Below, piece after piece: positions 1 through 63,621 of a stretch of 63,621 nt of DNA; the stretch's first letter is position 1, and each line of letters starts with the position of its first letter. Made by a program: the position numbers and the translations under genes. Below the pieces are notes generated by a model. The model was not told the origin of the DNA, ran no database searches, and saw only the letters and a program-made list of their open reading frames with translations. The stretch comes from Ginglymostoma cirratum (lineage: Eukaryota): contig JAHRHZ010000111.1 in assembly GCA_024137785.1 (NCBI GenBank), positions 34,731,830 to 34,795,450 of the forward strand, written 5' to 3'.

Positions 1-359
1 TTAGCCTGGTTCCTCTAGCCAAGCTGAATGCTGCAGTGACCTCTTTTGCAAACAATGCAGAGCCGGTGTACATGAACAGCCCGGCACATTGTGGTGTGTG
101 TGAATGCTGGCTAGCAATCAAACAACTTCTGTCTCTAAATTGCACCCGGTAATGTTCGCTTTCCCCAAACCCTCAATGAAAAAAATGCCGCAGCAAATTA
201 TCTGATAAATGAAGTGTGGGTGACTACAAGGCACCAGTTAATCAGATGTGGCGGAAAGGAGCCCCTGCAAAACGAAAGTCAGTGGGAATCAAGGGGAAAA
301 CTTTTGCACCAGTGTCATATAGAGCATAAAAGGAAGATTGTTGTGGCTGTTCAAAGTTA

Positions 360-845
360 GAGTCATTGAGTCATAGAGGTGTAGAGCACAGAAGCAGGGC
401 CTGTGGTCCAACTTACCCATGCTGCCCTGCTTTCACAATTAAACTAGTCCCATTTGCTTGCGTTTGGTCCATATCTCTCCATACCCATCCCATACGATAC
501 CTGTCTAAATGTTTCTTAAATGGCAAAATTGTGCTTGCTTCCACCACTACCTCTGGCAGCCCGTTCCAGACACTCACCACCCTCTGGGCTCTTTTGTACC
601 TCTCTCCTCTCACATTAAACCTATACCCTCTAGTTTTAAAGTCCCCTATCACGGGGAAATGTTATTGGCTATCTATTGCCTCTCATGATTTTGTAGACCT
701 CTATAAGGTCACCCCTCAACCTTCTACACTACAGAGAAAGAATTCCCAGCTTATCCAACGTCTCTTTATAACTCAAACCTTCCAAACCATGTTGCATTCA
801 GTAAATCTTTTCGGCACTCTGTCTAGTTTAATAATATCCTTTCTA
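360..845 (-). mobile_element. CR1 LINE 3' end (decayed)
   Basis: Minus-strand ORF 413..652 (RGYRFNVRGERYK...VVSVWNGLPEVVVEASTILPFKKHLDRY) is the CR1 ORF2 C-terminus; (CTATGACT)-like tail at 360-376. Confidence 0.85.
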
Positions 846-879
846 ATCAACTTTTCCCCTGGATATCACTTCAGGAATT

Positions 880-1830
880 CCTCTTGGTATTACCCTAAGC
901 CTTACCATCTTCGATTGCTTCATCAATGATCTTCCCCACCATCACAACATCAGAACTGGGGATGTCTACTGATAGTTGTACAATGTTCAGCTCCACCCCC
1001 AAATTGTTAGATACAGATATAATCCTGCTTGTCTACATACAGCAGGACAATATTTAAGCTTATAATAAAAATCAAGATTCAGCAGAAGCTGGAAATCTGA
1101 AATAAAAATAGGACGTGCTGGAGAAACCGAGCAACACTGGCAGCATATGTGGAGAGAGAAATACGGTTTTACGTTGAGTTCGATCTGAGTCTTCTTCTGA
1201 CGAAGAGTCATATCAAATTAACATTAACTCAAAAACATTAACTCTCTTTCTCTTTTCATAGATGCTGCCAGACCTGCTAAGTTTCTACAATGCTGTTCTT
1301 TTTATTTGACATCCAAGCTTAGACTGATGTGCGGCAAGTAACATTCACACCACACAAATGCTAAGTGATGATCATCTCCAAGAACAATGAATCTAACCAC
1401 CATATCTTGACATTCAATGGAATACCATTATTGATTCCTCACGCTATCAAAATCCTGGGGTTTGCCATTGACCAGAAACTGAACTGGACCAGCCGCAAAA
1501 ATACTCTGGCTACAAGAGTTGTCAGAGGCCAGAAATTCTGCTGCAAGTTATCACTTCCTGTCTCCCCATTGCCTGTGCCCCATCTAAAAGGCAGAGCCAA
1601 GAGTGGGATGGAATACTTCCCACTTGCCTGGATCAGTGCGGCTCCAACAACACTCAAGAAGGTTGACACCATCCAGGAGAGAGCAGGCCACTTGATTGGC
1701 ACCACATCCATCACCTTGAATGTTCACTTCCTTCATCACCAACACTCAGTCACAGCAGGCAGTAACATCTAGAAAGTGGACTGCAGCAACTCATTCAGTA
1801 GAATTTTCCAAACAAGCACAAACTGTGGAG
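880..1830 (+). mobile_element. CR1/L2-group LINE RT/C-terminal remnant, interrupted by a PLE fold-back insertion
   Basis: FINDLP...GMxxD-like RT motif near 920-980; ORF 1365..1772 (ILGFAIDQKLNW...MEYFPLAWISAAPTTLKKVDTIQ) matches the LINE at 10151-13365. Confidence 0.75.
1063..1308. mobile_element. Fold-back (inverted pair) of PLE terminal repeat, old
   Basis: Left arm is the reverse complement of the right arm family (gatgctgccagacctgct); junction near 1196 at a decayed CTGACGAAG; decayed TSD atatttaagctta/acatccaagctta (1050-1062, 1309-1321). Confidence 0.7.
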
Positions 1831-2032
1831 GGCAGCTGTGGGCTACCAGTGTTTGACTGGGTGAATGCTGGCCTTTAAAGATGATGCCAGCAAAAGGCAT
1901 TTCTCGAAACGACAATGGAAGAGTGGACCATTGGGATGCTGAATGTTCATTTCAGGTGCCTATAGAAGACAAGAGTATTGGCTAGTGCGCCGAGATACCC
2001 CAGTGAAACTCCAAAGGTTGTCATAGTATACT

Positions 2033-2460
2033 TTCTTGAGGTTGTAGACTTGCTCGCCGAGCCGGTGTGTTTGATTGCAGACATTTTGTCACCCTGCTAG
2101 GTAACATCATAAGTGCGCCTTCGGTGAAGCATTGGCGTTCTGTCCCGCTGGTTATTTACATGCCTCGGTTTGCTGGGGTGGTTGGTATCAGTTCCGGTTC
2201 TGTTCTTCAGTGGTTTGTATATTGGGTCCTGTTCAATGTGTTTATTGACAGAGTTACGGTCGGAATGCCAGGCCTCCAGGAATCCCACAGCATGTCTCTG
2301 TTACGCTTGTGCTCTTATGGATGTGTTTCCCTAGGTGAATTTATGTCTTTCTTTGTCCGTGTGTATTGAGACCAATGAGAAGTGATCATGTCTCTTTGTG
2401 ACTAGTTAGTGATCCTGTATCCTTCGTGTCAGTTTTCTTCCAGTTTGGCCTGTGTAATGT
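2033..2460 (-). mobile_element. Penelope/Poseidon-type PLE 3' end (GIY-YIG endonuclease remnant plus terminal repeat)
   Basis: Minus-strand translation YTGQTGRKL.RRI..H...KRHD..SLVSIHTDK...FLEAWHSDRNSVNKHIEQDPIYKPL, with stops. Confidence 0.85.
2077..2116 (-). ncRNA. Decayed minimal type-I hammerhead ribozyme motif
   Basis: Reverse complement reads GCA CUUAUGA U GUUACC UAGCAG GGUGAC AAAA UGUC UGC; helix I GCA/UGC and 6-bp stem II intact, core G5 and G12 mutated. Confidence 0.6.
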
Positions 2461-2811
2461 CTGACCCATCTTCTGCACATCTGACCTCACCTCCTCTCTT
2501 CTCTTCCACAACAGCATCAGGGTTCCCCTTGTCCTTACCTACCGGCCCACCAGCAACCACTTCCAGAAGATCATCAGCTACTATTTCAGTTACCTGCAAT
2601 GAGGTACCACCACCAGACACATATTCCCCTCCCCTCCCTTGTCCACCTTCCGCAGGGACATTGCCTCCGGGACACCCTGGTCCAGTCTTCCTTCACCCCC
2701 AACACCTTCCCACAGCCCCACAGCACATTGCCCTGCAACCACCAAATGTTTAGTACCTGCCCACTTACCTTCTCCATCCTCAGTATCTAAGGGCCCAAAC
2801 ATACCTTCCAG

Positions 2812-3141
2812 GTGAAGCAGCACTTTACCTGCACTTCCCAGAATCTAGTCTATTGCATTTGCTGCTCACAACGTGGTCTCCTCTACATTGGGGAAACGAA
2901 GCATAGACTGGGTGACCACTTTGCAGAACACCTACATTCTGCCTGCAAAAAAGACCCTGAGCTTCCAGTTGCCTGCCACTTTAACACACCACCCTGTTCC
3001 TTGGCCAACATCTCTGTCTCTGGCTTATTGCAGTGTTCCAGCGAAGCTCAGTGCAAGCGAGAAGAACAACACCTCATTTTCCACTTGGGGACCCTGCAGC
3101 CCTCTGGTCCCAATATTGAGTTAAATAATTTTAGAGCCTAA
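2812..3141 (+). pseudogene. GIY-YIG endonuclease domain of PLE (remnant ORF)
   Basis: FTCTSQNLVYCICCSQRGLLYIGETKHRLGDHFAEHL...EEQHLIFHLGTLQPSGPNIE: VY...YIG motifs and conserved E and N. Confidence 0.85.
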
Positions 3142-3400
3142 ACTGTCCCATGCACTAGCCCCCTATCCCACATACCAGGCCTTGTTTACCACATAGTCTG
3201 CCATTACACACCATGTGCTCTTAGCCACTAACAGTCTCCATTAACAGGTATTCACCCTCCTAGCCTGATTGTTATCAACTCCTTTGTCTGTCCAACTGTT
3301 TTTCTCTCTCTTTGGGCTCTATCCACACTGATCATTTATTTATTACCCCTCCCCCAACCCTATCTTCTGCATATAAACCAAACTTTCCCCAGCTACCATC

Positions 3401-3438
3401 AGTTCTGAAGAAGGATCACTTGACCCGAAACATTAACT
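3401..3438 (+). ncRNA. Minimal hammerhead ribozyme motif (CpG-decayed)
   Basis: AGUU CUGAAGA A GGAUC ACUU GACCC GAAA CAUU AACU; helix I AGUU/AACU. Confidence 0.65.
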
Positions 3439-6080
3439 CTGATTTTTATTCAGAGGTGCTGCCAGACCCGCTGAGCTTTTCCAAAAACTTTTGTTTTTGT
3501 TTCTGATTTATGACATCTGTAGTCCTTTCAGCTTTTATTTAGCAGAGCTGATTATGTCATCAGTCTACCAATGTCATTATTGTGGGAGGTAGTCAAGAGG
3601 ACTAGAACAGGGAATGTTCCATGAAGAGTGAAACATGTCAGTATCCAAAATTATATCTGTTACTTGAAGCAAATGAAGTTGATCTGCTGTCTGCCAACCA
3701 ATCCTCACTTCATGCTTGTAAATTATCAACAATCCCACATCCTTTGATTTTGCACAATAACCTCTTGAGTGGGACATTATCAAAAGCTTTCAGCTTATGG
3801 TTAGTGGATGAAGTCAACGAGTCCAGATCTTGGAATACAGTGGAAAGACAGTTGAGTATTCGCTGGCAATCTGATCAAGGAGCTCAAGTATCTACAGTCA
3901 CAGAATCTGTAATGAAAAAGAAAACTTGAGGATCATATAGCTCAAAAAACCTAATCAAACAATGCTTTAGAACCTAATCTTGCAGGATAGCTGGAGATCT
4001 GAAGAATTTTAAAGTGAATTCTTATGAGCTGTGGCCACGTGTGAATTGGTCCCAGAAAACGTCAATGAAGCATCAAGATTCATTAAGATAAAGTAACTCT
4101 TGGGGCAAAGTGAAAAATAGGACTGAGTTTAGAGCATAAGTTAGAGTGTTAAATTAGTGATGCTTGCTTTTTTAATTTCTCCTTACAATGGTTGCTTTTA
4201 TTTAAAAATGTTAAGCCTTGTGGTGCAGTTCTGTCATTTAATTGCTAAGTGTTTAAATTTCATCTTTAAATATTAATTACCTCTAACGGCACTTTAACAA
4301 TATTAAAACTAAGGGAGTGATGGGAGTTGCACTGCTGACTTCCAATCCTTATTTGTCTTCCTGTTAGCCATTGGAGAAGAAAAGAGATTCTTTTTGAACA
4401 GTCAGTTCAGTCTCTTTCTGTTGAGGTGGTTTCCTGCTACCCAGTAGCCCCACAGCCAGTACTTTTCCCATCACCAGCAACCCCATGAAATGTAGTGCCT
4501 TGCTGTGAGTTCTTCAAAACCAGTGTTGCAACATTGAATGTAATAATCCATGAAAGCTTCATAATTAGATTGCAGCTCACCTGTAAATAATGCATGGCTC
4601 CATTTTCACCTAACTTTAGACTTAAAACAGTTTTGATGCAGTTATTCTGACATTAAGAGTTTAAAATATGTCAGGTTGCAGGCATGTTTGAAAGTACACA
4701 GCTAATGTCACTGCAGCAATGAATTATTCTTAATATTAAAGGTCAGTCTCTGTAATTTCCTTGTCAAAGTGTATTAGTATTGCAACCATGACACTTGTTT
4801 TCTTTACATCAGTAACTTAATGATCATTTCGAAAATGTTTGTCAGTTAATGTAAATTAGATGAGGCTCTTTTACCGTTTTGTCCACATATTTAACTTTAT
4901 TCCTGATGAGATCATAAACAACAGATATCATTGCACAGCTTTCAGGTTGACAGTGCTAATGGAAATGTTATTAAATATTATGACAATCTATGAAGTGCAT
5001 AGGATAAAATATAACAAACACAGAACTGGTCATTTTCAGTTTTGTCACTGGAAGTAGGCAGCTTAGTCTCGAAGACTGTGTGTGCAATTGTTTACATTCT
5101 TGTGGAATGTTATCAACCCAAAGGGAAGGCAATCAAAAAAAAAGCTTGTACTTTTCCCAAACTCTGCAATGAACTGAGTGTTTCTTATCCCCTGATAATT
5201 TATCATTACTTATCTGAGGGGCAAAATGTTCCATTGGCGTTTGTTTCCAAAGCCAATGGAGAAACAGCCTCTGTCTCTCAGTGAATCAAAGGGTAATGCA
5301 GAGAGTTTGGGAAAGTGAAAGTTGAATTGGATCAGTTATTATCATATTGAATGGCAGAGAAAGTTTGAAGGATGATCCAATCTGTGCCTGATCCTACATT
5401 TTTAAAATGTTTCTTCCGTCAAATATTAATTTCGAATTAGAATCAGTTGAAATCACAAATAAAGTTAAAGACCCACAACTGTCTTAGAGACTTCATATTT
5501 GTAACATATAGTTCTAAGAGAAACAGTTCCACTGGTCTGTTGTTCTACTAACAAGAATTGTATAAAATTGTACATATTTACCCTTCTCCAGATAATAAAA
5601 AAAAGTCTTCCCTAAAGATCTCAGGACAACAAATTGGGAAAATGCATTCATTCTTTCTTCCACCAACTTTATAGCAGATTTGAACCCCAGATGTCATAGT
5701 TTATTGCGGTAAAAATCTTCCAACATGAAATCTGATTGTGTTGGTAACTGGAATTCACATGGGAACTGGAATTGAAATATTTATTTTAGAAGTTATTGAG
5801 CCTTACATTGATCATAGCACAAAGCACAGCCCAGTGAAGTTTTCCTTTCACAGAACACTGCCTGCAGGAACATCATGTCACAATGGTTGATGCTGTGAAT
5901 CAGGTGTTGTGGGCACAATCATAATATTTGAGATGCTGAGTGATAACTAACAATCATGTTATTTACTGTGCTCTGTTTAAAAGGTAAAACTGTGCACAAC
6001 CAAAGCAAAAGGAACAACATAAACAAAAGATAAATAATGAAAAATCAGTCATGATCCTTTTAAGAGGTGTGTGTGAGACA

Positions 6081-6249
6081 ACGAATTAAACTCTCAAATA
6101 AAATAAATAACTGCAGATGCTTGAAATCTGAAACAATAACAGAAACTGCGGTTCGGAACAAGAGTAACTGGACTCAAAACACTAACTGTGTTTCTCTCTC
6201 CGCTGATGCTGAAGGGACCAATGATTTTCTTCAGCAGTTTCTGCTTTCT
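6081..6249. mobile_element. Short fold-back PLE terminal-repeat insertion
   Basis: Minus arm (actgcagatgcttgaaatctg) then plus arm starting at a decayed hammerhead (~6150); perfect 11-bp TSD TGTGTGAGACA at 6070-6080 and 6250-6260. Confidence 0.7.
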
Positions 6250-7389
6250 TGTGTGAGACATTATTGTATTTCAACCACTATCCAGCAAGAATCTTCCATT
6301 TGAGCAGAACCTCTTCAAGGTAGGCATACCTGGAAGAGAATTGAGACATTTGATATGGTTTCTACTTGACAAATCCTCAAAGCAGGGCACTCACTGGACA
6401 AATACAGCATTAAGTCTCGAGGGGCCTTCATTTCTCTGTGAAGGCTCTATCTCAGGGTTAGTGTATAAATTATACATTCTCTTATAGCCTCAGGCCAAGA
6501 AATGATAGTATGGCCCATCCCCACTGATTCTGGAACATCACCATGGCTCATGTCAAGTGTTCCCTCTGCCCCCCAGCACCAGCTGAGAAACTCGCACCAT
6601 TGAAAATATGGTTGGCAAGTCTGATATGAAACACAATTCAGAAATGTGACACATTAGAAGGAACATGATACCAGTCAGCCCCTCAAGCCTGGTCCGCCAT
6701 TCATAAGCTCATGGCTGACCTGATTATTTTTTTTTCCACTTGTGGGGTGTGGGTGCCTCAGCCTAGACTAGCTTTTATTGCCCGTCCCTAATTGCCTCGA
6801 GGGCATTTAATAGTCATAGAGTCACAGAGATATACAGCACGGAAACAGACCCTTAGGTGCAACTTGTCCATGTTGGCCAGATGTCCTAAATAAATCTAGT
6901 CCCATTTGCCAGCATTTGGCCCATATCCCACTAAACCCTCCAATCGCATTATCATGGGTGTGGAGTCACATGTAGGCCAAACCAGGTAAGGACGGCAGTT
7001 TCCTTCCCTAAAGGACACAACCTCAAATTCTTATTTCTGATTACCCCGATAAGCTTTCACCCATTTGCTTAACAAAGGTTTGTCCACCTTTGCCTTAAAG
7101 ATATTAAAGGACTTTGCTTCCGCAACTATTTTAGGAAGAGAATTCCAAAGACTTAAGAAACACAATTTTGACTGATCTGTTTCAAGTGGACAACTTCTGA
7201 TTTTGTGGCCCTTCATTCTAGATTCTCCCACAAGAAGAAGTACCCTCTCACATTGATCCTGTGAACGTCCCTCAGGATCTTGTGTTTTAATTAAACATTT
7301 AACTCTTCTGAGGTCCAGCAGACACAAGTCTAGCTCCATCCAATTTTCCCACATAAGACAACATGCTCATTCCAGATAAAAGTCTAGTA

Positions 7390-7490
7390 CCAAAAAACAG
7401 AAATTGCTGGAAAAGCTCAGTCGGTCTGGCAGCTCCTGTGGAGAGAAATCAGAGTTAACGTTTCGGTTCAAGTGACCCTTCCTCAGAACT
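7390..7490 (-). mobile_element. Solo PLE terminal-repeat fragment beginning at a hammerhead motif
   Basis: Same family as 3400-3540 and 34604-34850. Confidence 0.75.
7453..7490 (-). ncRNA. Minimal hammerhead ribozyme motif, core intact
   Basis: Reverse complement reads AGUU CUGAGGA A GGGUC ACUU GAACC GAAA CGUU AACU; ACGU palindrome in helix III, one stem II mismatch. Confidence 0.75.
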
Positions 7491-7764
7491 TTCATCCAGT
7501 AATTGTTCTCCAAAGCATTTACACCCTCTATTAAATAAGGAGACCTGCGCTGTGCACTGCTCCAGATCCAGTCTCACTCTTAACTGGCATAAATTAAGCA
7601 TGATTGTCCCCCATTTGTATTCAATTCCCCTTGTAATAAATAACTACCTACTAGCTTTCTGAATTATTTGCTGCAACTGCAGACTAACTTTTCTTGATTT
7701 AAGAATAAGGACATACAGATGTCTCTGGATCTGACAGTTTGCAATCTTTCACCATTTCTCTTAA

Positions 7765-8560
7765 GTTTAACATTTAGGTTCAGTTGGCAGTTAGGAAGGC
7801 AAATGCAATGTTAGCATTCATTTTAAGAAGACTAGATACAAGAGCAGAGAGATATACTGTTGAGGCTATATCAGGCTCTGGTCAGACCAAAAAAAAAGTC
7901 AAGTTTTCCTGCTCCTATGATGCTGCTTGGCCTGCTGTGTTCATCCAGCTCCACACCTTGTTATCTCGGATTCTCCAGCATCTGCAGTACCTATTATCTC
8001 TGATCAGACCATGTTTGGAATATTGTGAGCAGTTTTGGTTCCAGTGTTACAGGAGGATGTGTTGGTGTTGGAGGTCTCAAGAGGAGGTTTATATGAATGA
8101 TCCTGGGAATGAAAGGTTCACATATGAGGAGCCGTTGAGGACTCATGATCTGTACTCAATGGAGTTTAAAAGGATGAGGGTGATCTGATTGAAACTTAGA
8201 AAATACTGAGAGGCCTGGATGGAGTGGATGTGGAGAAGATGCTTCCACTAGTAGGAAAGACTAGAACCCAAGGGCACAGCCTCAGAGCGAAGGGACAACC
8301 CTTTAGAACCGAGATGAGGAGGAATTTCTTCAGTCAGACAGTGTAGAATCTGTGGACCTCACAGAAGGCTGTGGAGGCCAAGTCAATGCGTGTATTTAAG
8401 AGAGACATAGACATGTTCTTGATGAGTAGGAGGATCAAAGCTAACACAGAGAAGATAGGAAAATGGGTTTAAGAAACATATTAGCCATGATTGAATGGTG
8501 GAGAAGGCTCGATGGGCTGAGTGGCCTATTTCTGCTCTTACATCTTATGGTTTTATGTTC
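7765..8560 (+). mobile_element. CR1 3' end, interrupted at 7890-7998 by a PLE terminal-repeat fragment
   Basis: AVRKANAMLAFI..LEYCEQFW; CR1 tail near 8510-8560; insertion flanked by tctg(g/a)tcagacca. Confidence 0.8.
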
Positions 8561-10150
8561 TTGTAGTTATTATGCTTTTTTTTTATTCATCCTGCCAAAA
8601 AGAACAATTACATATTTTCCAACATTATGCTCCATTTGACACTTACTTAACAAATCCATATCATTTTGTCCTTACTTGTTCACAACAAATAATCCATCCT
8701 TTACCTTAATTAGCCAATTCACCTTAGCCTGGCCTGCTCTCATGTACTTGTAATTTGCTGTTAATTATTTTTTTAAAAAAATAGCGTCAGACCCACTCTC
8801 TCCTTCAAACTAAATGTAAAATTTAATTGTTTGTGATCACTGCTACCTAGGGTTGTCTTCACCATAAGATAACTAATTAATCACCTAGATAGCCCGTAAC
8901 TTCTCCCTTGATTACCACCGAATATTTCTGATAAGCTTCCATTAATTTTTCCTTTACACCCCACCTTAACACATGATTCTTCTTCTGTTTCAACAATTGA
9001 CTTCTTGACTTTAACACTTCTCATTTCAACCCAAACCTGTTCCAAATCTTGATTTCATAAACTTATCTCACTCATACCTGTTAGTGTAAGTATCATCATT
9101 AAGTTACAGAGCAACTTCTCCACCTTTCCTAGTTTCCCCTCATTTTTAAATGCCCCATACCCTTCAGGATTTAGGCTTCAATCCTAAAGACAAGTCTCTG
9201 TAATGGACACCAGGTTGTACATATCCATTTCTACCTGTTCTCCCAGTGCATCTGTTTTGTTTGAAATGCTACTAGCATTCAAACCCTGTGCCTTTACTTT
9301 TACATCTTTATTGTTTTTGAGAGGTTGGGGTGCCTGGGATGTAGGTTGAGAATGCTGATTGTGAGCAGTGCTAATGTGGACAGCATGGAGAAGACATGAT
9401 AGAATTGCAAAGTGGAAGCTGTGGAGATCAGATTGTTGGTGGGCAGGGACCTCGAAGGAAAGGTCACAGAGGGGTCACAAAAGATATCAGTGAGGAAATT
9501 CATGGGCAGTTTGGAAAGATGTCAGATCATGGTGGAGATTTGTCAGGGAAGATAACACATTTGGTGGTGGTGATGGTTGGGGGTCCATGGGTGAGAATCA
9601 GACCATTAATACTCAATGAATCTCAAACTCATCTTCTCTCAGTGAAAAAATACTCAACAATGGTTTAGCTGACAGTAACTTGATAATTGCTTTGAATAAA
9701 ATACAATCCATACTGGTCCAATTGGGACTGTCTCAAATTGATTTAGAATGGTCAAGTAGAACACTGGATGATTTGGACATAGTCCTCAATCAAACAATGG
9801 GTCCAATGTGCCATGATTCAGTGGATAGTCACTGGTCTTTGGTGATCAGTCGGATGTCAACAGATGAATTCTGTTCACGAAGTAACATGCAAAATCAATT
9901 TTCAGTACATTCGCACTTTTATTTTGGTGGCAAAATGGATATTAGCAAACTAAAATATTCCTCCATAAACGTTTTTGAAGTGCGATATGTTGGATTTACT
10001 GCTGCCCATGCATTTAATGTAACACCCTACATGTATGCTAGATGGAAAGTTTTTAATTATCAACACAATCTCCAACTGTGTTTAGTTTTAAAATGATCCA
10101 ATCATGATATCCAATTACCTTACACATCATACTTCAGAATACATTTCCAG

Positions 10151-13100
10151 GGGAGGTGATTGTATAGTGGCATTATCACTAGACTATCCAGAAATTCAGC
10201 TAATGTTTCTCGGACCCAAGTCTGAGTCCTGCCATGGCAGATGATGGATTAAAACAAAGTCTGAAATTAAGAATCTAAATCTGAAATTAAGAATAACATG
10301 ATGACCATGTAATCATTACTGATTGTTAGAAAAGCCCATTTGGCTCCCGAATGTCTTTCAGGAAAGGAAATCTGGCCTATTTGTGACTCCAGATCAGATA
10401 AGGATGGCAGATTTCCTGTGGTTGACTCTCAACCACCCTCTGACACAAATTGCTGAGCAGGCCATTCCATTGTGATAATCACTAGAAAACCGGATGGGCT
10501 GGCTGGCATAAATTGATGCACTAGAAAAGACAGCACCAGAAACAGCCCTGTCAACCCTGCAAAGACCTTCGCACTAACATCCAGGGGTTAGTGCAAAAAT
10601 TGGGAGAGCTGTCTCAGACTAGTCAAGCTACAGACTGACATAGTCATACTCATGGAATCATACCTGATAATGCCCCTTATGCCACCAGCTCCATCCCTTG
10701 ATATATCCAGTCCCACCAGCAAGATAGACCCAGCAGTCATTGGCACACAGTGGTATACAGTCAGGAGAGAGTTGCACAGGGTCCTCAACATAGACTCTGT
10801 ACCCTGTGAAGTCTCATAGCTTTAGTATTAAACATGGTCAAGGAAACCTCCTGCTGTATACCATGTACTGTCCCCCCTCGGCTGATGAATCAGCACTCTT
10901 TCCATGTTGAACGACACTTGGAGGAAGCACTGAGGGCGACAAGGGTGCAAAATGTACTCTGGGTGGGGCATTTCAATGTCCACCACCAAAAGTGGCCCAG
11001 CAGCAGCATTACCGATCAGCTGATCAGGTCCTGAAGGACACAGCTGCTAGACTGGGTCTGCGGCAGGTGGTGAGGTAAAAGCATACTTGACCTCATCCTT
11101 ACTAATCTGCCAGTTGCAGTTGCATCCATCTATGTCAGTATCAGTAAGGGTGACCATCGCACAGTCCTTGTGGAGACGAAGTCCCGCCTTCACATTGAGA
11201 ACAACTTCCATCGTGTTGTGTGGCACTATCACTGTACTAAATGTCACAGACTTTGCATAGATCTAGCAACTCAAGACTGGGCATCCATGAGGCGCTGTGG
11301 GCCATCAACAGCAGCAGAACTGTACTCCAGCACAATCTGTAACCTCGTGGCCTGAGGTATCTCCTCTTCAACCATTACCATCAAGTCAGGGGATCAACCC
11401 TGGTTGAATGGAAAGTGCAGGAGGGCATGCCAGGAACAGAAACAGGCATACCAAAAAGTCAGATGTCAGCCTTGGTGAATTGTCAAATAGCATAAGCAGC
11501 AAGTGTCAGACAGAGCTAAGTGATCCCATAACCAACGGATCAGATCTAAGCTCTGCAGTCCTGCCACATCCAGTTGTGAATGGTGGTGGACAATTAAACA
11601 ACTCGCTGGAAGAGGATGCGCCGCAAATAGCCTTTTCCCCAATGATGGAAGAGCCCAGCACATTAGTGCAGGAGATAATTCTGAACCATTCGCAATAATA
11701 TTCAGCCAGAAATGCTGAGTGTATTATCCATCTTGGCCTCCTTCAGTGGGCCCCAGAATCACAGATGCCAATCTTCAGCCAATTTGATTCACTCCACATG
11801 GAATCTAGAAACATTCAGAGACACTGGATACTGCAAAGGCTAAGGCCCCTGACAACATTCTGACAATAGTACTGAAGACTTGCGCAACAGAACTTGTCGC
11901 TACTCTAGCCAAGCAATTCCAGTACATTTACAAAACTGGTATTTAATCAAAAATATGGAAAATTGCCCAGGTTTGTCCTGTACACACAAAACAGAAAAAA
12001 TCCAACCCAGCCAATTAATGCCCCATCAGTCCACTTTCAATCATCAGTAAAGTGATAGAAAGTGCCTTCAATGGTGCTATCAAGTAGCACCTGCCCAGCG
12101 ATAAGCTGCTCACTAATACCCAGTTTGGGTTCTGCCAGGGTGACCTCATTACAGTCTTGTTTAAACTTGGACAAAAGATCTGAATTCCAGAGGAGAGGTG
12201 AAAGTGACAACCCTTGATATCAGGGCTACATTCGAATTAATGTGACATCAAGAAACTCCAGAAAAACTGGAACTGATGCGTATCAGAGGGCAAACTCTCT
12301 GCTGGTTGAAGTCATACCTGGCACACAGGAAGATGGTAGTGGTTGTTGGAGGTCAATTATCTCAGCTCCAGGACATTTCTGCAGGAGTTCCTCAGAGTAG
12401 TGTACAAGGCCCACCCATCTTCAGTTGCTTCATCAATGACCTTCCTCCACCATAGGGTCAGAAGTGAGGATGTTCACTGGTGAGTGTTCAATGTTCAACA
12501 CCATTCTCCACTCCTCAGATATTGAAGCTGTCCATATTCAAATGCAATAAGACCTGGACAATAATGAAGGCTTGAGCTAACAGATGGTAAGTAACATTTG
12601 CACTCTACAAATGCCAGCCAATAGCCATCTCCAATAAGAGGGAATCTAACCACTGCCCTTGACATTTAATGGTGTTACCATCAGTGAATCCTCCACTATC
12701 AACATCCTTGGGCTTAGCATTAAACAGAAACTCAACTGGCCTCACTACAAAAACACGATGGCTACAAAAGCAGGTTGGAGGCCAGGGATATTGCCACAAA
12801 TAACTGGTCTCCTAACTCCCCAAAGCTACGTCCATCATCATCAAGGTACAAGTCAGGAATGTGATGGAATACCCCCTGCTTGCCTGGATGGGTACATCTC
12901 TAACAACACTCAAGAAGCTTGACACCATCCTGGAAAAAGCAGTCTGCTTGATCGGAACCACCTCTACAAACATCCATTCCCTCCACCAGTGATGCTCAGC
13001 AGCTGCAGTGTGTACTGTCTAAAAGATAAGCTGCAGGAATTCATCAAATACCTTTAGGCAGCACCTTCCAAACCCATGACCTCTTCCATCTGGAAGAACA

Positions 13101-13365
13101 GGGGCAGCAGATGCATGGGAACACCACCGCCTTCAATCTTTCCTCCAAGCATTCCCCAAACTGATTGGCGATTTATTGCCGTTCATTCACTTTTCTTGGC
13201 TCAAAATCTTGGAATTTCCTCCCTAAGTGCATTTCGAGCACCTACAGCATGTAGACTGCAGCAGTTCAATAAGGCAGCTCACCACCACCTTCTCAAGGGC
13301 AACTAGGGAAGGGCAATAAATGCTGGCCAGCTAGCGACACGTCCCACAAGCGAATAAAAAGAATA
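10151..13365 (+). mobile_element. Near full-length (~3.2 kb) single-ORF CR1/L2-group LINE (APE plus RT), decayed, with tRNA/SINE-like 5' end
   Basis: APE motifs DIVILMESYL, VGHFNVHH, LDLILTN, GDHRTV; RT motifs APDNI..LK, PISPLSIISKV, GVPQSSVQGPTIFSCFINDL; 3' AAHHHLLKG and gggcaataaatgctggcc...gaataaaaa tail; many stops and frameshifts. Confidence 0.9.
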
Positions 13366-13934
13366 ATATATAAATTACAGTGCTTCACACTTTAGTATGT
13401 AGCCACGATATCTCATTTTCCCCTCTTCCCTTTTCATCTAACTAAGAGCACAGATTCGATTCCTGTAAATGCTGATTAGTCTATGGAGACCGCACATTTA
13501 AGATTTGTGACAGTTACATAGAACAAAATCAATATTTCTCGCCTTATAAAATTGCTTCCTCCAGGTCTACAGGAAATTAGTCTGTCAATATCAATCCCCT
13601 GTGATGTGGTCTCAACCCGAATATATTGATGTTATCTTATGTGAATGAGACAGATCCAGCATACCAAAACTGTGCTATCAGCCACGATCTTGATTTTAAA
13701 CCATAAAGGAGAAATGCAACAACAGGTGTTCCAGACTAAAACAAATTCAAAGGGAGCAAATATAGGAGAAAGAAAAAGCATACTCCAAATCTCATCTGAC
13801 CAATGAGTTGTAGAGGTGTAGCATCACTTCCTTCCTTTGACACTTTGTGCCTCTAATTTTAAACCATGCAGCGCATGGCATCCAATTTCTGACCTACCCC
13901 CTCTCTTTCAATACAACTTGCTGCTTGGAGCATG

Positions 13935-14300
13935 TTTTTTTTTAATTCATTCACGGGATGAGGGCATCTCTGGCCAGGCCAGTATTCATTGCTCATCGCT
14001 AATTGCCCAGAAGACAGTTAAGAATCAACCACATTGCTGTGCGTCTGGAGTCACTTGTAGGCCAGACCATGCAAGGATGGCAGTTTCCTTCCCTAAAGGA
14101 CATTAATGAGCCAGACGTTTTTTTTTTTCACAATTGACAACGAATTCATGGCCACCATTAAACTCTTAATCCCAGACTTATTTTTGATTGAAGTCAAATT
14201 GCACCATCTGCCATGGCAGGATTCAAACCCGGGTTCCTGGAACATTACCTGAGTCTCTGGAGTAACAGTCCAGTGATAATATTACTTGGCCATTGCCTCC
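13935..14300 (-). mobile_element. tRNA-headed SINE sharing both its 5' ~290 nt and its 3' tail with the LINE at 10151-13365
   Basis: Reverse complement has A-box-like tggccaagtaa and B-box-like gggtttgaatcc; ends gggcaattagcgatgagcaatgaatactggcc...gaattaaaa. Confidence 0.85.
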
Positions 14301-14544
14301 ATCTCTGTTCTGTACTTACCCAATTCAATTGAGAAGACAATCTCCCATCTCATGGGAACATCAGTTTTATATGTCGTTTTTAACATGTGGAAAGAGACAC
14401 AAATGTGATCCATGTTGAATAAGATAATTGTTCTAAAAGGGTTAATGTTAAAGACTGCATTTAACTCCAAACAAACTGATTATGTCATATAAATCTGGGT
14501 GAGGAGAAAAGAAACAATATTTGTGGATCTTTAAAGTGATAGAG

Positions 14545-15930
14545 AACAGAATCATGGAATTTTACAGGTTTAGAGGAAGGCCATTTGGCCCATCGTGTTT
14601 ATACTGGCTCCCGAAAGAGCTACCCAGCTAGTCCAGTTCTTTGGCTCTATCTCTGTAGATCCCTAACTTCATCATTTTCAAATATGTATCTAGTTCTCTT
14701 TTGAAATCACCTATGGAATCCAGCTCCACTACTCCCCAACTCGGCTCATTCCAAATCCTCACAACTCTCTGAGTAAAATCATTTCTCCTCATCTAACTCC
14801 TAACTTTCTTGCTGACAATCTTGAAATCGTAATCAATAATCATTGACATGCCAAATGTAAGAAACAGAATATCCTTCCTTACCCTGTCAAAATTGTTGAT
14901 AATTTTGAACACTCCAATGAGATAATCTCTTAATTTTCGCTGCTCCAAGAAAGATAGTCCAATTTCTCTAATCTTTCCTTGTATCTAAAATCCCTCAGTC
15001 CTGGTTCATTCTGGTAAATCTCCCTTGCGCTCTCTCCAGGGCTTTAAAATCCTTCCTTAAACAAAAGGCCCAGAACTGAACACAATACTCCAAATCTAGT
15101 CTGACCAATGAGCTGTAGAGGTGCAGGATCACCTCCTTGCTTTGGTACTCTATGCCTCTACTTATAAACCCAGCCCGAAACGTCAAGTTTTCCTGCTCCT
15201 ATGATGCTGCTTGACCTGCTGTGTTCATCCAGCCCCATGCTTGTTATCTCAGATCCTACAAGCCTTCTCAATGACTTTTACAACTTGCCCTGCCAACTTT
15301 AGGTAATTATGCACATGAATCCCAATCACCCCCTGCTCCTGTAGAATCCTCAAAGTTGTACTATTGAGCCTGTATTGGCTCTCCATGTTTCTTCTAACAA
15401 AATACCGCACATTTCTCTGCTTTGAAATTCATCTGTCAGATGTCGGCCCATTTGGCCAACTTGCCAACATTCCTCTGAAGTCACTCAATAATATCCTTGC
15501 AATTAACAATTCTCCCTAGCTTAGTATCACCTGAATATTTAGAGATCTTGTCCAGAACACCAATCTCCAAAATGTTTATATAAATCAGAAAAGGCAAGGA
15601 TCCCAACACCGATCCCTGGGGAATGCCACTTTTAACTCATCTCCAATTTCCTAACCAATCTGCCATGTTGAAATGCTTTCTGAGAGTCCACATATACATC
15701 ATCCACTGCACTACCCTCATCCACCTGCCTGTGTCACTTCGTCAAAGAACTCAATTAAATTTGTCAGACATGACCTGCATTTGACAATGCCATGTTTACT
15801 GTCTACTATTAACTTACCTTTTCTCTAAGCATATATTTAGCTTATCCCACATTAAGACCTCCATCAGTTTTCTCACTTTGATGCCAAGATGACAGCTCTA
15901 TGGTTTCCTGAGTTATGCTTTGCCCTGTGT
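14545..15930 (-). mobile_element. CR1 LINE 3' 1.4 kb (RT to tail), decayed; PLE fragment inserted at 15173-15250
   Basis: ORF 14995..15186 (GFISRGIEYQSKEVILHLYSSLVRLDLEYCVQFW); GIPQGSVLG motif near 15600-15630. Confidence 0.85.
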
Positions 15931-16559
15931 ACCATCTGTGTTTTTCATTGTTCTGAGAGCAATGTTCAATAAGCTAATACAGTTGGACTTAATTGCTATT
16001 ATGTAACTGACTATATTTTGTTAAGACTCTTGTTAAGACTCACTGGTGGTTTGTTCACTTCCCTAAGACCCAGTCAAGGGAAGAGGAATAATGACAGTGC
16101 AAACATAAACAAACGCTACAGCATAGGGCCTGAAACACAGATCTGTAGGGCTGTTGGAGGTGACACTATGTTGCTGCTGTTAGATGCTTCAGTGTGGGCA
16201 GCGTAGCATGCCAGATTGTGAGGGCACACAGGGTGCTGTTGGTTGTGATTGATGGAACCAACATGACTCATGCTATTACAACATCTCACACCTCTAATTG
16301 TTGATAAATTATGTGTTTTTCAAATTTAGACTTTGCTTCTGACCGATGTACATGTTCCTTACCAAAAATGAATGAATGAATGAAGAATCAATCATTCATT
16401 TATAAGTGGGGACTAACACAAGTGCTGCTTAAAGGTTTAGTCACACAAGCTGCAAATGAGGTTATGTTGAAGAACATTTGTCACTACAAATCACCTAAAA
16501 GTGATGCAAGAGTGTTTCAGCCGGAATTATGAGATTCAGGATTTGGTAATGAGTCTTGC

Positions 16560-16725
16560 TACAACCTTCGTCAGATACTTTAGAGACTTTTAAGTGACTC
16601 TTGGACAGGCACATAGAGGCTGGTAAAATGTAGGGTATGCAGTGTAGTTTGATCTTAGTAGGATCATAGGTCAGCACAACATCATGGGCCTGTACTGTGC
16701 TGTACAGTTCTATCTTCTATGTTCT
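16560..16725 (+). mobile_element. CR1 3' tail
   Basis: ttggacaggcacat...gcctgtactgtgctgtacagttctatcttctatgttct. Confidence 0.6.
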
Positions 16726-17204
16726 TACAGGAGGCAGAGAATGAGATGACTTGTCCAAAGGTTGCAATCAATACAAAGGGCACAGAGGCCATAGGCCTAC
16801 AGAATACAGGGAGTTAGAACAATTCCCTATAAATATAGAAATCCAACTCTCGTGAGTGAATTAATGATAACAATGCAGGAACAGGTCCGAGAAAATTGAA
16901 AGCCATACCCTCTGCTTTAATCATTAAGTCTGATACTCTATTTCACAGTTTCACAACTACCCAACCACAAAAATGTCATCCTTACTGCATGATCTATGAA
17001 TCAACTTGGAAATATAATCACTGTTGACTCACTGATGGGGTACATTGGGATGGGGTAATAAATGCTGGCCTACCCAGTGATACCCACATCCCCTGAATAA
17101 ATTTAAAAAATTATAAAATGGATTGTGCCATGCCTTAGTTTTTCAGCACCTTATAATGCCTTTAAAGAGAAGATAGCTCAGTTACACATTGAGCTACAAT
17201 GCCA

Positions 17205-19650
17205 CATACTATACACTTCCAAATATTCAGAAATCCCATCCTTTACAATGGACTCCAAACTCCAAAAACTCACGACTGAGGTTAGGCTAATCAGCCTGTA
17301 ATTTTCCATCTTTTGCCTTACTCCCATTTTAAACAGGGGTGTCACATTAGCAATTTTCCAGTTGTCTGGGACCTTCCCTGACTCTAATGATTCCTGAAAG
17401 ATCACCACTAAAGCTTTCACTATCTCATCAGGTATCTTCTTTAGAACTCTGGGGTGTAGTCTGTGGTCCTGGTGATTTGTCCACCTTCAGGCCAATCGGC
17501 TTTACTAGCACCTTTTCCTTGGTGACGGCCACCATACTCGGCTCTGCCCCCGATTCTCTTGAATTTTAGGGAGATTACTTGTGTCTTCCACCATGAAGTC
17601 TGACACAAAATAATTATTCAGTTCCTCAGCCATTTCCTTGTTCCCCACTACTATCTCTCCACCATCATTTTCCAATGGTCCAATGTCCACTTTTGCCTCT
17701 CTTTTGCCCTCTATATACCTAAAGAAACTCTTACAGTCTGCATTTATATTACTGACTAGCTTATTCTCATATTTAATCGTCTCCCCCTTTATTTTTTTTT
17801 GTCCCTCCTTATTTCTTTTTTAGTTGCCTTCTGCTGGTCTTTGTAAGCTTCCCAGTCCTCTGGTTTCCCACTGCCCTTCACTACATTATATGCTTTCTCT
17901 TTTGCTTTTATGCTATTCCTAACTTCCTTAGTCAGCCATGGTTGTCACATCCTCCCTGTACCATGCTGCCTTTTCCTAGGGATGAATTTTTGCTGTGTCT
18001 CCTGAATTACTCCCAGAAACTCCTGCCATTGCTGTTCCACTGTCTTTCCTGCGAGGCTCCTCTTCCAGTCAATTCTGCCCAGCTCCTCCTTCATACCTCT
18101 GATGTCACCTTTATTCAGCTGTAATACCGTTACCTCTGATTCTATCTTCTCCCTTTCAAATTGCAGAGTAAATTCTATCATCTTATGATCACTGCCTCCT
18201 AAGGGTTCCTTTACGTTATGCCCCCTTACCAAGTCTGTCTCATTGCACAACACTAAATCCAGTATTGCCTGTTCCCTAGTGGGCTCCACCATGAGCTGCT
18301 CCAGAAAGCCATCTTGTAGACATTCTACAAACTCCTTTTCTTGCAATCCACTCCCAACCTGATTTTCCCAGTCCACCTGCATATTGAAATCCCCCATGAT
18401 CACTGTGACTTTGTCTTTCTTACACACCTCTTCTATCTCCTAGTGTATCCTGTGCCCCAGCTCCTTACTACTGTTTGGAGGCCTGTACACAGCCCCAACT
18501 GTATTTTTTTTTACCTTTGCAGTTCATCAATTCAACCCACACAGATTCTACACCATCTGACCCTATTTCATTTCTCGCTAATAAGGCAACCCCATCCCCT
18601 CGGCCCACCTGCCTACCTTTTCGATAGGGTGTATATCGTTGGATATTCAGTTCCCAACCCTGATTCCCTTGCAGCCATGTCTCCGTAATTTCTACCACGT
18701 CATACCTGCCAGTTTCGATCTGCACCACAAGCTCATTTGCCTTATTCCTTGTACTGCATGCATCAAGATATAACACTTTCAGTCCTGTATTAACCCTCCC
18801 TCTTCTCATTTTCATTTGTTTTTCCAGTGTTTGATTGCTAGCCCTTTCCAAACACTCTGTCCTATTTGTGTCTATGCTGGAGACTTTAACAACCTCTCCT
18901 GAATTTTCCTTCCCTGTCATTTCTTTCATACTTTTCAACTTAGTTGAATCCACTGCTACAGATGTTAACCTGCTGTTTTGCCCTCTGGGGCAAGTTTCAC
19001 CATTCCCTCGTACTTGTTGGACAAGGTCAAGAGCTGAGGCTCCTCTGTTCCTGACTTCAGGATCCCTCTACCTGCCTTGCTTACAGTCACCCCTTGCTAT
19101 CCCTGGCCACTGACCAAATTTGAAGTACCTTAATTTACCAGGTGTGACTGCCTCCTGAAACAAATCGTCCAGGTACTTCTCCCTCTCCCAGATGTGCCAC
19201 AGTGTTTGAAGCTCTGATTCCAGCTCATCAACTCTGAGCCGAAGTTCCTCGAGCAACCAACACTTGTTGCAGATGTGGTCACTGCAGTTCGCAATGGGAT
19301 CAGCCATCTCCCACATCATACAGCTACAACACATCACCTGTCCAACCATTTCTACTTAGTTAATTACTTTAATAATTTATATAATTTATCATAATTAGTT
19401 AATTAAATTTGTGGATACTTTCCTCCCTCCGACAGCTTCCCTCTACTCTAGATTGCCAAAAGAATTAAAAAAAAATTTTAAAAATTTACCTTACCAACTC
19501 TCCACACAGTCTTTGTTTTGGTTATAGGAGGAGGATGGGTGGGAGACACTACACGTGTAGTGTTTCAGGTTTAGACAATGCCCGAATATATTAGTTCACT
19601 TCCCGGCTCGCGCTCTCACCACTCCCGCTGCTCGAATCAAGTAGGCTGCC
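17205..19650 (-). mobile_element. CR1 LINE 5' half: 5'UTR, ORF1 remnant, APE endonuclease and start of RT; 3'-truncated
   Basis: ORF1 CxxC..CxxC zinc finger/leucine zipper (19068..19349); APE motifs LKVLYLDA..ITETWL, MGDFN, LDLVL, GSDH (18468..18953, 17945..18427); WKIANVTPLFK..NYRLISLTSVV (17178..17420). Confidence 0.9.
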
Positions 19651-19677
19651 AACTCACTGTGAAATAAAGCACTTTAT

Positions 19678-19812
19678 TTCAGTTCTGAAGAAAGGTCACT
19701 ACACCCGAAGCATTAACTGAACTTTGTCTTCACAGATGCTGCCAGACCTGCAGAGTATTTCCAGCAATTTCTGATTTTGTTTCTAATTTCCAGAATCTTT
19801 GGTTTTTTTTTG
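19678..19812 (+). mobile_element. Solo PLE terminal repeat starting at a hammerhead motif
   Basis: UUCAGUU CUGAAGA...GAAG CAUU AACUGAA (7-bp helix I, core decayed); TSD taaag(c/t)acttt at 19665-19675 and 19813-19823. Confidence 0.75.
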
Positions 19813-20025
19813 TAAAGTACTTTGTTCACTGTAAAGTACAGTGGGATATTCTGAGCTTGTGATGGGCACTATTTAAATTCAAGTTGTTTGCTTTTTTTTA
19901 ATGTGTACTTTTCATCTTTCCAATAGTCTGATCTGGATCACAGAGGTGGACTGTAATTTGTCCTTGATAACAAGCATGGGGCTGGATGAACACAGCAGGT
20001 CAAGCAGCATCATTGGAGCAGGAAA

Positions 20026-20061
20026 ACTTGACGTTTCGGGCCTAAACCCTTCATCAGAAAT
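20026..20061 (-). ncRNA. Minimal type-I hammerhead ribozyme, intact core
   Basis: Reverse complement reads AUUU CUGAUGA A GGG UUUAGG CCC GAAA CGUC AAGU. Confidence 0.8.
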
Positions 20062-20625
20062 GGGGGAGGGGAAGAGGGTTCTGAAATAAATAGGGAGAGA
20101 GGGGGAGGTGGATAGAGGATGGATAGAGGAGAGGATAGGTGGAGAGGGGGCAGACAAGTCGAAGAGGCGGGGATGGAGCCAGTAAAGGTGAGTGTAGGTA
20201 GGGGGGTAGGGAGGAGATAGGTCAGTCCAGGGAGGACGGACAGGTCAAGGGGGCGGGATGATGTTAGTAGATAGGAGATGGGGGTGTGGCTTGGGGTGAT
20301 CTCTGATACAATTTTAACCCCACTGCGAAGCCTCTTCTAAGTTCATCCAGCCCCATGCTTGTTATCTCGGATTCTCCAGCATCTGCAGTACCTTTTATCT
20401 CTGATACAATTTTAACCCCACTGCGAAGCCTCTTCTAAGGATGCCTACCATCCTCCCTGGACTGACCTATCTCCTCCCTACCCCCCTACCTACACTCACC
20501 TTTACTGGCTCCATCCCCGCCTCTTCGACTTGTCTGCCTCCGCTCCACCTATCCTCTCCTCTATCCATCCTCTATCCGCCTCCCCCTCTCTCCCTATTTA
20601 TTTCAGAACCCTCTTCCCCTCCCCC

Positions 20626-20661
20626 ATTTCTGATGAAGGGTTTAGGCCCGAAACGTCAAGT
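20626..20661 (+). ncRNA. Minimal type-I hammerhead ribozyme, intact core
   Basis: AUUU CUGAUGA A GGG UUUAGG CCC GAAA CGUC AAGU; predicted cleavage after C20657 (GUC). Confidence 0.8.
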
Positions 20662-21399
20662 TTTCCTGCTCCTATGATGCTGCTTGACCTGCTGTGTTCA
20701 TCCAGCCCCATGCTTGTTATCTCGGATTCTCCAGCATCTGCAGTACCTTTTATCTCTGATGTAATTTGTCCTTCCTCTGTGGGGAAATGTCGATATATCT
20801 TGACTTAAAGCAAATAATAACCCCATTTTTGTCCAGTGCTCACTGATGCTGATTTCCAGGTAAACACGTTGTGGTCTCAATTTCCTAAGTGTTTCAGTTC
20901 TTAGGGGAGCAGCTCAAATTTTTAGCAGTTGACTGGAATAGATGTGGTGTTAGGCCGCTTGTAATAGTTATTGCTTTCCAAACTGCATCCATTATGTTTC
21001 CTTTGGCTTCACTTTTATTAAAATCCAGACTGCCAAAACTAAATTTCAGTTGGAATCTGATGTAATTCAGGATTCTGACATGAAACTCACCATGAACTTG
21101 GTCTTTATGTTCCATGTAACCCATCCACTCTTATCTGTGATCATTACGTATGTCACCTAATACCTCAAGAGGAAGTGACTAGCTAAACAACAGCATGATT
21201 CATGCAATACAGATGAGCAACTTGGGGAAAGCACGTGTGAATTGCATGGTGAAGTAGTATAAAATAGAAAAATTAAAGAAGGGACAAAAAGCTTTTTGCA
21301 TGTTAAGTATCAGCACCTTTGGCAGCACAGGGCAAAACTAAATGTGGCAGGATAACAGGTGCTGAGTGACGCCATTCCACATTTTCTAATTTTCTTTTG

Positions 21400-22450
21400 A
21401 ATAAGGCATGGGTATCCTCATATCCTCTACATCAGTCAGAGCATTGCGCGATGGTATCATGAGCAGTAATCCCCATTACCCAGCTTTGTAAGCCCAAACA
21501 CACCAGTTACACAAGAATTCTCCATGATATAGGACTCCTAGCAACTGCCTGGCCATACACCTCTGGCGATCGCAGATGGCCTGCACGTTAACGGAATGGA
21601 GCCTCCTTCCTGTTGCTGAGTTCCACAGCACTGTAATCCCAGCCATCTTCAGTGCCCTGAACCTGAAGGAATGAGCTACATTCCTGGATGCTACAGCCTG
21701 GGGTACAGTGCTGACCGCATCATGGGGGAATCAAAATAAGCTGGTGTGATCGTCCAGTAAAAGCATCGATCACTCTCTTTATACTTGTGGGGTCCACGAC
21801 TGACAGATCCCACACAGGTCACCCATCACCCCCCCCGGAAGAAGCCAGTCATATCGATGTTCAGTGCAGCAGTCACCTTCACTACCCCTGCGAGAAGATG
21901 GACTCCCATTCCTGCAATTCCTCGCATCCAGCACAGTTTCATCACACTGTCACAGGATCTAATGAGTCTGTGCTGACACTAGGCCTCAATCAACCCCATG
22001 AAATGGAGTCAGGGCTTTAAAACCAATCCTCCTGCAGATGCCACACACCTGGGGGGCCCAGCCGCTGTGACCTCTCCCTGAGCTGAATGCCCCTCATCCT
22101 GTGCACTCACCTACTCCTGGGCTTGCTGTTAGCCCAGGTCCTCCAACACCCACCTTCTTAGGATGGCAGCCACAGTGCCCGGTATCCCACCAGCGACTGG
22201 GCGCAGGACTCTCGGTTGAAGTGAATGATGGTGGGAATGCAGGGCGCAAAAGATGTTCTTGGGTCTCAGATAAGTCCTTGGTGGCATACACTTATGGCTG
22301 AGAGCTGCACACACTCCTCCACATAGTGAGACATGCTGCACCCCAATAACACATCTCCATCATTCATTCAGCCCCAGCCTGAGCATGTGCAGCAATTTGG
22401 TGAAGGTGCCGTGCCAGCGGTGTGACCAACACATTCCATCAAAAGGGAGT
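21400..22450 (-). mobile_element. PIF/Harbinger transposase remnant (HARBI1-like DDE)
   Basis: Minus-strand frameshifted NRK/x/LHSVNVQAICDRQR at about 21560-21615 matches the Harbinger NRKGxHSxNVQxxCD motif; LSETQEHLLR-like N-terminal segment near 22240-22290. Confidence 0.65.
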
Positions 22451-24347
22451 ACCTTTTATACTCTGACCCCCTTCCCCTCACAGTCCCTCATCAATCAGTC
22501 AACATTTCATTGCATTCAGTACAGACCATTGCCAAACACGAATGTCAAATGGTGATGATGATGATGAGGTCTGCACCTTCTGCACTGCCCTTGAAAGTTG
22601 CACTATAATGATTCACCTTTGGCCAGCATTTGGCCTTTTTTTTAGATTATCCTTTCTAAGATCAGCATGATTGAGATGTCAAGGTTCAATTTTGAAAGAT
22701 TAATGGCATGTTCCAAATCTTGTTCGATCAGCAGGAAATCCTTAAGCACATTCGCTTTGCATGCGTATCAATGAAATTATTGCAAGTTAAATATAGCTGA
22801 CAGTTGCAAGCCCCTGCTTCGTATATTTGCCCCTTTATTGTCCTAGCATCCTACGGATGTGAATCCCACGCTTCTCCTCATCAAACTGACACTGACTCTG
22901 CCCACCCTGCACACTGTCCCAGACATTTTACACTTGCAGTTCACCTCTACAGAATGGCAGTGAAGACATGGAATGCAGCTTAACAGTGGGAACCATCAAC
23001 ACCGGGCTCCATTGGGTTACCACATTCCCTCCCCCACCCCACAGATTGTCCATGCCCCTTTCACCTTCTACAATCCTGACAGCCCATTTCTACCCAGCCT
23101 TCTCATGCAGAGAGCTTTTCAACCAAACTTTGTCTCTAACAGCCCTAAGCCTCACATTGCACTTTAATGATGGCTACACTGCTCTCTAATTCAGAGCCTA
23201 TGGTGAGGTTTGTGGCAGAATTGGACAAAAGGTCCAGCAAATCCATTCTCATTGCTACGAGCGTCTTGCTGTATCTTTTATCCATTCGGCAAACAACAAG
23301 ACAAGACTCTTACTAGGCAGCGACAATTGCCAGTTAAGGGGGAATGTAACTTGTTCAATGCCATTTCAATGCCTCCACTCACCTCATACATATTCAGCTT
23401 CCTATTGTGCTAAACACAGAGAAATCTCAACATGGAAGAGTGGGGTATATGGTAGTTTCAGCTCACCCCTGATTGTGTTGAGCCTTCACATTGCTCAGCA
23501 CCAACAGCGTCTCAGGGTGTGATCCAGGAGCACCAGCATCTGACATTTCACAAACTCTTAACGCCATCATGACCCCTCTCCGATCCACTGCCAGGCCACT
23601 TAAGAAGCGTAGGCTTGTATTGCCAGGAGTGCCAGCAGCTAACATTGAAAGGTTGCCACTAGGATGCTCGGGAACAGGCACCTGATAGATTGGATCAGAC
23701 TACATTACTGGGCTGCTTGCTTCTTATGGTAATACTCGCTCAGGGGTGGGAGATTGGGGTGGATTGTGGGGGTGGGGTGTGGGAGGGAGATGTTTTCCAT
23801 CTGAGGATCCTGGTGCTTCAGTCATATACACTCAGTCCAGGGTCTTGGTTTTGATCAGTCATCCTCTTGAACCCACATAAATGCAAAGGCTAATGGGGCA
23901 GTCAGAAATGGGGAATTGTACAGTGATTAGTATGTTCCATAATTCACGAAAATCTCCACACCATTTCCAATACTCAGGTCAAGATTATGATGGAATACAT
24001 TTCACTTGCCTGGATGAAGTTTGACATCAAACATGGAGAAAGCAATGTGATTGTTTGACATCCAAATCAATACTTAAACATTTAACCACCTCTAATCAAT
24101 ACATTATAATTAAAGTATATACCATCTACTGGATGCCTTGTAGCAAGTTCATTGACAGCACCTCCCACAGTCACGATCTCCATACTTAGATGAACAAAAG
24201 CACCAGTGGCATGGGAACACCATTAACTCTAAAATCCCTTCAGAGTCACAGAGTTTTGACCTGAAGGTATGTTGCAGTCCCTTTAACATGCTGAAGTAAT
24301 AACCTCAAAATCCTGCAACTGGCAGCATTCTGGGAATTTTTTTTACC

Positions 24348-24650
24348 ACAGTGGGTCAGAGGTTAGCACTGATGCCTCACAGTGTCAGGGAATCAGGTTT
24401 GGTTCCAGCCTCGGGTGACTGTCTGTGTAGATGTTGCACATTCTCCCCGTGTCTGCACGGCCTTCCTCTGGGTGCTCTGGTTTCCTCCTGCAGCCCAAAG
24501 GTGTGTGGGTTAGGTGGGTTAGCCATGAGAAATGCAGGGTTACAGGGATATGGTAGAGGGGTGTGCCTGGGTAGGATGCTTTTCAGAGGGTCAGCATGGA
24601 ATTGATGGGCTGAATAGCCTGCATCTGCACTGCAGCGATTCTATGATTCA
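24348..24650 (+). mobile_element. HE1-type V-SINE, inserted in a LINE tail remnant (23960-24740)
   Basis: tRNA head ggttagcactg.tgcctcacag; V-domain tgcacattctccccgtgtctgc...ggtttcctcc; CR1-like tail gattctatgattc. Confidence 0.85.
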
Positions 24651-25168
24651 CACAGACAGTGGGGTTTCAGGAGGATGTCTCATCAACTCCCCAAGAGTGA
24701 CCAAGAATCGGAAATAAATTGCCAGTCTTGCCAAAGAATAAATTTTAAGAATATAATGGACAAAGTTATGAGAAATCTTTTTTTTTCTTTAACCAGACTC
24801 TAAGTAGTTTGGAGAGCTTCTCTGGAGGTTTCAAGTGACATTCTCAGTTTAATTTGGTAATCAGTGCCCCACGAGTCTTCTCTGAACTGTCAATGTGACA
24901 GAAAATTAACTTTCCTCTGACACAGACTGAAATCCTTTTTACTTCTATTTGCACTGGGGAGTGCTACTCTGCTGCAAGATTTCAAAAGAAAACAAACGCA
25001 AAACTTGTTTATAAATGCCTCTAACAGTTTTGGAACCAGATAGAAGATGGAGCAGGTCTAAGAACATGAGGAACAATTAGCATCTTATCAGCAAAAGTGC
25101 ATTGGGCCAGACTGCACATTTTTAAAAAATTTCAATCAATGAGCAGTGCAGAAATGAAAAGCATATTC

Positions 25169-25171
<3 letters not shown>

Positions 25172-25200
<29 letters not shown>
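25172..25200. repeat. (AT)n microsatellite
   Basis: Uninterrupted AT run. Confidence 0.95.
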
Positions 25201-25209
<9 letters not shown>

Positions 25210-26334
25210 AATATCTGGTTTGTTTCTACAATTGTCCTTTGATGTTACTGTCTTGCCTGAATATATAATTGTACAATAATTATAATCTATTCCTTACTCT
25301 GTTGATGGTTTGAATTGAAGGGTTCTCCTACACGTTTCCTTTTCCACGAATTGTGCAAACTCTAAGAGGGCAACAAGTGCAGCAACACGCTCTCTGAAGA
25401 ATGGTTTCATGTGTTCTGTTTTTCTGCAGTGCAGTAAAATACAGTGCTGTGGAGATAGCAATGAGATAGGCATATGGAGAAAATGTGCTGTGCTGACTTG
25501 CTATGCACCATTGCACAGGAGAATGTGATGGGAATAACTGACGACTATTTGTCTAAGTGATACTATCAGAATGAGCACAGAATCTATGTTTAATAAATGT
25601 CAAATGATCTATCCTTGATTTACCACAGAGCTTAAAGTCACAAATGAAATTAAACTGAACGTAATTTGTTATCTTATTGCACGAAGAATTCACTTAAAAT
25701 ACTTAATACTATGAAGGCAAGGAGAAGAATGAAGGAAAGGTTGAGGGATGTAATTGCTGCATTTAGACGTGATTGGAAAATAAGCAAGCAGTCTTCTTGC
25801 TTTACTAACTCTGGAACAGCCATTAAACCTCTTACAGGATTGCAGCCACACTTCTAGAGCTCAGCTCTAACACTGGCCTCCTCGGCTACCTCCAGCCACT
25901 TGCAGTGGAGAGAGTTCCTGGAGGAAACTGCCAAAACAGCATCTGAGAATCGAGGTGTTCAAGTCAGCCGCTTTCGGCCGTTCGTTTCAATCTTTGTCTG
26001 CAATTAGAGGGTATTTCTTTTTACGAAATGTTGGCTGCCTTTATGTGGGGTCAAAGACACATGATTTCCTGAAACCTCCGAAACAAGCAGGCAGCCAATT
26101 AGTATTGTAGGTGGTGCTGACCGCAAACAATGACAAATTTCAATGAAGTCCATCATAAGTTTGGGCTGATCCCTGGGGCCACATGAACAGGTTTTAGTAC
26201 ACAACCCATCCGCTCATTTACCCACACCATCTGAACCCACGTTTGGGCATGATCGCGTTTCTAGGCTCTGATAAATCAGCTGTTTCACCCTTGCATGCTA
26301 CACTCACCTTGTGTTATTTGTCAGATTACTTACA

Positions 26335-26690
26335 CAGAAACATTGAAAACAGGAGCAGCAGTAGGCCATTTAGCACTTTGAGCCTGGTCCACCATTCAAT
26401 ATGGTCATGGCTGATCATCTAACTCAGTCACCCATTCCCACTTTCTTCCCATAGCCTTAGATTCCTTTAGCCCTGAAACCTATATCTAACTCCTTGAAAA
26501 CATTCAATGTTTTGACCTCAACCACTTTCTGTGGCAGAGAATTCAATAAGCTCACCACTCTCAGGGTGAAGAAATTTTCCCTCATTTCAGTCTTAAATGG
26601 CCTACCCTGTATCTTAAGACTCTGACCTCTCTTTCTGGACTCCTTGGTCATCAGAAACACCCTCTTGAATGTACCCTTATCTTGTTGTGA
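26335..26690 (-). mobile_element. CR1 3' end
   Basis: ORF 26457..26660 (GRPFKTEMRENFFTLRVVSLLNSLPQKVVE). Confidence 0.8.
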
Positions 26691-28179
26691 ATGGGTTTTA
26701 CCAGTTTCTACCTCCCCCTCACTTACAAACTCTAAGCCCAGATATTATTGGCTGAAAGAGACCTCTTCAATTTTCTCCTCAGAATGCCTGTTCCATAGAT
26801 TGTGACCTGGCTCACTAAAATAAAAATTAAAGCAAGTGGCAGGGTTGATGGGTTTGGCTTTGGATTTGGAAGAAAAATCCAGGAAATTGATGGATATCTT
26901 CACCTGGCCCTCACAGATATAAATTATTTAGCTTCTGTCTGAACCCAGCATGTTCAAACTCAGAGTGGGTACTAGGAAACCAGTGTCAAAACCCCACAGG
27001 ATTGCTGCTTGGTTTTGTAAGCTCCTTATAAACCTGATATTGGGGTCCTAATGTACACCAGAATATTTAGTCTCATCTTGGAGCTAAATATTATTGGCCA
27101 CATTGACCCCAGCAGAAGATTGGAGGGAGTCATGGAAACAGGCAGGTGATAATGCATTCTAGTCAGAACATCAACCTTGGCTCTCTGGAACTTTATACGA
27201 GATGTTTTTGAAGCTGTTAGGCACCCCAGCTCTCATTCCCCACATTTCCTCACCTCTCAACCATTTCCCACAGCATACTCCTCAGCCACTTCCTTGGCCA
27301 CTCATTTATTATGCATCATGGGGTGATCTCAGGAGTCATGTGAAGATGAAAAAAGAAACAAACACATAACAATGTAATGCAGCTCTCAGTCATATACACT
27401 TAGTAATGGGTAAGAATCCCATTCATGGAACCTATTCAAAACTTTTAAACCTCATCAAGTCATTAAACCGTTCTTTAAACTCATGCGCAATTCTATTCAG
27501 CCACACAGCAAAAGCTGCAAATCTTTTAGTACCTTTTTTACATTGTCAGACTGTGAACACTGGACCTTGTGTGCAGATAATGTTTTTCTGTTTTTAAAAG
27601 TTAACCAAACATTCATAATGACCTAATCGAACCTTGAAAAATGATAAACAGAGATCTCCATTCTATATATCTTCACAAGATGGCCTATCAAGCAAAGCAG
27701 TTCAATGGATTTTTTTTTAAACAAAGCTCTATTGACAGCTTAAGTTTGTTGTTTCCGAGTTTGAAGAGAATATAGAATCTTTTGGGACTTGAACATATGT
27801 TATCCACTGTTTAAGAGCATTTATATCTGCTCCAACAATTTATGAGTCCCACACTGTGACTTTAGGTGCTTCTAACAGGCAAAATAAAGTCTATTTCAAC
27901 TCATCACTAAGTTTAAATGGCCCCGTTGAGTGCAAGAGACATTTTCCCTTATGTTTAAATCACAACTTGTTCCTTTTCTCTTGATACAAAATGGGATCTG
28001 TCAGAAACGGAGCTGGGACTTCTTCATCCATCTCCTGATCACCATTTTTAAAAGTCTGTGGAATCTACCTGACACCACAAAAATCTGCCCAGTGTCTCTA
28101 TTGCATGGAATACCATCTCTGCATATTATATCACTCATGCTGTTGGAACAAGTGTCCCTCCCTTAAAAAAATGAGCTGC

Positions 28180-28350
28180 CAGCAGCTGGTACAAATGCAA
28201 CATTTAAAAGGCATCTGGATGGGTATATGAATGGGAAGGGCTTAGAGGGATATGGGCAAATGCTGGTAAATGGAATTAGACTAATTTAGAACATTTGGTC
28301 AGCAAGGATGAGTTGGACCGAAGGGTCTGTTTCATACTGTATATCTCTCT
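28180..28350 (+). mobile_element. CR1 3' tail
   Basis: tttaaaaggcatctggatgggtatatgaat... same family as 52360-52525. Confidence 0.75.
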
Positions 28351-30679
28351 CTCTCTAGCACCAGTTAAAAAAAAAAAGACCATGACTGTTTAGTCTTATC
28401 ATTTCTTGCTTATGGCATCTTGATCCGTGCAAATTGACTGCTGCATCTATCAGCAAAAGAATGACTGTAGTTTAAAATTAATTCATTGGCTATGATGATG
28501 CTGTCACACTGCTGACATTATTTAAAATAGTTTACCATCAGTTTTCTGAAAGAGTCATCTTCTTTCAATTTCAATAGGGGGAACTCTCACCTTGCCCTGT
28601 TTACTTGCCTTCAGGATCTATGAACTTCCATGCATTATTTATTTAGCTGCATTAGTCATTGCATAAACAATGCATTGCCAAAATTAATGTCTATTTCACT
28701 ATAATGTTGTAATGACAATGAAAATGACCAGAACATTACGGTACTTTCATTAGAAAGTCATTACTTCCAATTAATCTATTGAACACAGCTGTAATATCAA
28801 TACCAATGTATATTCTTGTGAGTTCAGATTGGCTTTAACATAAAGGGAAGTAATCATTCTTACCATAGTCAATAGTTATCCATATAACAGTTGTACAAGC
28901 TTCTTTAAAAAAATGTTATTGATCGACTCTATGTAACAGGATGCGAATTCCAAGGGAAACATTAGAGACAATTTGAAGTGATGTAGTATTAAAGGTAATA
29001 AAATGATCAGGAATGCTGAGCATGAAACTGTAATGCTGCAAATCCAAACTGGTCAGAGCTGCCTGGTATTAATCTGGTGCACTTTGGATAAATTAGATTC
29101 ACACTAGCTGCATGAATTGGCCAATTCATAGTCAGGAAGATGTTGTTGTCAAAGTTAAATTAAACATTTCTCATGTTTTGTACTTGACTTTGTAAATAAT
29201 CAGGTCTATTGTTATTAGATACACTTAACACTCCAATTTGCTGATAATATGGAAAACCATTAAAAAGGTTAAATATAGGATTAAAAACTTTACATGTTCT
29301 TATAAAGCCACGTAAGAACATCATTATGGAGCAGGTTCCAGACCAATTTTCGTGTTACATTGTAAAAATATAGGTCTCAATTAACAATTGATGGAGAAAA
29401 CATTCTTTTTTCTGCTATCTGTCGATATATTTTCATGCAGGAACATCATAATTTGTCAAATCATTGTATACTTGTTAATAAACATGTACATTTCAACAGA
29501 TTTATTTACAATTTCTAGCTGCTTCATCAATGACTTTCTTTCCAGCGTAGTGACAGAATTGGAGATATTTACTAATGATTGAACAATGTTCAACACTATT
29601 TGTGACTCTCAGATATTAAAGCACATGCAGCAGGCATCATCCTGACGAGCTGATAAATGGCAACTATCATTCATGCCACATAAGTGCTAAGCCATTCCCT
29701 TTTCCTGCGGCCTCATTTCACCCCTCCGCCTTGAAATCGCCTGCACCTACCTGTTCTGGGACCCTGGGACTGAAAGTCTGGGAGCTGCTTTTTTAGTTCT
29801 TGTCCTGGCCACTACTGCCATTGGCACTAATTGAACCATAGAGCTGCTGGCCAATCTGATTGTGGCAGGAATGCAGCTCCAAGTAGACAGATCTAGAGCA
29901 GGAAGGTACATCACGATAAGTGGAGTCAGTGAGACCGTGGTTACTGGTTGTGGGGACAGATTGATAACGAAGTTATCAGTATACATAATCTCCTTCTCCT
30001 CTTCCCATTTCTCCCTCACCTCATAATTTTGCTAATAATGTAAGCATTCACATCTCTAATATTTTTCTTTCTTCATCATAGTCTAACAGGAATGGAGAAA
30101 GTGGAATTCCTTTTGGAAAATAGCTGAGTTCACATTCAGTGTAAACAAAACAGTGTTAGTGGTCAATAATAGCTCATATCTATCACGCTCACTCCACCAG
30201 CTTCTCGCTAATTAAAGAGAATGAGAAGAAAGCATTCTTAATTGTATAGAAAGCTTCTGTGACCTTTCTTATATAGTGATGCAATGCAAATTATTCAATG
30301 CACCTTGTATCTCTGACAACATCCGGAAGGAGACAGATGCATAAAAAAACTAAGCAAGTTGCCTTTGAAAGCTACAGGCAATCCAGTCCATGCTCTGCTT
30401 TGAAGTTACAATTGTATGCAAAGATTCAATAGGCATTTATTACAGCTCCTGGCATCTGTGACCTGGCATCTGGCATCTACAATGACAGGCACTGCTGTGT
30501 CTGGGCTAGTGCTGAACAATTTGGGAACAAATTGTAGCAGAGGTTATTGCTACAAGTGGCACCAGTAAGTGGAGACTGATACCTTTATATCTCGAGGTTA
30601 TATGTTGATGATATTATGAGAGTGTCACTTCGAAGTATATTACAAAGCAGCTGTGAGACATAACACAATGACACACACG

Positions 30680-31490
30680 GGGAGGGACTTCGGGTATTGC
30701 AACTGAATGTCAATGAAGGAACAGTGATACACTCTCAACTGAGGAGAATGTATATCTTGGAGTGCGAGATGCAAATGGAGGCATTCCATGCATCTGCTAC
30801 TTTAGTCCTTCTAAGTGGTAGGGACTGTGGTTTAAAATGTGCCATTGAAGGACCCTTGTTGAGTTACTGAGGTGTACCTTGTAAATGGTACACATTGCTG
30901 CCACTGCGCATCAGTGATGAAGGGACTGGATGTTGAAAGTAACTGATGGAATGACAGACAATTGGAACTCTCTGGCCTGATAGTATCCAGCTTCGTGAGT
31001 GTTGTGGGAGCTGCACTAATGCAGACAAGTACAGAGTATTCTCCTCCACTCCTGGCCTGTGCCTTAGAGATAGTGGACAGACATGAGGCTGACAGGAATT
31101 GAGTTACTGTCTGCAAATCTCCCAGCCTCTGATCTGTTCGTGTAGCCACAGTAATTATATGGCTGGTCTAGTTCAGTTTCTAGTCAGTGGTAGCCTCCAG
31201 GATGCTGATAGTGGGAGATTCAGCAATAATAGTGCCATTAGATACGTAATGGTTAAATTCACTGTCGTTGGAGAATTGCCTGGTACTGAGTGTGACTGAG
31301 TGTGACAAAACATTACTTGTCACTTATTAGCCCCAGCCTGGAGATTGTTCAGGTCTTACTGCATTTGGATATGGACTGCTTCAGTGTCTGAGGAGTGTGA
31401 ATGATGCTGAATGTTGTGCAACTACCAGCCAACATCCCAACTTCTGACCTTATGAAAGCGAGTAGGTCATTGATTAAGCAGTATAAGATG
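30680..31490 (-). mobile_element. CR1/L2-group LINE 3' remnant
   Basis: ORFs 30832..31149 (ISAAPTTLTKLDTI) and 31349..31582 (LINDLLAFIRSEVGM). Confidence 0.75.
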
Positions 31491-32019
31491 ATTGGCCACA
31501 GCTGAATAGCTACTTCAATAAGATACCAAAGAATAGGCAGCAAATCATTGAGAAATGGCACAACATTTTGTTTGGAAACCAAAGTCTAAAAAACAATAAA
31601 CCTAATCCATTAATTTGTTACACCAGACTTCAATGACTAAACTGGTTTTTAGAAGTATGCTGTAACAACAGTATATATTGAACTTCATAATTCTCCTGGC
31701 AACATGCAGCACCGCAGATGTGTGTGTGTGTCCATGACATTTTCAATTAAAAATGTTCAATTAAAATGACTGGATTATACAGTTAAAATAACTGATGTTT
31801 CTCAGCTCATTCAGCAACAATAGGTGCCAGAATGGAAAATTTATGCATGTTTTTGCCTCAGCCACTCTTTGTTGCACTTCAGTTCTTTCATTGCAGATAT
31901 ATCTTATTGCAACAGCACATGTGAGAGTATCTTAATATTCTATTCTGCACCCGTCTTATCAAATTATCTGTTTATATCAGAGATCGAACTGATAAACAAA
32001 ATCATTTCTAACTTGTACA

Positions 32020-32600
32020 AAAAGTTATAGGTCATGATATAGTGGCCGGTGGATATAAAATTGGCTGAAGGGCAGGAAACAGATAGTATTGGTTGATAGA
32101 AATTTTAGGGCTCGAACAAGGTCTATAATGGAATTCTCCAAGGTCAGTTTTTCGGACTCTTGTTTTTCTTAATATATAACTAATCTAGGTGTTGACCTGC
32201 AGGAGGCAGTTTCTGGGTTTGTGGATGCTACAAAACTTAGAAGCTTTGTTAACGTTGAGGTGAACAATACTAAACTATAAAGACATGGACAAGTTCGTAG
32301 ACTGAGCAGATAGGTGGCTAATGAAGTCCAATTTGGAGAAGTACAAAGTGTTTTTTTTGTTCAAATTAACATGATGATACAGTTTAAATAAAGGGCTACC
32401 CTAAAGGGTGGACAGCTGAAGACAAACCTGTTCTAGATCAGAAACTTCCAGGGGAGATATGATCACTAAATGTGTTCAAGGCTGAACTGGGGTCTTGATT
32501 GACAGGAAAATTTGAGGTTAGGGAGAGCAAGCAGTAGAGTAAGTTGAGGCCATAATTGGATCAAACTATAAAGCTGCTGAAGGAGAAGAGCCAGACGCGT
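32020..32600 (+). mobile_element. Old CR1 RT remnant
   Basis: WIxNWLxGRKQxV, GILQGQ and FVDATKL-like motifs. Confidence 0.55.
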
Positions 32601-32918
32601 GGTGCTGGCATTTTGGAGCACTATGAATGAACCCTGTTACTAGTTTGAGTCATTATCCCTGCTCAGTTCTAGATTATAAAACATATAACACTACTCTCAG
32701 TTACGGGTCGCCACAGATCCTCTTGCCTAGGTCTTCAAATAAAAGCCAGCACGAGACAACATTCCATATAAACTTGAAGAATAAAAAATGTTCAATATTA
32801 CATAAAACTCACCTAAATGCCCTTGTTAAATTCCTTGGAAACTGTCTTGACCAATACCATTCTATTCCATTAGTTATCTGGTAGATGGAGGTAGATGGTC
32901 TTACAGGATAACCTTAAG

Positions 32919-33206
32919 CATAGAATACCTACAGTGCGGAAGCAGGCAACTTAGCCCATCGAGTCCACACCAACCATCCGAAGAGCATCGTCCCCATAGT
33001 CACACCCCCTACTCTACCTCTGTAACCCTGCATTTCCCATGGCTAATCCACTTAGGACTGTAGGAGGAAACTGGAGCATCCAGACGAAACTCATGTGGGC
33101 ACGGGGAGAGTGTGCAAACTCTCACACCATTGCCCAAGGGTGGAACTGAAGCTAGATCTCTGGCGCTGTGAGGCAGCCATGCTGGCCACTGAGCCACCAT
33201 GTACCC
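32919..33206 (-). mobile_element. HE1-type V-SINE
   Basis: Reverse complement gtggctcagtggccagcatggctgcctcacagcgccagaga..., V-domain and CR1-like tail. Confidence 0.85.
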
Positions 33207-34603
33207 GAACCACTGTTGGGTCTAGAAGGCTTGGCATTGAACAGTACAATAGGAGACAAGAGTCTAACCTGACTTGCAACAGGAACTGCAAGTTCAGAGT
33301 GTGAATGCAGAGGGAAGACGAATGGTTCAGGACAGTGCCTCAGCAATCAGATTGATCTGCTGAGGGCAGATTAGTGCATGATCCCAAAAAGTCTTTGGCA
33401 ACCACAGCTGCAATCTGTATGTGTGACAACAAATTGAGGTTTTGTAACTTTCGCCTGAACCTGTACTGCTGAGAGGGATGTTGAGGTACAGCAACTGAAG
33501 TTGTCATTGGCCATTAGAGGTGGCTCAGTCTACAGGTTTGCATGGAGCTGGCCATTTCTGTGAAAGTAGTATCCTCCATTTTGCTTGACAATAGCAGTTG
33601 TCTTTCTGTCAGATCTGTTGATATAACAAACTTGTGTAGATGCACCCACCAATTTATTCCTATAAACTGCTTCAACAAAGTTGTCCTCTGCAGTAAAATG
33701 TCTGTAAATAGAGTGGCCCATGCACAACAATTTCCCCTCCCCTGGCTGCAGCCTTATGTTTATCACCTTTCTGAAAGAATGCAAGACAAGTGAAGATGTG
33801 GAAATACAAGTTAATGCTCATTAGTTATTTAAACAACAAATGACCTGTTGCCACCAAATCAAACACAAGGTTCTGAGATGAGGCCACTGTCTATACTAAT
33901 GAAACAAAGAGGATTTTAATCTGAACAAAAGCTAATGAGCCTTCATTAAGTGGAATGTAAGCATTATAACAATCTCCAATGAGACCCCCATCCTGCTGCA
34001 AAACTGCTCACTTCCAGTTTAATGGATATAAGGAATGCTGTTGCTAAGCACCCAATTGGTCCCTGGAGGCTGGTTAACCAAAAAATATTTTAATGAGGTC
34101 ACCCCTTAATTTAATCCATATTTTAATCCTGGTGGCCGGAAACCTGACCATTTTAACGAAGGAAAGGTGGCTGTATGGAATAGTCATTTCAATGGCTGCT
34201 ACTGGGTCGGGGAAAATTAAATGAGATTTCTTCCTCAAAGATTGTAATCACCATCCATATGTGATTGTAACCCGCCACTGCAACAGGGGATTTGTTGCAA
34301 TAGAATGGCACTCTTAAAATCACTGGAATGTTAGTCAGCTCTTCAGATCTATTGAACAAATTCTACCATCCTAACCAGCTGTTAACTCCATCCTTTAATA
34401 CCTTTGGCTAGCAAAACTCCCTTTCCCAGTTTTAAAATCTATCACCAATGGCCATATATGGAACAATTCCGAGCTTTTAATACCCTGTGTAGGAAACTGT
34501 TTCTTAATCTCACTTGGATCCAGTTCAAATGCTCAGACTTGGCTTCACTATTTTTGCACTCACAAACAAATAGTTTTCATATCTGCCCATTTGTTTTAGA
34601 TTG

Positions 34604-34850
34604 AACAAAAACAGAAGTGGCTGCAAAAGCTCACCAGGTCTGGCAGCATCTGTGAAGGAAAAAAACAGAGTTAACGTTTCAGGTCTGGTGACCCTTCCTC
34701 AAAACTGTTCTGAGGAAGGGTCACCAAACCCGAAACATTAACTCTGAATTTTTTTTCTTCACAGATGCTGCCAGGCCTACTGAGCTTTTTCAGCAACTTC
34801 TGTTTTTGTTCCTGATTTACAGCATCCGCAGTTCTTTCGGTTTTTCTTTC
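34604..34850. mobile_element. Fold-back PLE terminal-repeat element with two head-to-head hammerhead motifs (34669-34706 minus, 34706-34743 plus)
   Basis: Arms are reverse complements around 34706; TSD AGATTGAAC at 34598-34606 and 34851-34859. Confidence 0.85.
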
Positions 34851-35399
34851 AGATTGAACTTTGATCAAGTCACTCAATCTTCTAAATTTCTAAGAGGTTC
34901 ACCCATTTTACATGATCTTCCTCAAAATTTTATCTTTTGAATAAATCTATGCTGCTCACCCAAAGTCAATATATCCTTCCTAAGATCTATAGCCCAAAAT
35001 TGTTCTGTGTGTAAAAGGTCAACAATCCTGATGGAGAGTTCTAGACATTTGACCCAGCAAGTGGATTAGGCAAAATGTAGTTTCGAGTCAGGATGGTGTG
35101 AGACTTGGGAGGAAATTTGCAGGGTGTACCCTGATTTTCTGCTAAACTTCTTCCTCCAGGTGGTAGAGGTTTGGAAGTTTTTGTCAAAGGAGCCTATGTG
35201 TTGCTACATTGTATTTTGTAGATGGCATGTGCTCTGTGCACAGGTGAAACAAGTGATATTTGAAGGTGGTGAATGGATTGCCAATGAAGCAGATGGATTT
35301 CACCCAGAGTGTGAGCGTTGTTGGAGTTGTACTCATCCAGGCAAGTGGGGAGTATTACATCGCATTCCTGATTTCTGCTGTGTAGCTTAGAGGGCAGGA

Positions 35400-35535
35400 A
35401 TAAAACAAAGAACTCTGGATGCTGGAGATCCGAAACATAAGAACAAAGTGCTGGAGAAACTCAGCAGGTCTGACAGCATCTGTAGGGAGGAGAACAATTA
35501 ACAGGTTGAGTCCAGTGACCCTTCATCAGAACTGA
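35400..35535 (-). mobile_element. PLE terminal-repeat fragment with decayed hammerhead (35495-35534), inside a LINE remnant (~35020-36360, minus)
   Basis: Reverse complement CAGUU CUGAUGA A GGGUC ACUG GACUC..., GAAA lost. Confidence 0.65.
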
Positions 35536-35606
35536 AAGAACTGGGAAATGGTATCAGTGTAAACTTCATCAGAACTGAAAGAACTGGGAAATGGTATCAG
35601 TGTAAA
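35521..35606. repeat. Perfect 43-bp tandem duplication
   Basis: cttcatcagaactgaaagaactgggaaatggtatcagtgtaaa x2. Confidence 0.95.
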
Positions 35607-36772
35607 CGTTACCATTGCCACCAGAATCTGAGTTATTCACGATGCCTTGCTTCCGACATGCTCTTGCAACCACAGTATTGGCTGATTTGATTCATTTCTA
35701 CTGTTTGAATTGTACAGAAGTGTTGACAAATTAGAATTGGCAGCCCCGAAGAGGCACTGTAAACAAATCAAATGATTAAACCATCTACAATTGAACTATC
35801 ACGTTCGTTATGAATTGTTTCCGTTCCTAGTCAATCATAACTTGAGATGTCAGTGGGTGATTCAGCAAAGGTGGTGTCAGTGCACATCAAGAGGTATATA
35901 GTTTGCTTCTCTCTTTTTGGAAGCTGGCACTTGAGGCATCAAAGTGACTGTCAGTTACAAGCCTGGATATTGCTCAGGTTTACTAGGCCCTGCTGTCCAC
36001 CCCCATAGACATAGGCTGCTTCTGTATCTGAGTAGGAAATGGTGCTAAGCGTTATGCTTTCATCAACAAATGTCCCTAGTTCTGACTTTTATGATGGAAG
36101 GAAAGTGGTTGATGAAACTGCTGGGCCTATGGCACCAACCTGAGGAATACTTGTAGTAATGTCATAGGCTGAGATCAACTCCAACCATAATCATTGTTCT
36201 TTTATGATAAGCATGACTTCATTGCTAAGCAATCAGCAGTTTCCCCTTTGGTTCCTATTGACTCCAGTTTTGCAAGGGTTCTTTCTGACCCATTCATTCT
36301 AATGTTGTTTTGATGTGACGGGAAGCCACTCTCACTTTCCCTAGGTTTATGAATCCTATAGTAATGGACTTGCTGAGGTAGTCAAGTACAGATCCTTGCA
36401 AGATACCATTGCATCCTGCCAATTAGGGTATCTACCAACTACCACCACTAGCTCCAGTCACTCAGCCAGTTTCCTAATTAAGTCAATTTGGCTTCATTCC
36501 ATGAACTACAACTTGAGTTAACAATCTCAATAAGGAAATGTTTTCTAAACATCCACATAGAGAAACATTAAGGATTCCTGTATCCATAACTTCAATCATC
36601 TCTTCAAAAGATTTGATCAGATGAATTTGCAGACACATTGCATTTGGCTGGCTCTTTCTGAGCTGAAGGTGTAAGATGCTTAGTCACTGTACTAATTATA
36701 GATAAGCAATCCTCTAACAACTGATCTTCAGCTAATTGGCTTATAATTCCCTTGTTTCTTATTTGAAATGTG

Positions 36773-36894
36773 GGAAGGCTGTTGCGGCGCAGCAGTAGTG
36801 TCCCTACGTCTGAACCAGGTGGCCCAGGTTTAACTTTAACCCAGACGAGAAGTATGAAATAGTATTTCAGAACAAGTCAACAGGAAAATGTTTG
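36773..36894 (+). mobile_element. Short tRNA-derived SINE
   Basis: A/B-box-like ggcgcagcagtag and ccaggtttaact; 11-bp TSD TTTGAAATGTG (36762-36772, 36895-36905); related copies on minus strand at ~43075-43180 and ~45040-45125. Confidence 0.7.
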
Positions 36895-37454
36895 TTTGAA
36901 ATGTGTAGTGACTTGTGCAAATTTCCAACCTAGAGGAATAAGTGCTGAAACGAGAGAAATTTGAAAGAGTGTCATGGTGTCTGCAATCTTTTCACTTACT
37001 TCCTTTCAAGGCTCTGCAAAAGAAATCATCTGACTTTGGGATTTGCTTCTTTAAAAGGAGAAAATAATCCCATTGCTGTTTGTGTCAATTTTGGTACCCT
37101 GCACCCGAATCAATGTCGTGCTTACCTCTTACTGTAAATAGAGATACAAAGTGATTCTATGAAATGTCCACCATTTCCTTGTTTTGCCAACGTCACTGCC
37201 ACCAATTACTCCTGACCACTTTTGCTAATTAAAATTGCAAACATTTGTTTTAATTCTGATAATGATTGAAATATTATCGCCTCTGGTGTGGCTCTTGCAG
37301 CATTAAGGGAGGTTCAGTTTTTCAGAATTATGAAGGATATTGGTAACATGATTAGGAAATTTGTGGCCAGTGACTGGAGGATAACCCAATAACCAATAGC
37401 CAAAGAATAGAACTGAGAGAATTGGTAAAGGGAGGGAGTTGAAAAAAATTTTAT

Positions 37455-37670
37455 AGATTACACAGTGTGGAGCTGAATGAACACAACAGGACAGGCAGCA
37501 GCAGAAGAGCAGGAAAGCTGACATTTCGGGTCGGGATCCTTCTTCAGAAAGAAGGGTCCCGACCTGAAACATCAACATCCCTGCTCCTCTGATGCTGCCT
37601 GGCCTGCTGTGTCCCTCTAGCTCCACACTGTGTTATCTCTGACTCCAGCATCGGCAGTTCTTACTATCTC
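37455..37670. mobile_element. Fold-back PLE terminal-repeat element, junction inside hammerhead motifs (~37549)
   Basis: Minus-arm motif CUGAAGA A GGAUC CC GACCC GAAA UGUC; plus arm starts aagaagggtcccgacctgaaacatc; TSD-like aaaaatttt both sides. Confidence 0.8.
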
Positions 37671-38779
37671 CGAAAAATTTTCATTGTAGCATTATTTTGA
37701 TCCAGAATGCTTTGCTGTGAAAAGTGGTGGAAACAAATATAATAGCTTTCACAGAAAATTGATAGTATCCTTGAAAGGAACTTTTAGAGCTCAGAGAAAG
37801 GATCAGGTGGTAAAGCTACATAGATAGGTTTTTCAAGCATCTTACATAGCCAAATCGCTTCCTTCTGCATTATAATTCTACAATTCAATCTACTGAGCTT
37901 CTATCATCAATTCAGTACCCATTGATCTTCATGTTCACACTTCGTAAATAACAAATGTTAAAATGTGAGGTTCTGGTAGCACGATAAGATGTGCAGTTAA
38001 GAATTAAATTCTGTAGCAGTAGACTAAAGTAGAAATGTTTGCCCTAAATCTGTGCTGCACTGTTTTCCAATTGAATTGATGCCTCTGAAGGCTTGAAAAT
38101 GAGCTAGGCTGCAATTAGCTTTGCTTGCCAGCCTAAGGTGATAATAAACTGTTAGTGCATTTGCAGTAAATGACTTATACTTTCAGGTAAACTACCATGT
38201 CTTTCCAACTTATTCAAGCTTCATTTGAGTTCTTTTGCAAAAGGATAATTACCTAAATTTTCAACCTGGTGGGGATACTTCTCTGCATCAGAAAAGACAA
38301 ACTCTTCTTAAAAATTCCCTTGCCACTTAAAATGAATGTTTCCCATATTTTAATCTTTCATCCAAGGAATCAAATCGTAAATTGTACTTCAAAGCATCAT
38401 CCATGAAGTATACAATTTTAATATACTGAGATTTAGTTAAGAACAAACCATCAACTTACAAGGATAATAAATCATTCCAAGCTTGGATCCTAGAAAAAAT
38501 AGTGCTTTAATTTCCTCCAGCAATTCAAAATCAGAGTTCCAAAACTAAATGCTGTTCTAGAAGTCAAATTAAAGCAGCTGTCTTGGACTGCATTGAAAAT
38601 AAAACTTGAGCATTGCCCTAAGTATTTGTTTTTTCAATTTTTTTGATTAAATAGTTGCTGTGTTTGAATAAATCCTAAATCTTTCTCAATGACTCGGAAA
38701 TTTGCAGTGTCCTTGCCCAACCAGTTGCCCAGGATGTTTGCTTGAGGCAAAGTTTAGCAACATATCTACAAGAAGACAC

Positions 38780-39400
38780 CATGTCATAGAGTCATAGAAT
38801 GATGTGTTGCCCCTCAAGCCTGTTCTGCCATACAATCAGGCTGATCTGTGACCTCACTCCTCAAATTCATCTTCCACCAAACTCTTATCAGATTACATAG
38901 TTTGTAATATTAAAATTCTAACCTGCTCAATCTACTTCCATTTGCAAAAGAGTTTCCATCTGCCATGTTGCTCATTCATTAATCCTATCCAAATTCTCAA
39001 CAAGCTGCCTTACATCTTCACTGCACACATTCCTGCTTAGCTTTATATCATCAACAAACAAAGAAACATTACAGATGGTCCTCACATCCTAATCAGTATT
39101 TTGTGAAGGTTTGGGGTACACTGATCCTTATCTTGAGTGAGCCATTTATTCCTACTGTTTTCTGCCCTAATCTATACCACTAAATCACTCCCAATCCCAT
39201 GTGCTTCAATTTTACCAAACAACCTCCTGTAAGGGAATATTGTTAAATATTTTCTGAAAATTTAAGTAAAACCACGTCAATCTCCCTATATCAAAATAAT
39301 ATCCTCAACTCCAAGTTTGACAACCATTATTTCCCACTCACAAACTAGTACTGACTATGCCCAATTGGATCACTATCATTAAAGTTTATGTATAAAAATC
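38780..39400 (-). mobile_element. Old CR1 remnant
   Basis: (catagagt) tail near 38785; FVDDIKL and IDVVLLKFSENI-like RT motifs on minus strand. Confidence 0.5.
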
Positions 39401-41219
39401 CAATTAGCCTATTTCGGTATACATTAACTATTCAATGGCTCAGGAGAGGAGACTTTACTGGTCTCTCAGACAACAGGCCCTTCAACCAGCCTTACTAAAC
39501 ATTCTTTAGTGATTTAAGTAGTCTGACCAAGCTCTGCTTGTCCCTCTTATCAGCAATTATGACAGTCCAAAAGCGACTCATGGCTATGAAATGGTTGGCA
39601 TTTCATGTGAAGGGTGCTTTCAATGCAAATTAATAATTGCATTTGTTATCAAACCAGAAGTTCAGGGCCACGTTCAATAAAAGCAGTTTGAGATATCAGT
39701 CATAATGAAAAACTCTCTCTTCAATTTTGATTTTAATTCTAAATGTTAAAGGTAACAAAACAGCACAGTGCATTCAATCACTTTAATTCTGCTGAATCAT
39801 AAATAGCGCGTTTAGTCATTTCCAGTATTCTATCTATGTGTAATTTGCTTATCTATTGTATGCATCATATTTTGTTTTACTACGCAAATCGTTGTTCATG
39901 TTAATATTTTTCAACAACATAGTAAAGATCACTGGTATTATATTTACAATTCTTCCACTCTATCCTTGTAGAAAGATTTTAATTTCTTTTTACTGCAATG
40001 TTAGTTTGCTGCTGTTTTTATGACCCTTGCACATTTTGTGTATATCTTCGTTTTGAGTCTGTGTTCCTGCCATTTATTTCTTTTGATTAGAACAAAGTCC
40101 CTGATTGAGAGACTCCATCTTGACATTTATGTCATTTATGGTAAAATTACAATAGTAACCATAGCAGCATCCGAGCTCCAAGCTGCTGCCAGCCTCATGT
40201 TTAATAACACAATCAAACCTCTCTCGAAAATGACTTTAGCTAATAGAATTTGTGGCAGATTTTCACTCGCTAGCTTTGTGCTATCAGGGCACTCCATTTG
40301 AAAATGGGCAAAAATGCAATTTCTATCAAAAGGTTGAGGCAATTGTTCTGTAAAGGAGCAGTTCAAAAAAGTGGGTGATGGATAAGTTGAACTGGGGCAG
40401 TTTAAAGTAAGCACTCACTGTAATTTGCTGCATTAAATAGATCTCTTAAAGCATTGAAAATAATTGTTTTTGTTTCTAATAAGAACACCCGCTGCCTTTT
40501 AAACTTGGGTGAAGGACAAAGGTGGAGCAACAGCGCCAGGGAGGCTGTTGGGTGTTGACAGGCAAGTCAGGAATCACATCAAGGGAACTCTCCAAGAACT
40601 TGGAAAATGTCCAGCTTCCATCATCACCATCTTGTTACCAGCTGTAGTCTGAACCAGAGACACCAGAGGTGGCCATGCACAACTGTTTGCTTTTGGCTTT
40701 GAAGGGAGCAGGAAGTTCCTGCATGGTCAGACCCCCTCCAAAGATTTCCAAGCATAGGACAATGCTGAAGTCCCTCCCAGGAACATTGATTGAATGTAAC
40801 CATAATTCTGCAATGACTTCCCTGAGCCTATTCACAATTGTTTTGATTACAACTCCACTCTTGAGTCCATCACTTCTGTTTTCTCACTTACTCTTCCTGC
40901 CGTTTTCTCTAACCCCTAGGTCCATCTGTCTTGTCATCCTGCTTCGTGGGTACTTTTGCATACTTTTGTCCTCAAAATCCCAATCCTTCAAAATTGTCCA
41001 ACCTTGATAAAAGTCTTGCTATCAGTTATGGCTTGACTTCCTCTTAGATAAGTCTACAGCTTCACTCCATAGCTCCCTAATACCACAAAGTTAATAAAGA
41101 CACTTCCACACTTCTTTTTGGACTGTCTCAACTGCCTTCTCTTTTTCTTGCTGACTCTCCCACCCGGGGATTAAACATTTTCCATCTTTCATTGGATCTG
41201 ATAGCTGGCGTAGCTTTCA

Positions 41220-41495
41220 ATTATTGCCCAACAGAGTACAGTTAATCATTAGCTACACTGCTGTGGATTTGGAGTCACGTTGCACCAGACTGGACAAGGA
41301 CAGCAGATATACTTTTCTGAAAGATATTAACAAATCAGATTTTTTTAAATACTACTCAACCATTGGGCTAGCTTTTGGCTAGATTCTTGATTCTGAAATT
41401 GCCCTCCAGTTAATTCAAACAAACATTCCCAGAACATTAACCTGGATTCTGAATTACTAGCTCATTGCTAACAGGCCACCACTATACCAGGGCCT
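41220..41495 (-). mobile_element. Old copy of the tRNA-headed SINE
   Basis: Similar to 13935-14300 (tggagtcac, ccagac, agaacatta.cctgg). Confidence 0.55.
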
Positions 41496-43880
41496 TCACT
41501 CTCCTTTTTCATCAACCTCCTTTTCTCTCTCTCACTGCTGTCAGGAATGACCCTTGTTCTTGTAGACAAAGACCATTGATATTTGAAGAGGCATTTGAAC
41601 ATGCAGTGATTGACCAAAATAAATTTAAATCGTGAAATTCCGCAACGTAACGCAAACGAATTTTGCTGTACAAGAAACAAATATTATTAATATGTTTAAT
41701 ACTTATCCCTTTCATTGAAGCATCAAAGAAAATAGCCCCACTCTTCTCCTTTGACTTCCCCTCCCCAGAAAGTGTTAATTTATATTTTGAGTCAAAATGT
41801 TACAGCTCTCAGGTACTGACTTCAATTTCTCCAGGTATTCTGAGGAATGTAATTTCACAGAGATCCCTCGCTTAACTTTTGCCTAAGTCATCGTGCGACA
41901 CTTTTTATATCCTCAACTGAATTTGTCAACTAAAGTGTGGGCTGGACTGCTTTTGCTTGAGGCTTTAACCTCCAATCTCACTCCTACTTTCTGGTAGTCC
42001 GTTCTACGCTACAGTTGCTTTCCCACTTGTCACAGGTTTTTGCTTGCTGAACTCTGAGTTAAACCTTCTTTAAAAGGAGAAAATAATCCCACTGTAGTTT
42101 GTGCTAATTTTGGTACCCTGTACCTGAATCAATGTCTCTTTCCCTGGAATGTTGGGCATGCTTACCTCTTACTGTAAATGGAGATACAAAGCAATTCTGT
42201 GGAAGGTATGAATGATGCATGCACACTAATCTGACTCAAATACTAGAAACTGCAACAAATGCTGGCTAGTCAATGCCACCCATGCCCCACAAGTGAATAA
42301 AAAAAACACTTTCCTCCCTAGTATGATCTCTACATTTCTAGAAATTACTGGTGCTTTGGGGTTCTCCAACTCAGAAGGTCTTCAGGACAAATCCCATCAG
42401 TAACTTCCAAGCATTCCAACCAAGGCTGCACTTTGAACAATTCACATCTGTGTCAACAGGTCAGTTGAGATGTCTGTATTTTCATATTAATTAACTTTGC
42501 TCTTCAAAATCAAGTCCCTTGTGTCCCCCCAATGCATCTACATTCAGAATGTCCTTCTGTTCATTTGTTAACAAAACCCTCAGCCACTCGAGTGATTATT
42601 TAGATGACTGTATTTGGTATCACGGCCAAGGCAGAAATCTGTCCTCCCCATCAATCATGTTTCTGTCCCAGCTCTTGCAGCCACCACTTAAACGACCATG
42701 TTAAAAATATAACTTACAGTAACACATCAATGCCCTGACTCCACTCCTCTGGTTCTTATGCTGTTTAGAGTTCTTCACCATGTTTGTATTGCCTCTCACT
42801 TTAAAAGCCTTGTTTCCAATAAACTGCCTAAATACCACAGCAAGTTTCTCACTTGAATGTCGCTGTTTTCTGCTTCTTCCCCTGAATTCATTGCTCTCCC
42901 ATTCTTCCTAAATCTCTAAACGAACTCTCGTACCTGCATTCATAACCATACTTCTTTGGCCTCACTAACAATTACTGCACTGTCCTAGCCCTTGATGACA
43001 GTACCTATTACCATGAACAAGATATGTCAACATTGAGATAATCTCACTTTATCTTTTAGATATGTTCCATTCATTCTGTTCAGACATGCCATGTAACAAC
43101 TATGGAAGATGTAGAAATTGAACCCAGGTCTTTTGACCCACAAATTGGCTCACTACCATTGCATTAAAAGAGCCTTCACCCATCTTTTACACTTTTCACA
43201 AGTGGCATGGCAAGATTCCCATCAGGGAGTGGAGAGTTTCCAATTCACAAGGATTAGTGTTGTTAAGAATGTTGGCTCAACTTGCCTCATTAAACTTACA
43301 AAGCTGGCCATCAGGACATGAAACCAGGAGCAGATGTTTGGTAGAAGGTAAGAATCCTGAATCTCGTGACTCACCTCCAGACTCACTAAAGCCTGTCCAC
43401 CATCTACAAGGTACAAGTCAGGTGTGTGATGGAAGACTCCTCACATACTTGATTTTGGTATCAAATCCACAAATATCCACGCTGTCAATGGTACCAGTAA
43501 TGTACTATCCACAAGATGCCCTGTAGAAATTCACTGAGCTTCCTTAATCAACACCTTTCAAATCCCGTACCACCTGCAAGTTCCCCTGCAAGCCACTTGC
43601 CATCCTGACTTAAACATGTGTTACTATTCCTTTAATGTCGTTTGGTCAAATTCCTGCAATTGAGTGCCCAGCAGTATATGAGTGCCCAGCACCTATACCA
43701 AATGGACTACCATATTGAAATGTACAATTCTTAGGGAGCTTGAAAGATAGATGTGAAGGAGTTGTTCTCCCTTGTAGGGAAGGCTACGATTAAAGGGCAT
43801 AATCTCAGACCAAGGGGTTGCACATTTAAGACAAATGTGTAAGGATTTCTTCTCTAAGGATAGTGAAGCTGTAAAATTCT

Positions 43881-44990
43881 CCAAGTCTCCAAGCCTCCAA
43901 GCCTCCGCTTGGTTTTCCCGACGTAGAGGAGACCACATCGGGAACAGCGGATACAATATACCACTTTAGCAGATCTCCAGGTGAACATCTGTTTAATGTG
44001 GAAGGTTTTCTTGGGGCCTGGGATTGGGGGAGAGAGGAGGTGTAGGGGCAGGTGTAGCACTTCCTGAGGTTGCATGGAAAAGTTCCAGGGGTGGTAGGGC
44101 GAGTGGGGAGTGTGGAGCGGACATGGGAGTCAAGGGGAGAGCAGTCCCTCCAGAAGGCAGGCAAGAGTGGGGAGGGAAAAATGTCCTTGGTAGTGGGGTC
44201 AGATTGCAGGTGGCCGAAGTGTATTTCCTCAACGTACCACCCCACCAACCTCAGGATTCAACGCATCATCCTCCTATACTTCTGCCACCTGCAATCTGAC
44301 CCCACTACCAAGGACATTTTTTCTCCCCACTCTTCTCTGCCTCTGCTGTTCCCGATGTGGCCTCCTCTACATCGGGGAAACCAAGCGGAGGCTTGGAGAC
44401 CACTTTGTGGAACACCTACGCTCAGTTCGTGACAAACGACTGCACCTCCCAGTCGCGAACCACTTCAACACCCCTCCCACTCCTTGTACGACATGTCCAT
44501 CTTGGGCCTCCTCCATTGCCCCAACAATGCCACCCAAAGGTTGCAGGAACAGCACCTCATATTTCGCTTGGGAACCCTGCAGCCCAATGGTCTCAATGTG
44601 GACTTCACAAGCTTCAAAATCTCCCCTTCCCCAACTGCATCCCAAAACCAGCCCAGTTCGTTCCTGCCTCCTTGACCTGCCAGTCTTCCCTCAACTGACC
44701 AACCCCCATCCCAACTCCCCACCTACACTCACCTTTACTGGCTCCATCTCCGCTTCCTTGACCTGTCTGTCTTCTCTCCACCTATCTGCTTCTTTATCCA
44801 CCTTCTATCACCGCCTCCCCCTCTCTCGATTTATTTCAGAGTCCCCTGCCCCTCCCCCATTTCTGAAGAAGGGTCCAGACTCAAAACATCAGCTTTCCTG
44901 CTCCTCTGATGCTGCCTGGCCTGCTGTGTTCATCCAGCTCTACCCCTTGTTATCTCAGATTCTCCAGCATCGGCAGTTCCTACTATCTCT
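43881..44990. mobile_element. Neptune-type PLE 3' end with 5' inversion (minus arm ~43881-44224, plus arm ~44221-44990)
   Basis: Minus arm GTFPCNLRKCYTCPYT and VVYCIRCSRCGLLYVGKTKRRLG; plus arm LYIGETKRRLGDHFVEHLRSV..EQHLIFRLGTLQPNGLNVDF; terminal repeat with decayed hammerhead 44859-44893. Confidence 0.9.
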
Positions 44991-47900
44991 ATGTCAACAT
45001 TGAGATCATTTCACCTCATCTTTTGGATATGTTTCAATCAATCTATTCAGAGATGCCCACAACAGCTCGAGGGTAAGAACTGAACCCAGGTTGGGTCACT
45101 GCCACTGCATCAGCAGAACCCTCACCCATCTTGAATCAATGAATATTTAAATCATTGTTGAAAATGTTGCAGGGTTTACAATTTGCTTTCTAGGGCACAT
45201 AACAGTCGAAAGTTGCTTCACAAAAGGCAGCGTCAAACACAATGTGCTTGCCTCTACAGGGGGCAATGACAATGGGGAACAGAACTGTGCACATTTTAGA
45301 GAGCCTTAAAAAGTGTCTCATCTTATTAGTGGATAATTTCCCAAGTAACGTGGCGCGCAAGTGGAAGAATGATAAGGAGAGAATCTAAAATGGTGGCCGA
45401 GTTTGCAGGCATAGAAAGCAACAGCCCTACATCTGACAACTGGTGGGAAGTGCTGAGAGTGGAAATGCAGCTGCTGCTGTAGCTAGGTGGATGCAGATAA
45501 CTCCCATAACATGGCACTGGGCAATCTTCCTCACTCCGTTAACTAAAATATCGATCAGAATTGCAGAGGGTCTGCATTTGTAACAGAACCTGCTGGGTCA
45601 GTGGCAGAACCAAGAGGTGACAAAGGCATCCTGCTGTGAGTTTCAGTGATCTGTTTCTGTTAGTCAATTGATATGGCCAACAGGCAAGGTCACTGATGAT
45701 ACCGCACACAAGGGGCAGGACTTGATGGTATCCATTGATGACACCAGGACTGAGGGGCCACCAGCACAAGACCTGAATGTGTAGCCATGTCCAGCAGGAA
45801 GCCTGTAATGAATAAGAAGCCATCAGAAGGCTGACACAACCCACCATCTCCGGCTGAGACTACCTCACTCTTCAGCCAGCCTTTACCCAACCTCAGACCA
45901 AGTGAATCCTTTCTGCCTGAGACTGCATCTTACCAGTCACAGACACCATCGATCTGGCCAACCAGCCCACACTGAAACTGCTTGTGAGCATGGAGAGAGA
46001 GGCAGAGGAGGATGGGAGTCCTAGTTAGGTAAAGGTAGAGTAGTTATGACTTAGAGCCTGGGTGGAAAGGAATTGTTAACAGAAACTAGATAGGACCCTA
46101 TTCACAATCTTTGCCCTTCTGCCCATCACATTGTCCTTATTCTGACAACACAAATAAAAGCCAGCAGAAATTTATAAATTTCATCGTGTCACACTTTATT
46201 AAACAGCCTTCTGCACTCTCTAATATTCGTACAAGTTGCCATCTGCAATGTCGCATTTCTGGAGGAAGACCATAGAAGAAGACTGGACGTTGAGGGACAA
46301 CTTTGAGCTGTTCTCAGCATAAAAGGCTTGCTTCACATTGCCCCAGTTTCAGCTTGGGTTGGCAGGCTGATAGCACTGGTCGTAATCAACAATCATGTGA
46401 AGTAGCACTAACTTATTTTACTGCTCACAACATAGTGAACAGCCGTGGCTTAATTACATACTATGTTCCTGCAGCTGCTTTTAAGCCTAAAACAAATTTA
46501 CCTCCTCTATCCCCCTATTCCCAATTTGCCTACCACAGAGACCCTTCAGATGCATTCATGATCCTACAATATGGAACTGAATTTCTGGAAAGTTTAAAGC
46601 TTGTGAATTATTGTTGATGATGATAGCAAAAGCTTAAAGTGTTCTCTAACTTCCTTTTCATACTATTTTACTTATACTCTGAATGTCCACTTTTCATGAT
46701 CTATAAATAACATGGACCAATGCCTATGAAATGTTAAGGTTCATCCATTAGTAACGTCTAGCCTGATATGTTTCAAGCAATTTGTACAAAGTGCTTTCAA
46801 GCGGTGATTTTTAACTGAGTTTCTTTTGAAGACTTCACTATTGGAAATAATAATAAAATAAATATGCCCTCCGCAAAATGCTGCTGCTATGTAGATAATG
46901 ACAAGCAGCATTCACTAAATGCTCTGAGTACCAAGAACAGCATGACAAATAACAGTCATAAATTCCTGATTTGGAATGTGATCTCAAAGCTGTTCCTGAA
47001 GTCTTGAAATCTTTATTTGAGTGAAGAATTTTTTGTGAAGTGTATACGGACCATAGCACAGGTTGAATACACATGTGAAAGTTTTGTCAATTCTTTTGTG
47101 AAATCTTCTCTCTAGCTATGCAAAAGTCTAATCAGCAGTAACATGTTAAATAAAAAAAAATTCATGTGCAGTCAGGCTGCTGGGACAACTATCTTAAGAG
47201 AATCAGAATGAAGTAAATTTCTCAACAAAATGGCACAATATGAATAGTGTAGTAACTTCTGTCAAAGTGCATGGGGATTTTGGAGACAATCTATATAAAG
47301 CACTATGACTGCTTAGAGGTAACTGACTTAAAATTCTGCATGCACAGATGTCCATGATTCAAACACTTCGTAATCGGGGTTAATGTAAGTCTCATTTTTT
47401 GCACCGCCAGAATACTAATCAGAGCAGAATGTATTTGTTTTGGTTCATTGTCTGCTTTGGCTCCTGCTATCTGCTTCAGATTTTCTATTATCTTATTTAA
47501 TGAATCTTTTGTTTTGTGTGAAGTGTTGCAGACCTTTTAACATGAAAGCAGCACCACAGATTTTCAATTTATTCAGAAGGCAGCACGCATTGATGAAATT
47601 ACCATAGATCACTGAAAAATTAGGAGATTACCATTTCAGTTCGGCTGAATAAATATTGAATACTGCAGGAATAAGTAATAAATGCCTTTGTAACACCAAA
47701 GCTAATCTTTGCAATCCGCTTACAACATTCTATTTTATGGCCTTCTTGGGGAGCTCCATTTTGCTGCTCAGTGCAAATGACATTACACAAGCAATGAGGA
47801 ATCATAGATTCAGAAAGAAATATTTACTTCTCAACAAACGTATCCTAGATCATTATTATATTATAAACCTGGCATAATTTGTAAGATTTATAAAATCTAA

Positions 47901-48315
47901 TAAAGGTCAGTTTGTTTGCAATAAAAAGCAACCATGAAATAAATAAACCCAAAAACTTTCAGAGCTGTTTGTGAACTAGAGTTTCTGAGGTACCATTCCC
48001 ATTAAGTGTAAACACTTTCCATGGGAAGTGCAGCAGAACTTGTGGACAGATATCTCTCAGGTCTTAGTCATGTGTTACTTTCAGGTAGTGGTATGGAGGG
48101 TTTCCATTCATGGGCTATGGGGAATTTTCCTCATCCATATGCATCCAGGCTCCCTTGCACCCTTCTCGTTGAATCATGCAGTTGTAAAGGGGGAATTGCC
48201 TGCCACTGCTAGCACCTACTGGCACTGGTGCCATGTTTAAACCTCAGCAGCGCTCCAGTTCAAGTGCTACAATCTGGAGCACTGCCATTCAAAGTCTGCT
48301 GGTCATTATAGAGGA

Positions 48316-48560
48316 GATAGCAGAGAAAGGGAAGTCGACATGCTGGGAAGTCACGGACAGGATATGGAGGTGCTGTTGGCCAGGACTGGGGGAGACGACA
48401 GCTGTCTTCGTTCCTCTGGAAGACCAAAGGAGGCCATGGGAATAGATACTGCAAGCTTGGATTGAGATTGTCACCTAGATCAGTAATTTGTCCCTGATGG
48501 TAAGAAGCATGCATCAATGTCCAAAGAAGGTCAATGACCATCTGTAATCTGCAAAGGACA
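48316..48560 (+). pseudogene. Myb/SANT-like DNA-binding ORF remnant of a PIF/Harbinger element
   Basis: DMEVLL...AWIEIV*ISNLS..RSMHQCPKKVNDHL*SAK resembles the AWxEVAxxVS..RTxxQCRKKxNDL trihelix motif. Confidence 0.6.
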
Positions 48561-49514
48561 GTATTACCATCTTCTCTCTGCTACTTTGTTCACTGTAACT
48601 CCAGCCTTGGTGGGGGTGTGTGCAAAGGCATTGGTGTAGCCTCTCACTATTGCATGCAATATCTCCACTCAGCAGCTTGCGTCTATCTCATTCTCACAAA
48701 CTAACGAGTCTTCTTGCCACCTACACTTCCTACTCACTCACTCAGGAAGCCTCAACAGCCTTCCTGCTCCTGCATTGCCACTAAAAGCTCTTCCAGCCAC
48801 ATTCATCTCACTCTGTTCCTTTATTTCTGTGAGTGCTGTTGTAACTTGGAAAAGATCTCTGCAGCAATACCCAATTAGATCCCACCCTTGTATTTAGAAT
48901 TGCTCCCTTCACTGTCATTATCCACTCCACTTCTCAGTGTGATAGCTGAAATCCCCACATTTGATTTTCTCACTTTCCATGATACAACTATGACCTCTTC
49001 CCACCCTTCAACAACTCATCCTTGGCATCTACTGCAGAAACCTCCACGGCTCACGATGGGCAAAGCCCAGGCCTGAGATCCTACCATGGCCTTGATTGAA
49101 TGTGGTAGCATCTGCTGACTGACTGAAAGCCCTTTTGACTGGGGCAAGTACTCGTCTCCTTTGGCTTCAATCAGCTGGTCATGACCCATTCAGTCTGTTC
49201 ACTGTAGAAGCTGCTGGTCAGTAATGTAGATGACACATTGGTGTAGCACAGTGTCATACAGCAACATATCCATTCATTGATGTCAACCGTGACAAGCTGC
49301 CTGGCTTTCTGCCTGCACTAAGAAGCTAGGAAAACCCCAGAGATGCTGTGAGTTTCCAAGCAGGAGCCAAGTGACTGAGCACTAGGAAAGCAAACTAAGA
49401 CGCGTGAACTGCATCCCGTGTTGCTGCATGAAATGGGTGAGTCCCTGCACACATGTGAAATAGCAGGAGCACTGCAGTGAACTGTGTGGTGAACCCCAGT
49501 GATGAGTTATTCTG

Positions 49515-49641
49515 ACTTCACCTGACAAAGGAGTGGCGCTCTGAAAGCTTGTGTTTTTGTATAAACCTGTTGGACTATAACCTGATGTCATGTGACTTTT
49601 GACTTTGTCCACCTTAGTCCAAAACCAGCACCTCTACATCA
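49515..49641 (+). mobile_element. Solo terminal repeat of another PLE-type family with hammerhead motif at its 5' end (49519-49553)
   Basis: CAC CUGACAA A GGAGU GGC GCUCU GAAA GCUU GUG; helix I CAC/GUG, AGCU palindrome, G8 changed to A. Confidence 0.65.
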
Positions 49642-50408
49642 GATTTGAAGTTAGAAATTGTGGAATGAGAGGATCAGGGTTGGCTGTTAGGATCCCATCT
49701 TCAATAATTCAGGCCCATTGGTAGTCCCAATCTCAGTAATGACTCTTCTCATAAAGGCAAATACAGTCTTTCCCGTTTGGATCAGGCCGGTAGGCCTCTC
49801 TTTCCTTCTGCTCCATTCCTATTGTTTCCTAGTGTGTGCTAACCTCACCTGTAAGAGAGGGAAGTGTGTCAGTGAGGGCTGTGCCATCTGCATGATGCCA
49901 CTGTCATTACTGAATAGCTGGCAGTCTGTACCAACTGCTAGCTGTGACTGTTTTGTTTCTAGGTAAGCAATGTTGATTTTTGTTCCATGCATTCATGGAC
50001 TCTGGGAGACACTGGCTAGATAAAAATGGAGTTCAAATGCACACAGAAAACAGATAGGGAATGTAAGGTAGGCACAGTTCATCTACTTCAATTAAACGCA
50101 GATTAAACTTGAATCACAATACTAATGTATATTTTCAGGGAATTTCCAATTAACCCCTGTATCTCTATCAAATGTCCTCAGTATCATGTTTCTCATGAAT
50201 TCGAGGATCAAAGGAACATATATTCCTCTTCCATTATATTGGATAAGGTTGGATTTGAAAAGCTCAGCCCTCCATTTCACCTAAGAATCTTGATACTAGA
50301 AAGAAACATGTATTCAGGGTATGAGTGGAGTATTTGTGTTGAGTTAGTTTGTCATCGAATTCAAGTTGAGCATTTAGATTCTGAGCACGATATGAAGTCT
50401 GAGCTTAT

Positions 50409-50729
50409 GAACCTCCTACAGTGTGGAAGCAGGCCATTTAGCCCATCATGTCCACACTGACCTTCCTAAGAGCATCCCAACCAGACCCATTCCCCTACCC
50501 TATCCCTGTAACTTTGCAATGCCCATGGCTGGTCTACCTGGCCTGTACACCCCTGGAGACTATGGTCAATCCACCTAACGTGTACATCTTTGGACGGTGG
50601 GAGGAAACCAGAGAACCCAGAGGAAACCCACATGGACACAGGGTCACAGGGTTACCTGAGGGTGGAATTGAACCCGGGTCCTTGGTGCTGTAAAGATGAG
50701 GTGCTAACCGCTGAGCCACCATGCCACCC
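50409..50729 (-). mobile_element. HE1-type V-SINE
   Basis: Reverse complement gtggctcagcggttagcacc...ggacccgggttcaattccaccctc. Confidence 0.85.
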
Positions 50730-50799
50730 TTTTGTGATGCTGTTGTAGAGTTTCAGCTTCATTTAAGCATTGGAAATACAAATGACCACATAAGATTAT

Positions 50800-52525
50800 A
50801 GCAGGAGATGAGGGAGATACTACACAGGTATTTTGCATCAGTGTTTACTGTGGAGAAGGATACGCAAGACAGAGTATATGGGGAAATAAATAGCAACATG
50901 TTGAAAAATATCCATATTACCAAGGAGAGGTGATGGAGATCTTAAAAAGCATAAAGGTGGATATATCCCTGCGTCCTGATCAGGTGTACACTAGAACTCT
51001 GTGGGAAGCTGGGCAAGTGATATTTGGACCACTTGCTGAGATTTTTGTATTATTGATAATCATAGGTGAGGTGCCAGAAGCTTGGAGATAGCTAACATGG
51101 TGCCACTATTTAAGAAAGGTAGTGAGGAAAAGCCAGGGAACTATAGACCGGTGAGCCTGACACCAGTGGTGGGCAAGTTGTTGGAGGGGATTGAGAGGGA
51201 CAGGACTTATATGTATTTGAAAGCTAAGGGCTGAATTGGGATAGTCAACATGGCTTTGTGCGTAGGAAATTGTGTCTCACTGAATTGGTTGAGTTTTTTG
51301 AAGAAGTAACGAGAAGGATTGATGAGGGTAATGCAGTGATCTATATGGACTTCAGTAAAGCATTCGACAAGGTTCCTCATGGTTGACCAGTTAGCAAGGA
51401 TCACATAGAATATAGGGAGAACTAACCATTTGGATGCAGAACTGGCCCAAAGGTAGAAGATAGAGGGTGGTGGTGGAGGGTTGTTTTTCAGACTGGAGGC
51501 CTGTGACCAATGGTGTGCCACAAGGATCCCTGCTGGGTCCACTGCTTTTCATCATTTATACAAATGATTTGGATGTGAACATAGGAGGTATGGTTAGTAC
51601 ATCTGCTGATGACACCAAAATTGAAGGTGGAATGGACAGCAAAGAAGGTTACCTCAGAGTAAAACAGGATTTGATGCGATGGACCAATGAGCCGTGGTGT
51701 GGCAGGTGGAGTTTAATTTAGATAAATGTGAGGTGCTGCATTTTGGAAAAGCAAATCAGGGCAGGACTTGTATACTTAAGGGTAAGGCCCTGGGGTGTGT
51801 TGCTGAACAAAGAGAGATGGGGTACAGTTTCATTTTTCCTTGAAAGTGGAGCCACAGATAGATAGGTTAGTGAAGAAGGCATTTGGTATGCTTGCCTTTA
51901 TTGGTCAGTGCATTGAATATAGGAGTTGGGAGGTCATATTGCGGTTGTACAGGACATTGGTTAGGCCATGTTTGGAACACTGCGTACAAATCTGGTCTCC
52001 CTGCTAAGGGAAGAATGTTGTGAAACTTGAAATTGTTCAGAAAAGATTTAAAAGGATGTTGCCAGGGTTGGAGGGTTTGAGCTGTAGGGAGAGGCTGAAT
52101 AGGCTGGGGCTATTTTCCCTGATGTTTCAGAGGCTGAGGGGTGGCCTTATAGAGGTTTATATAATCATGAGGAGCATGGATAGGGTGAATAGACAAGGTC
52201 TTTTCCCCAGGGTGGAACAGTCTAAAACCAGAGAGCATAGGTTTAAAGTGATAGGGGAAAGATACAAAAGGGACCTAAGGGGCAACTTTTTCACGCAGGA
52301 GGTGGTGTGTATATGGAATGAGCTGCCAGACAAAGTGGCGAAGGCTGGTACAATTATAATATTTAAAAGGCATCTGGATGGGTATATGAATAGGAAGGGT
52401 TTAGAAGGATATGGGCCAAATGCTGGCAAATGGGACTAGATAAATGTCGGATACCTGGTTGGCATGGACAAGTTGAACCGAAGGGATTGTTTCTGTGCTG
52501 TACATCTCTATGTATCTATGACTCT
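50800..52525 (+). mobile_element. CR1 LINE 3' 1.7 kb (RT, C-terminus, tail), decayed
   Basis: NYRPVSLT, YMDFSKAFDKVPH, GVPQGSLLGPLLFIIY, ADDTK; ORF 52020..52439. Confidence 0.92.
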
Positions 52526-52889
52526 CAATCAAGGCATAGAATGCCATTTGACACATTGCATCCTAGCTTGCTCATTTGACAGACAATTTGTGCTTGGTCC
52601 CACATCCCTGCATTTTTGTTTGTAACTCTGTAAGCTCCAGTGCTTATCCAATTCCCTTTTAAAATTTATTTTTGAATCAATTTCCACCACCACCTCAATA
52701 TTCCAGATCTTGACAACATTCTCAGTGGGAAAAATAATCTTCTTCCTGACTGTGGTTTCTTCTTTAGACCGTTACACATTGAATAGAGGACCAGCTACTT
52801 CCTGATTGGGCCTAAAAATCACATCGAGAGATAGAAGTTCATTGGGATTTCTGGTGATAAGAAAAATTAACCTTAACCTTCTGGTAAGC

Positions 52890-53380
52890 TACAAAATATG
52901 ACCTATTTCCCTCTATTCTCTGCCTGTTCATCTGTCAGTCTAAGTATCCCTTATCAATGTCATCCTTCCTACTTCTACCATCTGTCCTGGCAGCATGTTC
53001 CAGGCACCTACCACCTTCAGTGTAACAAAATCTTCCTCACACATTTCCTTTAAACTTTTCCCCTCTCGTCTTAAGCCTATGGTCCCGGGTACTTGACATT
53101 TCTACCCTGGGAAAAAAACTCTGACTATCCTCCATATCCATGCCTCTCAATTTTATATGCTTCTCTCAGATTGGCCCTTAGCTTCCAATGCTCTAACAGA
53201 AACAATCCAAGTTTGTCGAGCATCTCCTTATAGCTAATACACTTCAACCCAGGCAACATCCTGATAAAGCTCTTTTGTACCCACTCCAAAGCCTCCAAAT
53301 CCTTCTAATAGTGTAGTGCTGGATGTGACTACAACACTCTATCTGAGGTCTAACCAATGATTTGTGAAGTTCAGACATAA
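52890..53380 (-). mobile_element. CR1 3' end remnant
   Basis: Reverse complement shows VALERVQK, MLPGL and WNMLP-like motifs. Confidence 0.65.
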
Positions 53381-55194
53381 TCAATTTGCTTTTATATTCT
53401 ATTCGTCAATTTATATATCCATAATTCCCAGAGGCCTTTTAAATATTGTCTCCTGTCATTTTCTAAGAATTTTTGAATACAAACAAGAGGTTTCCTCATC
53501 TCATCCAAGCTTTTCAAAACTCAATCATGACAGCGTGGTCTCTCGGAAATGCATCTCTACACTTTTATCTGCATTATTTTCCATTTTGACATTTATCTGT
53601 CGACCATCGTCTAGAAGTCTACAATTATGCTTATCACTCCTTCTTTGCCAAGTTTTGTATTGTTGCAAACTTCATCATGTTTAGATTAAAAGATTAGACA
53701 ATGTATTTTCAAAGTTGCTGCTTCATACTTTTTATCATAAATGATTTTATTTGCATTTCCACCTCATGCTTTTAAACTATTTTCACTCCTCTAATCCTCT
53801 TGTGGAGAAGTGGTATAAGGACGTGATGGTGGAAATTCAGGCGAATAGAGGAAGGAAGATATGAGTCAGATCCCTGCAGGAATAATAAGAATTGCTAGCG
53901 AGTATGAACTTCCCCTGAGTAACTGCCCCTGCTGCCTGGATCCTTGTGTGAAAACCTTCATCCTGGAACTCAAGTTAATTTTGGGGCTGGATATGTGCAA
54001 GCTACCTCAACAGTTGGCCCGGAAATTTTTGAACAGGTCAACACCTGGTGTAACGTCTTGTAGAATAACAACTCCGTAACTAACTTCAACAATGAATGCT
54101 CCCCAAACTGGCCCACTGTTAATGTGCTCCTTCCCCTACCCCATATCAACCATGCACTAACACATACCTTTCCTTTCTCAAGATCAGAAGAAATGGGCGG
54201 TAGTGTTAGATCAGGAAATTCTTTGCTGCAGTGTTTTGCAGGTGACCATAAGATTAAGGTTAATTTTTCACAGCACCAGAACTCCCAATGAACTTCTGTC
54301 TCTCAATGTGATTTTTAAGCCCCATCAGGAAGTAGCAGCTGGTCCTCTATACAATGTATAATGTTCTAAAGGGGACAGAAGAAACCATACTATCGATTCC
54401 CCAAGTATTTCAACCCTACCCTGAGTTCCTCTTACACTCTTCCCCTCAATTTATACCCCAGTCTCAGCTCTGCGGAGCAATCATTCAGCTGCCATTGCAT
54501 GGTCAGTAAAGTGTGACTCAACACTTGTTGAAAATGGTTTGACCCTCCCAATAGGGGCATCAGCCAGCCACCAAACACTGAATGGATTTTCATCATGGAT
54601 AAATATTGTGTTTTCCCCACCAACCCACACCTCGCTCGTGATTCTTTCATCAATCTCTTAGCAACTGTTTGGTGAAATTCTTCATTCAGTTTTTCCACCT
54701 GATTGAGTAGCAGAATTGTAAAGTCATGAACAGACATTAGTCCCATCATATGTGCTTCACTCTGACTGACAACCTCTTTGTCTTGTTTACACAGTGGAGC
54801 TTTCGGTAGCAGGGTTTGAGGGTCTTTCAACCAGTAAATGTAAACACAGTTGCTGGTGTTCTGCCAGCATTATTTATCTGGTTCCAGGCTTTGAATGATG
54901 AATCTGCTGAGAAAGAGCAGCAGTGCAATTATCAGCTCATTACTATGTACCCCATGGATAGAAAATAAATTCTGAAATCAAACCTTCAACATAAATCTCT
55001 TTATTTATTTTTCAGACGACCTTTAGTTGCAAAAGACTGGATAATGCATTTTGGAAGGATCAGAAAGTGTGTAATTTATTTAAACGTATCCTGCACTGTT
55101 TTTGTTATTAAGTGCTCGAAAGAGTAATGTTTACTTCTGCTACGTGGGTAATTAGCTGCATTAAGAGATTGCTATGGAGGCCCAGCAGAGATGG

Positions 55195-55414
55195 CATAGT
55201 GATTTTAATGAGGTCAGAATATGATTTTGCTGATTGGGACTGTTAATGTGGTCCAATCAGGGAGCCCTGGCTGACAGATAAGAACGGGAGCGTCCAGACA
55301 TTCTGTTCACTCTGGGACCTGGCTCTGAGGGAGCTGGATCAGTGTCAAGGACTCTCCACCTGCAAATAAAGGGTGACTAGGTGATGGGATATTGGCCTCT
55401 GTGGAGTTATTTCA
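55195..55414 (+). mobile_element. Solo LTR
   Basis: 220 bp, ends ...TTTCA, contains AATAAA (~55365); 5-bp TSD GATGG at 55190-55194 and 55415-55419; 5' end reads CA rather than TG. Confidence 0.6.
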
Positions 55415-56811
55415 GATGGAGCTAATGTCCTGCACTGCAGTTGACACCAGAGGAATAGTAATGACAAGCAGCAGATCTGTGAGTTTCCAGTGCCTTGGAG
55501 CTCCTGGAAGTATGACTACAAGAGGGCCAAACTATCACTCTCTCCAAGTCAGAAAAATTATCAAACCGAACTTGGGAGAAACTTCTATGAATATTAAGAT
55601 ATTCACTGGGGACTGAGGGGACAGAAGGTTTGACTCCAGCTGTCCAGTGGACACAGTTTCGAGGCAGACGTAGGAATTGCTGGGAATCGAGGAAAGCTTT
55701 TAATATTCTCTCTCTGTGTTCTAGGACTTTGGCCTAGTTGTATAATTTAAACATTTCCACACTCTTGCCCTTTCACACCCACCATAAAACTTCCCATTAC
55801 CTTTCTGTGTCACTTCCTGATATCTCATGCCCCACTGCACACTCCCAAAGACTGTTCATGGTCTCCATGCCAACTTAGAGATGATAGGTGCCTACCCTAA
55901 GCCCGCACACATTATCCTTAGCCAATTCCCCCAGCATCCACCACGCTCAGACCTTAAGATCCATGCTGAGATGCAATAGCAAATTTAAATATCCCTTATA
56001 AGCTTCTATACTTCAAGTAAAGCTCTCATTCAGAAAAAACCCATTTGAATACCCACAAGTTTTTATTTGATAAAGTAAATATCTATATTCAGAGCTCACA
56101 TCAAAGACAGAAATTAATTTAGAGCTGTTAATCAAACTGAACTTAAACCACCACCATCACCCCACTGTGATAAAGATGGGTTATGGAAGCACTCAGTATT
56201 AATCCTGCCATGATAATCTCATTGAATAAACATGTACTAAAATTGCAAGCACTGATGTTTTTCCACCTGGCTCACAGCAAGACTTTTTCAAAGTTTACAG
56301 GATAGTGTATTTAAACAATTAACAGTATCACAGACCTTATCCACTGTTTTAAAGCATTTGTGTTTGTCAGCAGTAAAGCTATGTGATTGTCTCTGAAGAA
56401 CATCAGCAGGTTTTTCTCAAAGTTGTCATGCCTACAACACACTCTTTCCACATAACCAATCCGCTCACCATGCTACAAACTTAGAATAGCCTTTATTGTC
56501 AAATGTACTCAAATGGGTGCAGTGAAAAGTTTGTAACGTCGCCTTTTGATTACATCTTTGGTAGAGACGACTTAGGTACAGATACTTTTAAGTGTAATTA
56601 CAGAGTGAGAAAAGACATAGTGCTGTTACAGAGTTAAAAAAAGGAGTAGCATGGGAACAGTTGAAAAAGTCCAGAAAGATAATAAGTGACAACAAGTCAA
56701 TGCCTGCTGGCCCCAGAGCATAAGGCCAGGCTGCCCATACATGCTGGCCTCCATCCAGGACTTGGTCTGCTTCCTCACTAGAATTGGCCTGTTCACTCTG
56801 CTGCTGCCGTC

Positions 56812-57078
56812 GGTCTCAGCCCGTGCTCCCTCCACTGGGAGACTCGGCCCAGGCTCACTCCACTGGGGGACTCAGACCGCACTCACTCCACTGGGGGACT
56901 CAGACCGCACTCACTCCACTGGGGGACTCGGCCCACGCTCGCTCCACTGGGGTACTCGGCCCGGACTCACTCCACTGGGGTCTTGGCCCGCGCTCGCTCC
57001 ACTGGGGGACTCGGTCCGCACTCACTCCACTGGGGGACTCGGCCCACGCTCGCTCCACTGGGGTCTCAGCCCGCGCTC
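56812..57078. repeat. GC-rich minisatellite, 28-bp unit, about 9.5 copies
   Basis: ctccactggg recurs at 56830, 56858, 56886, 56914, 56942, 56970, 56997, 57025, 57053. Confidence 0.95.
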
Positions 57079-58799
57079 CTCATCCATCATTTCACTGACG
57101 GTGTGGTCACATGCAAGCATTTCACACATGAAAAGTCCTTTCTCACCACTATTCTGACAATCTTGGGAATTTATTTCTGGACCCTAACCTTATCACATTT
57201 ATCAGTGAAGGAAAAATAATTATGTAGATCGTGGAATGAAGGCAGATGAGAGGTAGAATGGGATGGTTCCTATTCCCCCTAACTTCAATTTCCATTGCTC
57301 TGTGCTCTACACAGGTCTTTGCAAGCCAGATGTGAAGATATGATTAAAGGTAAACAATGGTAAGCAGCATTCAATTGTCAAGAACAGGGTACAATAGCAA
57401 TTGACGTCCTGAGGCAGTTTGTCTCCTACAACCTTAGGTACTAGAAATGCATCATCTATGTGCACACACATTGCAGTAAACGAACTTTTCCATTTCCAAA
57501 GCCATCTGACAGTTGATGAAGTGGTGCGTATTTCATCCTTGAAGGATATCAGCTCACATACTAAAGTCTCCTTTCATAGCAGTGTCTCTCACTCTGCACA
57601 GAAGGAAACAGTTGCAGACTCTGAACACCTGAAATAATTTCAGAAAATTCTGAAAGCTCTCCTCAGACCATGCAGCATTGTTGATAAATAAACAAAATTG
57701 TTTATTTCAGTTTCTATGGTCTTTCATCAGGACCAGTCCTGCACTATTTTCTTCCTGCCATATCCAAATTAAAGTAACCTTAAAAATATCACTCTTTCTA
57801 TTTTTAGGAGAATTTAATTGGGGATTGAGTATGTAACCCAAGTTTTAATGACAGAGGGCTAACACTGAAAATATCATTACACAGCTTGGTGGTGTTGTCA
57901 ATTAAATAATTGCTTGCAATGGTATCAGAAAATAATGGTCCAGGACAACAAAGTGGTGACAGCAAGCTGCTTGGTAATGAGTAACATATTTACGTTGCCA
58001 ATTTCGCTCAAGTCATAAAACCTTTGCTGCATCATTATGCCAATCATGAGTCTGTAGAATTGACAATCAAAACTTCATTTATATCATTTTGATGTGTTTT
58101 CACTCGAGTACAAAATAAATTAAATAGTTCTGAATAACTGTGTCCACCTTGTGTTAATCCCTTCCAAAAATATCCCTGACAACTTGTAGGTCCTGTTTCT
58201 GACATCTGACTTTCGTCTTAATATTCTGCTCCAATTGTTGGCACTCCCCATTTAAGTTATGATAGAATGTTGATTTCTGTGGCAGCATGTCTATTTTTAT
58301 TCTCATTGTCAATCTGAATAATCATTGGTGGGTCTCCAGTGGGTCCACCAAATGCACTGACTCTTGGGAGACTTAGGATTAGAATTCTGGCCAATGAACA
58401 GCTTCCACTGCATGTTCACTAGCGCAAAGGCAGAGTTGAACTGCTCTGCACTGTTTCCAGTTCCTTGACAAGATACATACTGCTAAAACTCAATGATCTT
58501 TTTTGTTCATGTACCTTACATGTTTGGTTTATAGTTTGAGAGAATCTTTGCACCAATGCATCAGCTGTCCTTAATATCCATTCAAATAAATACATTTTCA
58601 ATACAACTCTTTTAGTTACCTAGCTCTTCGAATTTCTTCATTATTTTCCCTGCTCAATTCATCCTGTTCTAATGGCACTAAATCTCTATTGCTTTCCAGC
58701 ATATTTTTACATCTTAAACCCTTTTCTAAATCCTCTCCAGTTCAGTAATTTCCTTCCTTTAACAGGGCGACAAGAATTGCACATGCTACTCCAGAAGTA

Positions 58800-60715
58800 T
58801 GCTGAGTAGGAAAGATACAAAGACTAGCAAAGGGTCCCAAAGCAGCTTAAAAGCGATACTAAAAGGGATTATGAAAGGAAACTTGCAAGAGACTTCAAAA
58901 TCAATAAGAAGGAACGTTATAGTTGGATAAAGGGAAACAGGTGGTCAAGGACAATGTTGGCCGACTGAAGACTGAATGTGGCGATCAATGTGGGGAAATG
59001 GCAGACGTGCTGAATAAATACTTTACCTCAGTATTTCCATACGGAGAGCAGGATAGCTTACCAGAAGTCTTGAGGAAGTTAACAGTGGATCGGGGACTGG
59101 GACTGAATAAGTTTAATGTAATGATAGCAATGAGGAAATAAATGGAATTATAGAGTGACAAAGCCCCAAGACCTGAAAGTTTCCATCTGAGGGTGTTAAA
59201 GGAAGTAGGGGAGAACATTGTAGATATTATAACTATAATTTTTCAGAGTTCCCGAGATACAGGATTAATCCCTTTGGATTGGAAAGTTGCGCAATTCATT
59301 CTGCTTTTTAAGAAGGGCTAAAGAGGAAAACCAGGGAATTATCGCTAGTTAGCCTAACATCTGTAATGGGGAAATTGTTGGAATCAATAATCAAGGATGG
59401 GGTAACTGAATACCTCAAAACATTTCAGTTAATCAGGGAAAGCCAACATGAATTCATTACACGTAGGTCATCCCTTACAAGCCTGATTGAATTTTTTGGG
59501 AAGATGATTCATTTAGTTGACAGAGGAATGTCTATGGATGTTGTTTATATGGGTTTCCATAAGGCATTTGATAAAATCCCACACAAGAGATAAAAGCCCA
59601 AGGAACTGAACACAAATTACTGATATGGCTGGGAAATTGGCTAAGTGACAGGCAACAGAAAGTAGGGATAATAGGTAGGTGCTTAAATTGGCAGGGTATA
59701 ACCTATGGAGTCCCACAAGGATCTGTGTTAGGGCCTCAATTATTCACATTATTTATTAGAGGTTTGGGTAATGGTATAGGAAGTCATATCTCCAAACTGG
59801 CATCTGACACAAAGTTAGCCAGCAGTGTAGACAGTGCAGAGATAGAATAAAATTACAAAGGGATATTGATAGATGAAGTGAATGGACAGTGTAGCAGATG
59901 GAGTTCAAAGTAAGCAGGCATGAGGTTATCCATTTTGGATTGAAAAAAGATAGATCAGGGTGCTTTGTAGATAGTATGAAGTTAAATACAGTGGATGCCC
60001 AAAGAAAGTTGGGCGGTCAGGTGCATAGATCTTTAACGTGGCACAATCAGTTGCAGAAAATAACCAAGAAAGCTAATACAATGTGGGTCTTTATATCTGC
60101 TGGGCTGGAGCACAAAGATACAGAATTTATGTTGCAGTTATACAAAACGCTGGTTAGACTCCAAATGGAGCACTATGAGCAGATTTGGCACCAAATCTTA
60201 GGAAGAATATATTGGCCTTGGAGGGAGTACAACAAAGGTTTACACAAATGATACCTGGACTTCAGGGCCTAAATAATGAAGCGAGATTATACAAAGTAGG
60301 CCTGTTTTCTCTTGATTTTGGAAGGTTAGGAGGTGATCTGATCAAAGTTTTTGAGATATTAACATGAAAAGACAGAGTAGATAAAGATAAACTATTTCTA
60401 TTGGTTGGAGACTCCAGAACTATGGATGTAGTCTGAGAATTCGGGCCAGACTGTCCAGGAAAGATGTTAGGAAGCGTGTCTACACACAAAGGGTGTAAGG
60501 GGTTTGGAACTCTCTTCCACAAAAGACAGTAGATACTGGATCAGCTGTTAATTTTAAATCTGAAACAGCATTTTTTTTTTTTGTTAAGCAAAGGTGTCAA
60601 GAGCTATGGACCAAAGGCAGGTATATAGAGTTAGACAAAAGATGAGCAATGATCTCATTGTATTGTGGAACAGGCTTGAGGGGCTGAATGGCCTACTCCT
60701 GTTCCTGTGTTCCTA
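58800..60715 (+). mobile_element. CR1 LINE 3' 1.9 kb, decayed
   Basis: EMADVLNKYFTSVF; MDVVYMGFHKAFDKIPH; GVPQGSVLGPQLF; LYKTLVR; cctgttcctgtgttcctat tail. Confidence 0.9.
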
Positions 60716-62539
60716 TATGGCAAGATTTTCATTACAGAAATAACACATAGCAAACTTATTTCAGTTTTTGTAATCAATGCAAACTGTCATGTCAATCTTA
60801 ATGATCAACTCTTGTTAATTTGTATAATAATATGAACGATGAGAGTAATGGTAAGTGGGAAATGTAGATCTCTTCTGTTACTTCAAAAAGTCCTAACAAG
60901 GATGATCAGTCATCCTCTCTATACACCGGAAATTAATACTTCAGCTAGTCTGTGTTAAAAAATGTGCAATATTCATACATCAGGCATAACTGATATTTGT
61001 AAATATTTCTCAGTCGCTAATGCAATATTGGAAACTAGATAAACTGTCTTATGAAAGCATGATTTATTTCTGGATGTTTATTGCCAAGTTTGACTATTTT
61101 CGTTTGAGATGCACACACTATCAAGATCATTAATCTTCATTTTCTTTGTTTACTAGATTTAACATCTGTGCTGATTACTATCTTTGTATTGGCCTAGCTC
61201 TTTCATAGTCAACCCAAAGTTGACGCAAGCTAAATCATTATTACGGGTCAGGGAGACTGTATCATTTGACAAGAAGTTTGGATTCTGGACAGGGTCCCAG
61301 CTTCTAAGAAGAAAGCTACCTCCACAGCTGAAAAAAGACCCAGCAATCACTGCTGTACCAGGCTAGGAAAGACAAACTATTCAATTTTGTAGGCTCAGTT
61401 AGAGACCAAGCTTAGTGGACAGGAGGCTTCAATAAAGCCTGTCCCTCATTCAGAACACCTGAAGGTGTAAATTCATCTTGGACAATGACACAAAGCTAGT
61501 AGTATATAATATCTGTTTATATGCAACTACTGATATTAATCCTGTTGACTAAGGTAGAGGTCAACTTTAACAATAAAGGTTGAATTCAAGTAATGTGAGC
61601 AATAGTGAATTTGTATTCCCTGAAGATAGTACCTTTAACAGTGGTTGCATGCTTTGATCACACCGATGAGCAGCAATACCAGAGTGGTAGCATGTCGACA
61701 TCACATCCAATTGGTGCAGGTTAATTACACTTTCTGATTCCCTCAATCCAATTTACTCCTGTCCTACCCCAGTCTTTAAAGTAAAGCAGGAGACATTATA
61801 ATATGTCTCAGTTAGGCAAGTGACATTTTAAGGTTTTATTTATTCAATTTCCAATAAAACATTCTAACTGCTACTGAATGCTAATAATATGTTTCAGATT
61901 TTGATTAATCATTGTTGAACAGTTTCAATGCCTTTGGAGATTCCACCCTTAGAAGTGACAGGTTTGATCATCATCATATTCATTGCAGGAACTTTACAAT
62001 GAGTTGGCCTTCTCTGCAGTATATTTTGTAGAGAAAACAGTGTTCAAGATACAGACACAACTCCTGGCAAAGATTGTCCTTTCTTCATTTTTAAGAGCCA
62101 ATGGATTTTCTCGCTATCTGCTACAGGGGAAGAGACGATTCTGAAGTGAACTTTCAATTTGAAATGTGCTAAGCCTCTGCAAACTTTGAAGTAACACATT
62201 GGATTTTCTGACTGCTAATAATGAGGCACATGGTCTCAGGGTGACCACGCTGACCACCCTATCACTAAAATAGACACTTGATCCTCGCTAAAATTCCAGT
62301 TCCTGGATAATTTTTACATCGGAGGTGGATATTCAGTTTCTGTTCATTTGGGTAATGCTGAAACTGAACTGGAAAATTCCAGTGACAGAGATCAGTGGAT
62401 TCTGAGTTGCTGACATAACGGTTCAAAAATATTAAATATTATTAATAAGATCTCAAGAAAAGCGGAACAAGTTGAGCTCAGCGAATTCCCGCCCATCATT
62501 GTTCTTTCAATCACCAGCTAGTGATGGAGGGTACAGAAA

Positions 62540-62885
62540 GAGGTGACAAGGTGGCTCAGTGGTTAGCCCTGCTGCCTGACGGTGCCAGGGTTCTGGATTT
62601 GATGCCAGCATTGGGGGACTGTCAGTGTGAGTTTGCACATTCTCTCCATATCTCTGGGTGCTCCGGTTTCCTCCTGCAGCCTAAAGATGTGCAGGTTAGG
62701 TGAACTGGCCAAGATAAATCGTCCATGGTGTCCACGGATGTGTAGGCTAGGTGGATCAGCTATAATAAATGTGGGGTTACAGGATATGGTATGGTGGTGG
62801 GTCTGCGTGGAATGCTCTTCAGAAGTCAGTGTGGACTCAATGGGCCAAATGTCCTCCAACTGTACTGTAGGAATTTTGTGATAGA
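62540..62885 (+). mobile_element. HE1-type V-SINE
   Basis: gtggctcagtggttagccctgctgcct...gagtttgcacattctc...ccggtttcctcc. Confidence 0.85.
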
Positions 62886-63081
62886 AAAAAAATTGAAAGT
62901 GTGATGTATGTAAGGTCACCTTAGTTCATTCCACCTAAAGTGATGCTCATTCTTTGCCTCTGAATAGGCAATTCTTTAAAAATTAAACCAAGGATTTCAC
63001 TTCCATTTTCTTAGTTTTTTTTTATTGTGAAACAGAACTCCTCAGGTATCACAAATTACCTGCATTACTAAATTGAACAGA

Positions 63082-63284
63082 CCCACGCCTTGTTATCTCG
63101 GATTCTCCAGCATCTGCAGTACCTTTTATCTCTGTTCTACTTCAGCTGTTTGATTGGAGAGAGATAATAGGTACTGCAGATGCTGGAGAATCCAAGATAA
63201 CAAGGCGTGGGGCTGGATGAACACAGCAGGCCAAGCAGCATCATAGGAGCAGGAAAGCTTGACGTTTCGGGCCTAGATCAGACC
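63082..63284. mobile_element. Two young PLE terminal-repeat fragments (63082-63134 plus, 63160-63284 minus)
   Basis: Same family as 19966-20759; 16-bp direct repeat CTTCAGCTGTTTGATT at 63140-63155 and 63285-63300. Confidence 0.85.
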
Positions 63285-63511
63285 CTTCAGCTGTTTGATT
63301 AACTGGATAGAAGAATGACATTTTATTCTCAAATTTCTGTAAGGTCACATTACAGATCTGTGATTTGTTTTGGGCTTATGCAATTTGTAAATATGAATCT
63401 GGAAAATGGATGTATGATATAGCCCAAGCTCTACATTACAAATGTTTGTGCTTCAGGTTTAAAAACTACTGCTTCATGGACCACCTACAGAAACCAACAT
63501 GACAAAATTCA

Positions 63512-63621
63512 GAGATAACAAGCATGGGGCTGGATGAACACAGCAGGTCAAGCAGCATCATAGGAGCAGGAAAACTTGACGTTTCAGGCCTAAACCCTTC
63601 ATCAGAACGTCAAGTTTTCCT
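63512..63621. mobile_element. Young fold-back PLE terminal repeat, cut by the window end; hammerhead core at 63574-63607 (minus)
   Basis: Reverse complement UU CUGAUGA A GGG UUUAGG CCU GAAA CGUC AAGU; orientation flips at ~63606 (aacgtcaagttttcct). Confidence 0.85.

Follow-up and report, generated by a model that had tools for sequence, protein, structure and literature searches.

Fold-back insertions built from two Penelope-like pLTR ends in Ginglymostoma cirratum: probable scars of priming at both target strands

Background

What process leaves behind an insertion that codes for nothing and consists of only two short inverted repeats, each with a ribozyme-like motif? The question is raised by five fold-back insertions in a 63,621-nt stretch of Ginglymostoma cirratum DNA (GenBank assembly GCA_024137785.1, contig JAHRHZ010000111.1, positions 34,731,830 to 34,795,450), which is the window analysed here. 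The initial annotation saw in them either a retrozyme-like non-autonomous family mobilised by Penelope-like elements (PLEs) or stereotyped products of PLE integration. The origin of the tandem and inverted structures of PLEs has been called undefined (PMC8557442), and self-priming on an antisense template has been proposed for these elements (PMC3846280). ORF-less copies are the simplest form of inverted PLE structure.

Structure and source of the fold-backs

All five insertions consist of a minus-strand pseudo-LTR (pLTR) arm joined head-to-head to a plus-strand pLTR arm, as the initial annotation had described, and the whole of each tiny insert is made up of two arms of 55-145 nt. At least two arm families are represented (A/C and B profiles). 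In the following, the 5′ ends of arms are numbered relative to C3 of the hammerhead motif. The first fold-back (245 bp at 1063) belongs to an old B-like family; its tail-bearing minus arm (1065..1197, tail at about 1065-1099) begins at +2 and its tail-less plus arm (1195..1307) at -2, with a 3-nt microhomology at 1195-1197, and a short internal duplication disrupts the GAAA box of the tail-less arm. The second (169 bp at 6081) joins a short tail-bearing minus arm (6096..6151), comprising the tail and about 20 nt but no hammerhead, to a tail-less plus arm (6151..6249) with a 5′ end at -3 and a decayed hammerhead; 15 unexplained nt (6081-6095) precede the tail-bearing arm. In the third (about 247 bp at 34604, family B), a tail-less minus arm (34604..34707, 5′ end at -5, hammerhead with C3 mutated) meets a tail-bearing plus arm (34707..34850, 5′ end at -3) with a 1-nt overlap at 34707. 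The fourth (217 bp at 37455, family C) has a tail-less minus arm (37455..37550, 5′ end at -3) in which the hammerhead core boxes are intact and helix I is shortened, and a tail-bearing plus arm (37549..37671) that begins at +3, lacks C3-U4-G5 and shares a 2-nt microhomology with its partner. The fifth, at 63512, is cut by the window end and its size is incomplete: a tail-less minus arm of the young family A (63509..63607, 5′ end at -2, core boxes intact) is followed by the first 16 nt of a plus arm (63606..63621) that starts at +22 and is cut before any tail or TSD.

The insertions differ in age, in agreement with the initial annotation. Arm-to-arm identity is 75% at 1063, 90% at 34604 and 82% at 37455; between the 63512 arm and its own subfamily, identity is 98% (about 2% divergence). 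The insertions are non-coding; a Pfam scan of 137 window ORFs gave no match overlapping any fold-back. Folding z-scores are -7.8 (1063), -2.8 (6081), -19.1 (34604) and -13.0 (37455), so that read-through transcripts are predicted to form dsRNA hairpins. With five tiny copies within 64 kb their density is high, and PLE-derived pieces make up about 8% of the window.

One feature that the initial annotation missed is a one-sided tail. In all four complete fold-backs, and in a longer element at 19961, one arm carries a 33-40 nt PLE tail and the other does not; at 34604 and 37455 it is present on the plus arm and absent from the minus arm. The outer 33-40 nt are not inverted copies of each other, as the tail has no inverted partner; of the two outer ends, one coincides with the tail-less boundary and one with the end of the tail. 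Because the tail is on one arm only (4/4 complete copies), these ends are not TIRs.

Arms of the same kind end two GIY-YIG bodies in the window, which supports the PLE origin first proposed. A 5′-truncated PLE body on the plus strand (2423..3541) contains a Cys-motif linker, a GIY-YIG domain at 2791-3138 (a Pfam match short of the curated cut-off, E=0.0012), a 3′ UTR, a family B pLTR (C3 at 3405) and a tail. A PLE 3′ body, also on the plus strand (43893..44990), contains a GIY-YIG domain at 44329-44630, found by tblastn, then a family C pLTR (C3 at 44863), with an inverted PLE body fragment at 43893-44221. Protein relatives occur in Mobula, Rhincodon and Stegostoma. Both window bodies are 5′-truncated before the RT core, and the elasmobranch homologues P0004 and P0009 have RT-like sequence upstream. 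A C-x4-C-x2-C motif is present in the RT-EN linker of P0004 and, read by eye, of the aligned window bodies. It corresponds to the Zn-finger-like Cys motif in the linker of the Neptune clade, which Nematis also has (PMC8557442). The GIY-YIG bodies, the one-sided tail, the TSDs and the hammerhead described below support the view that the fold-backs are derived insertions of EN+ PLEs. A shared TSD around a Poseidon-like piece (2036-2460) and the 2423-3541 body was considered and rejected (p=0.03 in a loose test, p=0.92 in a position-aware one).

Other arms are scattered through the window. The element at 19961 (19966..20759) is a long version of the young 63512 subfamily, in which a tail-less minus arm, a partial internal tandem containing 43 nt of post-tail sequence and a tail-bearing plus arm are flanked by an exact 14-bp TSD; its arms are 98% identical. 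Solo B arms include a tail-less minus copy (7393..7490, 5′ end at -4) and a tail-bearing plus copy (19678..19812, TSD 11-14 bp) whose 5′ end, at -8 to -4, is blurred by a palindromic target. A further solo B arm (35399..35607, minus strand) reaches -36 and has a 43-bp tandem duplication of its 5′ part, and a very old B-like one (57604..57734, minus strand) ends at 0 by X-drop and at about -4 by eye. Two solo A arms lie on the plus strand, one tail-bearing (7890..8004, 5′ end at +25 after an A run, TSD about 8-10 bp) and one tail-less (15173..15250, 5′ end at +16, no significant TSD). A tail-to-tail pair of family A arms (63078..63297) has a 22-bp duplication, the left copy of which is split by the plus arm.

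By motif parsing, the pLTR arms carry a minimal type I hammerhead with predicted cleavage. The young 19966 and 20444 arms have the core boxes, 4/4 pairs in helix I and a 6-bp stem II; helix I is 4/4 in 8 of 13 parsed arms. Rfam gave no match in the window at gathering threshold and 14 at E<=10, all below cut-off and none a hammerhead, and monomer folding of five hammerhead stretches found no significant stability (z -1.3 to +1.5). Such a folding null is expected for minimal motifs, and the hammerhead call therefore rests on parsing. Sub-threshold Rfam MIR matches land on fold-backs. The initial description of two ribozyme-bearing repeats does not stand in that form, as two full-span hammerheads are found in only one of five fold-backs (34604) and two intact cores in none: C3-U4 is missing from one arm at 1063 and 37455, one arm at 63512 starts at +22, and one arm at 6081 has no hammerhead. 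That ribozymes on opposite strands cannot form a cis-dimer, as was pointed out initially, follows from established hammerhead chemistry.

Traces of the insertion event

The four complete fold-backs have TSDs of variable length, about 9-17 bp, whose significance was assessed by a position-aware test against 3000 random pairs. The clearest are an exact 9-bp TSD at 34604 (34598-34606 / 34851-34859, p=0.001) and an exact 11-bp TSD at 6081 (6070-6080 / 6250-6260), for which p=0.001 holds only when 6081-6095 is counted as part of the insert (p=0.92 when tested at the tail end). At 37455, 9 bp are exact within about 13 decayed ones (about 37441-37454 / 37672-37684, p=0.004). At 1063 the statistics are weaker (p=0.027 position-aware, p=0.20 in a looser window test). 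This fold-back with its decayed duplication (1046..1321, copies at about 1046-1062 and 1308-1321) lies inside an older repeat, three paralogous empty copies of which, also in the window, show the target site once. The duplication is not 9 bp but about 14-17 bp long. All complete copies do have TSDs, some of them decayed, over a wider range than the 9-13 bp first given. Flank-based empty-site searches for the five fold-backs worked for 1063 only.

The junctions, given as tail-less arm/other arm, are -2/+2 at 1063, -3/about +75 at 6081 (the latter value read from the alignment, not from objective end calls), -5/-3 at 34604, -3/+3 at 37455 and -2/+22 at 63512. The junction was initially placed at or in the hammerhead, which is true of both arms in 4/5 cases but not at 6081, where one arm ends about 75 nt outside. 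All five junctions differ, although one 64-kb window with five tiny copies from about four subfamilies gives little power for finding repeats, and 1-3 nt of microhomology occur at junctions. Within the same young subfamily, at 98% identity, 63512 and 19961 differ wholly in junction and arm lengths. Of 19 whale-shark gene-model peptides, four have head-to-head arms next to each other, and their junctions differ from one another and from those of the window; the 34604 junction recurs in none of the 19. These are automatic gene models, possibly spliced and biased by reading frame, and two bacterial matches (P0017, P0024), being due to chance, are excluded from the 19. A search with the junction peptide near query length gave no match. 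Stray shark DNA was looked for twice in bacterial and archaeal genome contigs; one scan had 0 hits and the other four, which lie in GC-rich bacterial DNA and agree in little beyond the 21-mer.

Arm 5′ ends fall at -5..-2 before C3 in 6/11 short loci and at -8..0 in 8/11, the four long arms (3402, 19966, 20444, 44860) being excluded from these statistics. Objective arm ends were used in place of ends set by eye, which had given stronger p-values. The scan p ranges from 3.5e-5 (null -40..+80) to 0.013 (null -10..+35, 5-nt window), with an arbitrary null and a window width picked after looking. In the non-fold-back loci alone the cluster is 3/7 (p=0.12 with by-eye ends, not significant), and two solo arms (7489, 19682) end at the same 5′ boundary. 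The tail-less arm tends to reach further, not significantly so (p=0.06); the pattern fails in whale-shark P0038, where the tail arm extends to +2 and the tail-less arm starts from about +38, and perhaps, by eye, in P0028. The motif YYANWYY occurs at -6..0 in all five arms with native upstream sequence, in both families, against a background of 1.3% per position; this initiator-like motif is weak and the five arms are related. Self-cleavage was rejected as the cause of the boundary: none of 19 short-arm ends lies at the predicted cleavage site (+28 in A, +30 in B), the nearest being at +25 and +22. A 3′ splice acceptor would fit family B (YCAG at -6..-3), but A/C arms have no AG there and no exon-1 sequence is found at the junctions; it is kept as a minor alternative only.

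Origin of the hairpins

The fold-back anatomy argues for two independent primings. Each hairpin is probably a one-off scar of two PLE pLTR ends set head-to-head, formed when both nicked target strands prime reverse transcription. The top-strand and bottom-strand ends would each copy RNA from a different one of the two start sites, which would give the order TSD, minus arm, plus arm, TSD with a one-sided tail. In Anolis, the PAc protein nicks and extends both strands and starts reverse transcription at two internal sites that bound the tail (PMC11167929). The cDNAs would be short if the RT, starting in the transcript's 5′-proximal pLTR, reached the 5′ end of the RNA after about 100-140 nt and ran off there; the run-off end would be the initiator-like YYANWYY, its A lying 4 nt before C3. 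To run-off from the 5′-proximal pLTR at a YYANWYY transcript start as the reason for the short cDNAs we give slightly less than even credence. With PAc, shorter template 5′ ends gave shorter products, and hammerhead cleavage was unneeded (PMC11167929). Counting against a start at -4, the TSS in D. virilis is about 120 nt upstream and it is an intron end that maps to helix I (PMC2377424, PMC4209133). The arm inner ends clustered before the hammerhead may mark the start of the template RNA. Finally, short self-complementary words in the hammerhead region could let two same-sense cDNA ends anneal, after which host repair would seal them.

The resulting hairpin is predicted to be dead on arrival, because the post-tail sequence required on the PAc template is missing from it and because read-through RNA would bury the sole sense hammerhead in duplex. 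More tentatively, and in our judgement less likely than not, the hairpins could be double strong-stop products, in which both target ends are primed by a dimeric PLE protein at the pair of tail sites in the 5′-proximal pLTR and run-off occurs at a transcription start that coincides with the 5′ strand of helix I. If so, one rule would account for the inverted pLTR, which has long lacked an explanation, for the tail on one side only and for the solo minimal hammerheads that number in the thousands in animal genomes, and shark genomes would be filled with ready-made dsRNA hairpins and divergent mini-promoters.

Of the alternatives to two-strand priming, the best survivor, though unlikely, is collapse of canonical elements or of long inverted pairs such as 19961, with the TSD kept, through recombination between direct pLTRs or deletion at the centre of a cruciform. 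The canonical structure, an inverted pLTR plus pLTR-ORF-pLTR with an 8-10 bp TSD and a junction palindrome, has been described (PMC3846280); long inverted pairs are present in the window (19961, 43893), and a quasi-palindrome at -2..+4 supplies microhomology. However, divergence of the 63512 arm from its subfamily is only about 2%, the tiny solos (7489, 19682) share the boundary with no partner for folding, and the window has no full-length element while the long pair at 19961 persists at 98% arm identity.

Quite unlikely, too, is snap-back self-priming, by which one cDNA or an antisense template folds on the hammerhead hairpin and copies itself. The junction microhomologies do sit in self-complementary hammerhead words, and self-priming was proposed for junction palindromes by Arkhipova et al. 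(2013, PMC3846280). But at least 2 nt at the 5′ end of the tail-less arm are absent from the other arm in 5/5 fold-backs, the other arm has the tail, and the 6081 arms overlap by 18 aligned columns only; because each arm holds sequence that its partner lacks, neither is a snap-back copy of the other. Flanking DNA would also be expected to be copied.

We regard it as very unlikely that the hairpins are a non-autonomous, self-propagating family of retrozyme or SINE type, reproduced in full from read-through RNA by PLE proteins. Similar sizes (169-247 bp), clustered junctions and the fact that 5/6 head-to-head pLTR pairs in the window are tiny would fit such a family, and PLE pLTRs are able to mobilise passengers in trans (PMC3846280). 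Against it, no junction is repeated among five window and four whale-shark cases (with few copies per subfamily), and a single cDNA would have to halt exactly at the second RT-start boundary each time. The outer ends lie on RT-start or tail boundaries, post-tail sequence is absent, and the unit is not in tandem repeats in the window. The A-to-I editing suggested as a check is not apparent either, the arms showing no strand-biased A-to-G signature (14 G.U versus 19 A.C mispairs). Of the two initial readings, then, stereotyped integration products are supported, with junctions all different, and the retrozyme-like family is not.

A DNA-transposon MITE with terminal inverted repeats, suggested by the short, non-coding fold-back shape with a TSD, can practically be dismissed, as the outer 33-40 nt are not inverted copies, the TSDs (about 9 to 17 bp) are not of fixed length, and the arms end PLE bodies and occur solo. 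The pattern that the initial annotation had named as refuting its reading, transposon TIRs with a TSD of fixed length, is not what the fold-backs show.

The 5′ pile-up allows a sharp prediction of the PLE transcript start. If the density in this window is typical, such hairpins would contribute much intronic dsRNA and could mislead annotators of MITEs and miRNAs.

Relation to known systems

The architecture itself, an inverted pLTR with a one-sided tail, TSD and opposite-strand hammerheads, is already published, and the fold-backs represent a refinement within a known class of elements rather than a new system. In the open literature (outside Repbase, Dfam and subscription papers) we found no ORF-less pLTR fold-backs in sharks and no 5′ pile-up at helix I, although Fig. 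S2 of PMC11167929 (genomic pLTR coverage) may already show one.

In EN+ PLEs the inverted pLTR is 5′-truncated, and a tail of 30-40 bp is found on one side only (Craig et al. 2021, PMC8557442; Arkhipova et al. 2013, PMC3846280; Schostak et al. 2008, PMC2377424). Like the fold-backs, they combine a head-to-head inverted pLTR and a tail at one end with 8-10 bp TSDs and a short overlap or palindrome at the inversion junction. The copies described in these papers, however, keep an ORF or a partial tandem between the repeats, whereas the fold-backs are two arms only, with inner ends that pile up at helix I of the hammerhead.

In Schistosoma mansoni, dual min-HHRs on opposite strands, 100-700 bp apart, were attributed to truncated PLEs, and single min-HHRs occur genome-wide (Cervera and de la Pena 2014, PMC4209133). 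These resemble the fold-back motifs in being type I with a 4-bp helix I, an extra base before stem II, a palindromic minimal helix III and opposite-strand pairs. In contrast to their spacing, the fold-back hammerheads abut or cut each other.

PAc (Poseidon, Anolis carolinensis; Frangieh et al. 2024, PMC11167929) shares with the fold-backs two RT starts that delimit the tail and lie 90-150 nt downstream of the hammerhead; nicking and extension affect both strands and hammerhead cleavage is dispensable, although the clade of PAc differs from that of the fold-back PLEs. The main text does not connect two-strand extension with inverted pLTRs, the word 'inverted' occurring there once, for an inverted dT; the link is drawn here. 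The arm ends are U-rich in RNA, versus an AC-rich RT start in PAc.

Animal non-LTR retrozymes are likewise short, non-coding and pLTR-derived with a type I hammerhead, and are known from a chondrichthyan too (Li et al. 2026, bioRxiv 10.64898/2026.07.22.740005; PMC11722881). They form head-to-tail tandems with a complete hammerhead in at least two consecutive units, whereas the fold-backs are head-to-head, single and have broken cores. The window contains no tandem array of the unit, and no fold-back (0/5) has two intact cores.

A last parallel is L1 twin priming, where the second target strand primes a second cDNA, the junction shows microhomology and the TSD is kept. Second-strand priming, an inversion junction with microhomology and the TSD would be common to L1 and the fold-backs. 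In L1, however, the second primer pairs with an internal complementary stretch and there is hardly any overlap between the two pieces, whereas the two fold-back pieces begin about 35 nt from each other at fixed sites of the element. These arms copy the same segment, and the product is therefore a hairpin, unlike that of L1 twin priming.

Arm pairs and their source

The window is repeat-rich, non-bacterial DNA of about 41% GC, and Pfam matches among its 137 scanned ORFs are retroelement domains only (GIY-YIG, AP endonuclease and RT fragments). Self-BLAST and profile searches placed pseudo-LTR (pLTR) arms of Penelope-like elements (PLEs) at 15 loci, where they fall into two related groups, A/C and B; the reversed-sequence control gave no arm matches in the same searches. 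Head-to-head pairs occur at six loci: five tiny fold-backs, named by their starts (1063, 6081, 34604, 37455 and 63512, the last cut by the window end), and a long one at 19966-20759 (19961), of the same young subfamily as 63512. All five fold-backs of the initial annotation are genuine inverted arm pairs. Arm-to-arm identity is 75% in 1063, 90% in 34604 and 82% in 37455; the arms of 6081 overlap in 18 columns only, and the window includes just 16 nt of the plus arm of 63512.

The PLE origin proposed for the arms is borne out by two bodies aligned to elasmobranch RT/GIY-YIG proteins: 2423-3541 terminates in a B arm (3405) and 44329-44990 in a C arm (44863). In both, a Cys motif precedes the endonuclease, as described for Neptune and Nematis (PMC8557442), which points to one of these two. 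The GIY-YIG peptide at 2791-3138 has 13 relatives; the ones with a name or looked up belong to Mobula hypostoma, Stegostoma tigrinum and Rhincodon typus, which suggests a shark or ray as host. Abutting the first body head to head is the 3′ end of a different PLE (2036-2460, minus strand), whose GIY-YIG wording, judged by eye, suggests Poseidon and which has a minimal hammerhead of its own near 2083-2116; no positional TSD was found around this pair. The PLE insertion at 43893-44990 has two nested inverted repeats, its inverted part being GIY-YIG body sequence and not pLTR; a TSD was sought there and none was found. AP-endonuclease and RT LINE fragments lie at 17948-19067 (minus strand), 51464-51718 and 59312-59847, and a 28-bp GC-rich minisatellite of 9.5 copies at 56815-57078. 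Older repeats host several pLTR arms (1063, 7894, 15173).

By motif parsing, the arms bear a minimal type I hammerhead with core boxes, a palindromic minimal helix III and a single additional base ahead of stem II. Helix I occupies -4 to -1 relative to C3; of the 13 arms parsed, 8 have it fully paired (4/4). The description of the fold-backs as two ribozyme-bearing repeats was overstated: both arms carry a full-span motif in 34604 alone, and two intact cores occur in none of the five. Seven of the eight listed B arms also contain a 3′ splice-acceptor-like motif (branch-point-like word, pyrimidine tract and YAG), for example at 34732-34765 (plus) and 34650-34680 (minus), the branch-point-like word overlapping the predicted cleavage site. 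In a B fold-back this motif would be present on both strands. B arms are included as exons in several whale-shark gene models. An otherwise old B arm carries a perfect 43-bp tandem duplication of upstream pLTR and first hammerhead box (35521-35607).

Junctions, boundary and tail

Objectively set 5′ ends, numbered from C3 with the tail-less arm first, are -2/+2 (1063), -3/about +75 (6081), -5/-3 (34604), -3/+3 (37455) and -2/+22 (63512). The arms overlap at the junction by 1-3 nt in four fold-backs and by at most 1 nt at 6081. No junction recurs among the five; the arms of 63512 and 19961 are 98% identical, yet length and junction are wholly different. When junction-spanning reading frames were searched against protein sets, adjacent head-to-head arms appeared in 4 of 19 whale-shark gene-model peptides, P0019, P0021, P0034 and P0038 (aligned ends 0/+18, 0/+6, +21/+43 and +2/+38); in a fifth, P0027, the arms are 127 residues apart. 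The pattern is thus present, with variable junctions, in the gene models of at least one other shark assembly, models that may be spliced and are frame-biased. In the window the tail-less arm tends to reach further (p=0.06 only), but P0038 contradicts this. In whale-shark model P0028, where tblastn picked up the plus arm only, a degenerate minus arm may, by eye, join the plus arm via helix I complementarity, at the predicted cleavage site.

When 11 short loci (four long arms excluded) are each represented by their most 5′ end, 6/11 fall in -5 to -2 and 8/11 in -8 to 0. The scan-statistic p for this cluster is 3.5e-5 against a uniform null over -40 to +80, 0.013 over -10 to +35 with a 5-nt window, and about 1e-4 when the -36 locus is added (6/12). 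Two solos have the same boundary; solos alone are not significant in the scan test (p=0.12). The word YYANWYY, with A at -4, is found in 5/5 arms with native upstream sequence, in both groups, and resembles the initiator consensus. Were transcription to start at -4, the arms would be run-off cDNAs from the transcript's first pLTR. PLE transcripts do begin inside the upstream pLTR (PMC2377424), but a start at -4 is at odds with D. virilis, where transcription begins ~120 nt upstream and helix I coincides with the end of an intron (PMC2377424, PMC4209133). An acceptor-like YCAG lies at the boundary in family B and is absent from A/C. As a third option, the near-palindrome from -2 to +4 could act as a pause site or as a hot spot for microhomology, but this leaves the solos unexplained. 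No arm ends at the predicted self-cleavage site, in agreement with the use of uncleaved RNA by Anolis PAc (PMC11167929).

All four complete tiny copies and 19961 have a tail on one arm only, extending 33-40 nt beyond the internal boundary at which the other arm stops. PLE tails are usually described at one end only (PMC8557442, PMC3846280), and the tail of PAc is bounded by two RT start sites (PMC11167929). Since 19961 includes 43 nt past the tail, the template extends beyond it. A short motif is common to the tail-less and tail ends of family A (20714-20724 and 20749-20759), and both ends of family B are U-rich in RNA, which hints that the two putative start sites are degenerate repeats. The region 19952-20773 is young and reproduces the canonical PLE layout in miniature, with an exact 14-bp TSD, an inverted tail-less arm, a partial tandem in which post-tail sequence occurs twice and a tail-bearing arm. 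At 63078-63297 two tail-bearing family A arms lie tail-to-tail; a 22-bp duplication surrounds the minus arm, its left copy split by the plus arm. Both carry a variant absent from other A copies, so they probably stem from one event or one source.

A position-aware test supports the TSDs claimed for complete fold-backs, with p from 0.001 to 0.027. The 9-13 bp length did not hold at 1063, where the TSD is the weakest and ~14-17 bp long, but is confirmed by three other host-repeat copies bearing the site once. At 6081, 15 nt of unexplained origin separate an 11-bp repeat from the tail end. Asymmetric ends and variable TSD length rule out a MITE.

Origin of the hairpins

With purified PAc protein, both strands of the target are nicked and extended (PMC11167929). 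Such two-strand priming, shown in vitro only and for PAc, probably applies to the shark hairpins as well. Staggered nicks would leave two 3′ ends, which would prime cDNA synthesis on pLTR RNA from the tail site and the tail-less site, respectively; the cDNAs would halt no further than the helix I boundary, anneal via 1-3 nt and be sealed by repair. The hairpin geometry is read directly from the sequence, whereas we infer that both primings act together on a single target, that the cDNAs run off and that they are joined.

Propagation of whole hairpins as a family is disfavoured by junctions unique in this one window, exact second ends, the lack of post-tail sequence in hairpins and the lack of editing skew: arm mispairs show no bias of the kind that A-to-I editing of hairpin RNA would leave (14 G.U vs 19 A.C). 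Collapse of longer elements is disfavoured because the 63512 copy is young and tiny solos exist. Each arm has sequence missing from the other, which speaks against snap-back, in which one cDNA copies itself. The hairpins are probably by-products of integration by two-ended priming rather than a family.

Searches of open literature turned up neither the ORF-less shark form nor the helix I boundary; Repbase, Dfam or a supplementary figure may contain them. ORF-less hairpins offer a direct way to test how PLE inverted repeats arise. Retrozymes, as described in bioRxiv 10.64898/2026.07.22.740005, are defined by tandem units, whereas the shark fold-backs are built without them. Inverted architecture and opposite-strand hammerhead pairs are already published for PLEs (PMC8557442, PMC3846280, PMC4209133), and the arm motif has the same form as the minimal hammerhead described for metazoan PLEs (PMC4209133).

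Follow-up and report, generated by a model that had tools for sequence, protein, structure and literature searches.

Terminal repeats of Penelope-like elements (PLEs) that carry minimal hammerhead ribozymes (min-HHRs), with thousands of solo copies, are an already known class. Min-HHRs in the terminal repeats (pLTRs) of metazoan PLEs were described by Cervera and De la Peña in 2014, with totals of about 4,000 motifs in the coelacanth genome and 9,000 in that of Xenopus, and no shark row is present in supplementary alignment file 2 of that study (PMC4209133). EN+ PLEs insert with an inverted 5'-truncated copy, an optional tail at one end and target-site duplications of 8-10 nt, and a zinc-finger linker is present in Neptune and Nematis (PMC3846280; 10.1101/2021.04.23.441226). 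Furthermore, Frangieh et al. studied PAc, a Poseidon PLE from the green anole, in 2024 (PMC11167929), and retrozymes have been reported from one cartilaginous fish (PMC7229834; 10.64898/2026.07.22.740005).

The window considered in the present work is a stretch of 63,621 nt from Ginglymostoma cirratum. According to our analysis, with a probability of about 0.88, its motifs are minimal type I hammerheads of PLE terminal repeats, present as 5'-truncated, often head-to-head and mutated copies that are likely inert. As reported in a preliminary description of this DNA, all 13 coordinates listed there bear a hammerhead-shaped motif (seven on the - strand and six on the + strand, Table 1), the extra nucleotide following A9 is seen in each of them, and the cleavage position expected after C20657 is right. 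Eleven insertions account for the 13 motifs; at least three more decayed family B copies (1197+, 6154+ and 57730-) and seven partial pieces had been overlooked. Scanning the window with a relaxed descriptor retrieved eight matches scoring at least 5/6, three of them 6/6, while 20 shuffles in two-letter blocks gave 0-1 and 0, respectively, an excess that places the motifs above chance.

Table 1. Hammerhead motifs and the PLE-derived insertions that carry them in the window.
Feature	Position	Strand	Remarks
Family A minimal hammerhead, all features intact	20626..20661	+	C3 = 20630; predicted cut after C20657
Family A minimal hammerhead, all features intact	20026..20061	-	C3 = 20057; antisense arm of 19966..20759 insertion
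Composite PLE insertion	19966..20759	.	14-nt target-site duplication at 19952 and 20760; arms 97% complementary over 279 nt
Tail-less inverted arm of 19966..20759 insertion	about 19966-20297	-	
Short tandem piece of 19966..20759 insertion	about 20341-20449	+	Tail plus 46 nt past tail
Tailed arm of 19966..20759 insertion	20449-20759	+	
Family A tail-less arm	63509..63621	-	C3 = 63605; C11.1>U; inversion junction leaves 2 bp of helix I; + partner only begins, cut off by window end
Family A head-to-head pair	37453..37672	.	C3 = 37547 on -; AUGU; helix II mismatch; + arm begins within core; 9-nt target-site duplication
Family A PLE 3' end	43893..44990	+	GIY-YIG remnant 44329-44630, 3' UTR, hammerhead (C3 = 44863, G12>A), tail
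Inverted linker/endonuclease piece of family A 3' end	43893-44218	-	
Family B PLE 3' end	2423..3545	+	Linker and GIY-YIG remnant 2423-3141, 3' UTR, hammerhead (C3 = 3405; core intact, ACAU, helix II mismatch), tail
Family B short copy from -4	7385..7490	-	C3 = 7486; core and palindrome intact; without tail
Family B short copy from about -6	19679..19812	+	C3 = 19685; G10.1>A, A15.1>G
Family B head-to-head pair	34607..34850	.	Junction at helix I 5' strands of both; C3 = 34702 on -, C3>U; C3 = 34710 on +, core intact, ACAU; 9-nt target-site duplication
Family B copy	35395..35606	-	C3 = 35529; GAAA box lost; 43-nt tandem duplication repeating 5' half of core
Older family B head-to-head pair	1064..1310	.	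C3 = 1197 on +, heavily decayed
Older family B head-to-head pair	6081..6250	.	C3 = 6154 on +; four core changes; 11-nt target-site duplication
Very decayed family B-like copy	57605..57733	-	C3 = 57730; weak alignment
Family A partial copy from about +22	7894..8003	+	3' motif part only; tail; 8-nt duplication
Family A partial copy from +17	15173..15253	+	Without tail
Two family A pieces, tail to tail	63078..63285	.	63078-63134 (+) downstream of motif; 63157-63285 (-) begins in helix II; 16-nt target-site duplication
Family C PLE 3' end	2000..2400	-	C3 = 2113; G5>U, G12>A, AUGU; C-terminus of a different GIY-YIG endonuclease, frame running into hammerhead; left boundary approximate
Family D single copy	49515..49640	+	C3 = 49522; G8>A, C11.1>U, AGCU palindrome; boundaries approximate

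The architecture agrees with the published consensus (supplementary alignment of PMC4209133): as in the min-HHRs of that study, the motifs are of type I, with CUGANGA plus the extra nucleotide, G10.1-C11.1, a short helix I and the loopless palindrome ACGU (AGCU also occurs in its turtle row), and they are found as many solo truncated copies and close opposite-strand pairs. Family A differs in its helix II of only 4 bp. The core CUGANGA ... GAAA ... UH is undamaged in seven of the 13 motifs, the other six having one to three changes (G5>U and G12>A in family C, G8>A in family D, and others in the copies 44859, 19678, 34669 and 35495). The 10.1/11.1 pair is G-C in nine motifs, G-U in three and A-C in one; helix I has at least three contiguous pairs in 10/13, and the first four pairs of helix II are unbroken in 9/13. 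The loopless palindrome at 15.1-16.1 is kept in six; five of the seven non-palindromic motifs have AUGU or ACAU, that is, single CpG transitions (CpG-decay products), and the CpG observed/expected ratio of the window is 0.23. Core, both helices, G10.1-C11.1 and palindrome are all kept only by 20626 and 20026; in a third copy described as intact, 7453, the third helix II pair is a G-A mismatch. The stems listed for families A and B turned out to be consensus sequences only, AUUU/AAGU being present in two of five A copies and the full GGGUC/GACCC in none of the six B copies.

The families had been presented as four unrelated ones with covarying stems, which is overstated. The alignment of A with B covers the entire motif plus about 130 nt of downstream sequence (20625-20749 with 35534-35407: 70%, E 1.2e-8), and the endonuclease remnants upstream of them share 71% identity over 273 nt; they are therefore homologous and represent one lineage sharing helix II, which leaves at most three lineages. 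In helix I, A and B differ by one two-sided change, U.G against G-C. Since families C and D are represented in the window by one decayed copy each, both with core mutations, what a comparison of the lineages reveals is a common architecture and not a measured covariation. In metagenome contigs having the same core and helix II (14 clusters, from families other than those of the window), helix I, which was left out of the search pattern, is paired at 33 of 42 positions; permutation gave a mean of 21, and none of 100,000 permutations reached 33/42.

The assignment to PLE-type terminal repeats, proposed in the preliminary description, is shown here for A, B and C, each with a motif directly downstream of a GIY-YIG endonuclease remnant and in sense with it. 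For D, which has neither an adjoining ORF nor a relative in the window, a PLE origin is suggested by motif shape only. The GIY-YIG match at 2791-3138 (E 0.0012, 19.6 bits) is under the Pfam cut-off of 22.6, and its longer relatives are named from a ray and a shark; moreover, tblastn assigned 2423-3135 and 43893-44630 to remnants of a PLE linker and endonuclease. Neither an RT domain or RT core nor a full-length element was found in the window, the copies being 5'-truncated; an RT-like YIDD motif, judged by eye, is present in P0001. The linker motif C-x4-C-x2-C occurs in the 43829-44257 frame, in P0001 and in P0003, and is decayed in the B copy. A zinc-finger RT-EN linker is a feature of Neptune, common to Nematis too, so that A and B are probably of Neptune type, unlike PAc, a Poseidon (PMC11167929). 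The relatives of family C include P0028, an RT plus GIY-YIG protein with an RVT_1 match; P0028 and P0024 lack, by eye, the CxxC linker, for which the Penelope/Poseidon clade may be compared. The peptides of these relatives across the motif (TDDVT and TEDVT..GDET) would, by back-translation, fit an intact core.

These repeats are very abundant, with 26,349, 17,912, 10,846 and 778 contigs in four runs matching one 497-nt piece, and we attribute the motif density to this abundance and not to per-site selection for ribozyme activity. The density of one ribozyme per 5 kb proposed previously counts remnants, and intact motifs amount to one per 21-32 kb. With 2-3 complete motifs in the 63.6 kb of a single window, their local density may be above that implied by the totals of PMC4209133.

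Five insertions are flanked by target-site duplications of 14, 16, 11, 9 and 9 nt; in a chance control, shared words of at least 9 nt occurred in 21 of 1000 random flank pairs. In all five complete inverted pairs at the pLTR level, one arm has a tail of about 35 nt and the other has none, and the contigs of relatives depart from the element at 20723 and at 20757-20760. Most head-to-head junctions have overlaps of 1-3 nt, and the ORF-level inversion 43893-44218 ends at neither pLTR site. The 5' ends of nine of the 21 measurable A/B fragments fall at -6 to -2, i.e., 2-6 nt upstream of CUGANGA, values that are partly by-eye at microhomology junctions, with the arms of one insertion not independent of each other and the upstream reference for four single B copies being one old copy; none of the 21 starts within 3 nt of the cleavage site. 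An initiator-like sequence with A at -4 is found on the sense strand in all six A/B copies that keep this region, and the sharp 5' cluster is absent from the non-shark families compared. The 5'-end cluster, together with the tail rule, suggests that an uncleaved RNA starting at the hammerhead was copied; in PAc, unprocessed RNA is the main template (PMC11167929), which fits the absence of cut-site starts here.

The insertions share with EN+ PLEs the head-to-head arms, partial tandems, one-arm tail, target-site duplications and an initiator-like sequence in the pLTR, and differ in that most are only 100-250 nt long and the junction often lies inside the hammerhead (PMC3846280; 10.1101/2021.04.23.441226). 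Like PAc, they have AT-rich targets and two classes of 3' end, 30-40 nt apart, downstream of the hammerhead; the available text on PAc reports neither a 5'-end cluster at the first helix of the hammerhead nor a rule of one tailed and one tail-less overlapping arm (PMC11167929).

By analogy with the green-anole PLE, an RT-endonuclease protein would nick both strands of an AT-rich target, and priming of reverse transcription would take place at one or the other of two internal positions in the RNA (about +95 and about +130, counted from C3), giving the tail-less and the tailed arms. Many cDNAs would have stopped where the RNA itself ends, at a constant point about 4 nt before CUGANGA that is most likely the transcription start; microhomology would then have joined both cDNA ends. 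Templates starting upstream of CUGANGA would be uncleaved. To cleave in the active parent element, the motif would require either dimer formation through the ACGU palindrome or the help of the PLE protein.

A further step, which we put forward tentatively and do not consider probable as a whole, would be to read the short copies as a fossil map of the PLE RNA, with the hammerhead as first structure of the transcript and as a protein-gated switch. In a Neptune-type lineage of sharks and rays, the initiator would make the first base of helix I the capped one; the RT would prime at two fixed downstream sites on two uncleaved RNAs, one per nicked strand, and its run-off at the cap would scatter hammerhead-headed pieces of 100-135 nt across the genome. 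The ribozyme would then remove a capped 32-nt mRNA head without being needed for insertion, and cartilaginous fishes could rank among the genomes richest in hammerhead motifs.

The short copies might instead form a separate non-autonomous family of about 100-135 nt, SINE-like or retrozyme-like, having its own RNA and mobilised by PLE proteins, instead of being run-off products of the parent mRNA. Most B copies do span about -4 to +97 or +135 without upstream PLE sequence, and solo pLTR and retrozyme derivatives of PLEs have been described (10.64898/2026.07.22.740005, PMC3846280). We nonetheless consider such a family unlikely, since the sequence extends upstream into the 3' UTR and endonuclease in 3405, 44863, 20057 and 20630, the start is identical in both subfamilies A and B, and retrozyme monomers would start at the cut site, as none of the 21 fragments does. 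Animal non-LTR retrozymes likewise consist of type I hammerheads in non-coding PLE-related repeats, but they are head-to-tail arrays with a complete motif per unit (PMC7229834; 10.64898/2026.07.22.740005); no such array occurs among the repeats listed for the window, where same-strand motifs are at least 827 nt apart, which does not fit a non-LTR retrozyme.

Self-priming on an antisense template with its 3' end near -4, which would account for both the inverted pairs and the common 5' boundary, is somewhat less probable still. It has been proposed for the palindromic head-to-head junctions of rotifer Penelopes (PMC3846280), and the short overlaps at most junctions agree with it. However, single non-inverted copies (7486 and 19685) also begin at -4 to -6, each of the two arms has a fixed end site of its own, as in a sense-template reaction (PMC11167929), and the initiator-like sequence lies on the sense strand wherever it is kept.

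As for cleavage at these loci, the activity as dimers put forward as possible for intact copies finds no support. The two complete copies are opposed arms of a single insertion, and in a read-through RNA all 36 motif bases are predicted to pair with the antisense arm; predicted read-through hairpins bury the motifs (-665, -149 and -144 kcal/mol), and helix I of the best copy has a pairing probability of 0.0 in four longer contexts. The ACGU duplex, of 4 bp, is worth only -1.7 kcal/mol. No tandem pair able to form a dimer is present in the window, the closest same-strand motifs being 827 and 945 nt apart, with core-mutated copies among them. These predictions point to motifs that are likely inert where they are located; the folding programs omit the hammerhead core and protein help, so activity in trans lies outside what they can exclude. 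A dense layer of young intact copies working in host transcripts, as dimers in trans or aided by protein, is very improbable. In its favor are the two copies with all features and the third nearly so, an abundance that could supply trans partners, and the in vitro cleavage of a PLE hammerhead upon addition of PLE protein (PMC11167929). Against it, besides the mutual antisense position of the two intact copies, the lack of a same-strand intact pair and the weak dimer helix, six of 13 cores are mutated and seven palindromes broken; weak cleavage has been published for metazoan min-HHRs even in dimeric form (PMC4209133), or cleavage only in the presence of the PLE protein (PMC11167929), one of nine Xenopus dimers cleaved (10.64898/2026.07.22.740005), and no RNA-seq reads start or end at the anole cut site (PMC11167929). 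Lastly, chance matches out of repeat-rich DNA, for which one could invoke the Rfam covariance models (no hammerhead family among 14 matches at E <= 10) and the single copies of C and D, each missing core positions, have a negligible likelihood, given the excess over shuffles, the location in PLE terminal repeats, the helix I pairing above the permuted mean and the family C peptides; for A and B they are refuted.

The known class gains taxa, and perhaps a high copy number, from the shark and ray families. They have some value for questions of mechanism, as it is still debated what the hammerhead does in PLEs (PMC11167929; 10.1101/2021.04.23.441226). In a genome rich in short copies, one can count at which distances from the cut site cDNAs start and stop. 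Should the -4 cluster and the missing cut-site starts hold true genome-wide, they would demonstrate in vivo that the template is uncleaved, and would place the transcription start at the hammerhead.

A hammerhead-shaped motif was found at all 13 sites where the preliminary description had placed one, by a CUGANGA scan of the two strands together with a check of each site. A relaxed descriptor retrieved eight sites in the window with at least five out of six criteria and three with all six, whereas 20 shuffled sequences yielded 0–1 and 0 sites, respectively. From Rfam, no hammerhead match was obtained on the window at E <= 10. The motifs are real and their class, the minimal hammerhead of Penelope-like elements (PLEs), was correctly named, but they represent an already described kind. 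As for the other Rfam matches, miRNA-like and 23S-methyl, they were below threshold, with the best ones falling on inverted pairs, and were rejected.

The copy-by-copy scoring revealed an intact core in 7 out of 13 motifs and a conserved helix III palindrome in 6; all the features are kept only in 20626(+) and 20026(-), lying in opposite arms of the composite family A insertion (19966-20759). Copy 7453 has a helix II mismatch, and five broken palindromes show the C>T or G>A change left by decay of a CpG (the CpG observed/expected ratio of the window is 0.23). The hammerhead positions G5, G12, and G8 matter for catalysis; family C lacks the first two and family D lacks G8. The importance of G8 and C3 (the core cytosine used here as reference point) for catalysis has been reported (PMC11167929). 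Counting remnants, the density is 13 in 63.6 kb, i.e., one per 4.9 kb, derived from 11 insertions; counting complete motifs, it is 2–3 in the window, i.e., one per 21–32 kb. The literature gives totals of about 4,000 minimal hammerheads for the coelacanth and about 9,000 for Xenopus (PMC4209133), and of more than 6,000 for a coral. Tens of thousands of contigs from related animals match one family A piece, which implies that the family is very abundant; the densities above apply to a single window, and summed contig depth was kept out of copy-number estimates.

The window consists of animal DNA rich in repeats and contains LINE-type endonuclease remnants, one of which matches Pfam Exo_endo_phos_2 (E 1.3e-8). 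Eighteen segments, whose limits are approximate, are PLE-derived and together make up about 5.4 kb, or 8.6% of the window; several PLE pieces, 7894 and 15173 among them, sit inside LINE-type repeats. The GIY-YIG piece at 2791-3141 gave 13 hits, with longer relatives in Mobula hypostoma and Stegostoma tigrinum, which makes a cartilaginous fish the likely source of the DNA. The family B motif 3405 and the family A motif 44863 lie sense-downstream of GIY-YIG remnants (2423-3141 and 44329-44630, respectively), and the cysteine motif in the linker is that of Neptune and Nematis according to Craig et al. (10.1101/2021.04.23.441226). Families A and B are homologous over the motif and the following 130 nt, with 71% identity between the endonuclease remnants of the two. 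Family C is on the minus strand, at the end of another endonuclease frame; a HMMER search retrieved 27 related proteins, one of which has both RT and GIY-YIG matches, and a word-index protein search did not retrieve any relative. At 2097-2117 (-), this frame extends across the core of the motif to end in loop II, with the same overlap in the relatives' peptides. The peptides of these relatives (10 out of 27 were read) would traverse the motif in a way compatible with an intact core. Family D has no ORF alongside and no relative within the window. Since A and B are homologous, the lineages number three at most, and the four unrelated families initially proposed are not supported.

A scan of viral_contigs gave 0 matches, and the whale shark repeat table (PMC8455134) has no Penelope row. 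In the literature searched, which included few subscription papers and lay outside Repbase and Dfam, no title was found on shark minimal hammerheads or on 5' ends clustered at a hammerhead; one cartilaginous fish is covered by a 2026 preprint (10.64898/2026.07.22.740005).

The covariation among families that had been put forward is not supported by the copies in the window: a single pair, in helix I, differs on both sides between the two families A and B (U.G vs. G-C), and the wider differences involve single decayed copies and do not represent a covariation test. To test the architecture outside the window, it was searched for in metagenome contigs with a pattern leaving helix I unspecified. 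At least 115 loci were obtained, whose 98 distinct matches fell into 15 clusters; one cluster of 25, having a longer helix III, was excluded from the helix I test. In the other 14 clusters, 33 out of 42 helix I positions were paired in register, compared to 21 with permuted partners and 8–18 in slid registers. None of the metagenome matches listed shows similarity to the sequence downstream of A or B. The hammerhead architecture is thus real and common in other DNA, at loci unrelated to the A/B downstream region. In the excluded cluster, made up of 25 distinct matches of L005 type, helix III is palindromic and longer, and the register of the cut is displaced by two. Head-to-head hammerhead pairs also occur in the metagenome contigs: loci L007, L008, L066, L098, and L100, five in all, harbor head-to-head hammerhead pairs with 30–310 nt between them, as in the window.

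The anatomy of the insertions was analyzed by placing 23 A/B fragments relative to C3. Their 3' ends fall mostly into two classes, at about +93..+104 and +124..+141, and all five complete head-to-head pairs of PLE terminal repeats (pLTRs) have one arm of each class; a sixth pair is truncated by the window end, and the ORF-level inversion at 43893-44218 is an exception to the two-class rule. Target duplications of 14, 16, 11, 9, and 9 nt surround five insertions, four of which are inverted pairs, so that each such pair represents a single event. Shared words of at least 9 nt occurred in 21 out of 1000 random flank pairs, and duplications of 7 and 8 nt are close to what chance would give. Contigs from related animals diverge from the A piece at 20723 and at 20757-20760, into AT-rich flanks. 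The 30–40-nt tail and the inverted arms are shared with known PLE insertions (PMC3846280; 10.1101/2021.04.23.441226), and Frangieh et al. (PMC11167929) traced this structure to two internal RT start sites. Around the young insertion (19952-19965 / 20760-20900), one contig of 1258 nt, belonging to a related animal, follows the window sequence from 20760 on and differs leftward, and may be the empty site of this insertion. Another single contig (run X14) joins 20665 to 20625, repeating 41 nt with the whole motif head to tail, and is a candidate natural tandem dimer.

Concerning activity, the isolated 36-nt motif has a hammerhead-like fold of -3.4 kcal/mol vs. -9.3 for its best fold; the ACGU duplex is predicted at -1.7 kcal/mol, and the predicted pairing probability of helix I is 0.0 in four longer contexts. 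The local activity envisaged for the copies is not supported. In a predicted read-through of 19961-20760, all 36 motif bases pair with the antisense arm (minimum-energy pairing), and motifs on the same strand lie no closer to each other than 827 nt. Metazoan minimal hammerheads were reported not to cleave as monomers and to cleave weakly as dimers (PMC4209133), one out of nine Xenopus dimers cleaved (10.64898/2026.07.22.740005), and the anole PLE motif required protein for cleavage and was itself dispensable for insertion (PMC11167929). At 20658-20661, the young A subfamily has an extra A on the helix I 3' strand, giving four contiguous pairs; older copies and many of the relatives' contigs do not have it and keep only two. 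Loose contig ends at 20658 were rejected as a cleavage trace, because they continue in pLTR sequence and reflect the subfamily without one A. The relatives' sequences are contigs from four runs, a kind of data that does not report on RNA ends or expression.

Past the predicted cut, the B copies have UUAAC, a pyrimidine tract, and then CAG, resembling a branch point and a 3' splice site. An AUG follows the CAG in four out of six named B copies; the other two have CAG without AUG. An AG is absent from the corresponding place in family A, and the likeness in B may therefore be due to chance. In Drosophila Penelope, an intron ends at the hammerhead (PMC4209133).

Coordinates of splice-like stretches and of other features observed in the window
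Feature	Position	Strand	Remark
Splice-like stretch in B copies	34739-34766	+	Example
Splice-like stretch in B copies	19716-19738	+	Example
Splice-like stretch in B copies	7436-7456	-	Example
Tandem duplication	35521-35606		Exact, 43 nt; flank plus 5' half of hammerhead core
GC-rich minisatellite	56782-57092		28-nt unit, about 11 copies
Endonuclease-RT LINE remnants	17948-19067, and many other stretches	-	Probably CR1 type
Stop-free frame	9620-10096	+	158 codons; no Pfam match; exon or chance

Lastly, we considered the 5' ends of the A/B fragments, 21 of which have a measurable start (two ORF-linked copies were excluded). Nine out of 21 start at -6..-2 from C3; no start falls 3 nt or less from the cut site, predicted after C20657 in 20626(+). 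A uniform null over -260..+90 matched this in 0 out of 200,000 trials, one over -30..+30 (16 fragments) gave p = 6.5e-5, and the inverted arms alone (six out of nine at -6..-2) gave p = 7.9e-4; these values derive from a crude null, with some starts placed by eye and paired arms being non-independent. In the relatives' contigs, joints touch 20625-20627 (-5..-3) in 6 of the 15 rows shown, out of 27. The initiator consensus is YYANWYY, and all six A/B copies retaining the site fit it with A at -4 (background 1.3% per position); given that A and B are related, this corresponds to one or two independent cases. Families C and D do not have this fit, and no downstream promoter element was seen by eye at +28 from the proposed start. 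Internal promoters are known in PLE pLTRs (PMC2377424, PMC3846280). In the largest non-shark metagenome family the start group is broad (12 out of 51 at 7–24 nt upstream); since 5' boundaries are spread in the metagenome families, the sharp cluster at -4 is not general. A reverse transcriptase travels along the RNA from 3' to 5', and stalling caused by a structure should thus occur on the 3' side; a stop at the 5' edge of the structure would, in turn, point to an RNA end, possibly a transcription start. The 5'-end cluster is the sole lead of this analysis deserving a genome-wide count.
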